A stretch of DNA of 63,823 bases, the filler included, from Psammoneis japonica (lineage: Eukaryota), in the NCBI GenBank assembly GCA_008632985.1. It is 3 parts of 3 records of this genome, joined end to end, with 100 filler letters (N's around TTAATTAATTAA, not from the genome) between each part and the next. Parts side by side here need not be neighbours in the genome. Positions count along the whole stretch, not along the records: positions 1 to 30,104 come from QPGO01000403.1; positions 30,205 to 60,168 come from QPGO01000400.1; positions 60,269 to 63,823 come from QPGO01000495.1. One strand, given 5' to 3'. The notes beneath the pieces were generated by a model. That model did no database searches. It saw nothing but the letters and a program-made list of their open reading frames with translations, and had not been told where the DNA came from. Made by a program: the position numbers and the translations under genes. Positions 1 to 63,823 of the stretch are shown here, one piece after another (the first letter of the stretch is position 1; each line of letters starts with the position of its first letter).

Positions 1-1260
1 CTGTCGCACTGAGCTGCCGCGGAGAGGAGCAAGCCACAGCATTGATCGCATGTGAGGCTCTTGCCACTCTGCGTACGATGCTGATCAGCTTGGTTCTTGA
101 CAGCACGGAGTTCCTCGACAGGGTGCACGGCATTCTCGAGCATGACGCGCTTCTGTCCTTCAGAGAAGTGGTCACTGGCCGGGATGAGTGCCTCGCACTT
201 GCGCAACTGATCTTGCCAATGAAGGATGAACCCGTGGGTCGGACCTTTCCAAGTGCCATCACCAAGACGTGCGGTGGAGGTGCGTGAGCAGGGTGGAGGA
301 CTCGACAGATGCGCGGTGGAGGCAAGCGCGCATTCAGACAAGGGCGGCAGACGGTCTGTGCATCAGAAGACCCCACATTTTCGCGAATGAGAGCCTTGCC
401 CTTGTCGGTGAGAAGGATGCGTTCGAAGACGGCGAACATGTACTTTTGCTGTTCAGCAAAGAGCAGTTTGTCTTCGGGGCTGGTCGGTTTGTACGACGAG
501 TCCTAGAATGCCTCGACGTCTTGGGCACGGGCTTGTGCCACAAGTGAGGTGTGCCAAGTGTGCCACTGCTTGTCGGATTTGAGAGCCGTGAAAGCGGTGG
601 GATCGCGCTTGATGCCTCACTTGAAGTCTCGCACCGGGTCACGTGCCGCAGCCTCTCCTCAGTTTTAGAGTCATCTTGAAGGAGCACACACACCTGGGTT
701 CAAATCATCAACGGTCCTCGCACCAGGTCGCGTGCCTTGGTCGGGTTGGTGACATGTGGAGGTGCAAGGGGTGAGCTGCCGATGGACAGAGAGGACATGC
801 AGTCCGGGCTGAGGCGGCAGGCAAGGAACTCATCATGCGTGAACAAAGAGGAGTCGTTGGCAACGTCAAGACCTTTGTGTGCTTTGACAATGTACAGGCT
901 GACTAGTGCTGCTAACATGTTCTTATAACCACGGGGCAAAGGGATTGCATTGGCGCCGTTGTCGTGCTCAAGTGAGTCGATTTGGGACGGCATGAACGTG
1001 AACAGTTCCTGATGCGAGTCCGTGCCGTCTTGGGCCAAAGCCAAACGAAGAGGACTCCCAGCACCTTGGGCAAGCACAGTTCCAACAACATGCTCGAAAC
1101 CATCGGTTTGTTGCTGACGAGTGAGAACCATGGCAGACAAAAGTGGTGTCAGGACAATCAATTCTGGTTGGGAAGCGAAGGTAGACTCGAAACTTGGGTG
1201 AGAATGGACTTGACTTGAAATGGACTTGACTTGAAATCTTGAACTATCTTAAAATCAGAA
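1..1260 (-). mobile_element. Ty1/Copia (CoDi-like) LTR retrotransposon, degenerate gag plus 5' leader; runs off the window start
   Basis: Minus strand starts MVLTRQQQ (ATG at ~1131). After frameshifts it reads ...FKRGIKRDP..., EKQKYMFAVFERILLTDKGKALIRE, GFILHWQDQLR, LENAVHPVEELRAVKNQAD and LTCDQCCGLLLSAAAQCD, resembling diatom CoDi Gag. LTR boundary not resolved (probably within 1260-2250). Confidence 0.8.
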
Positions 1261-2252
1261 GTCGCCGGGCTTTGTCATCCCGTTCGTTGTTGAGTGCTAA
1301 ACTTCCTGTCCGGTCCGTAGAGTTGTGCCGGCACGTCCGAACCCGCAGCCAGCGGCGCTTTGGGTTGCTTGCGAGCGGAGTAGCGGGTTGTAAACCCCTG
1401 CAGGTGAGCTGACTAGAGGTGGACAAGACCCCCGAACCGTTCTTGTTTTATGTCGGTTGGATTTCCCGATCAGGCTGGCCAGTTGACGCAGGCGTCAGGC
1501 GCTGTGGACGAACGAACAAACGCGGGAAAGTGCCCTCGCCCCAACGTGGGCTGTAATCACGGCTGCTTGCTCTCACAGTCGTCCTCGTGGACCTAGCAGA
1601 ACTGCAGAGCACCAGCAGTCCGGGGTAGATCAGGTACAATGGACTCGGTGTGCTTGTAGAGTGGCAGCAAAACCGCAGTCCGAAGAGTGGGTACAGGTTC
1701 TTGGCCGTGAAGATATGTATATATATGTGTGTCTTCAGAGACGAAGATCCTTGAATATGTAGGGTTCTTGACCGTTAACCGATGAACAGGTATGTCAAGG
1801 GATGAGGATCAAGGATAGACTTGGATATGACCGTTGAATGTATGTCTTCAGCGATCAAAGGTAGTACAATCAAACCAGATATCCAGCGGTAAGGAGACTT
1901 GACGGTGACGTTAACTTCCTGCCGATGCCCTGGCATTGGATGCGCGTAGACTTGCCGATGTATGTAGAATATATACGGAGGTCCACGTAGAATTGAAATA
2001 GCGTCGTTGGTAAATCAACGACGACGATGGCGGTTGCTCAATGGGTTGACAATGAGCAAGACTGTTAATCTGACAGAAATTGAAGGCAAATGGCAAGAAT
2101 TCAAACAATAACTCCTTACTGCTGTCTAAATAGCAGATGAGTCTCCGCTCAGAGACCGTTACAGGAGCCGAAAGACGTGTAAGTCGGTATAATCGGGCTA
2201 CTGTTATTATTCTTGTGAGCCTTGTGGCTCGAAAGCAAACTACATCGCGCGC

Positions 2253-2560
2253 NNNNNNNNNNNNNNNNNNNNNNNNNNNNNNNNNNNNNNNNNNNNNNNN
2301 NNNNNNNNNNNNNNNNNNNNNNNNNNNNNNNNNNNNNNNNNNNNNNNNNNNNNNNNNNNNNNNNNNNNNNNNNNNNNNNNNNNNNNNNNNNNNNNNNNNN
2401 NNNNNNNNNNNNNNNNNNNNNNNNNNNNNNNNNNNNNNNNNNNNNNNNNNNNNNNNNNNNNNNNNNNNNNNNNNNNNNNNNNNNNNNNNNNNNNNNNNNN
2501 NNNNNNNNNNNNNNNNNNNNNNNNNNNNNNNNNNNNNNNNNNNNNNNNNNNNNNNNNNNN
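2253..2560. other. Assembly gap (N run)
   Basis: Run of N. Confidence 1.
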
Positions 2561-5500
2561 GTGCCCCCCCCCCCGCCCCTTGGCTGCAACAAGAGAACAA
2601 GGCTGGTCCATCCCTGCACTGGCACTGAAGAGCACCAATTTGATCAACCACTGCCTGTGCGTGGTGATCAAATGTCAACCTGTTTTGTCAAGATGCCATC
2701 AATTCCACCCTGCCAAGTTGGTCAACACCCCCCCACCATGCAGAGTTCAAATTCCATCCATCAGTGCAGGCAAAAGTTGGTTCATTTGCACCTGAGATCA
2801 CCACCTCTCATTCACATGACTGCATCAACTGCATGACACCCTCTGCTTTCATTGCATGCAACTGATTCCCAACACAAAAATGTTGGTGTCCTTGTTGAAC
2901 ATGTGTGATTCTGAACAGCTCTTTTTCATGATTTTTCTCACACAGTGAGCAACCTCAAAAACCTCTCATTTCTGGACACACAACATTTTGGCAATGGACA
3001 AATCACCACAAAACAGGCTTCATTGCTTTGTTTTGATTGCCCCAGCCAAGGGCAGTGTGGTTCTCAAGGTGCTGGAATTGGGTGTCTTCAGAATGACAGC
3101 TCATTTTGTGCTGCTGGAAGGGGACCACACATGCTCCAAGCATGATGGCTGGATGCAATTCTTGCGACAACTCTTGCCATGGTGGCAGGACACCTCCCAT
3201 CACAGTGGAAGCAGTGCACACATGCTGTGCAAGGCACTTGATGCTAAAATTTGTGCTGCAGTCTCAAGCAACAAAATCAAGTTAAACCTTTTTGAGCTTC
3301 ACACAGAAGGCCAGCCAGTGCACAGCCAAAGCTGCAAAACCACTCAAAGTCCTTGGCAAGCAGCAGTGGCTGGGCATTTGTGCAACTGGAGGTGCAGCAG
3401 GATCTGCACAGAACCAAAGAAGTCATTCTTGCAGAGCACTGGTGGCTGGCAGGAAGCCCAGGTGCCTCCAACAACTCACAAGGCACCACAACTTCCAACA
3501 TGTCCCAAGGATGGCAATCATCATGGAGATCTTCTGGCAAAAGGATTCTGGGACTGGAGAGCAGACGCCATCACAGATGTGTTTGCACTCTGGATGCAGA
3601 GATGCAAAGTCACACCCATCCAAGATGCCACCAGCCAGAACAAGTTCTGGCAGACCGCAAATGACAGAAACAGTGCAAATGCCTCAAGCCCTGCCTTGAG
3701 CAACATCGCTGCTTCACTCCCTTTGTTGTGTCATGCGATGGGCTGCTCAACAATGAAGCCAAGGCAAGGCAGCGCTGCATGTGATCTCTTCCAAACCCAG
3801 CCGACAAATGGCAAAAGCCACGTTCAAAGGCATGTGGCTGCATCAATGCAAGAATGAGCACTGCTGTGGTGCAGGCGACTCACCTTTGCCTCAGGGGATC
3901 ATGCACCCCTTTGTCCCAGACCAGCTCCAGATGTGTCCCCAGTGGGAGGATGGCACTGGCCTGTCCCTGCACAAACACCAAATGACACCACTTGAGCCGG
4001 ATCACCACTGCCAAGACCAAACATCAACTGCCGACTTGCAGACCATTCCCACACATGGCCCAAAGACAGCCAAAACACCATCGCTGATGTGGCAATGGTG
4101 CCAGACCTCATTTGAATGTCTCTCACAGCACGCAGATGATGAAAAAGATGTGGCTGCGGTTGTGCTTTTGCCATGAAATGGGTGCAGCAGAAGATTCTTC
4201 ATGAAGACTGTGGTCAGTGCAATGCATGCAATCACAATGGGGGCAACAGTGTTGACAAAGAGACAGACATTGGCAAGAGCGTGTTTCAATTCAACAAAGT
4301 TGGATTTGTGTGTGGTGAGCAAGGACATTGTGAGCTGGGCTCTGGAGCACAAATTTGCACTGAAAGAAGAAAAGGATTCAAGTTGTTGCATGTCACAAAA
4401 GAGGGTTGGTTCAAGTTCAATGATGAGAAGCTCATTTTGAAAGGAGAGTTGTTTCATTGTTGTGTCAGTTGTGCAATCATGAGGGCACATTGGATTTCAA
4501 CAGGGGTGCACTGCTGTCATGCAAACAACGGATTGGCAGCTGAGTTGTGCAGTGCCAGATGCAACAAAAAGATAAATGCAGCAGAAACACAAAAAGGAAA
4601 TGTGCAATGGGGAGCTGAGTTGAAGCTCTTCCAAACAAATGAGAGTCAAATGTGAGCAAGATGCCAAGCAACAAAACAAACACTGCAAATCCTTGACACT
4701 GGAAAAATCAATTGTTGTCCTTAAATGGCAACTTTGGCAATGCCCAATTTGCAGCTGAAAATGAGCCAGTGTCAAAGCATTGTTCAGAATCACAGCTGCA
4801 GTGTGACAGCCTTGGCTGATTGCCTTGGCTGATTTTTGAAAAATTGTGACACTTCTTGTGGAGAGTGCAATCACAGTGTAAAAATTTTGATTCTTGTTGA
4901 CAGATCAAGAGGGAGAACATGTGTTTGTGGACAGACATGCCAGCTGGGCAAACTCACATGTTCGGCCCAACAAACTTTTTGGTTTGTTCTGATCTGACAT
5001 TTGGGCAAAAATCCCACTCATTCAGCAACACTCTTCTTGGATTCTTTCCCAAAAAATGTCTGAATTCTGACAGGCAATCAGACTTGAATCTCTGGAGTCC
5101 CAGAAATGCTGTCTTGCACTCATGGGGCCAACAAAATGTTGAGAATGGATGCAAATGCTGCAGCACAACCTTTTGGCACCCAGCAGGCATTGAGATGGGC
5201 AGCTGCATCTTGTCTAAAAGGTTTTGCTGCCCCCCAACATCTGAGCAGCTAAAACAAAAGTGCCCAGCCACCACAGACTGCTGGGGCACTTCAGCCGCAG
5301 TTTGTGGCAAACTCCTGACAAGGCACTCTTGTTGTTTTTGGAGCAGAAAAGAGTCATGGCATTCTCCTGCACATGCTGTGCTTGGCAGCAAGCAACATGA
5401 CAAAAGCCGTCAGAGCACTTCTTGTTGGAGCAGAAATTGATTTAAAAGAGCACAAAGCTGTGCTCAGAGCCTGAGCTGCAAAAATCAGCAGCAAGACTTC

Positions 5501-6200
5501 AAGGACAAGCTTCTGAGTGAGATCACCAAGCAGTCTCATGTGAGCAAAAGAGGGGGTGCCTGCACTGTTCTTGCCAGCAGGGGGCGAGTCAGGGGCAAAC
5601 CACTCACCTGGCTGATTTTGCTCAAGAATGGACACCTTGACAAGAGTGACCTGGCTCTAATGTGGGCACATGTGTGAGCAGGGCAACCATGTTCCCAACA
5701 ACATGTGCCGTTGCCAACTCAGAAACTGAGTCAAGAGAATGTTCCAACAGATTTGCCAGAAGCACTTGACATGGGCATGGGCGTGCCACTTTTGAACAAT
5801 GATGCCATGAACTGCAAAGAGTGCATGATGTTGTGTTTGCTCTTCCTCCAGAGCTTTGACACCTCTGCTGCTGAAACTGCCACCTCCACAGAGGGAGTGC
5901 ATTCACCTGGTCAACAAAGCTTTTTTGTGCACATCTTGAGAGACACATGCACATGACCAAGCTGCAGCTCCACAAGTCCCACATTGCAGTGGACAGTGGG
6001 GTTAAGACAGAGCAGTTGGGACAGAGAGAAAAGGAAGACATGAGACACACAGGCTCATCTCTGGACTGCACCAGAGGTGAAGGCTGCATGAGAGGTTGGG
6101 ATGTCAAGAAATTTGAGAATCCCACAGGCAACAAACAAAATCTTTCCCACTGCAGCACAAATTCACCCGCCATTGTCATCGATTGCGAAAGACATGGGAT
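2561..6200. repeat. Heavily mutated repeat-derived DNA, nearly devoid of TpA and CpG and rich in TpG/CpA
   Basis: TA and CG dinucleotides are almost absent over kilobases. ORFs are Cys/His-rich and end mostly in TGA. Only one sub-fragment could be classified. Confidence 0.75.
3480..3980 (+). mobile_element. 3' fragment of a CRE-like non-LTR retrotransposon (restriction-like endonuclease domain)
   Basis: GDLLAKGFW..DAITDV, then across frameshifts CLEQHRCFTPFVVSCDG, KWQKPRS..INARMSTAVVQATHLCLRGS and PQWEDGTGLSL. This matches the RLE C-terminus of CRE-type elements. Confidence 0.7.
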
Positions 6201-6396
6201 GTAAAACCAGGTTCATTGGCATTAAACATTTCGCATTGAATCACTCTCCATTCAGAATGTGACATGTGTTCCCCACTCTAGATTTCTTCTTTTTCGCGGC
6301 CATGTGAACCGGTGCATGATCGGTGCAAGAAATGCTGTTATCTCGTGGAGAAAACTTGCTCACTGTTGTTTTTCCCTTCATGGTCATCGATGTCCT

Positions 6397-6456
6397 TCTT
6401 TCTCTCTTCCCCTTCTTTCCTCTCTCCTCTCCTCTCCTCTCCTCTCTCCCCCCCCT
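6397..6456. repeat. CT-rich microsatellite ((CTCTC)n-like)
   Basis: tctctcctctcctctcctctcctctctccccccc seen directly. Confidence 0.85.
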
Positions 6457-6998
6457 GGTTTTCATGTATTTATTCATTTCGCCAATAACACAAGAAACTT
6501 GCGGGCAAGAGTGGCCTCTCGAACGCAATGCGGCAATCCATCTCTACAAGAATGAGATTTTATAACCGACAACAATAACTCTAATAAAACCACCTTATCG
6601 CCCTATTCTTCGAAAGCAACACATTCATGGTTTGACAGAGCTAGCACAATATGAAACTTGGTTGATAGCAAAGGGAGGTCTGAGTTCACCACGACAGCAC
6701 ACCATTGTGCGAAACCAGCACTGCGTTACATCACCAGCATACCAATCAACACAACACTTCATTCTCACCCACACACTGTGAGCGGTTGGTGCATGGCACC
6801 CCTAAAAGGAAATGAACACATATTTTACACATAACATCGATCTCTGTCAAGAAGGTAAACAGAAAACACATCATCAATGAGTGAACAGAACGAAAAGAAA
6901 GAAGCAAATACTCGTGGATACCCTTCATTTGATGAAATGCTTTCAAGACTTACCTTGCGAAGCGGCCACTCGGCATCCAGCTACATCCATACCGAGGC

Positions 6999-7277
6999 CT
7001 ATTCTTCGTTCTTGCTGTCTGCCGCGGCTTGCTCTTGCTTCTCTCCAGCCGGGTCTTCCGCCTTGTCGGCAGTATCTTCTTGCTTCTGCGCGAGGCAGCA
7101 GAACAACTTGTCGAAGAGTTCTTTGCCTTTGGATTTGGCATCCTTCGCACCCTCCTTTCCTTTCGCCTCGGCATCAGCAACGGTGTCCTTTCCTTTCTCC
7201 TTCGCATCCTTTGCGGCATCCTTGACGTCCTCGGCGGCCTTCTCGACCGGGTTCGTGGTTGGTTCTTCGGTGGCCAT
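6999..7277 (-). CDS. Small hydrophilic LEA-like protein (92 aa) with a central FCC motif
   Basis: ATG-to-TAG ORF with A/K/D/E-rich amphipathic repeats (KDAAKDAKEKGKD, GAKDAKSKGKE) and GC-rich third positions. Confidence 0.65.
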   Translation of the reverse strand: MATEEPTTNPVEKAAEDVKDAAKDAKEKGKDTVADAEAKGKEGAKDAKSKGKELFDKLFCCLAQKQEDTADKAEDPAGEKQEQAAADSKNEE

Positions 7278-7629
7278 CGTTTAGCTTGGCTTACTCAGGG
7301 AAATTGGAAAATATGTTCTGTTACAACAGGGACTGAAGTCTTGGGAAATGAGAACGTGACAGTGATACCTGATGATGGACGACTTGACACCCAATCAACT
7401 TCGTTTTGTTCTTCGAAAGCCTTTCTCGCGGGACTTCTTTGTGAGCGCGCGCGGGGCAATTAATGCTTTTCAAAGTCGACGAAATAGAGGAATCCGATAA
7501 ATAAAATAATCGAGAGCATATATACAAAAATGTTTTTATCATATTGGGATTGCTTTTACCAATAAAATTTTGCTAATTATGTCTTTGCATAAATTAATAG
7601 ACGTTCAGACATGTGAGTTTGGTTTTGGT

Positions 7630-7662
7630 CCCGCCCGCCCGCCCGCCCGCCCGCCCGCCGCC
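7630..7662. repeat. (CCCG)n tandem run upstream of the plastid-protein gene; G-quadruplex-capable on the minus strand
   Basis: cccgcccgcccgcccgcccgcccgcccgccgcc, ~130 bp before the ATG at 7793. Confidence 0.8.
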
Positions 7663-7792
7663 ACCAGTCCCTCTGACGCAGACACGCACACAACGATTTC
7701 AGCAAAATAACATCAACATCAAGATCCAATCCAACCACCAACTGCAGCCAACATCAACACCTGACACTCCAGACTCAGCCACCGAAGTGCAA

Positions 7793-8399
7793 ATGATACG
7801 TACGCCATTCAAAGTCAGCTTCCTGTCTCTTTGGCTGCTTGTAGCAGCACTCGTTGTTTCATGTTCGTCAGCCTTTGCTCCGGTACGCTCCTCGAACTCG
7901 AACCTCGCACGGCTGGTCAATACACCTTTCCTTTTTCGTCAAGCAACACGGAGCTTTCTTTCGAATGAGGATGAATCAGAAACACCTGAGGAACAAAAGC
8001 CACCTCCCATTATTGAGACAGAACCCGTTTCCACGGGAACTGAGTACCCGATCGATTTACCGTCACCAATTTTATTGGCGACTTCGATGATTTTGGCTAT
8101 TGCGTCGACAGGTGAGTAGCGGGACGAGTGCTTTTCTAATTCAAGAGATTGCAAAGATGATTTTATCTTTTGCTGATTTTTCTGTGATCTTCCCTCATTG
8201 TTTGGTTTCGTTTATTAACAAAATAGGCTCGGTTTTTGAACTTGCTGGAGGCAATCCTCAGTATGGCTTCGAAGTCACTGCATCCGTGGCTGCTATTGGA
8301 ATTCCACTCTGCCTCTTTCTATTTTACGCTGCAATTCTGAAAGGTACAGCAGAAACAGAGGAGGACGATAAGGCCTTTACGAAAAGCGGAAAGTTCTAG
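7793..8399 (+). CDS. Nucleus-encoded plastid-targeted small membrane protein with two TM helices; intron 8112-8226
   Basis: Signal peptide plus SSAFAP (ASAFAP motif) plus transit peptide. A GT..AG intron joins ...LAIAST|GSVFELAGG... in frame; TAG ends at 8399. Confidence 0.85.
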
Positions 8400-8918
8400 A
8401 CAATGCGGAATAGTGTATTTGAATTCGATTCTCGGCCATGTTGGATCCATTGCTGGAACCGCCGAATGCCGACTGAATGATATGACGGATGCCTACCGAT
8501 ACCTTTTGCCAATTGCTCTCGTCTGGTCATCATCATGTTAGCGCGGTCGTCGAAATGCTTAATTTTAGTTCAGCAACGTTGACTCCTCACTCTTCAATTA
8601 TTGGGAAAGTCTTGAGCTACCTCTCAACATACCGTAGTAGTAGCTGCAAAGGCCGTTAAATTTATACATTATGGTACGGCATGTTGAGTGTGATGCATTG
8701 CGCATCTTTGTATTTTAAATTTTGTTTTCCGGTATGCGCATTGTGTGTTGTTCCGATAAATCTGATCCGATGAATCTTGATGAATTTGTACATTTCGATT
8801 CTCTTTTCGCTTGCTGGTTCGAGGGTTTCGTTTCAATTTGTTTGTACATGAGGTGAAATTCCACCGTCTCTCCCCAGTCTATGTGTCTATTTACATTTTG
8901 TGAAGTTTGTCGCCATTA

Positions 8919-10523
8919 TCAGATGTCCCATTCGAATATCCATTTCGACACATCATTTGTGCTCTCTCCGCGCATCGCTTTGAGCGCCCGTTCTGCACTA
9001 CAACGTTGCTGCATCTCGAGCCGTCGGTCTAGGCGAAGTTTGCTGTACTCTTGTAAGGCTGTTGGGATATCTTGACTATCGCGAACAGAAACCGCTAGTG
9101 TAGCAGCATCTTCAAAAGCAAAGCTTGCAGCTGTTCAAAGAGAAAGAGCATTTGTAGTGAGCACAAACGATTTGACGAATACACCCAAGCTCTTTTTGTA
9201 TTGTGCCGGTATCCTACCATGTCCATAAGCGGCGTTTGTCACGGAGCAAGCATCTCCAACGAGTACCACTCTACCGTCGTCAGAAATGAGACGTAATCTG
9301 TCCATTGGAACTTCCTCGGATCGACGAACTACAATGGCATCCGCGTCAGAGTTTGCAACCAACTCCAGCACAAGTTCACGACCTGGTGAGTCCAATCTTC
9401 TTAGCAAAGACATTACATTTTCCTTGACTAGGTCTAAATTTTCGGGATTAGAGGAAAGAAATCGCTCTCCATCTTGATCAGCAATAGATATGGACCAGTA
9501 CGTGTATCGAGAGCCCGCAGGACCGGCGAAGTACGCTACTTGACCACACTTTGTAATGAAAGAATACGTTGTATTAGGCTCACAAGATTCTTCTTCACTC
9601 AGGTCAACTGGCGCCACTGCCTTGACGTTCACTCTTCCCATATCCACCATCTCAGCTCGAGCAATGTTCTTGGAAACTTCTACAGGAAGGCACACGTTGT
9701 TGTGGAGGCAATACCTAAAGATTGAATAAAGCCCGTCTGCTCCGACCAGTAGCGGCGCATACCTTGGAGTTCCTTGAAGATCACAAATCACCTGTCCCTC
9801 TATATCTACTGGAAAAACAACACTTGCTTCATCGAAATGTCGTGATCCATACCCAATAATTTCATCGCCGAAACCAGTGTTTAGGCAATCGGACGGAAGT
9901 TGATTAGCTAGCATTGATCGGAGAACACCCCATCGTATCAGTATCACGGGAAGATCCAAGCCATTGTCCATGGCATTTTGTGATACATTAGAAGAACCGC
10001 TCTGCGTTTGTACAGTGGTGATGTTTTTCTTGATCACAGAGCCGGCTTCAATGACGCGATTCATTAGACCATCGCCACCAATTTCTCGCAGCGCTCGAAG
10101 TCCGTTTGGCCCGACCTGTACCGCAGCCCCAGCATTTTCTAAACAGAATTCCTCTTTAGACAACGATTCAAACACGTGAACATTTGATGCTCCTGAGATC
10201 GATCTCAGAGCTAAAGCTGTAGCGAGACCGGCAAGCCCACCTCCAACGATAACTGTTCCGTCGGCTTGATGATGCGTGGTCTCGATGGTCTCTTGATGCC
10301 TACTCTTTACAGGTTGAGCGTTTCGGATTATTTGTCGGTCGGTCGACAGCAATCTGCGAGTAGACATGAAGAAAGTAAGCGACTGATTCACACTACGGCC
10401 GAAAGTTTTGCCGACGAGAGTGCTAAAGGATTTTCTATGAAGAGTGAGCGATTCTATGCGTCCTCCCAACGTAGCCATCTGAATTACTGCTGCACATGTC
10501 ATTTTGTGATGGCCATTCATCAT
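8919..10523 (-). CDS. FAD-dependent monooxygenase (group A, salicylate hydroxylase/zeaxanthin epoxidase-like); intron 9131-9217; start codon uncertain
   Basis: VIVGGGLAG, LLVGADG and VVLVGDA motifs. The spliced last exon reads YGH|AASFAFEDAATLA...WIFEWDI*. Confidence 0.85.
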
Positions 10524-11053
10524 GATAGACGAGTCACTTACCGGTATGCTGATGATTGGCTTGAAGTTGAAAAGGTGAGTACGTCAGATGGCGTAAGAGA
10601 ACAGAAAGCGAACACTGGATGCGATAAGTACAGAAATCGCCCTCTATTCGGAAAGGGTGTACAGACTGCAATGCTAAAACTAAAATAAATATATTCTTAA
10701 TATATTGAAATGAACGGATATTAAAGTATTAAAAGCATTTCATATACATATTCAGACCTGAGATAAAATGGATTCTCAACAGCCGTTGAACGTGCAACGG
10801 TCGGGTCGTCCCGCGAGAGCCATCCATCCACCATGTCGAGAGAAAAACGGCGACAATGAGAGAACATTCAACACACCGTGCACGACCGAAACCCACTACT
10901 ACTAGAGCATAAGCACCGTATTTACCATCAAAACGATTGATTCAATACTCGACAAGAAACAGAAAGCTCTTCACTGTGCTGAAAAGTTGCTTTCGCCTGT
11001 CCCTCACCTTTATTTCAAATAGGAAGTAATAAAAAGTCCGCAACTCCGTCAGC

Positions 11054-14000
11054 ATGAGCTCTGTTGCAATGGCGACGACGTCTTTCCGCGACGCTGTCGT
11101 CTCTGGAGAGTCCGCGCCTGCATCCAACCAGTCTGCCACTGAGGACCTGTTCCGACCGCCGCCAACATCAATGACACTCGTTGCGGCGTTGATGTTGCTA
11201 GACACTCCGCTTGAACCGGGCCCCAGTGAAGAAGAAGCTAACCTCCCCCAAAGTGAAGAGCATGTTTTCCTCTTGACCCGAAAGTACCTGCAGAACTGGT
11301 TGTGCTGGGCGCTTAATCAGCCTGTACCTGATGAGGAATCGCATCGAGTTCGACTAGCGCTTCGTTTGGCCGCTTCTATTCACAAATTAACGCCACCTCA
11401 GACGTCATCGGCGTATGAGAATCCAGGTCCAATCGACTCTACTCAATTATCCGTACTCGGACACCCCCTCTTGCTTCGACCAAATGTTGTCGTTGGAGCT
11501 GTTGCCGTACCAAAAGATAGCGACTCGTCGCCGCCAGATGATGTCATGAGTGATTCTGGAAAAGATGCGGATGTTGTACCTAAGAAACCACCCGCACGGA
11601 GCGAAGTTGAACGCATTGGGTGCTGCGCCGTCCCTGAAAGATTTTATGAGGTGAGAGAGTCGTGATTAGGTCTTTTTGATTTTGCCATAGTCAAGTACTT
11701 TGCTTTTCTCATTCCCCCCCTTCTAGCTCTTGCGCTCTACCCACGGCGTCGTATGTAGCGACTTGTCGTCAGTGTCATTTCAGCCGTACGAAGGAACGAA
11801 ACGTAGTTCTGCCGCCGTTTATCATCACCCATTCACTCCAACCGGCGGCAAATCTTCTCCCCGTGCGACAAATAGACCTGATAATGTCACGAAGGTTGGA
11901 GGAAGGAACAATCGGAACGTCAAAAGGACTGAATATCCCCGACCGGTGGAGTTTCGAAGAAAAGTAGTGTTCATCAGAGCCCACATACCAACCCCAGTCT
12001 CGGGTTTGCAGTCGCCCATGTCCAAGTTGCTGCATAACGAGGAGTCACTCTCCAAGAGATTCGTTGCGGCGGTGGAGCTGTATCCGGTCAAGTTCTTGTA
12101 TTCAGTAGTTTCCCTGGAAGTGAATGATAGCGTTCATCCGGCTTCATCACCACCGCAGTCTCGACCCCGCATGGATGTTGCTAGTTTGCCAGGGTCACCT
12201 GTTTGCGGGAACACGAAAGATACGATCGCAATGCTGTCCGCTTTCAGTCCAGGCGGAAAATTACAGACCATTCACTCAAAAGAAATGTCCGATGGTTCTC
12301 CATCCTCGCTTCAACCGTCGGAGAAGTCAGACAGTCAAGGAGATACGCCAGAAACCAAGGAGTCAGTGGTTCACAAGCCCTCAGGCTTTCTTCTTGTGTC
12401 TCGTACTTCCTTGATTGCGGACGCGCTACAAGCTGTTTTCAAAGAAGTGACCCCAAACAAGGCAAGAACTTGCGTTCGTGTTTGGAGCAAGATGGACAAA
12501 GTTCCGGAAGGGGCGACTACAAGCGGAGATGGTTACGAGCTGGTAGACATTGACTCCCTCGATGGAAAGTTATTGTCCTTGGACGATGAACCAAAAGGAC
12601 AAGAGAAGCCAGAGATGACGGTGGCGGAATGGGTGAGGCGCCAAACAGGAGAAAACTCGAGAACTGTCTCTATCCTGATTGAAACGCGAGCCAATTCGTC
12701 GACGGAGTGGCCAAGAAATGCGCTTGAGTTGGAAAATCGGATTCAGGTACGATGTTCGATGATTTTTCGATGATTTATCTGTGTCATCTCGAAGCTCATC
12801 AACTGTATTATGTTGCCAACGTTAGGTAGGAGACGTTGTGGACGCGCAAGATACCGCAGGCCATTGGTTTGAATCTGTGGTCAGGCAAGTTACAGATGAT
12901 ACCGTCTGTGTTCACTACACTGGCTGGTCATCGCGGTGGGATACCAGGATACGAAGACGGGGTCGCGATACTGAGCTTGACATAAAGACCAAGGTGAGCA
13001 ATGCTTTTCAGAGCTGTCTCTGCGCTGTCTCTGCAGGGCAAACGAAATGAAAGGAATACTTACTATATGCGCTTTACACTCTCGTCTGCAGAGGGTGATT
13101 GCCCCAGCTGCTCTTTGGACTCATACCTCTCGATGGCGACAAAACGTACGAGTCGGTGACAACGTTGAGGTTCGGGAGTCTTCCTCTCTTTTTCAACGCC
13201 CGAGGTGGCTCCGAGGAATTGTGCGGGCCGTTGGAAAAGAGGGTGATCCTGAAAGAGAGACCGTTTGTGGTGCAGAGCTTGAGCTCTACGACATCGACGG
13301 AAAGATGGCGCCGCTTTTTCTTTTCAATCGAAAACAACAGGTATGATTCAAATCTTAATCATTGCTATACGATACTCTATGCAGGATCCAGTTCATCTTA
13401 TTTTACTCCGCTGTGTTGTTTCTTCCTTTCTAAAACCAGGTTCTGGTTGAGGTCCCGCAAGAAAAGAATAATACCGCGCTGTCTCTCGCCTCGGTTCCAG
13501 GTCAATCATTGCCAGATTCAAGCGACAGGAAATCTCAGCAGACACCGTTTCTTCGGTGGGTATACTTGTACGGTGAAGAAATCTGTCAGAAAGGAACTCA
13601 CCTGCAATACGAGGACGACACAAATCGTCCAGCTACTTTGAGCTATCTCTATGATACAACAAAGCCACCAGTGGAAGTTCTGAAGTCCTTCAACAACATA
13701 CATGGAGCGGGATTTGTTAGAGGTATGATGCTTGCGACGTTTTGGTTCATGGCGATGATGCTACCACCTTCGTTACATTGCTGACGTTTTTTCTTGCATC
13801 TTGTTTGCCTGAATTAGAGTCGCTTCGTGGAGTCCCACCAGCCCCTGGTTCAGTTGGACTTCACAACTTGGGAAACTCGTGTTTTCTTAATTCGATTGTT
13901 CAGTGCCTGAATCACATCGAACCCCTCACACAATACTTTCTGAAAGGAACTTATTCGAATGATTTGAACAGAAAGAATCCATTGGGGAGCGGTGGTAGAG

Positions 14001-15010
14001 TTGCAGTGGCATTTGCATCCCTACTTAATGACATGTGGGGCGGCGAGTACTCAATACTTGCTCCCCGTCGACTTAAACAGACAGTTGGCTTCTTTGCGCC
14101 GCAATTCAACAACGTTTATCAGCACGATAGTCATGAATTTTGCTCGTTCCTGATGGACGGCCTTCACGAAGACTTGAATCGAGTGAAGAAGAAGCCTTAT
14201 GTGGAGGAACTAGAAGGGCGTGGAATGAAAGACAAAAAGGTTGCAATTGAGTCTTGGCGGAAGCATCTCTTACGACACGATAGCGTGATTGTCGACTATT
14301 GTCAAGGGATGCATCGGTCTCATCTTACATGTCCTGTTTGTGGACGAGAAAGCATCAAGTTCGACGTGTATTCAACCATATCCCTGCCGCTTCCGCCTCT
14401 TAAGCCTGATCCCGTGAATATCAAGGACTGCCTTGAGATGTTTACTGCCGGTGAGCAACTCGATGATCGCAACGCATGGTACTGCCCAAGCTGCAAGAAA
14501 CATGTTTGTGCGTTGAAAATGATAGCTCTGTGGTCGGTGCCTGATATACTGATCTTTCACTTAAAGAGATTTACATTCAACACTTGCAAGACATCCGGTG
14601 GTGTCGTTCGATCAAAGATTGAGGATAAGGTGGTATTTCCTATCGATAATCTGGACATGACTGACTACATCCTTGGCCCAGTTGATGAAGACGCGCCTCC
14701 AATATACCAGCTCTTTGCCGTGAGTGAACATAGCGGACATACCGCAAATAGCGGGCATTACACCGCCACAGTACGAAATTCGAAGGACGCACAGTGGTAT
14801 CGATTTAATGACTCTCACGTTGGAAGTACGTCTGGAGAGGCAGCTGTGACAGGTGGAGCGTACATGTTGTTTTATCAACGTCGAAAGGGATCATCGCGAT
14901 GGGCTGGAATGGAGAAGGTAATGAAAAATCCAGGAGATGACGATAATGTTGACGAGGATGGATTCACGCAAGTCAAATCGAAGAAAAAACACAAGAAAAG
15001 AGTTCGTTAG
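11054..15010 (+). CDS. Ubiquitin-specific protease (peptidase C19) with DUSP-like and Tudor/Agenet-like N-terminal regions; 6 exons (11054-11650, 11727-12746, 12826-12993, 13092-13340, 13440-13722, 13818-15010)
   Basis: Cys box GLHNLGNSCFLNS, QHDSHEF..LMDGLHEDLN, CPVC/CPSC zinc site, HLKRF and His box SEHSG..SGHYTA. GT-AG introns join the ORF-track pieces. Confidence 0.9.
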
Positions 15011-15164
15011 TTTAAAAAAGGAGTGGGAATGGAATCAAAAAGAATTACTGTGGTGAGATGCCTCATTGGAAGACCCATGCAAGGGATGAACAGAAATAAT
15101 CCTTTACAGTATGAGAAGAATACCAGTAGAAAGACTAAAAGCTGGAGGTAAACTAGACAATGGG

Positions 15165-18100
15165 AAGTTTAGCTCTTCTTTCGCGAACCGGCAGCGCTCT
15201 TCTTTTTTCCGTTCGTCTTTTTTCCGTTCGCAGCCTTCCCCCCTTTAGCTGCTTTTCCCCGTTTCTTCTTCGCAAACAGAGCAAGGACCGCCTCCGAGTC
15301 CGATTCATCGCCGTCGTCATCGCTACCTTCAAGTGCAGCGTCGTCGTTTACTGCATCGAGGTCAGTAGGATCGACTTCTGAAGATTTCTTCTTTTCTTAG
15401 TTTTGCCAACACCTTGTTCAGCAACGAGAGCTGGCTCTTATGGCTTCCTTTGTTGTACTCTCTCGTAAAGGCCGCTTTTTGCTTGCTGTCGAGACTCGAA
15501 AAAGACTTCGCCTTAGAGTCCATCTTGAACTCGTCTAGATTTTCGAACACATCGTCACGATCTAAGCCATAATCGTCCATGAGAGATATCGCATCAGCTG
15601 TTTTTGGGCCTTCCTTGTCCGACATTAAGGAAAAGAACCTCTCCCGCAATGTCGGCACGTAGCGAAGCCTGAATTCGCGAGAATCTCCACTTACTTTGTA
15701 ATTCACATGGTGGTGAAGCTCTTGGAGAAGACGGACCTTCTTGCCGCGAGTTGAGTTCTTACCCATCCATCCTGCAAACTCAGGAAAGCCTGGAAGAAAC
15801 GCCCCGCTTTCGCCACCGGCGTGATAGCCTGTTTTCACTGACAACATTGCGCACAGCGGGAGTAAGCCCCACTGTGATCGCCGCTGCGAACAGCATGCTC
15901 CGCGACAGCGAAATCGGACATGCTGGAGGAAGCCTCGCTCATGCTATCTAGAAAGTCGAGAACTCTGCTTTCATCGTCACTTCGCTTCGCTTCTTGATAC
16001 CTACTCACCATCACCCGAAGGTAATTCTGCTGTACCATGAGCCCCATGAGGCTGTAATCAACAAAGTATGCATCGCTACGCTTATAGAGGCTATCCCTCT
16101 CAGTCTTCGCCTCTACACCAGCCAAGCCCTTACGTCCTTCAACAAGAAGCTTGGTGGCATCAAAGAGACTCACGCGAAGAATTTCATCCTTGCTGATTTC
16201 GCTCTTCCGGTCTTTTAAGTCTTTGTATGTCATTGAAGAATTTGACCCCTTCTTGTTTGACCACATTTGAAGGCAATTAATGACTTGTCGAATGTCGTTG
16301 CCACAAGACTCTGCAATGGCTTCAGCGGCATTCTGCTCCACCTTCATTCCCTCCATCTCTCCAATCCTAACCGCACGTCTCGCAATGACCGTCTTGACAG
16401 GTCGCTTGTAGCGTAGATCTAGGCAGTGTGATACGAGGCTCTTCACTTTCTGACTCTGCCGATCGTTACAAATGCAAATAATTGGTACCTTCGACGACTT
16501 GATCATCTTGATAAGTTCTGCCATTCCACTCCTATCTCCGGCACCCATCCCGTCTACCTCGTCCATAATGATGCATCGTTTCTTGACGGGTGGTGGCTTC
16601 TTGTTGGGATGAGAGGGCCCAAAGTTAAGAACTTGCGAACCAGTCACGTCTCCTAGTCCTTCTCCGAGTGCTTTCTTCGACCGTACATCAGATGCGTTGA
16701 ACTCGAGAACGTCACGCCCAGCCTCCGTTGCGACCAAGATGGCTGTTGTTGTCTTACCTACCGAATTGACGGCACGAACAGATCGTAATCAGTCAGCATT
16801 CCTACAAGCTAGGCCAGAACTCGGATTTTGAGAGAATCACTTACCAATACCCGGAGGGCCAGAAAGAAGAGCCGCTTTACGAGGACCGCCCGGAGCCGTA
16901 AAAGTCTTGCCTTGGGCTCTAGGATTGTTGAAGACAGTCTCCCACTTCGAAAGCCCTGTATCGAAAACAAATGTGAACAACGTAAGATTCAAATTTGAAA
17001 AATTTCAATAGACAGTTTGGAGCAAAGAAAACTTCTCACAATTTGATAACTTCTTGACAGACTCCTGGTTACCCAAGATATCGCGAGTTGTTTGGGGAGC
17101 GTATTTGTCTGCCCAGAGCGCATTTGGCCCCATATCGGTCTTGGGAGTGGCTGGAGCTGCGCTCGCTGGTACCTTTTTAGTCGCATAAGGATTGCTTGCA
17201 TAAGGATTAGCCGTGGCGCTCGCCCCGCTTTTCTTTGCCGCATTCTTGGCATAGGGGTTGAACGTCTTCGCGTAAGGGTTAGTTGGAACAGGCTTAGGTT
17301 TAACAGCAACCTCCGAATTGCTTTCAGTAGGTGGAGGGGCTGTCTTCACTCCTCTCGGGGCAGCTTTTGTCACTGAGTTCACTGGCTCCTGCGGGGGGTT
17401 CTCCGCACGGGCTTTATCACTGTATCGCTTGGCTAAACCATAGAGCTGCTCCTCGCCCTTTAGAACGATAACTTTGAGCTCCATTGCCGTCTTGTACTTT
17501 TTACCCTCATCGTAGGGACGCCCATCCTCTAGAAGATCGCCAACCACCAAATAACTAGTTCTTCCAGACACGGCGCTAGTGACGCGTCCGCCAAGCATCT
17601 TGACGTAGTCTTCGGCATCCTGCCTCGCCACGTTTGGTAGGACACCCGTGAATACAAAGGTGAGACCAGCAAGGCATTCTGGGGTGGCATCGTCGGTAGG
17701 GAATTCCTTGAGGGGCTCTGTCGGTTCCAGAAGTGGTTCCTTTTTCTTCTTCTTGGAAGACTTGGGCGTTGGAGATTTTCGTTTTTTCTTTGCCGGTGTA
17801 GACTGCCTGGACGGCGGAGTGACCGGAGAAGCAGAAATCTCCTCTGCTTCCTCTGTTTCAATACCCTTGTCAACATCCAGAGAAGGCCTGCCACGCTTCT
17901 TGTTGGTCTCTTTCTCTGTGGGGCTGAGATGAATGGGAGAAACATCCTTCCGCTCCTCCTTGGCTTCTACTTCTTCGATTACAACATCGCTCTTGGCTTC
18001 AGGCTTTTTCTCTGCGCTCTTTGCAAAAAAGTCTGATGCCGATATTTCTGTACGACTTCCCTTTACTGCAGTAGCTCCGCTCTTTGCCTTCTTGGCGGGA

Positions 18101-18411
18101 GTCGATAGGGGCTCTTGATGATTCTTGCGTTTCTTAGGAGCAGCGTCTACGTCATCCTCGCTTGAGGTGTCGTCATCGTCGAGTACAACGCGTCGTTTCG
18201 CTTGAGCCTTGGACTTGTTCTCAACACGAGTCATTACAACGTTTTCATCATCTGTCGAGGAGTCGTCGATGCTGACTTTTGCCTTTCTTGAAACTGCCGC
18301 TGTTGCTCGTGGTCCGCTAGCTTCGTCATTGGAAGAGCTCGCGGCTGGCGGCGCTTTCTTCTTTGGCTTTCCCGACTTGGAGGCCTTCCCAAAAAAGTTC
18401 CGAATATCCAT
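15165..18411 (-). CDS. RFC1: Replication factor C subunit 1 (BRCT + AAA+ + RFC1 C-terminal domain); two introns near 16760-16843 and 16956-17039; apparent 1-bp frameshifts near the 3' end, so the 3' end is approximate
   Basis: MDIRNFF N-terminus, BRCT (CLAGLTFVFTG..GGRVTSAVSGRTSYLVVG), LWADKYAP, Walker A GPPGIGKT (split by an intron), EFNASDVRS, IIMDEVDGM and KAAFTREYNK. Confidence 0.95.
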
Positions 18412-19322
18412 GGCTTACTTTCGGGAAGGGTTACAATACCGCCTAATCTGAAACTTTAATTGGTACTTCTGCAATGTATCGTGGAGACCAGTGACAGCAA
18501 AATCGAACGCGACGTCAACCCGATAAATATCCGGAGAGAAGAGCGGAGAGGCGCTTTTCGACTAGAAAGAAATGAGAAGATCCTTACACAAAAGCTTCGA
18601 TAACTTTAATACAGAAACAAATTAATCTGTCGAATGGCAAAAGGGGTATTCAAAGCAACAGTTTGAGGGCATCTGTGATTTTAGAATGCCATGGGCGGCC
18701 AGGAAGATACCGTGTGGCAAGTTCCAAAGTGAAGCGTGAAGCACGCACTGAGGGACGTCTCTGGACACCTGCTGTCCAAAGAATCTTCTGTAAGATTTGT
18801 ACTGAAAAAGCACTCTAAGCAGTTTTTGACATCGGTGAACGCTGGACAGACTCTAAGCATTTTTCTTACGTTACGTGGAAGTTGTAGCGTGTAGCATAAC
18901 CTCAAACGCACTGGAGGACAGGATTTCTTTGAACTGTTTTCGTCGAAAAAGTCATTCTCAAAAACTTGATTTTATACATGCATAAATATTTTTATATACC
19001 GCGCGGACTCGAGGCGACTCCGAACCGTCGAAAAAAAATAGCGCGCGCTTCTCCCTCCAACGAACGCAGGAAGGCAGACGATGATTTCTCATGATCAGGC
19101 GGGAAAAAGTTGGAGAGCAAAGAGCAGGCAAGGAGGCAGTAGCAATCTACTTCTAATCATCCGAAGACGAGCAGCATCTCCACAGTTGTCAGTCGCCAAG
19201 CGTGTACAAAACGTGCTGGTTCCGTCCTTCCCTGCGGTTGCGGTGTAGTTGAACGTCATTGACCGAAAGATAATAAATTGACAGAGTTTTTTCTTGCGGT
19301 CCAGTCGTACAGTTTCCAAAGA

Positions 19323-20052
19323 ATGTCGTCGAGCTACAGACAACTCAGCACGCAAGAATCTTTGAATAATAGTTCTACAACCCAATCTCCATCGTTTGGA
19401 CCCGCTGGTCGAACAAGAACAAGATCCGAGCGTCTTTCTGACAAGCTACATGCACGTAAGTGAAATGGTTTGTGCATGTGTCGCTCCGTTTCCTGCCTGC
19501 TTGCGATGCAACGTCTCACCTGAGCGCCTATTTGTTACCTCGACTGTGGCTTAATCGACTGTGCTACGAAACCATTTTAATAAAGTGGCTTGGATTGTAT
19601 CTGCTGGACTAGTGGCACGATGGTCAGATTTCTTTCATGTAATTTTCTCGAGCAGTTCCCGAGTAATGCGTCCAGCGCTGTATGGAGCTTTCTGCTGTTT
19701 TGGCATCAATACGGTCTTGCTGCTTTATCTGACTGTTTATCTGCACGTTGTCGTGGGGTTACCAAGAGATTCGTCTGTGTATGATGTATGGTGTCCTCGT
19801 GTTATTCCTGCAATGACTGCTGTCGGGTTGCTGTGCTTCTTATTATTGATTCGGGCGACCTTTCCCGTGTGGGGTTTCCTCGCACCGCTTGTTCTCGGAA
19901 TAGAAGTAAGTCAGAAACATGCGCAACGCAGTCGCCATGAGTTATGCAATGCAGCTTACCCCTGACTTGTTTCTCGATACATTTTTGGCGCAACCTATTT
20001 CGAACAGGCACTCGGAGCACTTTTTAGCTTGCATTTCATTCCCTGGATGTAA
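19323..20052 (+). CDS. TMEM128-like multi-pass membrane protein; introns 19456-19585 and 19906-20007
   Basis: Spliced ORF MSSSYRQL...LHA|LAWIVS...CPRVIPAMT...FPVWGFLAPLVLGIE|ALGALFSLHFIPWM* has four hydrophobic helices. The family call rests on motif recall only. Confidence 0.7.
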
Positions 20053-21113
20053 AATAGCACTCTTTCTATCTCATTCCAATCAATAGAGAGTGATAGGACC
20101 ATACTCCTTTCACGGTCTATAGCCTATGCGCCTTGGACTCCTGGTTTGAACAACCACCGGTAGGGCTTTGCGTTGCATTCTTCGGCGCAAAACAACAACT
20201 CAATGAAGAAAAATCGAGGTAGCTGCGCCACCGCAACTTCAAAACATCAACCTTAAATTAGAGAGTAAAAAGGGTGTGAAAGAGTGTACTGCAGGGCCCC
20301 AATCGATGCGTGATTCACATCAAATAATGTGAAGTAGGCTCTACTCTAGAGCTGACGCCGGCACGGCTACCGGTATGTCATTGTTCGTCGCGCTCACGAA
20401 AAATGGCGAAGCGCATAGCTAGCTTTCACATGAACGGCCGGCTATTTCCTGGCATGTCAGGCGTGTTACTTGTCGATGATTTCCAGGTTTGCTACACAAT
20501 GGTAGACGCGTTTTGTAACATCGTTACGACAAGTTTGAACAATAGTGACATCGGAAGCTCTCTCAGGGTCTATGGCCTCATTCCTCCCATTTCGTAAAGT
20601 TGCAGGAAGAACGTTTGACGGGGCAGATGATCTATCCGATTGCGTGTTGGCCTCACTCTTCCTGGAATGCTGATACACCTGTACGGATATACGCCAAAAC
20701 CTGAAATTCGGCCGTCAACATTTGAAAGAGGAGTTGAAATCAAGGAATGAACGTCGGTTACATAATTTAATCTGCCACCTATGCGTGTCATCCATCCCTT
20801 GAGTGGGAGACGACGGATCATTTTTTGCGTATTGACGCAAGCACTTGAAAACGGGTCGCTGGGGACGTTGAGAAACAAAACCCAAAGCCTCTCCAACGGT
20901 GTGTAAGATCTATTTAGGAGTAGAGGAAACGTCCTCTTCTTGAGTGGTCAAAGGATGCGGTCCGCGGGTGAAGCACTTAAGCGACAGCCGATGAGTGATG
21001 ACCGACCTCTCTGAAAATACTTGAGCTGACTGGCTTTCCAGGCTGTATTTTGAACAGCGATACCAACTTGTCAGCAAGTGGAAACAAAAAACATGGATAC
21101 CGACAAAGCCTCT

Positions 21114-22331
21114 CTAGAATGAAGCAAGCCCCGAGCTCAGCCCCGAGCTCGCGCTCGAATGCGTTTCATCTTCCTCCTCTTCGTGAATAACGTCCAAGTC
21201 TGTACTCTGGGTACGAGTGATTTTCGTCGTCACGCTGTGGGAGTTCCGAGAACGACTTGACGTTTCTGGCGATGGCAAAAAGTCAGCGGAATTGTCGCTG
21301 TAGACAAGCGAGTCCCCATCGTTGATCTCATCAATGGGTTGTCTTGAACTTCGCTTGTTGGCACATAGAGCCTTGAAGGAAATGATTTTGATCACAAAGC
21401 AAAGCGAGAACCCCAGAACTCCCAGAAACACCCACAACAAGATAAGACCCACTTGGTTGTTGTTGCTACTGTCGGATTGGCTTCTTGAGGTATCCACGCT
21501 CCGAAACGAAATGCCGATAACATCCTTGTTGGTGTTGTTCAGCAACAATCCAGATCCATTTGTCGCTTGATAATGATCTGAGTCTTTTCGCGAATTTCCA
21601 GTGCGTTTGTTCCTTCTTGTACAAAGACTGTCGCCAATCCGTCAAAGTAAAAACAGTTAGTTTCTGGTCGGTCAGCGCACGCTAGGAAAAGAGTTATTAA
21701 AAAGAACATCAGGTGAGTTTCAGTTGTAGGTACAAAAGCATTCGACGACGACAAAGAAACATACCTCCAGCTTGAGCTATCACATCGGAGGATAAGAACT
21801 GATTCCGTGTACTACAGACGTTTGTTGGTTCTTTGCACTTCTGCTGGAGAGAGCACACTGAGCAGGAAACAGCGCAGGCAGCAGCGCATTTCCCACTGCT
21901 TGTTCAATATCTCTGACAACGCTGATTCGCAACTCGTCAACACTAGAGATTTCCGTTGTTGTTTCAATCTGATATGGATAGTGAATCGTGACAACATCTC
22001 CCATCCGTGCTCCGTAGTCGCCTTGACTGTTCACGCTGCACGTCTCGAGCGGTGTACTAGTTCCACCGACTGTACTTGGCTCGCTAGTGGCTGTACTAGT
22101 AGGACTAGGAGACGGATCTATGGGAGCCGCTGTTGGAGCTCCTGCCGTTGGGTTTGTAGCAGTTGGAGCGAGAACGGGTTGAGCGTTGCTTTCCTCAGGA
22201 TCTTCCTTATGTCTATGGGGTGCACAGCCGTTTGGGTTAGTACACCTCAAAAAGGAATTATCTGCCAACGTCGCTGAGAAAACAACCAGCAACGAAACGC
22301 CCGAGAGCAATCGAGCGACGCTGTGTATCAT
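21114..22331 (-). CDS. Secreted/single-pass membrane protein with a Pro/Thr-rich linker and a Cys-containing extracellular domain; one intron (~21682-21764) and apparent 1-bp frameshifts
   Basis: Signal peptide, PTATNPTAGAPTAAP linker, TM segment VGLILLWVFLGVLGFSLCFVI and Ser-rich tail with DLDVIHEEEE. Confidence 0.7.
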
Positions 22332-23129
22332 CTTGGCACTGCGTTTCAGAATACGAAGCAGAAAGCAGAGAATCGGTGTTTATTTCAATAAAGAAGAAAC
22401 AGAAAAGAAAGAAGCAGCTGGAAAAGAATTGGAAGTGCAGCGGTGGTAAAACACTATCTTGGATCTCTCGTCAATTGAAGTCATTGAGAGCTGAGCGAAG
22501 TTTGTTGTCGACGAGAACAAGATGATCCCGCTAGAATTACAATGATTAAAATCTTCGTCAACATAGAAGCGCATAACATTCAATTTCTTAGGGCGAGTTT
22601 GCGAATATACAAAATATATCGGACAATGTAGCAAATATATGTATCTAAACAAAACGTTTTGAATTCACAACACTATGGCCAACGCGCGCATTTCGACCCT
22701 GGTACAGATCCTACTTATTCCAACGTAGGGCCCTACTTGGTGGTATTTGAAGTACCTTTCAAAATTTATGATATTCTAATGTATGGATATTAGAAATAAA
22801 ACAGTAAAATTGTCTTGGCCCAGCCAGCAAGCAAGGTGGCCTCACTTTTCGCGCCCCACAACATTTTCTTACGCCACATTCAACATTGAACATTTTTTTG
22901 ATTTTGATCGTGCACGATTCCTTAGGTTCTAAGGTATGGTGTAATGGTAGACCGGAGATGAGGAGCCTCTCAAGGATTCATTTTGTTGTTCAGCCTGCAC
23001 TTCACAGTATTGACTTATGTTTGACGATGCCATTGCTAGAGGGAGACTTCGCAAAACCGTCTCCCAATCTCAACTGCCTTAGACAAAGTACTGAAACCAC
23101 ATCGTAAAGTTCTATAGCTATTTTTTAGT

Positions 23130-25026
23130 TTATCTAACCCAGAAACGGGGTAGGAACGTCATTACCTGGTTGTTGAGTTGGACTCCAAGTTTGAACTGGG
23201 GTTCGTCCTCACGCACAGGTATGACTTGGTGAGGTTTAGCGCCGCCAACATCACTTAGCAAAGAGTTTGCAGCCTCGAGTCCTGATACAAACGCTCGTTC
23301 TTGACAAAGACCTTTGGCGCCATGTTCGCGTTCGCCCATGCGTACCCAGTCACCAGCGCATTTCACGTTGGGAAGGACATCCTTCCAGCACCTTCGAGCG
23401 GTGGCCGTCTTGAGTAACTGCCGGGCGAGAACCAGCTCACTGTGCCTGGATATTTGCCTACCCAAGAATCAACCACTTTTGCATCTGCAAACTTTGGAAC
23501 TGCACTTGGTAGGAGATCTTCGCTCAAGGTACGGACGATCTCTTCGTCACTCAAACTCATGAGGGAACCGGCATTGTAAAAGTCACAGGCCACTACTGAG
23601 CCGCGTGACTCATCGTCACTACTACTATCTTGAGTTTCGCCCCATAACGCTGCGTTGTCTTCTTGCAGTTGGTCCAACATGAAAAAAGTCCCTCCGGCGC
23701 CCCGCAGGGAATCAAAGCGCGAAAATACATTTGCTGGAGTTCTTGTTGGAACTTTGCGATCAAACCAGATGCGTGATGAAATGACATCGATACCTTTGAG
23801 ACTAGCTGCCTTTCCAAACTCCGGAATTTTCGCCAAGTCTGGGGATGCGTTAATGACGCTCTCCATCCCCTTGCAACCCAAAGCTAAGACCACTCCATCA
23901 ACATCCTTGATCTCGTGGGTCTTTCCCTTGCCATCTTGGTACGTAATTGTGGATGCCTTGAGCTTGCTGGCATCTTCTTCTAATGATATTTTCCCCACGC
24001 GGCATCCACCAAGTACCTCAAGGTCGTACTCGTCTTGCAGTTTTGTTGCCATGGGTGCAATCAAAGAGTCGCTAACAGTACCGTTCTTAATCCATCGGAC
24101 GTCAAAGCTGTCTTGGTGCGCGAGAGCATAATAGTAAAGCAATTCCATGACGACCAATGCACTCAATTCTTCTGGTGGCTTAAACAGTCCCACCAAGAGG
24201 GTTGGCCGAATAAAGTCATCAACAAGCCTCTTGGATAGCTTGAACTGGACAAAGAGATCATGAGCTGTCATACGGTCGTACTGCTCTTGAACTGACTCAT
24301 CTCCACCCAGGCAGTCAATCGTAGCCAACAGTAAACCAACCATGGATGCACGATCAGCAAGAGGAATTCGTTCAAAGAGTGGGAAGGTCGCCACAACCTG
24401 ACCAAGTGGCGAAGGGAGAGTCGGAAACGGTTCATTCGAGAACTGATTAAGAAAGGGAAGATTTCCGAATACTTCAGGAAGTTTCGCTTCGGAAAAGACA
24501 GGCGCAGTAGCCTCAAGCCCATCAGGCGAGTAAAACGATGAGTTCGTAAATGGCGTAAACACATCGTTTTCATCGAGCTTCAATTCTTCACACAAAGCAT
24601 TGATGTTGGGGTAGTCTTTCCAAAAACCACGTGTTCCTGCCTCGACAGGCTTGCCCGTCTTGGAAAGGTATGGTGTGACTCCAGTTGGGTCAGGAAGAGC
24701 ATCAATTAAGGTAACCTCGGCGTCAATTCCGCTTTCGCAAAGCGCCTTGGCTGCTCCCCATCCGCCCCAGCCACGCCGACAACGACAAACTTCTTGGTCT
24801 CCGACGCGAGCTCACGCTCCTGTTCTTTTGCCCATTCCAAGGCGGCTGATTTAATTTCCGTACCATCGCCTGGGTCTTCTTCTGTATTGCTCATTTGGAC
24901 CATTGATTGTTTCCTCGAATGATCACAAAAATTACGTTCTAGCGGTCGAACCGCAGAGTTGCTTCTGACGGAGAAAGCGGCAGAAGAGGAGACGCATAGC
25001 AACGACAACAGTGCAAGAATTTCCAT
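23130..25026 (-). CDS. Plastid-targeted FAD-dependent oxidoreductase of the amine-oxidase/carotenoid desaturase-like family; apparent frameshifts near 24780 and 23385
   Basis: SSAAFSV presequence, Rossmann motif VVVG.GWGGWGAAKAL, EAGTRGFWKDYPNI and C-terminal CAGDWVR..GLCQERAFVSGLEAAN. Confidence 0.85.
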
Positions 25027-25449
25027 CGTCGCAAGAGTTTCGCAGATACCGGTACGAACAACGAGGGGAATATGTTGTTATGGCGGCGGAGTAGTTAGTC
25101 TGATCTACCATACAGCAGAAAGAGGGATACAGTCAGTGCTTTGACCCTCGTCACTCGTCATCGGATGCAACGTTGATGAGCCAAAAAACAAAGAAAAATC
25201 GGAAAGTGAGCGAGCGTGATCCAGATCACGTGACGCACAGGCTCAGCGTGACGTGAGTAGAGGCCGTACAGTATTCATAGGGCTAGATGATTCAAGATGA
25301 GCGAGCTGGCGGTGATGGCCGTCCTGCCTTCATCCGGTGTTGACGATCCAAAAGGAACAACAAGCAGTGACGACAACTAACACAGAGCGACAGAGGCATC
25401 AACTTTTTGATCGCAACACTTGCGCAACACAGATGTGTCATTACATTAC

Positions 25450-28400
25450 AGTGATTCATCACTCTGATTCTTGTCAGAATCCCGCAGCATTTTTGACATT
25501 TTTTCTCAAAGAGAAGCTGTGGCAGCTGCTGTTTTCCTGCTCAGCCACACGCCAACAAAATGAGCGAGTGCACACTCTGGCTGGAAGGCATGCAAAGCCC
25601 ATCTTGTGGGGGAGAAGCCCAAAGCACCAGGAGGGGCACTTGTTGTTGGCCTCCCAGATGAGAACCATCTTCTTTGGTGGCAAGCTGTGCTGCTCTGGGG
25701 CCACAGAGTGGCGGACGATGGCTGCCTCCCCACAGCAACCACAGGCCTTGTTTCGCAGCACGCTCGGCTTTCTCTCTGTCTCTGTGGCCTCTTTTGCATC
25801 TGACTTTGTTGTGAAAGGCAACAGATTTTTGTTTTTGCAATGCTGTGCATGAATGTTGATTGCTGAAGGTGATGGTCATGTTGACACCTTCAAAATCTCA
25901 ATGGAGAACATCAAGCAAGTGACAGCGGTCATCCACTGGGTTTCTCTGCCAAAATGAAAGCAATCAAAAATGATTGCTGATGAAAACATTTTGGTCAGCA
26001 ATCAAAATTGATGACTCATCACAAGCAAGCAATCAAAAATGATTGGTCACAACTGAGTCATGAGCACAAGTGTGGGTGAAGATTTGCTCAACATTTTGAC
26101 AGCCAATCAAAGTTGATCACCAGCCAGCAATTTTCAGCAAAAAATGCAGCAGAAGTGATGAAAACTGACACACACAAAAAGACATTGGGCATGGTTGATT
26201 TGCCAAACAACCCAATTTCCATCACTTGCACATGAAAACACACAATGACCAAAATTTGCAGACAGTGCAGGAGGGCATTGAGCCCCTGGTCACAGCTCTT
26301 CTGCCCCCCTTCTCAGCTGCCAGCTGTCCTCTCCAGCTGTTTTCAGATGTGCTCCAGCTTTGGGCAGGACCTTGCACTGCTGCTGCACTGTGACATCAAG
26401 AGTTTTTTTCTGTTTTTCAAAGACAAGCACTTTCCACATTTTGCGCTCATGACAACACAAATGGGCTGGGCATGACCTCAATGTCTGAAAAGTGCACCCA
26501 GTCAAAAATTGCATGATGTGCCTCAAGCAGCATCATGGAGGAGGAGGAGAAGCATTTGCACGATTGCCTCTTTTCCTGCTGGCAATTGCTCACATGTGTT
26601 CATGGCTCAACAGCTTTGCTGCGGAGCTTGCGCACAAAAAAATTTTGCAGGCCCAATGTCGCGTGCAGCCCCACCCACCTGCTGGGGCAATGGCGCGCTC
26701 CTCTGGACAAGGCAAGGCACAGACAGATGACAGAGTTTCAATTCAGTGCGATTGCTGGGCTTCCAGAAGAGCACTGTTCTTTCATTGGCCACCCAGTGGC
26801 TGGCGACTGCAGACTTTTTCATGTTGGTCAGCCAGCCAGTCGTCAGTCAGCCAGGATGTGTGGATGTTGGGATGTCAGGGTGCTGGCTGGGATGCTGGGA
26901 TGTTGGCATTTGAAAGTGCGCCCTCTGAATTTGGAGCAGCATGGGTTGCTCAGCACACGCGAGCTGCTCAGATTCTCAGAATGATCTTTGAGATGCTGGA
27001 GTTCACGTGGGCTTCCCAAAAAATCTGCAAATTTCCCATGATGGGCTCATGGAGCACTCAGCTCTTGACAAGTGTGCTTTGTTGCCAGTTGTGGACATGT
27101 TCCAGCTCCAGGTGGGACCTCGCACTGCCAAACTGTGACATCAACAGTTTTTTGGATCACGCTGCATGTTGCACATGCAGATGGCTGCGTGTGATGTTCC
27201 ATGAAATTGTTTCATGCTTCCTGTTTTGTGCAGCAAAGGCTTTCTGTTTTCAACATTTGTGACAATGAAAATGTGCTGGGCATGTTCTTCAATGTCTGCA
27301 GAATGTGCCCATGCAAGCTGTTGTTGATGTGCTCAAAGTGTGAAGGAGGAGACACGTTCATAAAACCGCCTCTTTTTCTGTTGGCAATGATTCACATTTT
27401 CATCACTTGACAAATTTGCTGCGGAGCTTGCACGTGGGATTCTGTGGGCACAATGTCACATGGTGTCCCACCTGGGATTGGAACCCATCTGTGCGCGAGG
27501 CAGCCATGCCAGAAAAAGCACGCCAAGCAACAAGTGCATCATCGGCGTGGTGTGCTGTTTTGGTGGCAACTCAATGAGTCACCAACAATGCTGGTCTGCA
27601 CTGCAGCCCTGAACACGGCATGAGCCATCTGGCACAATGGCGGCCCACACCGCCGCTCATGGCAGATGTGTTCCAGCCGCACGTGACACAAATCGTGTGC
27701 AAAAACGATGTTTGTGCAATTTTTGCGCAGTCACTTGCAAACAAAATTTCACTGCCAAAAGCACAGATTTATCCAAAACTGGATGTTTTGCAACACTGGC
27801 AAGACTTGCATCAGTGTTGCAATGTCATTGTTTTTGTGCCATCCATGTTTTTCATTGTGGCAAACGAGCCTCAACACAACGGACAATTTTTGGCAAAATT
27901 GTTGCAGTTGTTTGAATGTCAAATTGAGCGATTTTTTCACAAGACCTTCTGGTGGGTGTTTTGCCTGCAACCAAAAATCTGCGCTCAATGTGCTGATGCA
28001 CAATCAGCACTGAGTCTGCAGAGGGAGTTCACGATGCATGTCACGCGCAGAAATGAGTGCCAACGAAAACACTGTTTGTGTGTTCATGCTCCAGACACCT
28101 GCAAAAGCTCACCCACCTGAGTGTTTCATGTTGAAATGCTCCACACATGAGAGATGCACAACTCATGTTCAAAACAGATTGTCGTTTTGTGTGCCATCTA
28201 GGGCTGGAACATGTCAGTGGCTGTCGTGCACAAAACACACAAAGTTGAAGAAGAGGCAAGTGGCCAACGCTCCCCTTGGGCTGCTTTTTGCAGTTGCATC
28301 ACACCAGCTGTTGCCAAAAGGAGCCGTGCTTGTTCTAACAGCAGCGGGGGTCATTGCAGCTCTCAGAGTCATTGCGCAGAAATTGCACAGAAGAGCGCCA

Positions 28401-28560
28401 GAAACAACTGCTGCCGGTCTGTCCGCCCTTCCACACTCGAATGTCAACTTCTCAGGAAATCAATTGAAATGTCATCTGACCAAAGGCACTGCTCTTCACC
28501 ATGCAAATCAAAATGCCTTTGGTCTGATGACATTTCAATTGAGTTCCCGAAAAGTCACCA
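25450..28560. repeat. Unclassified TpA/CpG-depleted repeat DNA with a diverged ~750-800 bp internal duplication
   Basis: TA nearly absent. Blocks ctgtgacatcaa.agttttt (~26388 and ~27133) and ggaggaga...gcctcttt...ggcaat...tttgctgcggagcttgc (~26542 and ~27345) recur. Confidence 0.65.
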
Positions 28561-28680
28561 AGCTCCAATCACCCTCTCGTATGACATTGTGTACATTTCT
28601 ACACGATTCGGTGTTTTTCCTCAAATGTAAAATTCTAATTATGACTCTTCCGACATCTTCGAATGATCCTGTTGGGAGTT

Positions 28681-28721
28681 TGCGCACAAAATGCGCACAG
28701 AATGCGCACAAAATGCGCACA
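28681..28721. repeat. 11-bp tandem repeat (TGCGCACARAA) x ~4
   Basis: tgcgcacaaaa tgcgcacagaa tgcgcacaaaa tgcgcaca. Confidence 0.9.
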
Positions 28722-30104
28722 CCTCAGCAGAAAGATACCCGGATTTTACGGAGGCAGGTCGGACGCTCCACGCCGCCTGACGGACGCTCGAAGGCCGCAC
28801 ATCACATCGCATCACCCAGCCCGAAAATCGACCATGACGTCTTATTCGTTTCAAGCCAGCTGTCTCCGACAACACACTGCACACGCACCTGCCGATTCTT
28901 CGATCTTACAAATTCGTCGTTCGGCTGCAAAAGAAACTGTTCCTCAGAGCTGGGCCAGTTGGCGTCAGGTGAAACAGCAGAAAAAGCGCGGAATGAACGT
29001 TGATCGTGCTTTTGCGATAATTCGAGCTCAATCCCTCCGACAATCACGCATCACACCACCACCGAGTAGCGTTTGTGTCGACGTTCGAAACATCTGGTCT
29101 TAAATGAGGCAGTTCGCACAAAGGTCTTTAAAAGAAAATGATGCGGGAGCTTCAGTGCCCATTGCGGATTCTTCTAGCTAGACAGCAGACAGCACATTTT
29201 TAAGAAGAGACGAGTCGGTTGCTCTGGAGCGAAAAGATAAAATCTCCAGCCAGTGGAAATCGCCGCTTGGAGGACATGCAGTTGATGACCCACCGTGTGC
29301 GGCATGTTGCAAGGCAAAGTTGAACAAACAACGGTGCAATTACTGTCCTATGTTTCGAATTGTTATCGCCGGGTCTGCGCAGCCAAGCTTGGTGCACATT
29401 GCAAAAGTGAGACTACAGTACAAGTTGACTTGGTCAGATGACGGCGTGAAACAAGAAAGCCTCTTACGGGAGAAGGGGTAGTGTTGGCACATCAACAAGA
29501 GCGCTCGTGAAAGCTATTTCCCTTGACGATTGCTTCCAACCTACGCTTGTTGTCGTTACAAGATAGACGTGTGGCATTTTTCGAAATGAGATGGGAACCG
29601 TGGGCGCGGATGGCACAATTCAGGGAGGCCCAGCGATCATTGGGCTGGATTTCCCGCTGTCTACAGCACCATGACCTAAACGACCCTCCCGACGTCATCA
29701 GATTTAGAGTTTCTGTGTTGGGTCGAGCACTGAGATGGTGAGAGACTTCTGTGCCAACTCATTGCACTCTTTTGTGCAACATGTCTCGAATCAGTAAGCA
29801 AGGTTGACTAATGCAGGTGTCAGAACGATGTCCGAGCACACCGAATCGATTGAAAGGAAGAGCAAGCCTTTTTTGACAAGGCTCTGGATGTTCAATTTTC
29901 CTGTAGTATGGCGGGAGATAATACTCTTCCACGGTGGTAAGAAGAAGAATGTGCTGCAGCAGAGAAGGTCCGTTGTTGTTGAAAGGCAGCGGAAAGTCGG
30001 AAAGTTGTAGCTATACTCGATTTTTATAGATAGTTCGAATCGGTACGCTTGCTCCCGCCTGCAAGCAGGGATGTTCAGCATTGACCGTGTCTGTATGCTC
30101 CGAC

Positions 30105-30204
30105 NNNNNNNNNNNNNNNNNNNNNNNNNNNNNNNNNNNNNNNNNNNNTTAATTAATTAANNNNNNNNNNNNNNNNNNNNNNNNNNNNNNNNNNNNNNNN
30201 NNNN
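30105..30204. other. Assembly gap with an artificial TTAATTAATTAA linker
   Basis: N runs flank a six-frame stop linker at 30149-30160. Confidence 0.95.
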
Positions 30205-30779
30205 TCTCTGCCCAGTCACCAAATCTTGAAATTTCGCAAGTGGGGCAACAGGCTGTGCATTCTCTCTCTTGAAATTTTTAGCATAGTTAAATGAAATGAT
30301 TAAAGATTGCATCTTTTGCACATCTTGTGTCCTTGAAAGAGATAACAAAATTTTTATGTTCTTTAGAAATGCTGGGGTGTGGATTTCCCGTGTTTAAGAC
30401 ACAACTCCAAACACTGTTGCCAAAATGGGGATGACATTTTGCACCATTGCACAGATTTATGATGCAATTTTTCACACTGTTACCAAAATGGGCAAGACAT
30501 TTTGCACAATTCAATTTTCATTCCTGTGGACATTTGCACTGACATGGCATGCAGTCCCATGTGATGCTCCTCACACTAAAGCTCTGTGGTCACAATGTAA
30601 CACAGAAACTTAACAACTGTGTCGTCGTGTGGCATCGCAAGGTTGTACCGTCACCTTGCCGCGACATCCATGATCACCTTCCATGTTGTTGTTGTGCTCC
30701 ACCTTCCACGTTGCGTCTCGTCTCCCTCCAATTCCGACAGGTCTCGATTGCAAAAACAACAAAATCTCTCGGCAACATG

Positions 30780-33700
30780 TGCATTTCCAACTTGGTCAGC
30801 ATGTGAGCAAGAGGACTTTGACACACAAGAAGGTCTCTTTTTGCAGGATTGTCTCCAACACACATGAATCATTTGTTCCACACTCTCAACACAGATGGAT
30901 TTCTCAACACACTTCCTGCTGGCCAAGCTTTGGCAATCTGGCCAAGAGCGCTTTATGACTGTTCAGCGGTTTGCAACGACAAACATCTGTCCTCCGCGTT
31001 GAGGGAGGTGGAAGAGGAATTGTCAGTGCAGACAGCCAGATGCAGAGATGCTGATGCCAGGAGAAAATCTCTTGCCCGGAAAAGAAAGTGCCAACACCAC
31101 ACCAGTGTCTGGGAAAGCAGCGCATCCACTGATGGGATTGGCTGTGCTTCTGTTGGTCCCCGTGTGGAGGTGCTTTCAAACGAATCACAGAAGGAAATGT
31201 CAGCAGAGTTTTGCTTGTGCTTAAACAGATTTGGACCGTCAAAGTCGATCCATCCATCGTTGTTTGGCACTTCAAGTGTGGAAGACCTGCAACCATCCGA
31301 GGACAGCGACATTGCCAATTCCATAAAAAAAAAACAGAAGACACACAAATGATTGTGAAGCACCTGTTTCCGGCACCATCAACGCCATCCAACAATTGCC
31401 AGAAGGAGCAGGTGCAGATGTTTGTTGTGACGAGCCACTCTTTGCCGACCAAGCAAAGTTGGACCACCACAGTTTTGGAATGTGCAATGACTTAACAGAA
31501 CCCACCGAAATCCCCACTGCCAAGAATGTCGCTGTCGACAATAACATGTTGGTTCTTGGCATTGTTTTTGGTGATGAGATCACTGACGTCTCCGCCCAGG
31601 AACACAGAGATACAGCACATTGTCAGGCACTAGTCAAAATCGGTTTCGATGTCCGCACTGTGGACTGCCGTGAGACAAACACTCCACATCCAAATCACAT
31701 GAACGCCAATGTACAGGCACTTAGTCGATCTGAGAACTGGGCTGCAAAGGAATGCATCTACAACTCTACATCTTTGGACGTTGCGTCTGTGACAAAATCG
31801 TATTTCAACGACAGGGTCTTGTTGGATTCTTTTTTCAGTCAATCGTTAACTTGCTTCCGTCAAAAGCTGTTGGACGTTGGCAATGTGTTTTTGCCCATCG
31901 ATTCGCAGACAGCCCAGTGTCTTTACAAAAACTGGTCTGTGGTTGGCAAAGTTTGGATTGTCAGGTGCCTATGCTGGGATCAGTGGGATGAAATGCCTCT
32001 CTTCCATCCCACTGTAATTGCATCACCAGTCTGTCATGGAAGGGAGGGAGACATGCATTTTTCACAGTGAAGATTTTGGAGCAACATTGTCAGAGGTGCG
32101 CAGTTCTTGGTGCTTTTTCGTACAGCTGGTTCCTCTTTGCTTGTGCTCACTGCTTGTCATTCATCTGTTTCAAGATCAAGGGCTTTGTTTCCGACAAACA
32201 TCACGAACTTGTTAGAACTTTCCCTGCCAACGTCGAGAGAATCAACTTCATTGCTCTTGCTCCACGAAGAAGCAACCGCATCACTACCGCTTGTGAGGTT
32301 GCTAACTCATTGATGGCAGGTGATGGTGTTGACAGCAAGGTTTGTGCAAGATGTTCCTTTGAACATCTAGAAAGCTGTGCAATCTGTCCCATGTGCTGTC
32401 AAATGCCACTGCAAAAGGCTTGGACTACCAAGTCTCTTGTCAACAGTGACCAAAAGCTAGACGAAGCGTTGGAGGTCATCGATGCCAACTACGGTCACCT
32501 GGGTGGAAGGAGGAAGTGAAATACTACGGAAAAAAGCAAGGCGGACATTCTCAAGAAAAAAATTCAATCGTTGGGTAAAACACTGCCAACCGCTGGACAC
32601 CCCGAATGGGCAAGACAACAAGCACTGGGGAACCACCTCCTTCTTCCCAAAAGACAAGAAGAAGTCACAAGCACAGTTGTTCCCAGATTTTGATCTCACC
32701 AATTTGGAAAAAATCAAAAAATCTTGGGAGAGGCAGCTGTTGTTCATTGAGAAAAAACTGGGCTGCCAGATTCAAATGCAGTTCTGTCCACACGTGAACT
32801 GGCACACAGCAAAGGGAGCAGAGTCGGCAAAAAAACTTGCCTTGGAGCTGGGTGGTGACGTTCGTGTGTATTGCCCAATGTGCGCAATCATCCATGTTCC
32901 TCATTACGTCCAAGGGATCCAATCATTGTTAACAAATACAATGTTGCGGGAATCAACACTCCTGTTGATGGCAAACATCTTTCTCAAATGCTTCAATTGC
33001 CGCAGCCACAGGAGATAGCCAGACAAGACCTTTTGTCTCAAACCACCAGCATCATTGAGGATGGATTACACAGTGGTCTCAGAGATGAGTTTGTCACCCT
33101 TTCAAAAGCAGACAAATGCAGAAAGTTTTGCTCCATGGACATCAGGATTAATGCAACAGGTGGGAAATGGAGCAGAAGCTGTGGCGTGGGAGTGGCAATG
33201 CCGGGATGCCCCCCCTGGAGCACCCAACCGAGCCTCTCCAAGGTTGCGGTGGTGGATGCTACAATTGCCTGTGATGGTTGTGCATGGTGTGTGCCATGGG
33301 ATGCTGGATGGAATACAAAGAGCGCAACAGGGTGTGACAAGTGCCATGAGACAAAAGGTCACCACGAAATGTCAAAGATGGCCAAACTGCCCCAAGACAA
33401 TCTGTGGGATGTTCTGAGAGAGTTCCATGCACACACCTCCTCAATGGAGCAGCAACTTGGCATTCAGATGCAAGCAATGGGAAGAAAAATAATCACCATC
33501 ACATTGCTTTAGCCTCATATTTTGTCAAGGACTGGTCCGTGCATCTTTCCCAAGAGAATGTTGACAAGCTCATGGAGAATTGTGTGCCTGAAACAAACAG
33601 CTACTTCACACACTTGTCGCACACTTGGTCAATCATTGACAGTCAGTTGGACAAGCTGGAGTTGAACGTAAATTGTCCACATGCGGAGTCCCTAACAACA

Positions 33701-34920
33701 GTCTTACAGGAACACTTGGACACCATTGATCTTTACACACTCAGCAACCAGGAAGAAATTTCTAAGGCAACGGAAAAGACACTATCCATGGCGGAAACAC
33801 TGGCCAATTACAGAAACGGAAGGTGTGTCAAGATGAAGGAGGGTAAGACTCAAACAATGATGCTCGGGTGCATTGCGTGGCTGTAGATTTTGTTTTGCAA
33901 TTGCTGTGATGGAGCCGTTCATCTGAGACACGTTACAGAGTACAAGGCGTTGGTTTGCAGGGAGTGCAATGGAACTCCGCTGCTAGTTTGGTCTATTTTA
34001 ACCACAATCTCTTTGCCAGCCCGGGCAAGAGTCCTCTCGGCTCTGTCGCAACCGAGAGGTGACCCATTCAAGTGCATTGTGCGATTGGTGAAAGAGGCAA
34101 AATGTGGTGGGGACCCTAGCAATGCTCACTCTTCCTCCCATCCAAGGTGGCAGAACATCAACAAAAGCCTGTACGACAGCACTCCTGAAACCAAGGATTG
34201 TCCATCTTGTTTCGTTTGTTTTTTGGAGCAGCAAGACAGAGTGCCATGTGATCCAAATTTGACAGAGGCCAGCAAGAACAGGACACAGCTTGTCAGTTGA
34301 TAACAGATGGAAAGAAATGCAAGGAAATGGGCATGCCAGAAGAAATGTGGAAAGCAGTGCAGCTGGGTGGTGTAAGAGGTACTCTTTGCACATCCAATCT
34401 GGTGCCCTGCCTTGGGGATTGTCCAGCCGAGAATGCCACCTGTGCTGCTTTAAATGATGATGATAAAAACGGATTCTATCATCACCTTGTTGACACCATG
34501 GTAGACAGCCGTCCCGTTGAATTTTCAGGTGGGATTGAAACAGAGGAGGCTGGGAATACATGTGAAGCTGCAGGGAGACTAATGCGCAACAACAAAATGT
34601 TAGTGACCATGGCATGCATGGACCAACTCTCTTGCCACCTGCACCATCTAAAGAAGCATGGTTTGAAAGAGGACTTTATTTTTCTGCATGACGATGGCAC
34701 AGTCTTCTTGCCCATGTGACACAAGGAGTTGTGCACCACTGCCTCAAAGACACACAGATTCAAACACAGGATTGAGTTCTTTATGGTTGACAAATGGCAT
34801 GGATTAGAGGACTTTGTTGCTAAATGCGACCACACAACTGACCCAGAGAGTGTGTGGTCCCATTCCAACCTGGCAGCCTGCCACCAAAAAATGTTGATGG
34901 AATTCGGGAAAATCATGTGA
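30780..34920 (+). pseudogene. Degenerate long accessory ORF convergent with the Plavaka transposase; possible MTase-like, PHD-like and PWWP-like modules
   Basis: Chain of plus-strand ORF fragments (31396-32070, 32067-32519, 32871-33512, 33404-33886, 33890-34300, 34297-34719) broken by stops and frameshifts. Domain calls are tentative. Confidence 0.45.
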
Positions 34921-34994
34921 GGAGAAAAACTTTCTTTTAATGATTTGTCATGCTTCATGTGCACTCCTGCCTCCAGAGCACACATCACCATTTA

Positions 34995-37240
34995 AAAAGA
35001 TGTCCGGCCACTCATCCTTCATGTTGGCGACAAACAACATCTTTTCATCAGAGAGCTCTTGATCCGACATCCAACATGGTGCCAGACAGAGACAAATTGG
35101 TTGCCTTGGTGCCATCCTCTAAATTTTTTTCACGACTTTTTTTTTTGTTTTGGGCCTTTCTTCCATTTCTTTGCTCTGTAAGTCAGAGCTGTCTTTGGCA
35201 AAACAATGCCCATGCCAACAAGCATGTTTTTCTGACAATGCTGAAAGGTGCATTTTGGTGACGTGCCCTCCATTCGCCAATGCTGAAACAAACTGTTCTT
35301 ACTCATTTGCCTTTCATCATTGCTTTGCTTTTTACATGTTCTCCCAAAAACAACAACCTCTTTTTCATCGTCATTCAGAACGAACCCGTGCAATTGCATT
35401 GGGAACAAGCTGTCCATTCCGTCATCATTTCTGTGTGTAACACGAGCAAAGTCATGCTATCACCCAGCCTTGCGATAGTTTGGGTGGGCTCAAAATCTCA
35501 ATTTGTGTTCTGCCTATAGATTTAACTCAGAACACACCACAACGTGCTGCCATCTTATTCCCAACTGGTTTCGATGGCACAAAAATCTACGACATCCTCC
35601 TCCAAATGAGTGCTTTGTTCCCATTTCATCTCCAAGGTTCTGGTGCACTCGCAGCATGTTTTTTCAAGTCGGTTGACTGTGAACACTGCATGGCCTCAGT
35701 CGTGGTGTAACTTTGTGCTGGGTGACAAATCATCAGTGGCATGGGAATGGACAATCAAATCATTCACTCTCTCCAACAGACTCTGCTTATACAACTGGCT
35801 GGCAAGCTGACAGGTGAACTCTTCTTTGCCTTGCAAGGCTTGGCATGTCCGGCTGGGAAGCTTTGCCCATTTCTTTAGACCAGACTCACCTGTTGCGGCA
35901 TCCCATCCAGAGAATGCACCCAATTGATAAAGAGCAGCAATCAAGTGAAGAAGATCATGGAACTTTGACGTTTTCCATCCATGTGTGCCATTGCCATGAT
36001 TGACCATGCTGTGTAGCTTGAACATCAGAAGAACAAGGAGACATTTGACATCAACGCGATTGGTGTGTGAGTGCAGGGAAGAACCACAGCTGTAAAAGGA
36101 GTGGAACAACAACAATTTGTTGAGCAAAAGTAAGAGGTGATCCACATCATCACAGTCCACTGAACGACTGGCCGGCTTGAGGTCCAAGCTCTTTAGCCTG
36201 TCACAGAATGGAATTGGCAATTCCTTTTCAATTTCAGAACAGACCAACGGTTGGTTGTGAGAAGTTGCCTGTGTGTGCAGTGCCTGACCGCAGTCTGCAC
36301 AATGTCTCAAACTGTCTGCAACAGAGGAATCGTTTTCATTTGGGATGCAGAATTGTTCACCCAGGTTGACATTTCTTGTTTGCATCCACACAATGTTGTG
36401 GCAGAGATGGGCTTGAGTTTTTGTCAGCTGCAAAAGATAAGGACATGTGTGCAAGAGCCCATGGACATGGACTCAAAGGGGACTCGGTGCAGCACTGGAG
36501 CAACAATGCTGGGCAACATTAACTTGAGCTTTGACATGAAAGTTTGAGAAGAGGGAATTTGTTGGGTCACAGACAACCCACCACTGGAGAATTCCTCTTG
36601 TGCAGTTCTCAGCAATTCATCAGTCACACTGATTGGGACACCCTTGGAGCAACACAGATTCAACAGGAGGACCATGGAAATGGTTTCGCTGTTGTAAACT
36701 TCGGGCACCACGAGGTCCTCATCAGCAGAGAGGTGTTCAACTTGATCGAGTGCAGCAAAAGGGCCTGATTTGGCAACGGCGGCAGCAGCACCCTTGGTGT
36801 CGGAAACAAATTCTTCGTGGTCAGGGAACTGGCATTCTGAAACATCATCAGCGTGGGGCAGAACGGCATTGTCATGGGAACAATGCAACTCTGGCACAGA
36901 TAAAAATGCATGATTGGATCGCAACGACCGGGGACAGAGTCACGTGCAACCTTGTGGAGTTGGCCCGGTGTTGGAGTGGGACCCTGTGGCAACAAATTCA
37001 ATGGGAGGAGAGCCAAGGGGTAGAAGAGGCAGCAACGTCCCCTGGTTCTTCCAATTCTCCCATTTGCAACTGTTCGCCATGAGCTGCGTTGGATTGATGG
37101 GAAGAAACGGCACAAAGGCTTTGAGAAAAGGGCAGTTTGCAGGGAAGATGAGTTCTTAGGTGGTGTTGAAGACCAGTTGGGAGGAAATGTTTGCCACACA
37201 TGAGACAATCATTTCCAACAGCAAAGGGGGGTGCCATTGT
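34995..37240 (-). mobile_element. Plavaka-type (CMC/EnSpm-related) transposase pseudogene, probably internally deleted
   Basis: HGWKTSKFHDLLH...GWDAATGESGLKKWAKLPSRTCQ, downstream LRAHPNYRK, and upstream LLNLC..GVPIS..DELL. The central catalytic core was not seen. Confidence 0.7.
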
Positions 37241-38629
37241 TCATGTTGTAAAAACAAGTGAGATGCAAATGAGTGGGGCGAGCCACGTGGTAAAAACAAC
37301 ACGTGGCAGGCAACAAGATTGTGTTGTGTGAGTCAACTTACATTTGAGCATGCAAGATTGTAGCTTGGTTTAACACACAACATCAGTTGTCTGCATGCCA
37401 GTATGTGGCGCTTGCATCAAATGATTAACAACGTAACAGAAATCCGACTTTCCGCAGCAACTGAAATTTTGTCATGCTGGCGCGCATGTCAGATCATTGC
37501 CCCACCAGACAGACAGACCAAGAACTGTCTCTCCAATAGACAATTGAAAACAAAAAGCATGTTTGTGAGTCCCTGCTTGTGGAAGGACTGATCCATTTGT
37601 TGTACAGAGGATTGCCTTGATGTGCAGTTCTCCAATGGAAGCCGGGTGCTGCAACCCACGGAGTGTGAAGTGGGCCCTGAAGACACCGGATGCCTGCCAT
37701 CATTGTGGAGATCACGGGGTCTTTTTGCTTCAGAAGGATCTGGAATGAAAAAACATGATGGAGGGCAAGGAGTGCTGCCCACTGTGTGAGCCATGCTGTC
37801 AAAAAGGTAAGAAACCAGCAAAGAAGAAGAACTCTTCAAAGCGGCAACAGCAGAGTGTGCGGAGACGCAACATAAGAAGCAAAAAATCATAGCTCCAGGA
37901 AGCAGATCACTCAACTGTAAAAGGCATGGCATTTTAGCAAAAGCTTGAGACTCACTGCACATGGCACTCTCGCAACTGCATAAACAGCAGTGACAATTGT
38001 GAGACATTGAGACAATCAAGGTTGCCGAATCAAATCTGCTCCTGTTGATGTCGTTCATGGATTGATGGAAGTTGACGTTCAATCTTTTTTGTGTTGCCAC
38101 ATTACTGTTGGTCTTTGGCAATGGCATGCAACAGTGGGAAGTTAGTCATGAGCATGCATGCAGAGCAGGTTATGCATGCTGTGACTGTGCTTAATGCCAT
38201 TCAATGCCAGAACCTACGTAGATTCTACGGTCTTTAATAAAAAGGTTATTTTGACCCACCCACCCACCCCTGTTACATGCAGAAGCTTGAGGTGGAACAC
38301 AGCTTTAATTCTGACTTGTCCACATCTAAAGTCATCTAAAGATCGCGCATGTTCATAACCATCGCCAACACATTCTGTGATGTCCTAGAGAGCAGGAAAT
38401 GGACAAAGTTTGACCTGTTGCTGGANATTCTACTTTGGCGAACGTGCATGCTTTTAGTGTGATGAATCCGGTTTTTTGCAAAAAATTGGTGGATCCATCC
38501 TTAACGTCCAACACATTGCTGACTGGAAGTTTGTCCAGAAACAAAAACAAGACAAAATAAACATAAATTGTGACACTCTAGAGACAACGCATTCAGCCAG
38601 AATTTCGAGTTGATGCCATGTCAGGTTAT

Positions 38630-39260
38630 CCTCTTCTTCTTACCAATGCACTTCCTCCAAGTTTTCTTTCCAATGCACTGCAACTCATGATGGATGTGCT
38701 GTGGTGTTCTGATGTTGCAGCTTCAGTATATAATTTCTGTGCAATTCCACACATGATGGAATTTTCACCCAACAATCCCCCAATCATCATTTCCTTTCCT
38801 TCGTTGGGGCCCATGTTGGACTTTCCTGGATGCATTTTCTTTCCCGATGTCAGTGTGTTTTCTACGTTAAATTCTACATGATTCAGCAATTTCTAAGTCA
38901 GCTATTCCAGTGCAAATTTCATGTGCAATTCTACGCGTTTGGCCAGATTTTCGAGGCGACGACCTTTTCAGGTTTATCTTTTTGTTCTTCTCACCAACGT
39001 GTTCCCTTTGAGTTTTCTTCCCAACACACTGCAATTCATGATGGACATTCTACGGTGTTCCAAAGTGGGTCATCATAAGTCTTTCAAGTGGTTCGCATCT
39101 CCAAGTCTCAGTGTTGTTCCTCTTGCTCTTCGATGCAGCTATAGCAGCACACAATTTCTGTACAATTCTACGCATGACGGAAATTTCATCCGACATTTCC
39201 GATCATCATTTCTCTTTCTTTGTTGGGGTCCGTGTTGGACTTTCTTGGGTGTTTTCATCC
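38630..39260. repeat. Diverged direct repeat (two copies, ~38630-38840 and ~38990-39260)
   Basis: Shared blocks agttttct..ccaa..cactgcaa.tcatgatgga, aatttctgt.caatt and gttgggg.cc.tgttggactttc. Confidence 0.7.
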
Positions 39261-40104
39261 CAGGAATGTCTCTCACATTCTCTTCACACACACATTATCT
39301 TCAGAGACAGACACATGTTTAGTTTTCTGCAGTGTTTGTTTTTGGTGTCTCCCACATGGTGTGGCTGGGCTTGCCCATTCTTTGATGCACAGCAACTGTG
39401 TTTGCCGTGTTACAAGCATCTGGTCAGTTGCTATTTCGACTTAAAACTGTGGCATCTGACAGGCATTGTTCTTTAACAATGAATCAAATAGCTGTCAAAT
39501 TGCCCCCTGCTGCTCTTTGTGGGCACTGGGGAACGTGAGTCTACCGTGGTTGGTGTTGGTGTGGGCGGCAGCAAGGCAGTGGCAAAATAGATTTGTTTCC
39601 TTCTGGGCCTTCTGTCATGACAACCACACGCACTAATGGCACAGTGCAGATCAAACGTGGTGACATCATTGACACTGTCAACATCTGTCCAATGACTCCA
39701 TTTAACAAATGACTTTAATGTGCAATTGGGGAGGTGAATGCAGCATGCTTTGTTAAGCAGACGAAATTACACATGTCCATAATTTTGTGTTGTCTCATGT
39801 GTGTCAATCCTGCGACAATCGTGGATGCATGCGATGGTCAGGTCAATCACACTGAATTGAATGGAAGTCTAAAATTGCAAATACGATCCATGGACAATGG
39901 TGACACACAAGATGTCAACATTGATTGTATCCAGACAATCTGTTGTCGCGATTAGATTCTCTGAAAGGCCTTTGCTCTGTGGGAGCAGTGTGCAATGTCC
40001 AGCTACTTATAAGAGTTAATGCATCACGGCGACGTGTTACAGCCTTTAAAAGTCACAAAGGTCATGTCTAAAATAACCTTTTGTCTGCATGCATGCTGCA
40101 TTAT

Positions 40105-40442
40105 GAATTCAAAGTGGAGTGGTTCATTACGTAACCATTGGGCAGAAGGCCAGGAGTTCGAAACCCTGAGTGTGAGTTGTCTGCAGCAACGTTGAACACT
40201 GTCGAACGCGTAAAAACTTTACACAAGTTCTGTATGTTCCTTCGTACGTACCCACACTGTTCCGCCAAAAACACATTCAGTGTCGTGTCACGTTAGTAAG
40301 AGCCGTAAGGTCGCGTGATACATGGGGAGGAGTGCAATATCCAGCTACTTATAAGAGTTAATGTATCACGGCGACGTGTTACAGCCTTTAAAAGTCACAA
40401 AGGTCGTGACAAAAATAACCTTTTGTCTGCATGCATGCTGCA
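40105..40442 (+). mobile_element. Putative tRNA-derived SINE; its 3' 111 bp is also present immediately upstream (39990-40100)
   Basis: A-box-like AGTGGAGTGGTT and B-box GAGTTCGAAACCC lie at tRNA-like spacing, with overall resemblance to tRNA-Val. The direct repeat differs at 5 of 111 positions. Confidence 0.5.
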
Positions 40443-40799
40443 AGTGCAATGGCTTTAGGCCATTGAGAACTCCTTTGGAGAATCCCAAAGATCGTAGTGT
40501 AAAATTTAATCACACACAATTTCCACCTTTTGTGATTTGTTCTACTTTTGTTTGTGTGCTCATTCTTTGAGCACAGTGCACAACCAGTGATTGCTCCTTG
40601 CCACTGCTTGGTGCTTCAACTGTGAACCGCATGTGAACTCCTCAGGAATCCAGACATCGTGACGACCGTCGATGCCACCCACAACACCAAAAACAAAACC
40701 CAAAATCTATTTTTAAGGTGCTGCTGTGCTTCCACCCTGCAACTCCGGCAACAAGCTAACCCACACCCCCAGTGCACCTAATGTGTGGCAGGGGCATGT

Positions 40800-43700
40800 G
40801 GCGATCAGCCTGGAACGGCATCACCTGACGGTGATGCGGCGCCAAAGTAACTGGCAATTGTGCATGTTCCTCACAACGCCAAATGTTTTGCCTCATGGAT
40901 GCTGGATTTAAACATGGGCGGAACTGCAGCCAACCAGTTTTGGAGCCTGTGAGTAGAGTGAGTAAGGTGTTCCTCTATGGAGTCAAAAAGTTTGGCTTGG
41001 TCCTTAGCCAAGCAGTTGCTAGACTGAGAGCACACAGCCTTGACTTCTGCCTTGGCATCCCTGTGCTGTGCTGATTTGCTGGTCTCAGAATCGTGACCAT
41101 GGATGGTGTCATTGTAATGGTCCCATAATTCCCACCACTGGTTCCAAATGTAACTGCCGACAGTTGCGGCCCAGTCCACTCTAGAGACATTGTGATCGAG
41201 AGTTGCGATCATCTTCAAATGATCGAGGTGTACCCTGTTCCAAAAGGAGGAAAAGTGACCACTAAACAAGTGTCTCCAGCCAATCTGCTCTTGCGTGTGA
41301 AAGATCTCCAAGACACTGTGGTGAAGCTCGTCTGCATAAATGACACCTTCGCTGAACCATGATTCCAAGGCTTTAATCAGGAAATCATGCATGGGATGAG
41401 ACGTGTGAATGTCATCACATTTCTTGCACAGTCCTTGAAGGAAGGTTCATCTCCATGCTTCATTGTGAGGGCACCGTAGAATGTGATCTCTCTGTCCTCC
41501 ATTGGGTGTTGACAATGAATGCAACAATCTGGTTGAACAGGGTTGTACCTGTGAACAATCTTGTTGGCAGGAAGTAAGTCTTAAACCAGCTTGACGGCAC
41601 TCACTCTCCTGCGGATGTTGCGAGACATGAGTTTGGAATGGATGCGCCAATCCATGAGTTGGAAAACCTCGTTGGTCCAACTGTGCTTCTCCTTCATGCA
41701 TTGCACCAAGGCAGGACTCGAGGCTTTGTATCAGAGAACGGGTTTAAACTTGGAGTGTGCTGAAGAGCCCTGGACAATGAGATTGGCAGAACAGTGTGGC
41801 ATGTGAGGGGCAAGTGGTACATTGCCGGTAAATTTGCCTTGACACAGGCCTGCAATTTGATCGGTGCGGACATTCATCTGTGCTGGAAGAGACAAGGAAT
41901 TGCAGGGACACTTGTCATCCTGGTATTGATCCATTTCACATCAACTTGAGCACGCATTGGCACCTCAGACACCATTAACCATGTGGAAGATTTCATTCAC
42001 AATGTCCCAGTCTGCCATGACAGTGTTTACAACATGAAAGCGACAGCCGCAGTCGACAGCTAGGGAAGGGTTGTCTTTGTCTGGAGCAGGAAGGGGTGCC
42101 TGTAAATTCAAAATATTCCGTATGATAGCTGAGTTGTTGCAGTGTAAGTCCGCGCCCAAGAGAAAGGCTGTTTGACAACATTCCATAACTCTGAGAACAA
42201 ATCAAAGAAATGAGAGCACACCATGTGCACTTCAGCATGGTAGGACGAAGGACGATAACCAAAAACCCGGCCTGCACAATCCACCAACATGATGCCATTG
42301 ACATTAAGGTTGGTCGTTGTCCCGCTGGAGAGGAAGCACACCAAAGTCATCCAGATCGAGCTCAAAGAGACACAAACCACTTGGACTCTGAGTGAGGTGG
42401 TTTTGATGGAACGTCCTTCAGGAAACCAACGCCAGTGCCAAGCTGAAACTGAATCCAAGAAACAGCAATGCGGGACAGTGTGGAAGGCTGACCAACACCT
42501 CGCCAATGTGACAGAAATTGCATGACTTGGCCAATGCCCTGTGCAACATCTAGAGATCTATGGCCGCCGCTGCCCAATGTGTTAGGACCGTAGAGGGGAC
42601 GTCCCTTTTGGTGTTTTGGTTGTAACCACATTTTGCAAAGACTGCTCGCATGGCTTTCCTTTGTATCTCTAACAATTCTTTTGGGTTCAAGTCATGCTTG
42701 ATAAATAACATGCAAAGTGGTGAGTCCATGCCTCGTGCCTGTCAATAGGACATGACCTCAAAAACAATGCAACATTGTTGCTCTTTTGCTTAAGCACTTT
42801 GTAGTGGGTCTTCTGGGTGCCAGCGGGAGCCTTGTAGTGTCCAAGGGTCTTATGGGAGGTGCATGCTGACAACTGAACACTAGAGAATGTGTGTGGGACC
42901 GATCTGCAGAAGAGTTGTCAATGCTTGCTTCATCATTGCATGCACAAAGATGCAGTTTGCCATCTTCAGTGAAGTTCCATTCGATGACATGAAAGGAGCA
43001 TTTGGGAAGTTCAAGAAGTTCATGACCAGCAGCATTCAGAAGATTGCACCATAATTGGTTGTCCGCTTGCATTTTGAAAGCCAGATCTAATGCCGAAGGT
43101 TGCAGAGATGTGGTGAAGTTGTTGACTTGCTTTGAAGTGTCATCAACGTAGCCTTGCTTGTGAATTTTTATGGACACCGAATGGTTGGGAGACTCGAAAA
43201 ATGCACCGTGGGTGTGTTGATCAAATATCTCAAAAAGGCTGTTGCAGATTTGGTTCCAACAACAGGGGGAGTTTCCACTGCCTTGGCCTGTGCCATAAAT
43301 TGGAGAAGTGGCAGAATGAGAGTGTGACAATTCAGACAATCCAATGGCGGTCTTCAGCCAGCATTGTGCTTGCTCCAGGGTTTGGTTTGCTGTCTGGGTC
43401 ACTTCTTTAGGCATGCCGTTGCTACAACTCTCAAGAGCTGCCAGAGCTGGAATGTTCCTGTCATGGCAAGAGGTGCAGTCATTGTCACTGTGGATGGCAG
43501 TTTTCCTGGAAACCCTGCTGATTTTGAGCATCAGCTCTTCCAGGTACACTGGAGTATTCATGTTCAAGAATGGACGGGTGCCATGTGTCCCCGGATTGTA
43601 AAGCTTACATTGTTCCATGTTCTGTGCCAGGGAACGCCACATGACACTAGCAATCAACTGAAAATCAGCTTCATAGAAGTGGATAACCCGCAATCAGGGG

Positions 43701-46090
43701 ATCTTGTTGTTCCCAGCTTCCTTGAAGATCATGACATTAACAATGTCTTTCCATCGGTCACAGGAGTATCCCCACTGGAGAGCGTAGTTTAGAAGGTTCA
43801 ACCACACTTGAATGAGAGCATGCTGCACCTTGTCCAAGTGCTCACGGTCTTCAGTTGGATCACCATCCAAGGCAGCAGCCTAAGAATGGGAGTGCGATGC
43901 ATGCATGGCTTTCCAATGACCCAAGTGGAGGCCCGGCTTGACAGAGGTGGACGTAGACTCTGTCCAGGTTATAATTTTTCCTTCTAGGTCTGCAGCAGTG
44001 AGGAAGGATGAAACAGACACTGGAGAATGACATTTGAGATGATGCACAAACCGAGACGTCTCTTCACCAAGTTGATCCATGTCACAGTCACCAGCAAGAA
44101 CAAGGTCTGCAGAGATTGTGTCACCAACGTAACCCAAATCCACAGACAAGGGGGGGACTGCAGGGGGAGTGCTGTGGGCTTGTCCAAAATGTTTTTCATT
44201 ATGAAGTCAAAGAGCAGTGGCAACATCGACAGGTGCATATCGATTGTCATCCATTCGTCACACTCTTTGGGGTGCACTGAGGGGTTACAGGGCACTTGTA
44301 CCCTGTTGATCCCCATGTCGCGATCTGCCTTGCAAAACTTTATCTTGCGGAATAACTTCTTGATTTCTTTGGCTTTTCTCACGTTGTGCAGGATGGAGGC
44401 TTTCTTCTTGGATGCCAATGTACCTTCTAGTTCCAGGGCTGTGATTTTCTCCACCATCTCCCATTTTTACATGTACAACACTAGCCGCAGCCACCTTCTG
44501 GCATTCTGACTGAGCCATGCAAAGGGCTGCCTGACGTTCCGCGAAAGTCTCAGGAATGACAAAAGAGCCTTCAATCTGATTACGGATGTTTTGGACATGG
44601 CTGACGTGGTCAACATGAGTGTGCATCATGGAAATAATTCTGCTCAAGATGTAGACTTGGTGTTGAAGCTGTGCAAGTTCAACGGACCATTCCGGTTCAT
44701 GGTGTGCTCGACATTTCTTTGTGGCGGCCAGGGAAAATTGTAGAAGGTCTCTGTCTAGTCTCTCAGCCAACTCATGATCAGGAGTGTCAAGCTCAAGAAG
44801 TGATCGTGATCAGACCAGAACATCCTGGCTTGCAAGCATTGGACACCATCACTTGTGGTTTGGAGGATGACAGGATGTCTCTGTGACTGGCTTTCGGGAG
44901 ATCGACAGTGGGGTTTCCGAACAGAGCCAATGTGTCAAAATCCACACAATGGGCATGATGGTCAGAAGTAATGCGACACCCAAAAGCCTTGTAGCCTCCA
45001 AAACGAGCCATGGCAAGGGTGCCTGGGGCAGCAAGAACATAGTCTAAGCACTTTGAACCTTGAGTGTATGTGGAGAAATCTGCACCGCCCATCAAGAAGT
45101 TGAAGAGGACATCTGACAATTTGAACCTTTGTGCAAGCAATGCGAGAGATTCAGTGTCGACCATAAAGTCAGCATTGAAATCTCCAAAGAGGATTACCTC
45201 GCGATTCTTGCCTGTGAGAAATTCCTGAAGCACCCGAGATAAGTCCAAGCAAAATGCTTTCTGAGGATCAACATTTTGGTGACCTTGTTGGCGCAATGAT
45301 GATGCCTGCTGGGCACAAGCAGGGGTATGACCTGGACTCTTTTGGTTTTCTGAATAACCACAGTAAGATAACAAAAACATGACTTGTAAGCCAATGCATC
45401 CGTTGAAGACTTGAACAGACCACCGGCCTAATGGATCGGATTCCTGACTCCGATGTCTGGAAGATGTGGAATTGCCCAAGAAAAGGGCTGTGCCTTCTGG
45501 CTTGTATCAAGTGGCAAAGACAGTAGAGCTGGATGAGAATGTGCTGCGATTGTGGCTTATCAAGTTGCAAACAGCAGACCAACAGGGTGAGAGGATGTCG
45601 CACTGAGTGGTGCTCAGGCCTGCTTCAGAAATGCCAACTACATCTGCTTGAATTTTGCTGGCAATTTGGTAACAGCCCAGAATATCTCCGCCTCTTTTAT
45701 CGAATTTGCACCCATCAGCATTGAAAGCATAAAGTCTTGTGTGATGAGGAAGTTTTGGTTTGAGTTCATCACCGATCAAGTCGTTTGTGCAAAGGCGAGA
45801 GAAGTCAATGCAACATTCTGCAGGAGGTTGGTAGTGGCCACCGTCTAAAATGGACTGCCATGCTTGCATAGAAGAGTTGTAGAAAGCTTCATTACTCATG
45901 AAATGGGTGAATGTCTTCATCAGTAATGGAGACTCCCAAGAGTGCATGCAAATAAGGCAGCAAACATTGATGATGAAGATGCCAAAGGAGCCTTCAAAAC
46001 ATGCCAACATTGTCTCTCTAACCACTTCTTCCCAAAGAATGCACTTCAGAATCAGAAACGATGTCCATGTCGTGATCTCATTAAACCCAA
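40800..46090 (-). mobile_element. Degenerate Ambal-like non-LTR retrotransposon (APE endonuclease, RT, RNase H, C-terminal Zn motif)
   Basis: APE motifs ADVVGISE, VILFGDFNAD, STYTQGSKCLDYVLA and TSDH; RT motifs GTGQGSGNSP and GYVDD; RNase H-like PSSYHAE, DWDI and NVRTDQIA; then DHILRC and QEQIGWRHLFSG. Confidence 0.85.
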
Positions 46091-46099
46091 GTCGATGAA

Positions 46100-47645
46100 G
46101 ATTCGAGAAAGTTGCATGGGCTCAGGAGGTCAAAGAGGACTTCAAGTTCTATCCTCCCTTTGAATCTAACCAGAGTCTGGAAGATGATGCACTCAAGGAT
46201 GTCATTTACAACCTTGCACCTTGCAAATGGCGTCGTCAGTCAACCCTGCAAGGTTTTGAAATGTTGGATCATGCCTTTGACGAGTTGGTTGAGTTTGTGG
46301 AACATCTGGAGGTTGCTGAGGACATGTTCAACCAAATCCATGTCAAGGATGATAGCCAAGAGGCAAGCCTGGTTCTAAAACCAAAGGTGGATTCCAAAAT
46401 GGTTCCAAAAATGGTCATTCCATCTGGCAACATGCAGTCTGAGTATGATGAGTGTTGCAATTGTTGCAAGAAAAACACTCACAACATGGATTTGTGCTAG
46501 GTTGTCAAACAATTGGCAAAAGAGCACAGAGAGAATGTGGAACGCAACTTGAAATGGCAGCACACTAACAGCAATCACAGGTTGTCTCGTCGCGATGCTA
46601 AAAATGCCACTCCAAAAGAGGAATTGAATGCCATGGCTGATCAAACAGGCAGTCAACAATTCCATCAAGTTGAGTTCAAATGCAAAGAATTCGAAGTGCA
46701 AGAGCAAAGAATGCAACTCCGATGCCCTCAGCAAGGAAAAAACCATCAATTTGACAAAATGACATGTGATGATTCTGAGGAATGACTAGCAGCTCCACTT
46801 GAGGAGTCTCACACATCACTGGATGTCAGGAAGCCCAGGAAAAAGGCAAAAACAATCTATGTCACTTGAAGGCAACTGCTCAGAAAGAGGTGGAAAGACT
46901 GTGTAAACTGTGAGGCCTAAGGAAAATGAACCATTCTGAATGGGTAGCTCCAACCTTTATTCAGCCCAAGAAAAATGGCAGAGTTTGGTTCTTGTCCAAC
47001 TTCCGTGAGCTTGGCAAATGGTTGGCATGCACTCCGCATCCTTTTTTGCCAAAAATTCAGGATGTGCTGCAGAAGCTGGAGGGCTTCATGCATGCAATCA
47101 TTGGATTTGAACACGGGATACTACCACATTGAATTAGCACCACATGCATGTTGTTTGTGCACCATGGCAATGCCGTGGGGTGAGCAAGAGTGCTGCAGAC
47201 TCCCTGTGGGAATCTGTGGAACTCCAGATTTTTTCCAGGAGCATGTGAGCAAGCTTGTGGTGGGATTAGAGTTTGCCAGAACCTACATTGATGACATGCC
47301 ATGTCTGACAAAAGGTGACTTCAAAGATCATCTCAGAAAGCTTGAGACGACCTTCACACAGCTCAAACAAGTGCCAGATTGAAGGTCAATGCCGAAAGTC
47401 ATTTTTCACAAAGCCAGACGTAGACTGTCTGGGCTTTCACTTCATGCAAAATGGTGTCAGACCAACACCCAAGAAAGTGGAGGTGATTCAAGCAATTGCA
47501 ATGCCTTCAAATTGCAAGGAATTGCAATGCTTCATTGGTGTGATCAACTGTTGTCGAGACATGTGGCCTCAACAATCTCATGCACTTGCTCCTTCAGCAA
47601 AACTCACCTCATATAAGGTTAAGTGGCAATGGGCAATGGACAAGC
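46100..47645 (+). mobile_element. Ty3/Gypsy fragment (gag end plus RT), degenerate
   Basis: SEWVAPTFIQPKKNGRV, SLDLNTGYYHIEL, RTYIDD, DCLGF and FIGVINCCRDMW. Confidence 0.85.
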
Positions 47646-48463
47646 ATGGAATAAAACTGCAGCATGCCTCAGCACTGACAACACGGCGAGACCGTGCATA
47701 GCCTCTTGTACGCGTAGTGTTGCCAACACGTACCTGGGAAGCACGACCATAGGAGGGCATGGCTCTGTGCCTTAGGCAATCTAGCTAGAAGGATGCTAAG
47801 AGAGCACCTGTGTGAAGCACTCTAACCTGTTGTCTGGCCCACAACAGTAGTGTGATTCCACACGATGACATCACTCGTGCACAGCGCGTGATGGTATGAT
47901 TCGCACGATCCACAATGCAAATGCACGATCGATTGGTGCGATCCAAAATGCGAATCGAATGGGAATTTGGCAAGATTCCCTATTTGCACGATCCCATTTC
48001 TCTACACATAAACTAGCTCATAATTTACACATCGATACAGTTGTAACACATCTACATTTTCGTCGCATATTACATACATGGGGCACAGTAATGTTACTCC
48101 CGCACAGTGTGCGAGGTTACAAAATCTACGAAAACGAATACTACGATATGTTGGTAGGACCGACAAACTCGAAAACCACCATGAAGAAGCGTCTCAAGCC
48201 GTCGATTCCGTTTGCATGCCAGAGAAGAAAGAACTACAGCAGGGTGAGTACCAGACGTTCAAGCTACGTAACAACCCTACTGATGCTGACAGTCCAACGC
48301 ATGAGATGGGTCTACTGTACTTTTCTATGGGAACATGCAAGGAACTTCTCATTTTTATCCGCAACACCGACCGTGTGCATCAAGGACAAAACATCACTAC
48401 GGGGCCGGCGAAGTATGCACTTATGCGCAGGCTTCTCGAAGGCGATGCCCTGACAACCTTTAA

Positions 48464-48928
48464 CCCTTCAACCACCGGACTTGAGCAAATCTCTACGGGT
48501 GGAGATTTGCTCCCTTACATCACAAATATAGTAAATAAAGTAATTTCAGATATGGATAATATTTCATTCGCGCGATTTTGTTTTGGAATGCGCATTCGCC
48601 GAAAATCTGGGGGAACCCTTTTTGTAATTTAGAAAGTTCAATGTTGACTTTTAACACCGGGTTTTTTGCAAGCTTCATCTATGGATAGAGAGGAACTAAA
48701 TATCAACCTTTAACAATAGAGGTTATCATGAATTACTATCGCAAATAGAGGAATAATACCACACCCTTGGAGCAAATCTCCACCGGTGGAGATTTGCTCC
48801 CAATAAGTAAATGCACGTGGTATACTTTACGTAGATTCTATGTGATATGACATTTTTATACTATGTACATTATATTAGCATAAAAGTGCATGACACGTCA
48901 CAAATCCTTAAGTAGAGCAAATCTCCAC
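48464..48928. mobile_element. Non-autonomous piggyBac-like element in a TTAA site, right end truncated
   Basis: TTAA at 48460-48463 is followed by CCCTT. Palindromic GAGCAAATCTC..GAGATTTGCTC motifs lie at 48483-48512 and 48769-48800, with a half copy at 48915-48928. Gag resumes at 48929. Confidence 0.65.
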
Positions 48929-49206
48929 AACAATGCCACTGACTCGCAACCTTCTGAAACCAACGCTACGTATGCTACGTGCATGGCAAAGCTAAAGGAA
49001 AGTATCTTCCTTCATGGGGTGGTGCATGACTATGTCGCAAGGGCTGTTGAAATTAACAGCTGTGTCTCTCAGTTTCCACCTGTGATGCAGGGAGGAGAAA
49101 CACTGGAGCCATTGCCCAATGATGAACTCTGTGACTTGTTCGAGTACGGTGTGCCGAACGCATGGCAGATGCGTTCCAGGCCTAGGTGGGCACAGTGGTT
49201 CAGTTC

Positions 49207-52200
49207 TGTTACGACGATTCTTGAGAATCTGCGATTCTTGAGAATCCGGACCTGGAATTTTGTGAAAACCATTTTTTAAGAATCGGACCTCGTGCAAATT
49301 TCCCATTTGTTGTGAACCACCGATTCTCCAGAATCACGGTCACCGATTCACAAGAATTCCCTTTTTGGCCATTTTCTGGATTCTCAAGAATCCCAGACAT
49401 GCTCAAGACGTGGCACCCTTGGATTAGATGGGCTTGACAAAAAGGAGTTCCGCAAGCAATTTGGCAACCAAGCTTACTCCTGGGTTCGCACCCACCTTGT
49501 GGAGATGAATGACTTTGGTTGCAACACTCTCTTCCGAATCAAGAAGAACTCCGATGGAGAGATTGTTTCAAAGCTCATGGTTGTTCACCTTGAGCAGACA
49601 TTTGATGTCGTGGCGCAGCACCATCACCAGACGGACGGTCATCTAAAGCTCGCGCGCACATTCAATGACATAAAGAAAAAATACTACAATGTGACTGAAC
49701 AGCTGGTTTCCCACTACATTGATCTGTGCCCCACTTGCAGCAAGGCCCAGCCGTCTGTGGCAAGAGTTGAGGGGGCTCGTGTCCCAATCGTGAGCCGGAG
49801 TTTTCGTGACAGGTTCCAGATGGACCTTGTCGACTACCGAAAGGACCCTCGCCAGTTCTACCCAGGGGACCCAAACTCCCCAACCATGAAGTGGCTCATG
49901 GTTTTGAAAGATCACTGCACCAGGTTGCTCTGGACCACTGCCATTCCCTCCAAGGAAGCAAAATGGGTTGCCAAGGAGTTCTGCCACATTTGTTCTTTGA
50001 TCGGCTACCCCCTTGTAAGCCACACAGACAACGGGAAGGAGTTCACAGCAGAGCAAGTGACTGAAGCCATCCAGGAGCTCAACCCATGCTGCAGCACTGT
50101 CCAGGGTGGTGCCAGAATGCCTTGGCACCAGGGTTCCGTGGAGCGCTCAAACCACCCCATTAAATCGGCCATCGCTTTGCTTGTCAAGGAAGAGATCCGC
50201 AAGGGAAACACCAATGCATCATGGGTGACGGAGCACCCCAAGGCAATGGCATCTCTCAATGCAACTGCCAACAAAGGAAAAAGCGAGTGCTCTGCCTACT
50301 TCCATGTCTTTGGCATGGAGTTCCATGAACTCCTGACAACCGTTCCCCTTGCAAACATGCAAAGTGCCAAGACTGTTGCTGAGAGATGCGCCATCATTGG
50401 TGGAGACTACAAGAGGAAGATGCTGGCAATGGGTGAGGTCACGGAAGAAGAGATTGCTGCTGTTGTTTCCAGCAAAATTGGTCCATTGAATCTCTCCACC
50501 ACTGACTCTGTTGCTTCAGCTGGCGATCCTCCTCCTTTGGGCACAGGCAATCTCACTGCTGACTTCCACGCAGAAACATCCTCTCCCTCTCCCAAAAAAT
50601 TGAATGCCTCTGCATCTGCAGTTGCTTTGTTCTCACCAATCAAGTCTGGCAAAAGCAATGGAGAGCAACCCGCATTGCCACGCTTGCCAGCAGACACGGA
50701 ACAACCAAACCACCCCCCTCCTCCGATTGCAGCCAAGGCATCACCAAACAAGGTGGAGGCACCCCCGGCCAATTCAGCCGGTGTGCTGTCCAAGCCGTGT
50801 GCATCCAAGGAATCACCAAACAATGAGGAGCCACCCAAAGCCAATTCAATCACTGTGCCAACCAAATTGGTCACAGCCAAGGAATCACCCACTGACGTGG
50901 AGGTTGAAAAAGAACCACAAACCACCATGGGGCTGCCAACAGAATTGCCAACAGACACGGAGCTGTCCAAAGCCGGGGTTGCCAAGGCACAAGCAAAGCT
51001 GGAGCAATTTTTCCCGGCTGAAACACTGAAGATGCAAGTTGCCAACCAAAAATTTTGGTCGAAGTTTCCCTTCAACCGTCGGGTGGCTTTGTCAAGCACA
51101 AGACACCGTGTGACCCTGGATGATGGCACCACACCAAAGTGTGTTTATCCACAACTTGATTGCCCCAGGTGCTGCCTGTCGGGCAAACCTTTCAAGGTTG
51201 CATGCTATGACAACGATTACATCCACAACAGCAGGAGCAGAAGCCGATGGTTCGACACACAATTTGTCTCAAGTTTTGCACAGTTGCTTGCACACGAGGG
51301 TCACCCGCAAAACACGAGGATGCTTCACGTCATGTATGGGGCAACGTCCTTGGCTCAACTTCAAGGGTCGTTGAACAGCCAACCAATCTCGCTTTCAGGG
51401 TCAGTCACAACTCTCTGCTCCGTAGCCAACCGGTCGTCACATTTTGCTGTGCTTAAATTTTTGTTGCCGCAAAAAACCGTTCAAGTTTTTGAGGGCCTTG
51501 GGTACAAACTCACCACCTGGAATGACGAAATCATGTACGCTCTCAAGAGGTGCGGCCTTGTGTCCAAGGATTCTCAAGCAAGATGCGTCTTGGAACATGA
51601 AGAGAATGGAACTCCACCAGCAGCCAAGAATTATCGTTCAGGTGCATGGAAAGTGCAAAGAGGAGAGGTGTCAGCAGCTCAAACGGACACCCACAGCTGC
51701 GGCCCTCGTGCTTGCGTTTTACTTTGGGACATTCTGTCACCCAGAACAATGCCCTTGCCCTTGCAATTGTTGTCTCCTGACAATTATCGCCTTGCTGTGA
51801 TGAACAAGTATCACGATCTTTTGGAAAAGGAACAATCAAAAGATTTGCACTTTCTCCAAAAAGTCAAGGGTGTCACCATTGACTGGGAAGAAGAAGAGCA
51901 TCATCCAAAAGTTCCCGACTCCAATGTTGTCACGATTGACCAAGAAGATCCCACAGTGCCTCAAAGGATTCGTTGTGGATTGTGCCTTGACAAGGAGCTT
52001 CCGGTGGACACAGCGCTTCATTGCTGCCAACTGACTTTGCATTTGCACTGTGCACTGGGCTGCCTTGACTCTGACAGCTTGTGCCCCTGCTGCCACTCAG
52101 AAATTGACAAGGCTTGTTTTGAAAAACTAAATGACGATGATGTCAAGTTGCTTCTGGTGGGGTCTGCAGCAGAATCATCCTCACAGGTTCAAGATTGTGG

Positions 52201-54346
52201 GAAGCATGGAAAACTGTCAGTTGTCCACAAGACAGAAAGTGTCTCGGACAGCTCAGAAAGGAAGGAAGACACAGACGACGAGTTGTCGCAGTCACCCTAC
52301 TATCATGAGAAAGAAAATCCCAAGGGCTCATTTCTGAAAATAGGAACACAAATAAGGTTCAAAAGTGGCAGCTCTTTTTGGAAAGAACGCAAAGCCACAA
52401 TTGCCGGATTCCACAGAAACACGGTGGTGACCTCTGAAGGCGACTGGCTGCAATTCAAGAGTGAAAAGGAGGAAGATGAAACCATTGAAGAGTGGGAAAA
52501 AAATTGATGTGTATGATCCAGTAATTGCCTTGGAGCCACCGCCAGGTGACCAACCCATTTACATGTCATTGCGGCTGTGGCATGTGTGCATTGACAAGGA
52601 CTTGCAAGAGTGGTTGCGGGAGGCAAAGTCGAAGCGACCAACAATTTATGACCAGCTCATTGCCAAAATAATAAAGGAGTATGGCGAAGGCAGTGCCTGG
52701 GCCGTTGCCGGACCAACTGGTGTTGCAGCAAAACGTCAAACAATTGCCAAGATGAAGGACTTGGGAACCATGCCTGAACCCAAAACAGGACCTCCATGCA
52801 AGATATGGAAGCTGGATGGTGGCACACCAACCAGTGATTTGCTCCCAAACGACGATCATCAAAACCGCAGAAACAAGAGAGCACGCAGTGACAAACTCGC
52901 TAAAGATCGTCAAGAACGCGGTCACAAGAAAATGAAGGTGCGGTTTGAAAAAAGTCGCTCTCTTGTTCCCGGCTGTTTGGTCAGAATGAAGGTGGACAAA
53001 AGAGATCGCAACAAAGGCAACTACATCGGAATCATTGGCGTGGTGTATGAACAACATCCAGAGAGCATGTCGGTCAAGGTGGTGACAGAAGGTGGCATCA
53101 TATCCACTTACAACAAACCAAGAAACATTCAAGCAAGAGATTACAGCCCTTTGCAGAACCAGCATGTGCCGGTGGCCGAAGCACTTGACAAGTGGCGACA
53201 ACAAGTCAGGGACGGCACGTTCGATGAATCATCTTGTCCAAAGATAAGTTTGAAGAAGGCCCACAAGAATAGCACAGGAGACCAACCCAACAACATCGAT
53301 CAAAAATAGTTTTGTCTGTCATCACGTGTTGCTTTTCATTGCGAGGTAAACCCCCTCAACAACTTTTCAACTTTTTTCATCATTTTAACTTTAGCATGAC
53401 GTTGTCATAAGACTGAATGGAAAGTTTCTACATGAATAATTAAAAAATTTGGTCATTAAATCAATCGTCGAATGATTATACCCACCGCACTGCTAGAGAC
53501 AATTAGTGCAGTCATGGTTTGCACAGACAAAAGACTCTATAAATCGGTCATTCAATGACCGATTTGCCTAGAACCCTAAATAAACCATGTTTTTTATTTA
53601 AGTTCTTGGCAAATCGGTCACAGTCATTGGAGCAAAAATGAGGAAATAAACGTTAATTAGCCGTTATTCTGGTCATTTACATGAGACAAACAACAACGAC
53701 CTGAGGAAAAAATGGTGCTGCTGCATCCGTCGCGCCGCCACCATGAAAATGGGTCCATGCGTCACGACACCAAACAACAGGTGTTGTCCCTCCACCGGTG
53801 GATTCCCCCCTTCCTCCTTCGATGGCACATGTGCTGGTGAAGGCTGTTCTTCTGGTGGCATGTCAATCGCTCGAAGTGTGAATGGTCGGTTGGTGCCACG
53901 TCGACATGCGGTAATATAAAACAACAGGTCAATGGGCGGTGCGTACAATGTGTACACAGTCTTACCTGCATGTAGAAAATATACTGAAATGCTCTGTAGG
54001 AAATTTTCTACTTTTTTCATCATTTTAACTTTTGCATGACGTCATCGTAAGACTTTGCATGTGTTCCAAAATTTTGAATTGAAAATTTCGAATCAAATTA
54101 ACAAACAACGGTCATTTAATAAATCATTATATATTAGTTTGGTGACTGTATGTTGAACATTTTCGGATTCTTAAGAAAAAAAATATGATATTTTTAAGAA
54201 TACAAACGGCATTCTTAATAATCCGTGCCGTTGATTCTTGTTAAAAGAGCAGGACGAGCTAGAATTTATCACTCAACGGAAATCCGATTCTCGAGAATCG
54301 GAATTCGGATTCTTAAGAATGGGAATTCACGACTTTCGTCGTGACA
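49207..54346 (+). mobile_element. Ginger-type integrase DNA transposon (TGT...ACA ends, 4-bp TSD GTTC)
   Basis: TIRs TGTTACGACGA / TGTCACGACGA; GTTC at 49203-49206 and 54347-54350; palindromic GATTCTYRAGAATC subterminal repeats at both ends. Confidence 0.9.
49499..53309 (+). CDS. Integrase-type transposase (H2C2 + rve DDE) fused to Ulp1/C48 protease, RING finger and an SH3-like C-terminus; one frameshift at ~52500; probably 5'-truncated
   Basis: HHQTDGH...CPTC, FQMDLVD, HTDNGKEF, QGSVERSN, SHFAVL..QTDTHSCG and CGLC..HCC..HLHC..CPCC. ORF 52461-53309 (GCLVRMKVDKRDR..IIGVV) joins if one A is removed from a homopolymer. Confidence 0.85.
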
Positions 54347-57029
54347 GTTCTACGCGCGAGTGGCATTAGCTTCGACTTGTACGACTAAAATCTAAATAAA
54401 TAATCTGGAGCTCGACCGACCTCGAATATTTTTTAAATTCCTTGCTTTCATGCATGAAACGCTATTTTACGGAATCCCATTTAATGACACAGAGCTGCAA
54501 GTTTCAAGATGTTATTCCAACATCAAAACTGCTGTGGCATTTGGAGCACCTTCCATAGCCCTTCACTTTACTCGTTTGAGTGACCGTTCCTTAGACGTGC
54601 TCCAAATGGCAAGCTTATTTTGACTACAAAGTAGCAGCTTTAAATTGGTGTTCCGTTTTCTGTGTAGAGCGTACGCATTTTTCTCGTATATGACGTCACA
54701 TTGAGAACACTCGATCACAAAATATATTTTGTGAACTCAACTGGATTGACGATGATCGATGATCGTCTTATGCCTTTCCACTGGCTGTTTTTAAATGCTT
54801 CTGATGTAGATCAATCGCCCATGAGTTGCACTGTAGTCTTATGACTAAAGAATATTTTTATAAAGTTGCTTTTTATGCAGCTCTCAGCTCGCAAACGGAG
54901 AGCGTTCCGACATCTTTGCTGCTGACCTGCAGCACCATTGACCGTCATGCACTCTTCCTACTTTACTAAGAACAAGCCATTATGTTGTCAATGGGTCAAT
55001 CTAATTTTCTTTTTACATTATGACATATTCTACATTTGCTCTAAATGTGAGCTGTCTATAAGGTAGAAGACATCTAAATCCACGAGACAAACAAGTAGAG
55101 TCGGATGTTTTATGTCAACTTTCGGTGGAGACCACGTTGGTAGCGAGTGCAGCTTGCTTGTTCGAGTCGCCAACAGGGAAGATGGACAATCGGCGACACA
55201 TTACATTCCTTTGGTGTCAATTGCAAATGGATTCGAGTGTCGATACAACATGGCGGTCGACGGTCACGTGTTTGCTGATCTCCGATGCAAAGACAGGTTT
55301 CTCCAAAAGCTTCATGGCCTCAGGGAACCGTGCCCCGGACGATTGATGATACCCTGGTAAATCAAGTGAAAGAGTAGCAAAATGCTGTTCAGTTGGGCGT
55401 TTGTAATAAAAATGCGAGGTTAATACCAACAAACAACTCGCATCTGCTTTGGATTTTTACCTTGTGTTGATGTTATCGATTTTCTGGATTGTGGCTAGAG
55501 AATACGTAATTTCAAAGGAGCACATGAATTAAGAAGAGGGTGACGAGTAACATTCCATAGGTTTGACGACAATTGAAGTGCTTTCAGTGGCGCAATAGCT
55601 GCGAACCTCGACCGCCGCCATTGCCGAAGATTGGAGAAAATGGTTGATGTCGGCATGATTTTTGTGTACCAGACACACACGTACATTTCTACGCTGGTAC
55701 AAAAAATTATTTCTACGAAGCTAATGCCGCTTTGAACCACTGTGATGGGAGCTCGTACCAGTAGTACTGATGTGTGACACAATTATTTTTTATCATCCGT
55801 CGTATGTTTCGCACGTACATTTCTACGTTTGACATTGCAAAAAATTGTTCCAGACTTGCTGTTTTGTGAAACCACAGACGTTTTATTTAATGATGTTATA
55901 GGAACATTAATAGGCCAGGTGCATTCTTCAATGTCTGAAGAATGTACCAGGCTAAGTAGATAATGATGTACTTCGATTGACGAGCTTTGCATTCGCAAAA
56001 TTGCCTCATTTTCTGTTGGCGATCATTGATATATATTAATTACCTAATAATTTTAGTATGGAGCTCGCACGTAGATTTCTACGGGCCCAATGTCACACGG
56101 ATCCCCACCTACGTCTGGAACGCGTTGGCAGAAGATCATGACTCTACAGAATTTTGACCCGTTGGCTCATACTATGGCCACAATTCTGCGAGTGGATCGA
56201 GCAGGTCGAGTCTACCGAAGGTAACCAGGACCAACATACTAAGGTTCCACGTAAGCAGTGCCGTAGAACGGACAATCCTGAGTCGTTGATCATTAATCAG
56301 AAGAACACCCAGAAGTCGTGTATGCTCCACTAACTGTGGACATCATACTGACAATTGCCGTGCACTCAAGCACCACGTGAAACGTGTCAAGACTAACCAT
56401 GCCAATGGTGAAGACAGCAAAAGCCTAATCAAAAAGCCAAACCTGAAGAAGACATTTGTGCTATCATTGGCACGAAGGTAGACAAATACTTTGCCAACGC
56501 TCAGAAAAAGCGCAAGGCACGCGAGGAAGAGCTTAATCACTTCCGCGACCTCAACTTAAGCAATTCCCACAATTCGGACACCTGAGAAAGGGGCCGACAC
56601 AATGCTGGTGGTTTTAATGCATTAGATGAATGTACAAATGAACAACTAACATGCCATTGTACACGTGTTGTAGACCAATCCCGTAAACGAGTTAAAAAGG
56701 CTCACCTCACATCAATCTTGTTTGCAGCTATGAATGCCAAGCATGGCAAAGGCAAGACTCAGACTATTAAGGTGCCACCAGACAGTGGCGCCAGCAGTGC
56801 TCTACTAGATAAGTGACACTGCAAGCGTTTGCAAAGCCGTTCAACAGCTGAGACAAACTGGACAACGGTGGCAGGCTCGTTCAGTACAGTCAGCGATTGT
56901 ACCATTAAATTTAAGTTGCCAGAACTATCCGAGACTGCGGAACTTATACATGCCGTCCACGAACACAACGGAAAGTTGGGCAAGTACGATGTGATTATTG
57001 GATGAGACATTCTGGAGACACAATGAATG

Positions 57030-60000
57030 AGATAGGCACATGTACTCTACGACCGAGTGTGCCCTCTCTGACGTGTGCAACTCGCAGAATACTGTTGAAA
57101 AGAGAAAGAGCTTATTTACGTGCACGTGCAAAAATTTTATTAGAAATCAATCGGAACCTCAGCGTAATTATACTTGTGAAATTGGCGATTCGGAGCAGCA
57201 TTTGTTTGAACTCGAAGCTCGTGTTACTATGCTTGAACTTGTCATTGTTTGGTTATTGATTGTTCTCGTTGTGTGGATCAATTGGGAACGTATTGTTTCA
57301 TTTGTTGTGTGGATTATTGATTCTTTGATCACTGAAATTGTTCATCATCATGTATCAAGAAGCCTTGGAGAAAGTGTGCATTGAGTATAAAACCAAATTT
57401 TTGGATTCTGAATTGCAGGAAGTGAAGCTTACTCAAACTTTTGATGATGGAACTAAACTATCAAAGATGTATTATGACACCGGAACGGAACTCTTTGATG
57501 CCTTTGAGGATTGCTTACAAGGTACTGCAGAGGCAAAATGGCAGAATATCACGGCAGGCATCCCACAGAATCAAAGGATGGTAGCTCGGTTCAATCAAGC
57601 CATTACGGATTACCATCTATGCTATGTGAAGCCGACAGCTCGTGATACGATGAAGATGTGCTTGCCTACTTGCAAGAAACCTTACTCCGCGGAATCTGCA
57701 ATGCATGTTGATCGTATGGAAACTTTATTTCGCTATACTAACCGTTTGCCCGGAACCGTCCCTGAACTCAAAGAGCAGGAACAGAAAAATATTATCTTCT
57801 ACACCTTTCCTTTGACATGGCAGCAGTCCTATGTTTGTGCGGGCAAGAATCTTGTTACGGATTCAATGGTGGATATTCAAGCCTACATGAGTAACAAGAA
57901 GGTGTTTGCCGATGGTCAAGATAACAAGAAACGCAAGTCCAATAATGGCAATGGAGGGAATTCCAGTAACAAAAAGGGGGGCAACCGTGACAAGAAGGAT
58001 GGCAAGGGTCAACCCAAGGCTGGTGATCCATGTCCGGTCCCGTGGCATCATGGAAGACATACATGGGGCCAGTGTTGTGATATATCCAAAGAATCCTAAC
58101 TGTCGTGGACCTCAAAACCGCGGCAGTCGAGGTGGAGGTCGTGGCGGTGGAGGTCGAGGCGGAGGTCGCATCCAAGGAGGCCGTGGTCCTGGCCGTGGTG
58201 GAGGTGGATGCTTTGGTGGTCGTGGCAACCAAAACCAAGGAGGTCGCGGTACCCATTATAATAACAACAACAACAACAACAATGGGAATCAAAATAACAA
58301 TGGCAACCAAGGTGGTGGTGGCCAACATTATTACAACGATAACAATCGTGGTGGCCAAGGTCAGGCCGACAGCCATGCTGCTCAAGCAGATAATGTGAAT
58401 GACAACCAGGCTCGAGAAGCTCCTCGTGGTGAGATGCACCATTTCGATATGATCGGGCGAGGCCCTCCACATTCCGGAGGTGTGGTGAGGTTTCAGCCAG
58501 ATGGGCAGTTTCCTCAGCAGTTCTGAGAAGAAGGAGCTGAGTGCTCCAGAGCTGAATGCTCCCAATTGCCTACATGTGAAGTATTTGTTGAAGATGATTG
58601 TACCATGCCTGAAAATTTGCCTGAAAGTTTTGCCTTTGATTGTTTTGAAAATCCTAATGAATTATTGCCTGTTGAATTTGAAGATACTACAGAAAGTTAC
58701 ATGAATGAAGAGGGGGACGTATTCGATCAAGATGCATTTGAATATAACATTCCTCTCCCCAAAATGGGTTTGCAAGTTTCGCGTACCGCATTGGTCCCAT
58801 CAACTCTGTTAGTTGCCAAATCGATCCAGCCTCATGAGTCGAATCGTGTGATGTGTGTACTATTTGATTCTGGTGGCTCTCACACTATGATCTCTTCTCA
58901 AGTTTTACCTCGTGGAGCTGTACCATCCATTGATGAGCAAGGAGTATGAGCTTTTCAAACCATTGCAGGTCCTTTTCAGTCAGGTTGTTGGGTGGCTCTG
59001 AGTGACATTGTACTACCCGAATTCAACAAGACCAGAAGAGTTGACGGTTGTGTGGCTCATGTGTTTAATGCTCCATGTGCGTACGACATTATTTTGGGTC
59101 GAGATTTCCTAGACAAAATTGGACTCCATTTGAATTATGACACAAGAACTCTATGTTGGTTGGACCGTATCATTCTGATGAAGGATCCTCGTCATTGGTC
59201 CAAGTCCTGCAACTGGCATGTTGCACTAGACCGAATGGACGAATTCGATGAAGATTACGAGGACGAATCGAACTACGGATATGACGATGGACATGATAGC
59301 CACTGTTGGATGCTAAGTATGAAGCAACGGATCCTGCAGAAGTGGTTCGCAACCTAGATCACCTGATGGAAGAGCAAAAGAAAAAGCTGTTAGCGGTGTT
59401 GGAAAAATGCTCAACCTTGTTTGACGGAACTTTGGGTCACTGTCCTCATGAAAAGGTACACCTGGAGGTGGAAGAAAATGCCACACCCTGTCACTCAAAA
59501 CCTTTTCCTGTCGCTCGTGTTAATGAGGAAGCGTTTAAAAAGGAACTGAAGCATTTAGTGGACCCAGGAGTTCTACGACCATGTGGACCTACGGAATGGG
59601 CAGCTGGCACTTTCATTACTCCGAAGAAGGACGGCCGAGTGCGATGGGCATCTGATTTCCGTGAACTGAATAAGGCACTCAAGCAAAAAGTGTATCCTTT
59701 GCCGGTCATCCAAGATGCACTACAGCGGAGAGCAGGGTGCAAGTTCTTCACCAAACTTGATCTTACCATGTTCTACTGCAACTTGGAATTGGACGACGAA
59801 AGCAAGGAGCTAGCGATGATTGCAACCCCGTACGGAAAGCTCCAATGCTGTCGCATGGCCATGGGATTGAAACCAGCTCCAGATGTTGCTCAGTCTATCA
59901 TTGAAAAGATTTTACATGGTTTGGATGTCGAAACTTATATTGACGACATTGGCGCCTTTGATGCTGACTTTGATTGCCATCTCTCTCGTCTTGACAAGGT

Positions 60001-60168
60001 GTTACATCGTCTAGAGAATGGATTGAAAGTGAACCCATTAAAATGCGAGTGGTGTGTCCAAGAGACGGATTTCCTAGGATATTGGCTCACTCCAACTGGT
60101 GTCAAACCGTGGAAGAAAAAGGTCGAAGCGATTCTACGAATGCAACCTCCACGACATGCCACGCAACT
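57030..60168 (+). mobile_element. Second Ty3/Gypsy element (gag with RGG/Asn-rich tail, protease, RT), cut by the gap
   Basis: Gag 57338-58526, protease VLFDSGGSHT, YDIILGRDFL, and RT motifs EWAAGTFITPKKDGRVRWASDFRELNK, TYIDD and TDFLGY. Confidence 0.9.
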
Positions 60169-60268
60169 NNNNNNNNNNNNNNNNNNNNNNNNNNNNNNNN
60201 NNNNNNNNNNNNTTAATTAATTAANNNNNNNNNNNNNNNNNNNNNNNNNNNNNNNNNNNNNNNNNNNN
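60169..60268. other. Assembly gap with an artificial TTAATTAATTAA linker
   Basis: N runs plus linker at 60213-60224. Confidence 0.95.
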
Positions 60269-63200
60269 CACCTCCCCCCAAGTCACGAGTCAACAACCGA
60301 GTCTGATTCACGGATGACGCTTCCGGTCATGGATCTCTTCTTCCGGAAGAAATGTCCGTTGAGTCTTCTAGCGATAGTAATCGGAGTGACACACACGACC
60401 GTTAGGTCATAATGTCATCTCCAATCCCTCGTGAGATCTTCTCACAATTCGTGTCTTTAGCGTATCTTATTGTCCCAAAACTGCTTCTTGTCATCCTCTG
60501 TTGTATTGTAAAACCTCAAGAGAGTCCTGAACTCTCCATCCTACACAGTGCATTGTTGTGTCCCAAGTGGTTACGACCCCAATCCACGCACCGGCATCAA
60601 CTCGCAACGGAGTTGCTGCCACTCGTTCGTCTCGTTACAGACGACATCCCATCCAACGGCGATCTTCTATGTCGCAATCCAACGGCGATCATCTGTGTCG
60701 CAATCCCTGCCTGCCAATCGATCCTCTATGTCGAATCATCCACAACCATGTCCATGGATCCTGATGCCGTCAAGATGTTTGCTGAGGCCTTCGCCAAGAT
60801 GCAAACCTCGACCAACCCTCCTGCGATCCCCACGCCGCTTCGCGGCAGTGTCCACCACTCTCATGGAGTGCATCTGGGTGGTTCGGCTCTGAACAACAAG
60901 TGCGAGCAGACCGACACCCGCACCTGCCGTTTTGCCTCGCAACGTCGCCATCCGAAAGCTGTCGACTCTATCGAGCGATCTCTCTGAGATCAACTCGCTT
61001 CGGCAACCACATCCAAGTTCAACGGCCAGATTGAGTTGTCCAACGGTTCCAGTGCTGAACTGGACAAAGACCACTTCGTCAAGACCATTCAGGACTTAAT
61101 CGAGTCGCATGGACAAGAAACTTTCTACCATCTCAAGAAAGTCGACGGCAAGGTCGTGTGCCTTTTTGATCATCTTCACGCCTTCACTGTCAAAGACCTT
61201 GAGAAGGAATGTGAGACCCGTGTGGCGGCTGCAGGTGACGAAGGCTACGATCAGTGTGAAATCGATGACATCGGCTTGTCACAACTCATCGTCAAGTCGC
61301 GCATCACCGAAACCTTCCGTGAAAAGATTGAAACCAAGTTTAATCACTTGAAGAACTACAAGGATCTTCCGGGGTCTGTCTTGTTTATGATGGCTCTGGA
61401 CACCTGCAACGCCAGTGCTCTGGTTGACGTCAAGGCCGCCAAGGAAAAGTTGAACGACTTAACTCTGGACACCCACCCTGGCGAGGACTGCACCGAGCTT
61501 GCAACCGAAGCTCTGCGCCTGCTCAAGATCATGCAGACGGACCATGCGTTGCCAGTTGAAACTGGGTCTGCCACTTTGTCTAAGGTGTCAAAGACATCCT
61601 CCGAGTTTTTCAATCGTCAAGTTTTTGCCAAGCTCGACTCCGTCAAGCGCTTGGAGCGCAAATGTCGCTTGCGTGACCCGGCAGAAGTCCCCAAGGATGC
61701 CGACTGTGCGGATCTTGGACCTGTTGGCCTCATTGGCTGGATCACCAAGACCCATGGCGAACTCATCAGCGATGAAGATTGGCCTGCCTTAGCAGCCAAG
61801 CTCCCGGAATCCAACCTCGCCAAGGACAACTTGGAAAAGCATTGCTGCGGCTGTGGCAAGGTTGGGCACACCAAACGCACGTGTCCCACCTGCAAGGAGC
61901 AATGCAAGAAGGACAAAAAGGGCACGGCAGACAAGTCCAAGGATGACCCTCCGGATGTCCGGAAGACCAACCCTTACAAGAAACCACCCAAGCCGGCCTG
62001 GCGTTTCGTTCACAAAGGTGCCACTGTCACCGATGAGAAAGGCACGACCTGGCACTGGTGCGACAAGTGTGTGAACAAGGAAGCGGGCAAGAAGGGCATG
62101 CATCAAGGCCACTCCTCCGCTCAACACACCGGGAAACCGTCTGTCAAAACCGAAACCACCGCTGCGGCAAATTTGTCTGCTGTGTCGGACCCCTCTTCGG
62201 GCATTCCTTTTGGTCCTCCCGAGCAGACGACGAATCCGCCTGCAGACGAACCCTCTGACCCTAACGAGCTGGTTTATTGTGGCATGTGGTGTGCACCTGT
62301 GGACGACTCTTTGAGTTCGACTCCAGTGACTACGACCGTCACGTTCACTCCTGCTCCATCGGCCGAGAGGGAGACCACCGTGGCCAAACCCGCTCCCATC
62401 TTGGTTGAAACGGTTGACCCCAAAGACGCTGACGATTGCTCCGAGCACTCCGACGCTCACTCTTCTTTTGACTCCCTACCGTCAGCTGTCGAGCTATTTC
62501 CGGCCTATGCCATGCATGAGATTCAAAATCCGGACGTGTTTTATGACACGATCGCAACTCACGTGGAAGGTCTGTCCGACGACGTGTTGGACGATCTCGT
62601 TTCCGGGACAAGCATCCTACCTTTCGAAGACAGCTACGAGCACTTACCTCCAAGCACCCAGCATCGCGGTTTCGAATTTTACGATCCCGAACCCCAAGAT
62701 GTTGATTGTGGCGTCGAGGAGGCAACGCCGAGCTCTCATCTTGAGCTCTTCTGGAACTTCTTGAAGCTCCGAGTTTTCTGGCTGTTTGCTGTGTTCTGGG
62801 AAATGGCACTGCACATTTGCTGTGCGCCGATTCCTGTCTTACCTCGTCGCACACGCCGTAAGGCATTCATCCCAACCATTCACGGTTTCCCCTCTACCTG
62901 GATGGTGCTGACTGGAGCCATCATGGTCTGGGCGTCTGTTTTCAACGGTCAGCTTCCCACGTATCCATTCTCCAATGTCCCCTCTCGCTTCTCCAAAGCC
63001 AGCTCTCAGGTCTACTCGATCATTGAAGAACTAGACGATAAGACAGTGTTAGATCCGGGCAGTTTGGTGGAGTGCAACAAGATCAAGGCGCGACAAGCGC
63101 TTACCGAATTTGTGGAGCGCGATCCGGACCATCATCTGAGCAAGAAATTCACGCAGCTCTGGGAGAACGACGTATGCTCTTCCCCAGGCCGCTGCATCCC

Positions 63201-63823
63201 TCCAGCTCTAGAAGACCCCGAGTCCTACTTCGACACCTATGATTCAGAGGAAGCCCTCGGCCCGCTCCCGACCGAGCCGAGCCACTGCTTTGATGCGGTT
63301 GAGGAGCTCTCTCCGGACTATTTTCGTTTCGACGAGCTGTCCACCAAGTTTGGTTTCGTGGACACCACTCCATGGCAAGACCCTGTGAAGCTTCTCCAGG
63401 CAGCTACTGACAGAACCGAAGCCTGTCCTGCTCATACCTCTGTGCAGGTATTGACAGGCCAACGTTCTTTAGCACAACTCGCCGCCGACCCGCAAGCTTT
63501 GCTGAGCCTGGCACACGAGCGCCACACCGTCACATGCGACACTGGCGCATCCTTAGCCATTGCTTGCGATGAAAACGACTTTGTCGGGCCTCTGACGATC
63601 CCTGATGGCCCATTGAAGCTTGGGGGTCTAGCAAATGGCTTAACCATCGCCGGCATCGGACCCGTCTCCTGGGTTTTCCATGACGAGGACGGCTCTGAGC
63701 TCGTCGTCAAGACGATGGCGCACCATGCACCTCAGGCCGGACAATGCCTCTACAGCAAGGAACATGGCGTGACAGGAAAATGTGAGGGAGACGAGGACTC
63801 ATTTCGAGTGCATGTTGATGGCG
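60269..63823 (+). mobile_element. Ty1/Copia (CoDi-like) element: LTR/leader, then gag-pol from ATG ~60748 with one in-frame TGA (60985-60987); runs off the window end
   Basis: The same frame continues past the TGA: LPGSVLFMMALDTCNAS, zinc knuckle CCGCGKVGHTKRTCP (~61843), protease CDTGASLAI..DFVGPL (~63535) and GLTIAGIGPVSWVF. Confidence 0.85.

Follow-up and report, generated by a model that had tools for sequence, protein, structure and literature searches.

A footprint of probable regional TpA to TpG/CpA mutation in mostly transposon-derived DNA of Psammoneis japonica

The 63,823-nucleotide stretch of the Psammoneis japonica assembly that we analysed (the window) contains DNA almost devoid of the dinucleotide TA directly beside DNA of normal composition. 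The most probable explanation of the sequence data is a regional process that converts TpA to TpG or CpA in chromosomal, silenced and mostly transposon-derived DNA while genes are spared, a process of the kind reported for Bigelowiella natans by Mettrop et al. (bioRxiv 10.64898/2026.01.13.699255). An original prediction of such a signature was partly confirmed in its observations, the core of which holds, and partly supported in its interpretation. The features concerned are listed in Table 1.

Table 1. Features of the window; TA and CG are observed/expected ratios.
Feature	Position	Strand	Properties
TA-poor, CpG-normal stretch	1..950		TA 10/45 = 0.22, CG 0.83
Deep block 1	2561..6200		TA 0.04, CG 0.13; no Pfam family; adjoins N gap 2253-2560
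Gene island (control)	6900..25200		genes: FAD-binding, UCH, RFC1, TMEM128, amine oxidase
Deep block 2	25448..28340		TA-free run 25448-27360; sharp left edge
Copy C of short repeat family	26300..26700	+	hypermutated
Copy B of short repeat family	27120..27500	+	hypermutated
Partly depleted transposon relics	30300..47600		TA 368/1238 = 0.30, CG 0.42
111-bp direct repeat pair	39990..40442	+	units 39990-40100 and 40332-40442; 5 differences
Dead reverse-transcriptase (RT) ORF	42761..43693	-	7 consensus-Tyr columns: His 3, Cys 1, Tyr 2, Phe 1
Endonuclease/exonuclease/phosphatase domain, LINE-like relic	44796..45506	-	DNA identical in public-run contigs
Retroviral-type RT fragment	46948..47698	+	carries DCLGF and INCCRDMW
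TA-normal insert within depleted DNA	47612..49000		TA 0.89, CG 0.94; high word depth; sharp edges
Integrase (H2C2 + rve) ORF without RT	49316..52504	+	open for 1063 codons; TA 0.20
High-word-depth repeat DNA, TA not depleted	53500..60100		TA 0.62, CG 0.86
Copy A of short repeat family	55760..56140	+	TA and CG normal; public-run word depth 50292
Copia-type gag-protease ORF	60988..63822	+	open for 945 codons; AHHAP at 63718-63732

Dinucleotide counts gave 10 TA for 239 expected in 2561-6200 and 3 for 190 (0.02) in 25450-28300, compared with 751 for 1257 (0.60) and a CG ratio of 1.01 in the gene island, our internal control, where intergenic DNA was of normal composition as well. With 4 TA in all of 25450-28560, the near-absence of TA claimed for these two regions and the normal state of the gene island were borne out. 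The description of 30-47 kb as almost TA-free was not, as its TA content was about half of the gene baseline. The TA-free run in deep block 2 extends over 1913 bp, for which ~78 TA are expected at the gene-island rate (P ~1e-34). At 25447 the densities of TA and CG fall together within ~50 bp, and further sharp edges between depleted and normal DNA lie at ~6200, 47612 and 49000. The gain of TG plus CA balanced the loss of TA plus CG (357 vs 322, 280 vs 223 and 68 vs 78). Pfam scans detected no recognisable transposon protein in the deep blocks (2561-6200 and 25448-28340) and no viral genes in the window. The N gap at the start of deep block 1 lies beside a poly-C run.

The polarity of the change was evident from repeat copies. 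At the 36 TA sites of copy A, copy B had TG (17) or CA (8) and in no case TA, i.e. A:T to G:C transitions at 25/36 sites. Where copy A had TA and both other copies had TG or CA, copies B and C were discordant at 6/16 sites. Thus B and C changed independently from TA, and the concordance at 10/16 sites is compatible with separate events (expectation 0.46, P = 0.14). The three copies shared 84% identity even in purine/pyrimidine code and, judged by sequence, are old. The 111-bp repeat pair, said to differ at TG/TA and CA/TA sites, has one difference of each type, but the remaining ones are one CA/CG and two transversions. Less in line with TA-specific change, a tandem pair at 38.6-39.3 kb showed only 7 TA-type differences besides 36 other transitions and 29 transversions.

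Conserved tyrosines pointed in the same direction. The dead Copia ORF carries His in 5, Cys in 3, Tyr in 2 and other residues in 5 of its 15 consensus-Tyr columns. Tyr was replaced by His or Cys in 8/15 columns of the Copia ORF and in 4/7 of the dead RT ORF, while homologue controls had 2/95 and 8/283; pooled, this amounts to 12/22 columns vs 10/378 control cells (P = 1e-11). TA was 0.29-0.31 and CG 0.87-0.90 in the Copia ORF, and five metagenomic Copia relatives had TA of 0.56-0.90 vs 0.29 for the window copy. The six peptide strings quoted as examples of Tyr loss were all present in the expected places. AHHAP, interpreted as a derivative of AYYVP, aligned to CYYVP or CYLVP in 4/4 homologues that cover the site. 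On the other hand, INCCRDMW and DCLGF did not prove to be derived from Tyr, the solved relatives shown having F or FA there. One RT homologue is named from Fragilaria crotonensis, the sole hint in these data at a diatom source.

The specificity for TpA was pronounced. Ratios for AA (1.16-1.28 vs 1.18), AT (0.86-0.89 vs 0.87) and AG (0.93-1.06 vs 1.04) in the deep blocks matched those of the gene island and GA was likewise unchanged, i.e. other A contexts were spared. Together with the polarity seen in repeat copies and Tyr columns this upholds the claimed restriction to TpA and the direction from TA to TG/CA. TG and CA were about equally frequent in the deep blocks (390/456 and 334/329), each at ~1.8-1.96 times expectation (1.96 and 1.78, respectively, in 2561-6200); hence both strands are affected, as had been proposed. 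Clustering of TG vs CA by strand was not detectable (z -1.0 to +1.9). Survival of TA depended on its neighbours with 0.19 in RTAY, 0.43 in mixed contexts and 0.57 in YTAR, and in the deep blocks TA was retained at 0/386 RTAY-class vs 9/353 YTAR-class sites. In mixed contexts the product predicted from TAY editing rose from a ratio of 1.16 to 1.59 (P = 2e-4), and TGCA, the predicted product of TATA, was at 4.28 times expectation. A following A protected TA. Survival before G was 0.37-0.55 and thus not below that before C or T. Per strand, the preference is for a change of A in 5'-TAY, which is equivalent to T>C at RTA on the opposite strand. Error-prone repair of the Pol-eta type (WA>WG), one of two suggested mechanisms, requires that A after A is mutated too; because AA was undepleted and A after TA was protective, it was rejected.

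The same DNA has undergone decay of CpG. CG ratios in depleted blocks were 0.13-0.52 (27/213 in 2561-6200), 33/45 of the TA-low 500-bp windows were also CG-low and the two losses correlated outside the gene island (Spearman 0.64). Among 40 listed differences to contigs, 15 were TG/CA in the window and CG in the contig. Decay by deamination of 5-methyl-CpG is thus present and contributes about half of the TG/CA excess. It affects the same blocks and has the same products, yet it is incapable of removing TA and accounts for the CG part only. Furthermore, TA was lost without CG at nucleotides 1-1000 and at 61-62.5 kb, and the ratio of the losses varied from TA 0.31/CG 0.90 in the Copia ORF to TA 0.30/CG 0.42 in 30-47 kb. 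Transposons of diatoms are described as methylated (PMC9998398).

The original prediction held the changes to be restricted to repeats. This needs modification in view of the deep blocks, which lack a recognisable transposon protein, and of an intact integrase element that is TA-poor and has kept its Tyr. It also disagrees with two stretches, 47.6-48.9 kb and 53.5-60.1 kb, whose word depth in the public run exceeds that of all others (up to 50292 vs about 33) and which are TA- and CG-normal; word depth in this run, one low-coverage sample, does not equal copy number. With these repeats unmutated, duplication alone, the trigger in repeat-induced point mutation (RIP), may not be the trigger here.

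The integrase element requires separate consideration. It is apparently multi-copy, and the public run holds sister copies that are just as poor in TA. A 1639-base contig had TG/CA where the window has TA at 3 of 19 listed differences. The TA left in the ORF is mostly in Tyr codons, the ratio falling from 0.28 (codon positions 1-2, Tyr) via 0.16 (2-3) to 0.03 (3-1), the latter compared to 0.57-0.66 in five host-gene ORFs, and of nine conserved Tyr seven are Y and two F. Intact active copies that are equally TA-poor had been named beforehand as evidence against the hypothesis; the integrase family corresponds to this in part, and its TA poverty is older than the divergence of its copies and may result from selection or ancestry.

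One could extend this to all elements and regard TA poverty as inherited or selected in element lineages, by TA avoidance or from a TA-poor donor, instead of as damage after insertion. The codon-position dependence, the retained Tyr and the TA-poor sister copies of the integrase element would fit, although for this family long exposure to the same mutator combined with purifying selection would yield the pattern too. However, such a lineage property cannot give non-coding blocks at 0.02-0.04, the TG/CA discordance of copies B and C, the Tyr to His/Cys changes in Copia and RT or the TA-normal metagenomic relatives, and we consider it unlikely. To about the same degree we doubt that the modified base is thymine, oxidised by a TET/JBP-type enzyme in 5'-R-T-A to 5-hydroxymethyl- or 5-formyluracil. 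Formyluracil mispairs with G and would convert T to C, and the data are symmetric in this respect; yet nothing in the window speaks positively for thymine. Mettrop et al. favour adenine deamination in B. natans, where the ADAT2-like candidate is likewise putative. The correlated loss of TA and CG and the old appearance of the deepest blocks might indicate TpA damage without targeting, or an ordinary bias of mutation, with accumulation only in DNA that lacks repair or selection (old heterochromatin). This is very improbable given the inconstant ratio of the two losses, the normal intergenic DNA of the gene island and the Copia frame, which runs for 945 codons without stop or frameshift and yet has lost over half of its conserved Tyr. 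In addition, the B. natans rate is ~1000-fold above background and seen in some lines only, according to Mettrop et al.

Slightly less probable still is A-to-I editing of transposon RNA by an ADAR- or ADAT-like enzyme, fixed by reverse transcription. Retroelements are among the targets, and RNA adenosine deaminases usually prefer a U 5' of their target A (Mettrop et al.). Against this, equal frequencies of TG and CA occur in the same blocks, the neighbouring copies B and C of the short repeat changed independently, the TA-poor integrase element is RT-less in 8/8 long homologues and the block edges match those of CpG decay, not of single elements. These data agree with the earlier view that chromosomal DNA was mutated rather than RNA in a single editing round. 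ADAR-like hyperediting, expected in retro-copies only, on one strand per event and with G after A, was rejected with none of the three features observed. An artefact of assembly or base calling, to which the N gaps of the window, one of them at deep block 1, could point, has a negligible probability. Contigs of the public run, which is possibly the assembly's own sample, showed 0 differences to the window over 44000-45188, 45165-46058 and 46160-46975, i.e. 2.9 kb of depleted DNA within the 44-47 kb covered, and the changes are coherent at the protein level.

We therefore return to the regional process acting on TpA of chromosomal DNA. The A:T to G:C transitions at TpA would arise when an enzyme deaminates adenine to inosine, read as G on copying. 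As the edges of TA loss coincide with those of CpG decay, the enzyme would be targeted by a silent-chromatin state that also carries CpG methylation, and because the TA:CG loss ratio differs greatly between elements, it presumably acted in bursts, not clock-like. A change from TA to TG/CA is incapable of making stops; elements would thus be crippled by missense (Tyr to Cys/His) and leave long empty ORFs. A broader and more tentative idea is that distant SAR algae, a diatom-like stramenopile and a chlorarachniophyte, have in common a dedicated, chromatin-guided DNA editor acting on A in 5'-TAY (or T in RTA). It would be an episodic, missense-only defence from which surviving transposons would escape by purging all dispensable TA, which the intact integrase element appears to have done.

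In B. natans, TpA-only hypermutation strikes integrated giant-virus and virophage DNA (Mettrop et al.). As in the window the changes are almost exclusively A:T to G:C, give TpG or CpA on either strand, are regional beside normal DNA, leave little TpA and much CpA+TpG in the long term and seem to be intermittent. Reverse transcriptase and DDE endonuclease domains are over-represented in the TpA-poor genes of B. natans. Confinement to selfish or foreign DNA is likewise seen here in the sharp edges and the normal gene island, with a putatively selfish origin of the two deepest blocks. By contrast, new mutations were measured in B. natans culture lines, while the window holds a footprint alone, with the open Copia frame that lost most of its conserved Tyr as an indirect hint at a raised mutation rate; its targets are transposon relics instead of viral DNA; and its depletion to 0.02-0.04 is deeper than the Rho of 0.45 for the B. 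natans virus region. CpG decay and the preference of TAY over TAR were not noticed in the abstract, Results and Discussion of that preprint. Thus the signature is already known in kind, with direct measurement so far in B. natans only, and its presumed novelty may hold for diatoms, for which full-text literature searches found no description of TpA hypermutation. RIP of Neurospora and other fungi also disables selfish DNA by dinucleotide-specific transitions in sharply bounded domains of odd composition. Yet it replaces C with T in CpA to give TpA, with a rise in TA, a fall in GC and new stop codons, whereas the window has TA destroyed, CA/TG enriched and no stops made; this opposite polarity, which had been predicted, rules RIP out. 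Animal ADAR/APOBEC editing likewise causes clustered, deaminase-type transitions in selfish elements, but in RNA or single-stranded cDNA of retroelements and strand-coherently, while here both strands of resident DNA including a non-retro element are affected.

Should an enzymatic editor of TpA be active in both diatom-like algae and Bigelowiella, targeted A:T to G:C hypermutation would be widespread against selfish DNA in marine eukaryotes and no peculiarity of a single strain, and the DNA adenine (or thymine) editor that nature uses for it would deserve to be sought. Testable constraints on enzyme and timing come from the TAY preference and from the independence of TA loss from CpG decay. 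For annotation, Tyr to Cys/His changes conceal transposon proteins from family searches. Finally, TA-free DNA contains 1.7 TAA plus TAG per kb vs 20.1, so many long false ORFs arise on both strands and can mislead gene prediction.

The depletion of TA in the 63.8-kb window was real, strong and polarised. With the gene island as the internal baseline, the lowest ratios were found in two deep blocks of repeat-derived DNA on its flanks, where TG and CA each reached about 1.8 to 1.96 times expectation. The stretch 25448-27360 contained no TA at all, while about 78 were expected at the gene-island rate (P ~1e-34). The gain in TG and CA was in balance with the loss of TA and CG (gain/loss 357/322, 280/223, 1108/919, 224/238 and 68/78). 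All other dinucleotides were unaltered except for an excess of GC (1.31-1.45), which fits a conversion of TATA to TGCA, the latter being present at 4.28 times expectation. The densities of TA and CG shifted jointly at sharp edges near 6200, 25447, 47612 and 49000. On its left side deep block 1 adjoins a gap and a poly-C run. According to the original prediction TA is almost absent from much of 30-47 kb; we did see depletion there, yet the region is half depleted and not empty. Likewise, only two of the five differences in a 111-bp repeat pair said to differ at TG/TA and CA/TA sites were of the TA type.

Regions and features of the window with observed/expected (O/E) ratios of TA and CG
Feature	Position	Strand	TA O/E	CG O/E	Remark
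Start of window	1-950		0.22	0.83	
Gap and poly-C	2253-2580				308 N, then directly a long poly-C run; start of deep block 1
Deep block 1	2561-6200		10/239 = 0.04	0.13	
Gene island	6900-25200		751/1257 = 0.60	1.01	FAD-binding, ubiquitin hydrolase (UCH), RFC1, TMEM128 and amine oxidase genes
Deep block 2	25450-28300		3/190 = 0.02	0.34	
Palindrome	28447-28555				imperfect, 111 bp, 79% self-complementary; right edge of deep block 2
Partly depleted region	30300-47500		0.30	0.42	
RT fragment/ORF	42761-43693	minus			transposon domain
Endonuclease/phosphatase domain	44796-45506	minus			transposon domain
RT fragment	46948-47379				transposon domain
Insert	47612-49000		0.89	normal	between RT fragment and integrase ORF
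Integrase region	49000-53300		0.20	0.52	
Integrase ORF	49316-52504	plus			transposon domain
Copia region	60400-63823		0.31	0.90	
Copia-type gag-protease ORF	60988-63822				transposon domain

The window was compared with contigs from a public sequencing run, possibly of the assembly's own sample, whose coverage left out the two deepest blocks and the stretches beyond 60100. The contigs were identical to the window over 44000-45188, 45165-46058 and 46160-46975 (0 differences, word depth about 33). A Protein Atlas query with the UCH gene placed it in 'Eukaryota' and in no narrower group.

Survival of TA relative to the baseline depended on the neighbouring bases. Loss was fastest in RTAY (0.19) and slowest in YTAR (0.57), with mixed contexts in between (0.43). 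In the deep blocks TA remained at 0 of 386 RTAY-class sites versus 9 of 353 YTAR-class sites; nine of the 13 leftover TA were YTAR and nine were TAAA. This pattern fits two independent strand events, each favouring A in 5'-TAY. Such a preference predicts that in mixed contexts the product of the TAY strand (YTGY and RCAR) exceeds the other one, and the deep blocks bear it out with a rise of the ratio from 1.16 to 1.59 (P = 2e-4); in partly depleted DNA it was 1.27, which was not significant.

The change shown here is a TpA-specific A:T to G:C conversion that hits the two strands of resident DNA, prefers TAY and has domain edges in common with CpG decay. The error-prone repair of Pol-eta type with a WA to WG bias that had been proposed is ruled out, because the frequency of AA was normal and an A following TA was protective. 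GC-biased gene conversion was rejected as well, since AT, AA and TT were unaffected while CG was lost simultaneously. Editing of RNA before reverse transcription is unlikely in view of the strand symmetry, the presence of a target that is not a retroelement and the independent alteration of neighbouring copies. We favor enzymatic deamination of adenine, which may be guided by silent chromatin. The natural substrate of TadA reads U-A-C. In the complementary reading T in RTA would be modified instead of A, a possible alternative that is equivalent at the level of sequence.

Outside the gene island the loss of TA correlated with that of CG (Spearman 0.64), and 33 of 45 TA-low windows were CG-low too. 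Four windows (1-1000 and 61-62.5 kb) were TA-low but CG-normal, and the ratio of TA to CG loss varied widely among elements. Because the losses are correlated, yet in a ratio that differs by element, both processes have the same targets but different clocks. Our inference is that TA is lost in episodes, at a pace that can far exceed that of CpG decay.

The direction of change was read from a short repeat present in three copies: copy A, at 55.76 kb, has normal TA and CG; copies B (27.12 kb) and C (26.30 kb) lie in deep block 2. An ordinary self-BLAST of the window gave five repeat pairs only, while purine/pyrimidine recoding recovered copies B and C and a tandem pair at 38.6-39.3 kb; short matches in the two-letter code were discounted as chance. 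The copies are old, being 84% alike even in this code. At the 36 TA of copy A, copy B reads TG 17 times, CA eight times and TA never. Copies B and C both carry TG or CA at 16 of these sites; they agreed at ten and were discordant at six, a concordance compatible with independent events (expected 0.46, P = 0.14); B and C were also discordant at six of the nine CG sites of copy A. A TG in one copy against a CA in the other takes two steps from any ancestor but TA (or CG). Therefore TA is the ancestral state, and copies B and C were altered independently of each other, either where they now lie or at any rate once they had parted. The tandem pair was too noisy as evidence of polarity, with 36 other transitions and 29 transversions. 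A runs test gave no signal for strand clustering of TG versus CA, and a pattern scan of viral and metagenome contigs with the core of the A/B repeat gave 0 matches.

Protein alignments showed the same direction. At 15 consensus tyrosines of the Copia ORF (8 homologues) the window has His 5, Cys 3, Tyr 2 and other residues 5, while Cys or His occupied 2 of 95 Tyr cells in the homologue controls. The corresponding seven columns of the RT ORF at 42761-43693 (54 homologues, one with the diatom Fragilaria crotonensis as its named source) read His 3, Cys 1, Tyr 2 and Phe 1, with 8 of 283 in the controls. Pooled, Tyr was replaced by Cys or His in 12 of 22 window columns versus 10 of 378 controls (P = 1e-11). 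The loss of Tyr originally proposed for the motif AHHAP was confirmed by homologues with CYYVP or CYLVP; for INCCRDMW it is unproven, as a foamy-virus relative from a PDB search has F or FA and not Y. Five metagenomic Copia relatives had TA ratios of 0.56-0.90 and a GC content of 41-44%, compared to 0.29 and 54% in the window.

Several results speak against a simple restriction of the process to repeats. Copies B and C, and they solely, link deep block 2 to a repeat family. The stretches of highest word depth in the public run, a measure that is not equal to copy number, had normal TA and CG: the depth was up to 9399 at 47.6-48.9 kb and 50292 at 55.8-56.35 kb, versus about 33 for unique DNA. 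The latter (55800-56350) is the short repeat of copy A, from whose family the hypermutated copies at 26.3 and 27.1 kb derive. The former is the sharply bounded insert with older depleted DNA around it, for which no Pfam family was found. A Pfam search (E up to 0.5) of 91 ORFs from 1-6400 and 25300-30200 gave chance-level matches only and no recognisable transposon protein in the deep blocks.

The integrase element is intact and nevertheless TA-poor. A word-based search found 0 homologues of its ORF and an exhaustive one 2338 (E<=0.001), of 1000-1400 residues with H2C2 and rve integrase at the N-terminus; among eight long ones scanned, two had RING-type zinc-finger families and none had RT. The copy carries on in another frame past 52504, where homologues align to 52866-53279 (element 49316-53306, plus strand). 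The ORF is open over 1063 codons and identical to the consensus in 150 of 188 columns, with nine consensus tyrosines read as Tyr 7, Phe 2 and no Cys or His. Its TA ratio was 0.03 at codon boundaries (2/65), 0.16 at positions 2-3 and highest in Tyr codons (20/71), compared to 0.57-0.66 at codon boundaries of host-gene ORFs. A 1639-base contig (word depth 181) differed from the element at 26 sites; among the 19 listed, the window had TG or CA against CG at ten and TA against TG or CA at only three. The retained Tyr, the codon-position pattern and the contig differences indicate that the family was TA-poor before its copies diverged and was under protein-level selection. This may reflect a living lineage long exposed to the same mutator, escape by avoidance of TA, or plain ancestry. 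Equally TA-poor intact copies, which the original prediction had counted against itself, thus do exist in part, in the integrase family alone. At 50926-50927 the window has CA and a sister contig of high word depth TG, a two-step discordance like that of B and C.

A full-text literature search for this TpA signature retrieved one description, a 2026 preprint on Bigelowiella natans, and none for diatoms. The preprint reports 231 new mutations for two integrated viral regions, of which 230 were A>G or T>C; every one of these 230 lay at TpA. The mutations arose in some lines only, at a rate about 1000-fold over background (bioRxiv 10.64898/2026.01.13.699255). The footprint in the window is hypermutation of a kind known from this one other alga; here it is seen in transposon DNA and with deeper erosion. 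Our data add the TAY rule, which was tested through its products, as well as an uncoupling of TA loss from CpG decay and one element that is intact though purged of TA. Diatom transposons are reported to be methylated, and diatoms have RID-related DNMT4 enzymes of unknown function (PMC9998398).

Finally, the deep blocks have 1.7 TAA and TAG per kb, down from 20.1, while their stop-free runs of at least 100 codons are up from 2.0 to 3.2-3.3 per kb. TA to TG or CA cannot make a stop codon, which explains why the dead Copia frame has stayed open and why ORFs overlap on both strands. Those of 100-300 codons in 2561-6200 and 25450-28300 had no family match and will probably be mistaken for genes.

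Follow-up and report, generated by a model that had tools for sequence, protein, structure and literature searches.

The 63,823-nucleotide stretch of DNA analysed here (the window) carries a 1,410-bp non-coding element that is a real non-autonomous transposon bounded by terminal inverted repeats (TIRs). Both of its ends are bipartite, and the inner block, of 13–16 nt, is placed 11 nt further inward on the left than on the right. The CAC...GTG termini together with a 5-bp target-site duplication (TSD) fit Transib/RAG-like elements best, the group from which the antibody-gene recombinase RAG1 arose; both features are given as hallmarks of Transib in PMC1131882.

The element and its ends

The element lies in two pieces, at 49191–49206 and 54351–55744, and is interrupted by a 5,140-bp Ginger-like transposon with GTTC flanks. 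The features are as follows, in window coordinates.

27099–27484, + strand: second, TA-depleted copy of the host repeat, which is the empty site, in another assembly piece of the window
49170–49190, + strand: left arm of the ~390-bp TIR repeat into which the element inserted (arm 20 nt, 90% complementary)
49186–49190, + strand: left TSD copy GTGGG, on the basis that GTGGG occurs once at the paralogous empty site, 27112–27116
49191–49206, + strand: left end, part 1, the 12-nt terminal block CACAGTGGTTCA followed by GTTC; the block is an exact inverted match to 55733–55744
49207–54346, + strand: nested Ginger-like DNA transposon, 5,140 bp, with termini TGTTACGACGA / TGTCACGACGA (read inward) and TSD GTTC at 49203–49206 and 54347–54350
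49316–52504, + strand: 1,063-aa open frame of the Ginger-like insert, containing an integrase-like region (Pfam)
54351–54374, + strand: left end, part 2, with the extra spacer TACGCGCGAGT and, at 54362–54374, the inner 13-nt block GGCATTAGCTTCG
54375–55715, no strand assigned: interior, non-coding and without transposase remnant
55716–55744, − strand: right end, reading inward CACAGTGGTTCA, AAGC, GGCATTAGCTTCG
55745–55749, + strand: right TSD copy ATGGG, with one mismatch
55750–56125, + strand: rest of the ~390-bp host TIR repeat, 66% identical over 359 nt to 27134–27484

The heptamer CACAGTG occupies 49191–49197 and its complement lies at 55738–55744, giving termini of the form CACAGTG...CACTGTG. 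The first part of the left end reads CACAGTGGTTCAGTTC, of which the GTTC doubles as the target of the Ginger-like insertion, and the second part (54351–54374) reads TACGCGCGAGTGGCATTAGCTTCG. The reverse complement of 55716–55744 is CACAGTGGTTCAAAGCGGCATTAGCTTCG. The two ends have in common a 12-nt terminal block and a 13-nt inner block, both matching exactly; the blocks are 15 nt apart at the left end and 4 nt apart at the right end, which makes the right spacer 11 nt shorter. Within the window exact inverted blocks are confined to these two ends. At up to two mismatches CACAGTGGTTCA has 13 matches against 9.96 expected, the two exact ones being the ends of the element; GGCATTAGCTTCG has two matches, both exact, at the same two ends.

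The earlier note had described an exact 12/23 spacing, with CACAGTG followed by 23 nt on the left and by 12 nt on the right. The arithmetic of these counts is correct, but the spacing hinges on arbitrary block borders. GTTCA and GGC (or AG[T/C]GGC) are common to both arms, and the natural spacers are therefore 15/4 (or 12/1) rather than 23/12; the latter figures appear only when conserved bases are counted as spacer. We agree with the caveat entered there, that nothing beyond the 11-nt difference is robust. Spacers of 12±1 and 23±1 nt between a conserved heptamer and a conserved nonamer, the criterion of a 12/23 RSS architecture, are not what these ends contain. The termini begin with an RSS-like CAC heptamer, as in Transib/RAG-like elements, and as in those elements there is a second conserved block inside the TIR, here 13 nt and exact at both ends. 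That block is not the nonamer-like stretch, rich in A/T, of such elements; it had already been recognised as distinct from the RSS nonamer, and with the sequence GGCATTAGCTTCG it is neither A-rich nor A/T-rich.

Target site and order of insertion

The copy of the host repeat at 27099–27484, in which the observed/expected ratio of TA is 0.04, lies beyond a linker between assembly pieces at 30105–30204. The left flank of the element (49173–49190) matches 27099–27116 at 15 of 18 positions, and the right flank (55745–55758) matches 27112–27125 at 11 of 14. Because the two alignments overlap at 27112–27116, both flanks reach into a single GTGGG at the empty site, and comparison with that site reveals exactly five added bases. 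This bears out the 5-bp TSD, GTGGG/ATGGG, that had been proposed, a Transib/RAG-like feature seen here in one insertion with four of the five bases identical. At this site a 4-bp duplication of TGGG with one stray base is an equally good fit in length. A solo-LTR reading was rejected; TG...CA borders would give inverted, not direct, flanks.

The host repeat is itself flanked by a duplication. The 7-nt sequence TGGCAGA is present at 49163–49169 and again at 56126–56132, and three contigs of the source sample connect 49162 to 56126, with seven letters shared. Summed contig depth is very high over the repeat at 55750–56125. The stack was probably built in three steps. The ~390-bp TIR repeat entered the gag region of a retroelement with the 7-nt duplication TGGCAGA, the 1,410-bp non-autonomous cut-and-paste transposon entered the TIR repeat with a 5-nt duplication, and the Ginger-like element split the left end of that transposon with a 4-nt duplication. 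The copy is probably no longer mobile as one unit, because 5.1 kb now parts the terminal block from the inner block.

The innermost insert has the features of Ginger elements, which have TGTNR termini and 4-bp TSDs (PMC2836005) and an integrase-like transposase with H2C2 and DDE domains. Its termini are TGTTA/TGTCA and its flanks GTTC. The 1,063-aa frame matches the Pfam families rve (E 4.9e-6; 27.2 bits, under the curated 32.6) and Integrase_H2C2 (E 2.5e-5; 24.7 bits, under the curated 25.5). The target differs, being GTTC here, whereas the published preferences are CCGG or RTATAY (PMC2836005).

Coding capacity and further copies

The element had been described as non-autonomous, with no transposase inside, and this holds; its ORFs are without credible homologues. 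A Pfam search of the ORFs inside it returned just DUF6136 (E 0.03), and the best match in a PDB search had E 1.8. Against 1.84 billion representatives there were two weak matches (E 2.5e-4 and 7.3e-4); a 27-residue repeat that an unrelated protein contains accounts for both, and we did not accept them as signs of coding or of a remnant transposase. Of the 67 ORFs of at least 150 aa in the window, none is a RAG1-like transposase.

The family is multi-copy in the source sample, as seen in public contigs of runs X1 and X2; a further run, X3, contributed none. One X1 contig has 19 letters ending CACGGTGTTT and continues from window position 54345. It carries a left end that no insert interrupts, equal in length and with a single GTTC; its terminal block differs by two substitutions, the heptamer reading CACGGTG. 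Thus the left end rebuilt without the insert is independently supported. With respect to the asymmetry across copies, this adds a single left end, likewise of the long form; the short right-end form is not explicit in a second copy, and among the contigs no second right end is readable base by base. The summed depth over the ends of the element is about 800–880, against about 60 for single contigs, a roughly tenfold difference in a quantity that is not a copy number. X2 contigs hold diverged and deleted versions of the interior. One of these omits 107 nt (about 55353–55459) with GT..AG ends on the minus strand, and no long frame spans the skip. One X1 contig connects 49207 to 54351 with ACAG between; if this is another copy, and not a Ginger footprint, the length of its left spacer differs. 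One X1 contig puts a right end within a few letters of a left end.

Within the window no further copies were found by self-BLAST or by short-word BLAST of the ends, and neither the whole element nor its left interior or right end matched any previously scanned DNA window. A scan of prokaryote genomes with both blocks and a variable gap also gave 0 matches. The same search of viral sequences gave a single match, in a 70-aa ORF of a small viral contig and without a partner, which we attribute to chance. The inner block AGYGGCATTAGCTTCG was found at 120 metagenome loci, at none of which was CACNGTG present within 40 nt upstream, and these were rejected as chance matches. A blind scan of the window for CAC...GTG pairs with short TSDs yielded 49 candidates; the two best others, 37197–39801 and 30412–32448, are without extended end similarity and were discarded on the same grounds.

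Relationship to known systems

How does the element compare with known systems? Unequal ends are already in print for Transib (2005) and for a stramenopile RAG-like transposon (2022), and the novelty implied in the earlier note was overstated. The latter is AanRAGL of the pelagophyte Aureococcus anophagefferens, with 13-bp and 10-bp elements, 4/13 spacers and 5-bp TSDs (Tao et al. 2022, PMC9435367). The likenesses are a bipartite end with a CAC-initiated terminal element of 12–13 nt and a second element of 10–13 nt, a short spacer of 4 nt (the longer one being 13 there and 15 here), a 5-bp TSD and, if the present host is a diatom, a stramenopile alga as host. As to the host, a taxon check in a protein atlas gave only generic eukaryotic UCH clusters. 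The blocks have no sequence similarity beyond CAC, and the offset is 11 nt here and 9 nt there. AanRAGL also carries its own RAG1L and RAG2L genes and is autonomous; the 1,410-bp element encodes nothing. The second element of AanRAGL is likewise not A-rich, so an A/T-rich nonamer is not a universal feature.

In the 2005 paper of Kapitonov and Jurka (PMC1131882), five families, Transib5, Transib2_AG and TransibN1-N3_AG, have RSS12/RSS23-like 5′ and 3′ TIRs, and 5-bp TSDs set Transib apart from other DNA transposon superfamilies, with GC-rich targets. As described there, these families share with our element the CAC-initiated heptamer, the 5-bp TSD, a GC-rich target (GTGGG here), ends that differ by about one helical turn and the existence of non-autonomous copies. 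They have an A-rich, nonamer-like second block, variable spacers and insect hosts according to the same text, unlike the present element, which has GGCATTAGCTTCG as its second block and a 'spacer' that is conserved in part. In PflRAGL-A of the hemichordate Ptychodera flava the layout is heptamer, TR2, asymmetric spacer and nonamer, with a 10-bp asymmetry (preprint 10.1101/2023.08.20.553239). Here too the heptamer is followed by an adjoining conserved stretch, an asymmetric spacer and a second block, and the TSD is 5 bp. The asymmetry is however 11 nt rather than 10 bp, the adjoining stretch is 5 nt rather than the 9–10 nt of TR2, and it is the second block of PflRAGL-A that is AT-rich. The V(D)J 12RSS and 23RSS have the same consensus heptamer, CACAGTG, as given in PMC1131882, and the same 11-nt difference in end length; the element by contrast is without a ACAAAAACC-like nonamer, has spacers of 4 and 15 nt at their natural borders, and presents transposon ends, not gene-segment signals.

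The placement in a Transib/RAG-like family made in the earlier note stands in part, favoured by the CAC...GTG termini, the five-base duplication and the multi-copy state, while the lack of an A-rich nonamer and of a RAG1-like ORF in the window speaks against it. The data establish the anatomy, the length of the duplication at this one site, the multi-copy state and a second long left end, while we infer which superfamily and enzyme are involved and whether the unequal ends have a function. On balance we lean towards an element with asymmetric bipartite ends, caught in a nested stack, that is mobilised in trans by a RAG1-like transposase. A DDE transposase of the Transib/RAGL type, encoded elsewhere in the genome, would nick at the CAC border and integrate with a 5-bp stagger. 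A second DNA-binding part of the enzyme may read the inner block, tolerating or needing the offset of one helical turn, as modelled on the published asymmetric Transib and RAGL ends. Counted against this are the size of the offset, 11 nt being one among many possible indel sizes, an inner block that is not A/T-rich, a TSD taken from one insertion and with a mismatch, and the lack of a transposase linked to these ends.

Many transposons have unequal subterminal regions. It is quite possible, if not our preferred view, that the element is Transib-like and that the 11-nt difference is a neutral subterminal indel, inherited within a sublineage and having no role in end pairing. Such inequality is common, and most of the '12-nt spacer' is conserved sequence, making 12 and 23 unnatural figures. 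Moreover the extra stretch contains GTTCTACG, which resembles the motif TTTCTACG. Copies of this motif on the same strand lie close to the right end and within the host repeat (five matches against 0.97 expected, four of them in 55686–56083), and the likeness hints at the acquisition of a motif, not at a spacer rule. Yet the second copy, whose terminal block has two substitutions, retains exactly the same long left end, and asymmetric ends are typical of Subgroup I Transib and RAGL, asymmetric TIRs occurring in all Subgroup I Transibs (PMC9435367).

We consider it unlikely that the element belongs, as a non-autonomous member, to a different CMC lineage (Chapaev- or EnSpm-like), with a 4-bp TGGG TSD, a stray base at the right border and an incidental asymmetry. 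CAC...GTG-type termini and a short TSD are common to the element and to Chapaev/EnSpm. Their TSDs are 2–4 bp, against five bases added here, at a single site where 4 bp and one stray base also fit. TGGG is duplicated exactly and the fifth base differs, but a 4-bp TSD would make the element end CACTGTGA, breaking an otherwise perfect terminal symmetry. Since the empty site is GTGGG, a 5-bp duplication followed by one substitution is at least as simple. CMCT lineages have CA..TG termini in common, and TSDs of 2–5 bp across the whole clade (PMC12730594). An unrelated or undescribed superfamily making 5-bp duplications is very improbable: such TSDs are known in hAT5 families (PMC12730594) and are made by TDD-4 and TDD-5 of Ginger2/TDD (PMC2836005), but hAT elements invariably have G as their third terminal base (PMC1131882, legend to figure S7), where it is C here, and Ginger termini are TGTNR (PMC2836005), not CAC.

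Mobilisation in trans by a RAG1-like transposase can be taken further, in a proposal that we regard as doubtful: a diatom RAG1-like lineage with an enzyme that requires a long end together with a short one, offset by a helical turn, and that uses a second block that is not A-rich. If true, then together with the pelagophyte element it would suggest that asymmetric end pairing dates far back in the RAG1/Transib group of stramenopile algae, and the X1 contig that brings a right end close to a left end could be a tandem insertion or a product of joined ends.

The principle of unequal ends is already in print and the 1,410-bp copy brings no enzyme, so no new question is opened here. The dated insertions, nested one in another, document neatly at one locus how transposons have been active in this genome. 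If the assignment holds, the diatom family would join the few non-animal relatives of the RAG/Transib system and give a second stramenopile example of bipartite, unequal ends, bearing on the debate as to whether asymmetry of the 12/23 type predates the vertebrates (PMC8355894, PMC9435367 and the 2023 RAGL-A preprint).

Ends, spacers and coding capacity of the element

The 1,410-bp element (49191-49206 and 54351-55744) is split within its left end by a 5,140-bp Ginger-like transposon. Its borders, read from the sequence, are arranged as follows.

Borders of the element and its insert
49186-90: GTGGG, adjoining the left border
49191-49206: left border of the element, CACAGTGGTTCAGTTC
49207-54346: Ginger-like insert, 5,140 bp, with termini TGTTACGACGA and, inward from the right, TGTCACGACGA
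54351-74: left end of the element resumed after the Ginger-like insert, TACGCGCGAGTGGCATTAGCTTCG
Inward from 55744: right border of the element, CACAGTGGTTCAAAGCGGCATTAGCTTCG
55745-49: ATGGG, adjoining the right border

On re-reading the sequence, the coordinates, letters and counts that the earlier note gave for these ends are correct. Of 13 window matches to the 12-nt block CACAGTGGTTCA with no more than two mismatches (9.96 expected), only two are exact, and these are the two element ends. The 13-nt block GGCATTAGCTTCG has two window matches, both exact, each at one element end. Within the window both common blocks are unique to the ends of the element.

GTTCA directly follows the heptamer at both the left and right ends, and AG[T/C]GGC directly precedes ATTAGCTTCG at both. 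Because these bases are conserved at the two ends, the conserved blocks are of 12 nt and 13-16 nt, leaving between them 15 nt on the left and 4 nt on the right (or 12 and 1). The second block is not rich in A. The earlier note had read the ends as Transib/RAG-like with an exact 12/23 spacer asymmetry. The 11-nt difference is robust, but lengths of 23 and 12 require conserved bases to be counted as spacer, and the note's own caveat that the block borders were partly arbitrary agrees with this analysis.

Other copies of the element are found in the source sample, of which three coded runs contain the stretch; their contigs were placed on 48500-56700 at 80% likeness. In a contig of run X1 (depth 36) the right end reaches 55740 and is followed by 19 other letters ending CACGGTGTTT, after which the contig continues from 54345. 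Judged from its letters, the contig holds a left end that no insert interrupts, equal in length to the reconstructed one, in which GTTC occurs once and two bases are substituted. This independently confirms the earlier reconstruction, made by removing the insert and one GTTC, and shows that the window copy is not alone in having the long left form. Within a Transib/RAG-like reading it is possible, though we rather doubt it, that the 11-nt difference is a functionless indel that has been inherited. As we read the same contig, a CACAGTG-family right end lies at most 19 letters from the left end of another copy, with about 5 between the termini; this junction (55740 to 54345) could have arisen by tandem insertion or by the joining of two ends.

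Summed contig depth, which is not equivalent to copy number, is ~800-880 over the outer parts of the element and 141-333 over the middle, with ~60 for single contigs, and contigs of run X2 carry variants that have diverged or lost internal sequence. The family thus has multiple copies, with ends that are commoner than the interior of the window copy. One contig of X2, a run only presumed to be DNA, omits 107 nt at about 55353-55460 with GT..AG ends on the minus strand, as in a spliced transcript; no long frame crossing this junction was found.

The longest frame in the interior (54375-55715) is at most 97 aa. Neither Pfam nor PDB gave a credible match to the interior frames, and the best frame returned only two weak matches among 1.84 billion representatives, both owing to a short repeat of an unrelated protein. 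With no credible coding frame in its interior the element is non-autonomous; the earlier note likewise saw no transposase inside. Among the 67 ORFs in the window that reach 150 aa, none encodes a RAG1-like protein.

Insertion site and the host repeat

The DNA flanking the element is a repeat of ~390 bp (49170-49190 and 55750-56125) with 20-nt inverted ends of the GCGTTCCAGGCCTAGGTGGG type, and a second copy, which belongs to a different assembly piece (27099-27484), provides an empty site. In the empty copy, 27099-27116 agrees with the left flank (49173-90) at 15 of 18 positions, and 27112-27125 agrees with the right flank (55745-58) at 11 of 14. Both flanks cover the same GTGGG of the empty copy, and thus exactly five bases were gained along with the element. 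Most simply, this alignment is explained by duplication of 5 bp and a single substitution afterwards. The 5-bp target-site duplication proposed earlier accordingly finds support in the five added bases, but this is a single site, and a 4-bp duplication of TGGG plus one stray base could account for them too. A Chapaev/EnSpm-type element with a 4-bp duplication could be accommodated in this way, although we consider it unlikely.

The ~390-bp repeat (49163-49190 and 55750-56132) is itself inserted in a retroelement gag region, with a 7-nt duplication, TGGCAGA. Three contigs of the source sample join 49162 to 56126 with these seven letters in common, and so represent other copies of the surrounding gag region without the repeat. 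The nest is flanked by gag-like frames and by a protease/reverse-transcriptase-like stretch (48884-49162 with 56126-56222; 57329-58096; 58800-60160), and no Pfam family was found for these frames. From the sequence and frames, the left gag-like frame runs on across the repeat when the repeat is removed.

Summed contig depth over the repeat is extremely high, at 103,337 in the bin 55898-56171. The observed/expected ratio of TA is 0.04 in the 27099-27484 copy, where almost no TA is left, 0.90 in the copy around the element, which is called unmutated, and 0.67 in the element. A 16-nt string is identical in the right subterminal region of the element and in the host repeat outside it (BLAST, E 0.002; sites listed at 55678-55693, 55812-55827 and 56068-56083). 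TTTCTACG occurs five times in the window (0.97 expected), four of the five lying within 55686-56083, all on the + strand. GTTCTACG is present in the additional stretch that lengthens the left end (49204-06 with 54351-54). Artificial linkers at 30105-30204 and 60169-60268, each of 44 N, then TTAATTAATTAA, then 44 N, show that the window is three joined assembly pieces; the element lies wholly within the middle one.

The Ginger-like insert

The insert is flanked by GTTC at 49203-06 and 54347-50. Its 1,063-aa frame has Pfam matches, slightly under the curated cut-offs, at E 4.9e-6 to the rve integrase core and at E 2.5e-5 to the integrase H2C2 zinc domain. Compared with Ginger elements as published (PMC2836005), the TGTNR termini and 4-bp duplication agree, but the target GTTC is unlike the published CCGG or RTATAY preferences. 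TA observed/expected is 0.30 in the insert (49207-54346), below its surroundings, which may reflect partial exposure to TA-erasing mutation. A contig of depth ~170 joins the right end (54347) to the left end (49207) with one other letter between, which points to the insert being present in tandem or as a circle. In a second contig, of depth 68, ACAG separates 49207 from 54351. This could be a footprint left by excision of the Ginger-like insert, or else come from a variant copy of the element, in which case left spacer length varies within the element family.

Relation to Transib and RAG-like transposons

In the published descriptions, 5-bp duplications set Transib apart from other DNA transposon superfamilies, its targets are GC-rich, a CAC heptamer and a second block make up its consensus terminal inverted repeat (TIR), and the 5′ and 3′ TIRs of five families resemble RSS12 and RSS23 (PMC1131882). 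Asymmetric TIRs are stated for all Subgroup I Transibs (PMC9435367), and a heptamer-TR2-asymmetric spacer-nonamer layout with 10-bp asymmetry is described in a preprint (10.1101/2023.08.20.553239). The third position of hAT termini is always G (PMC1131882), in contrast to the C of our element. The CMCT clade has CA..TG termini and 2-5-bp duplications, with hAT5 also noted (PMC12730594). The closest fit to the element's anatomy among these descriptions is the active RAG-like transposon of Aureococcus, a pelagophyte and stramenopile alga. The ends of that transposon combine a terminal element of 13 bp with a second one of 10 bp across 4/13-bp spacers, and its duplications are of 5 bp (PMC9435367). 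No description of a diatom Transib was apparent in the excerpts from a full-text search for Transib and diatom.

The element's anatomy is a close fit to the published Transib/RAG-like pattern. Of the earlier assignment, the termini, the five added bases and the bipartite ends are in keeping with it, but the 12/23 borders are not natural ones. On balance we lean towards a putative Transib/RAG-like element that is non-autonomous and has bipartite ends of genuinely unequal length, and that the Ginger-like insertion would since have disabled.
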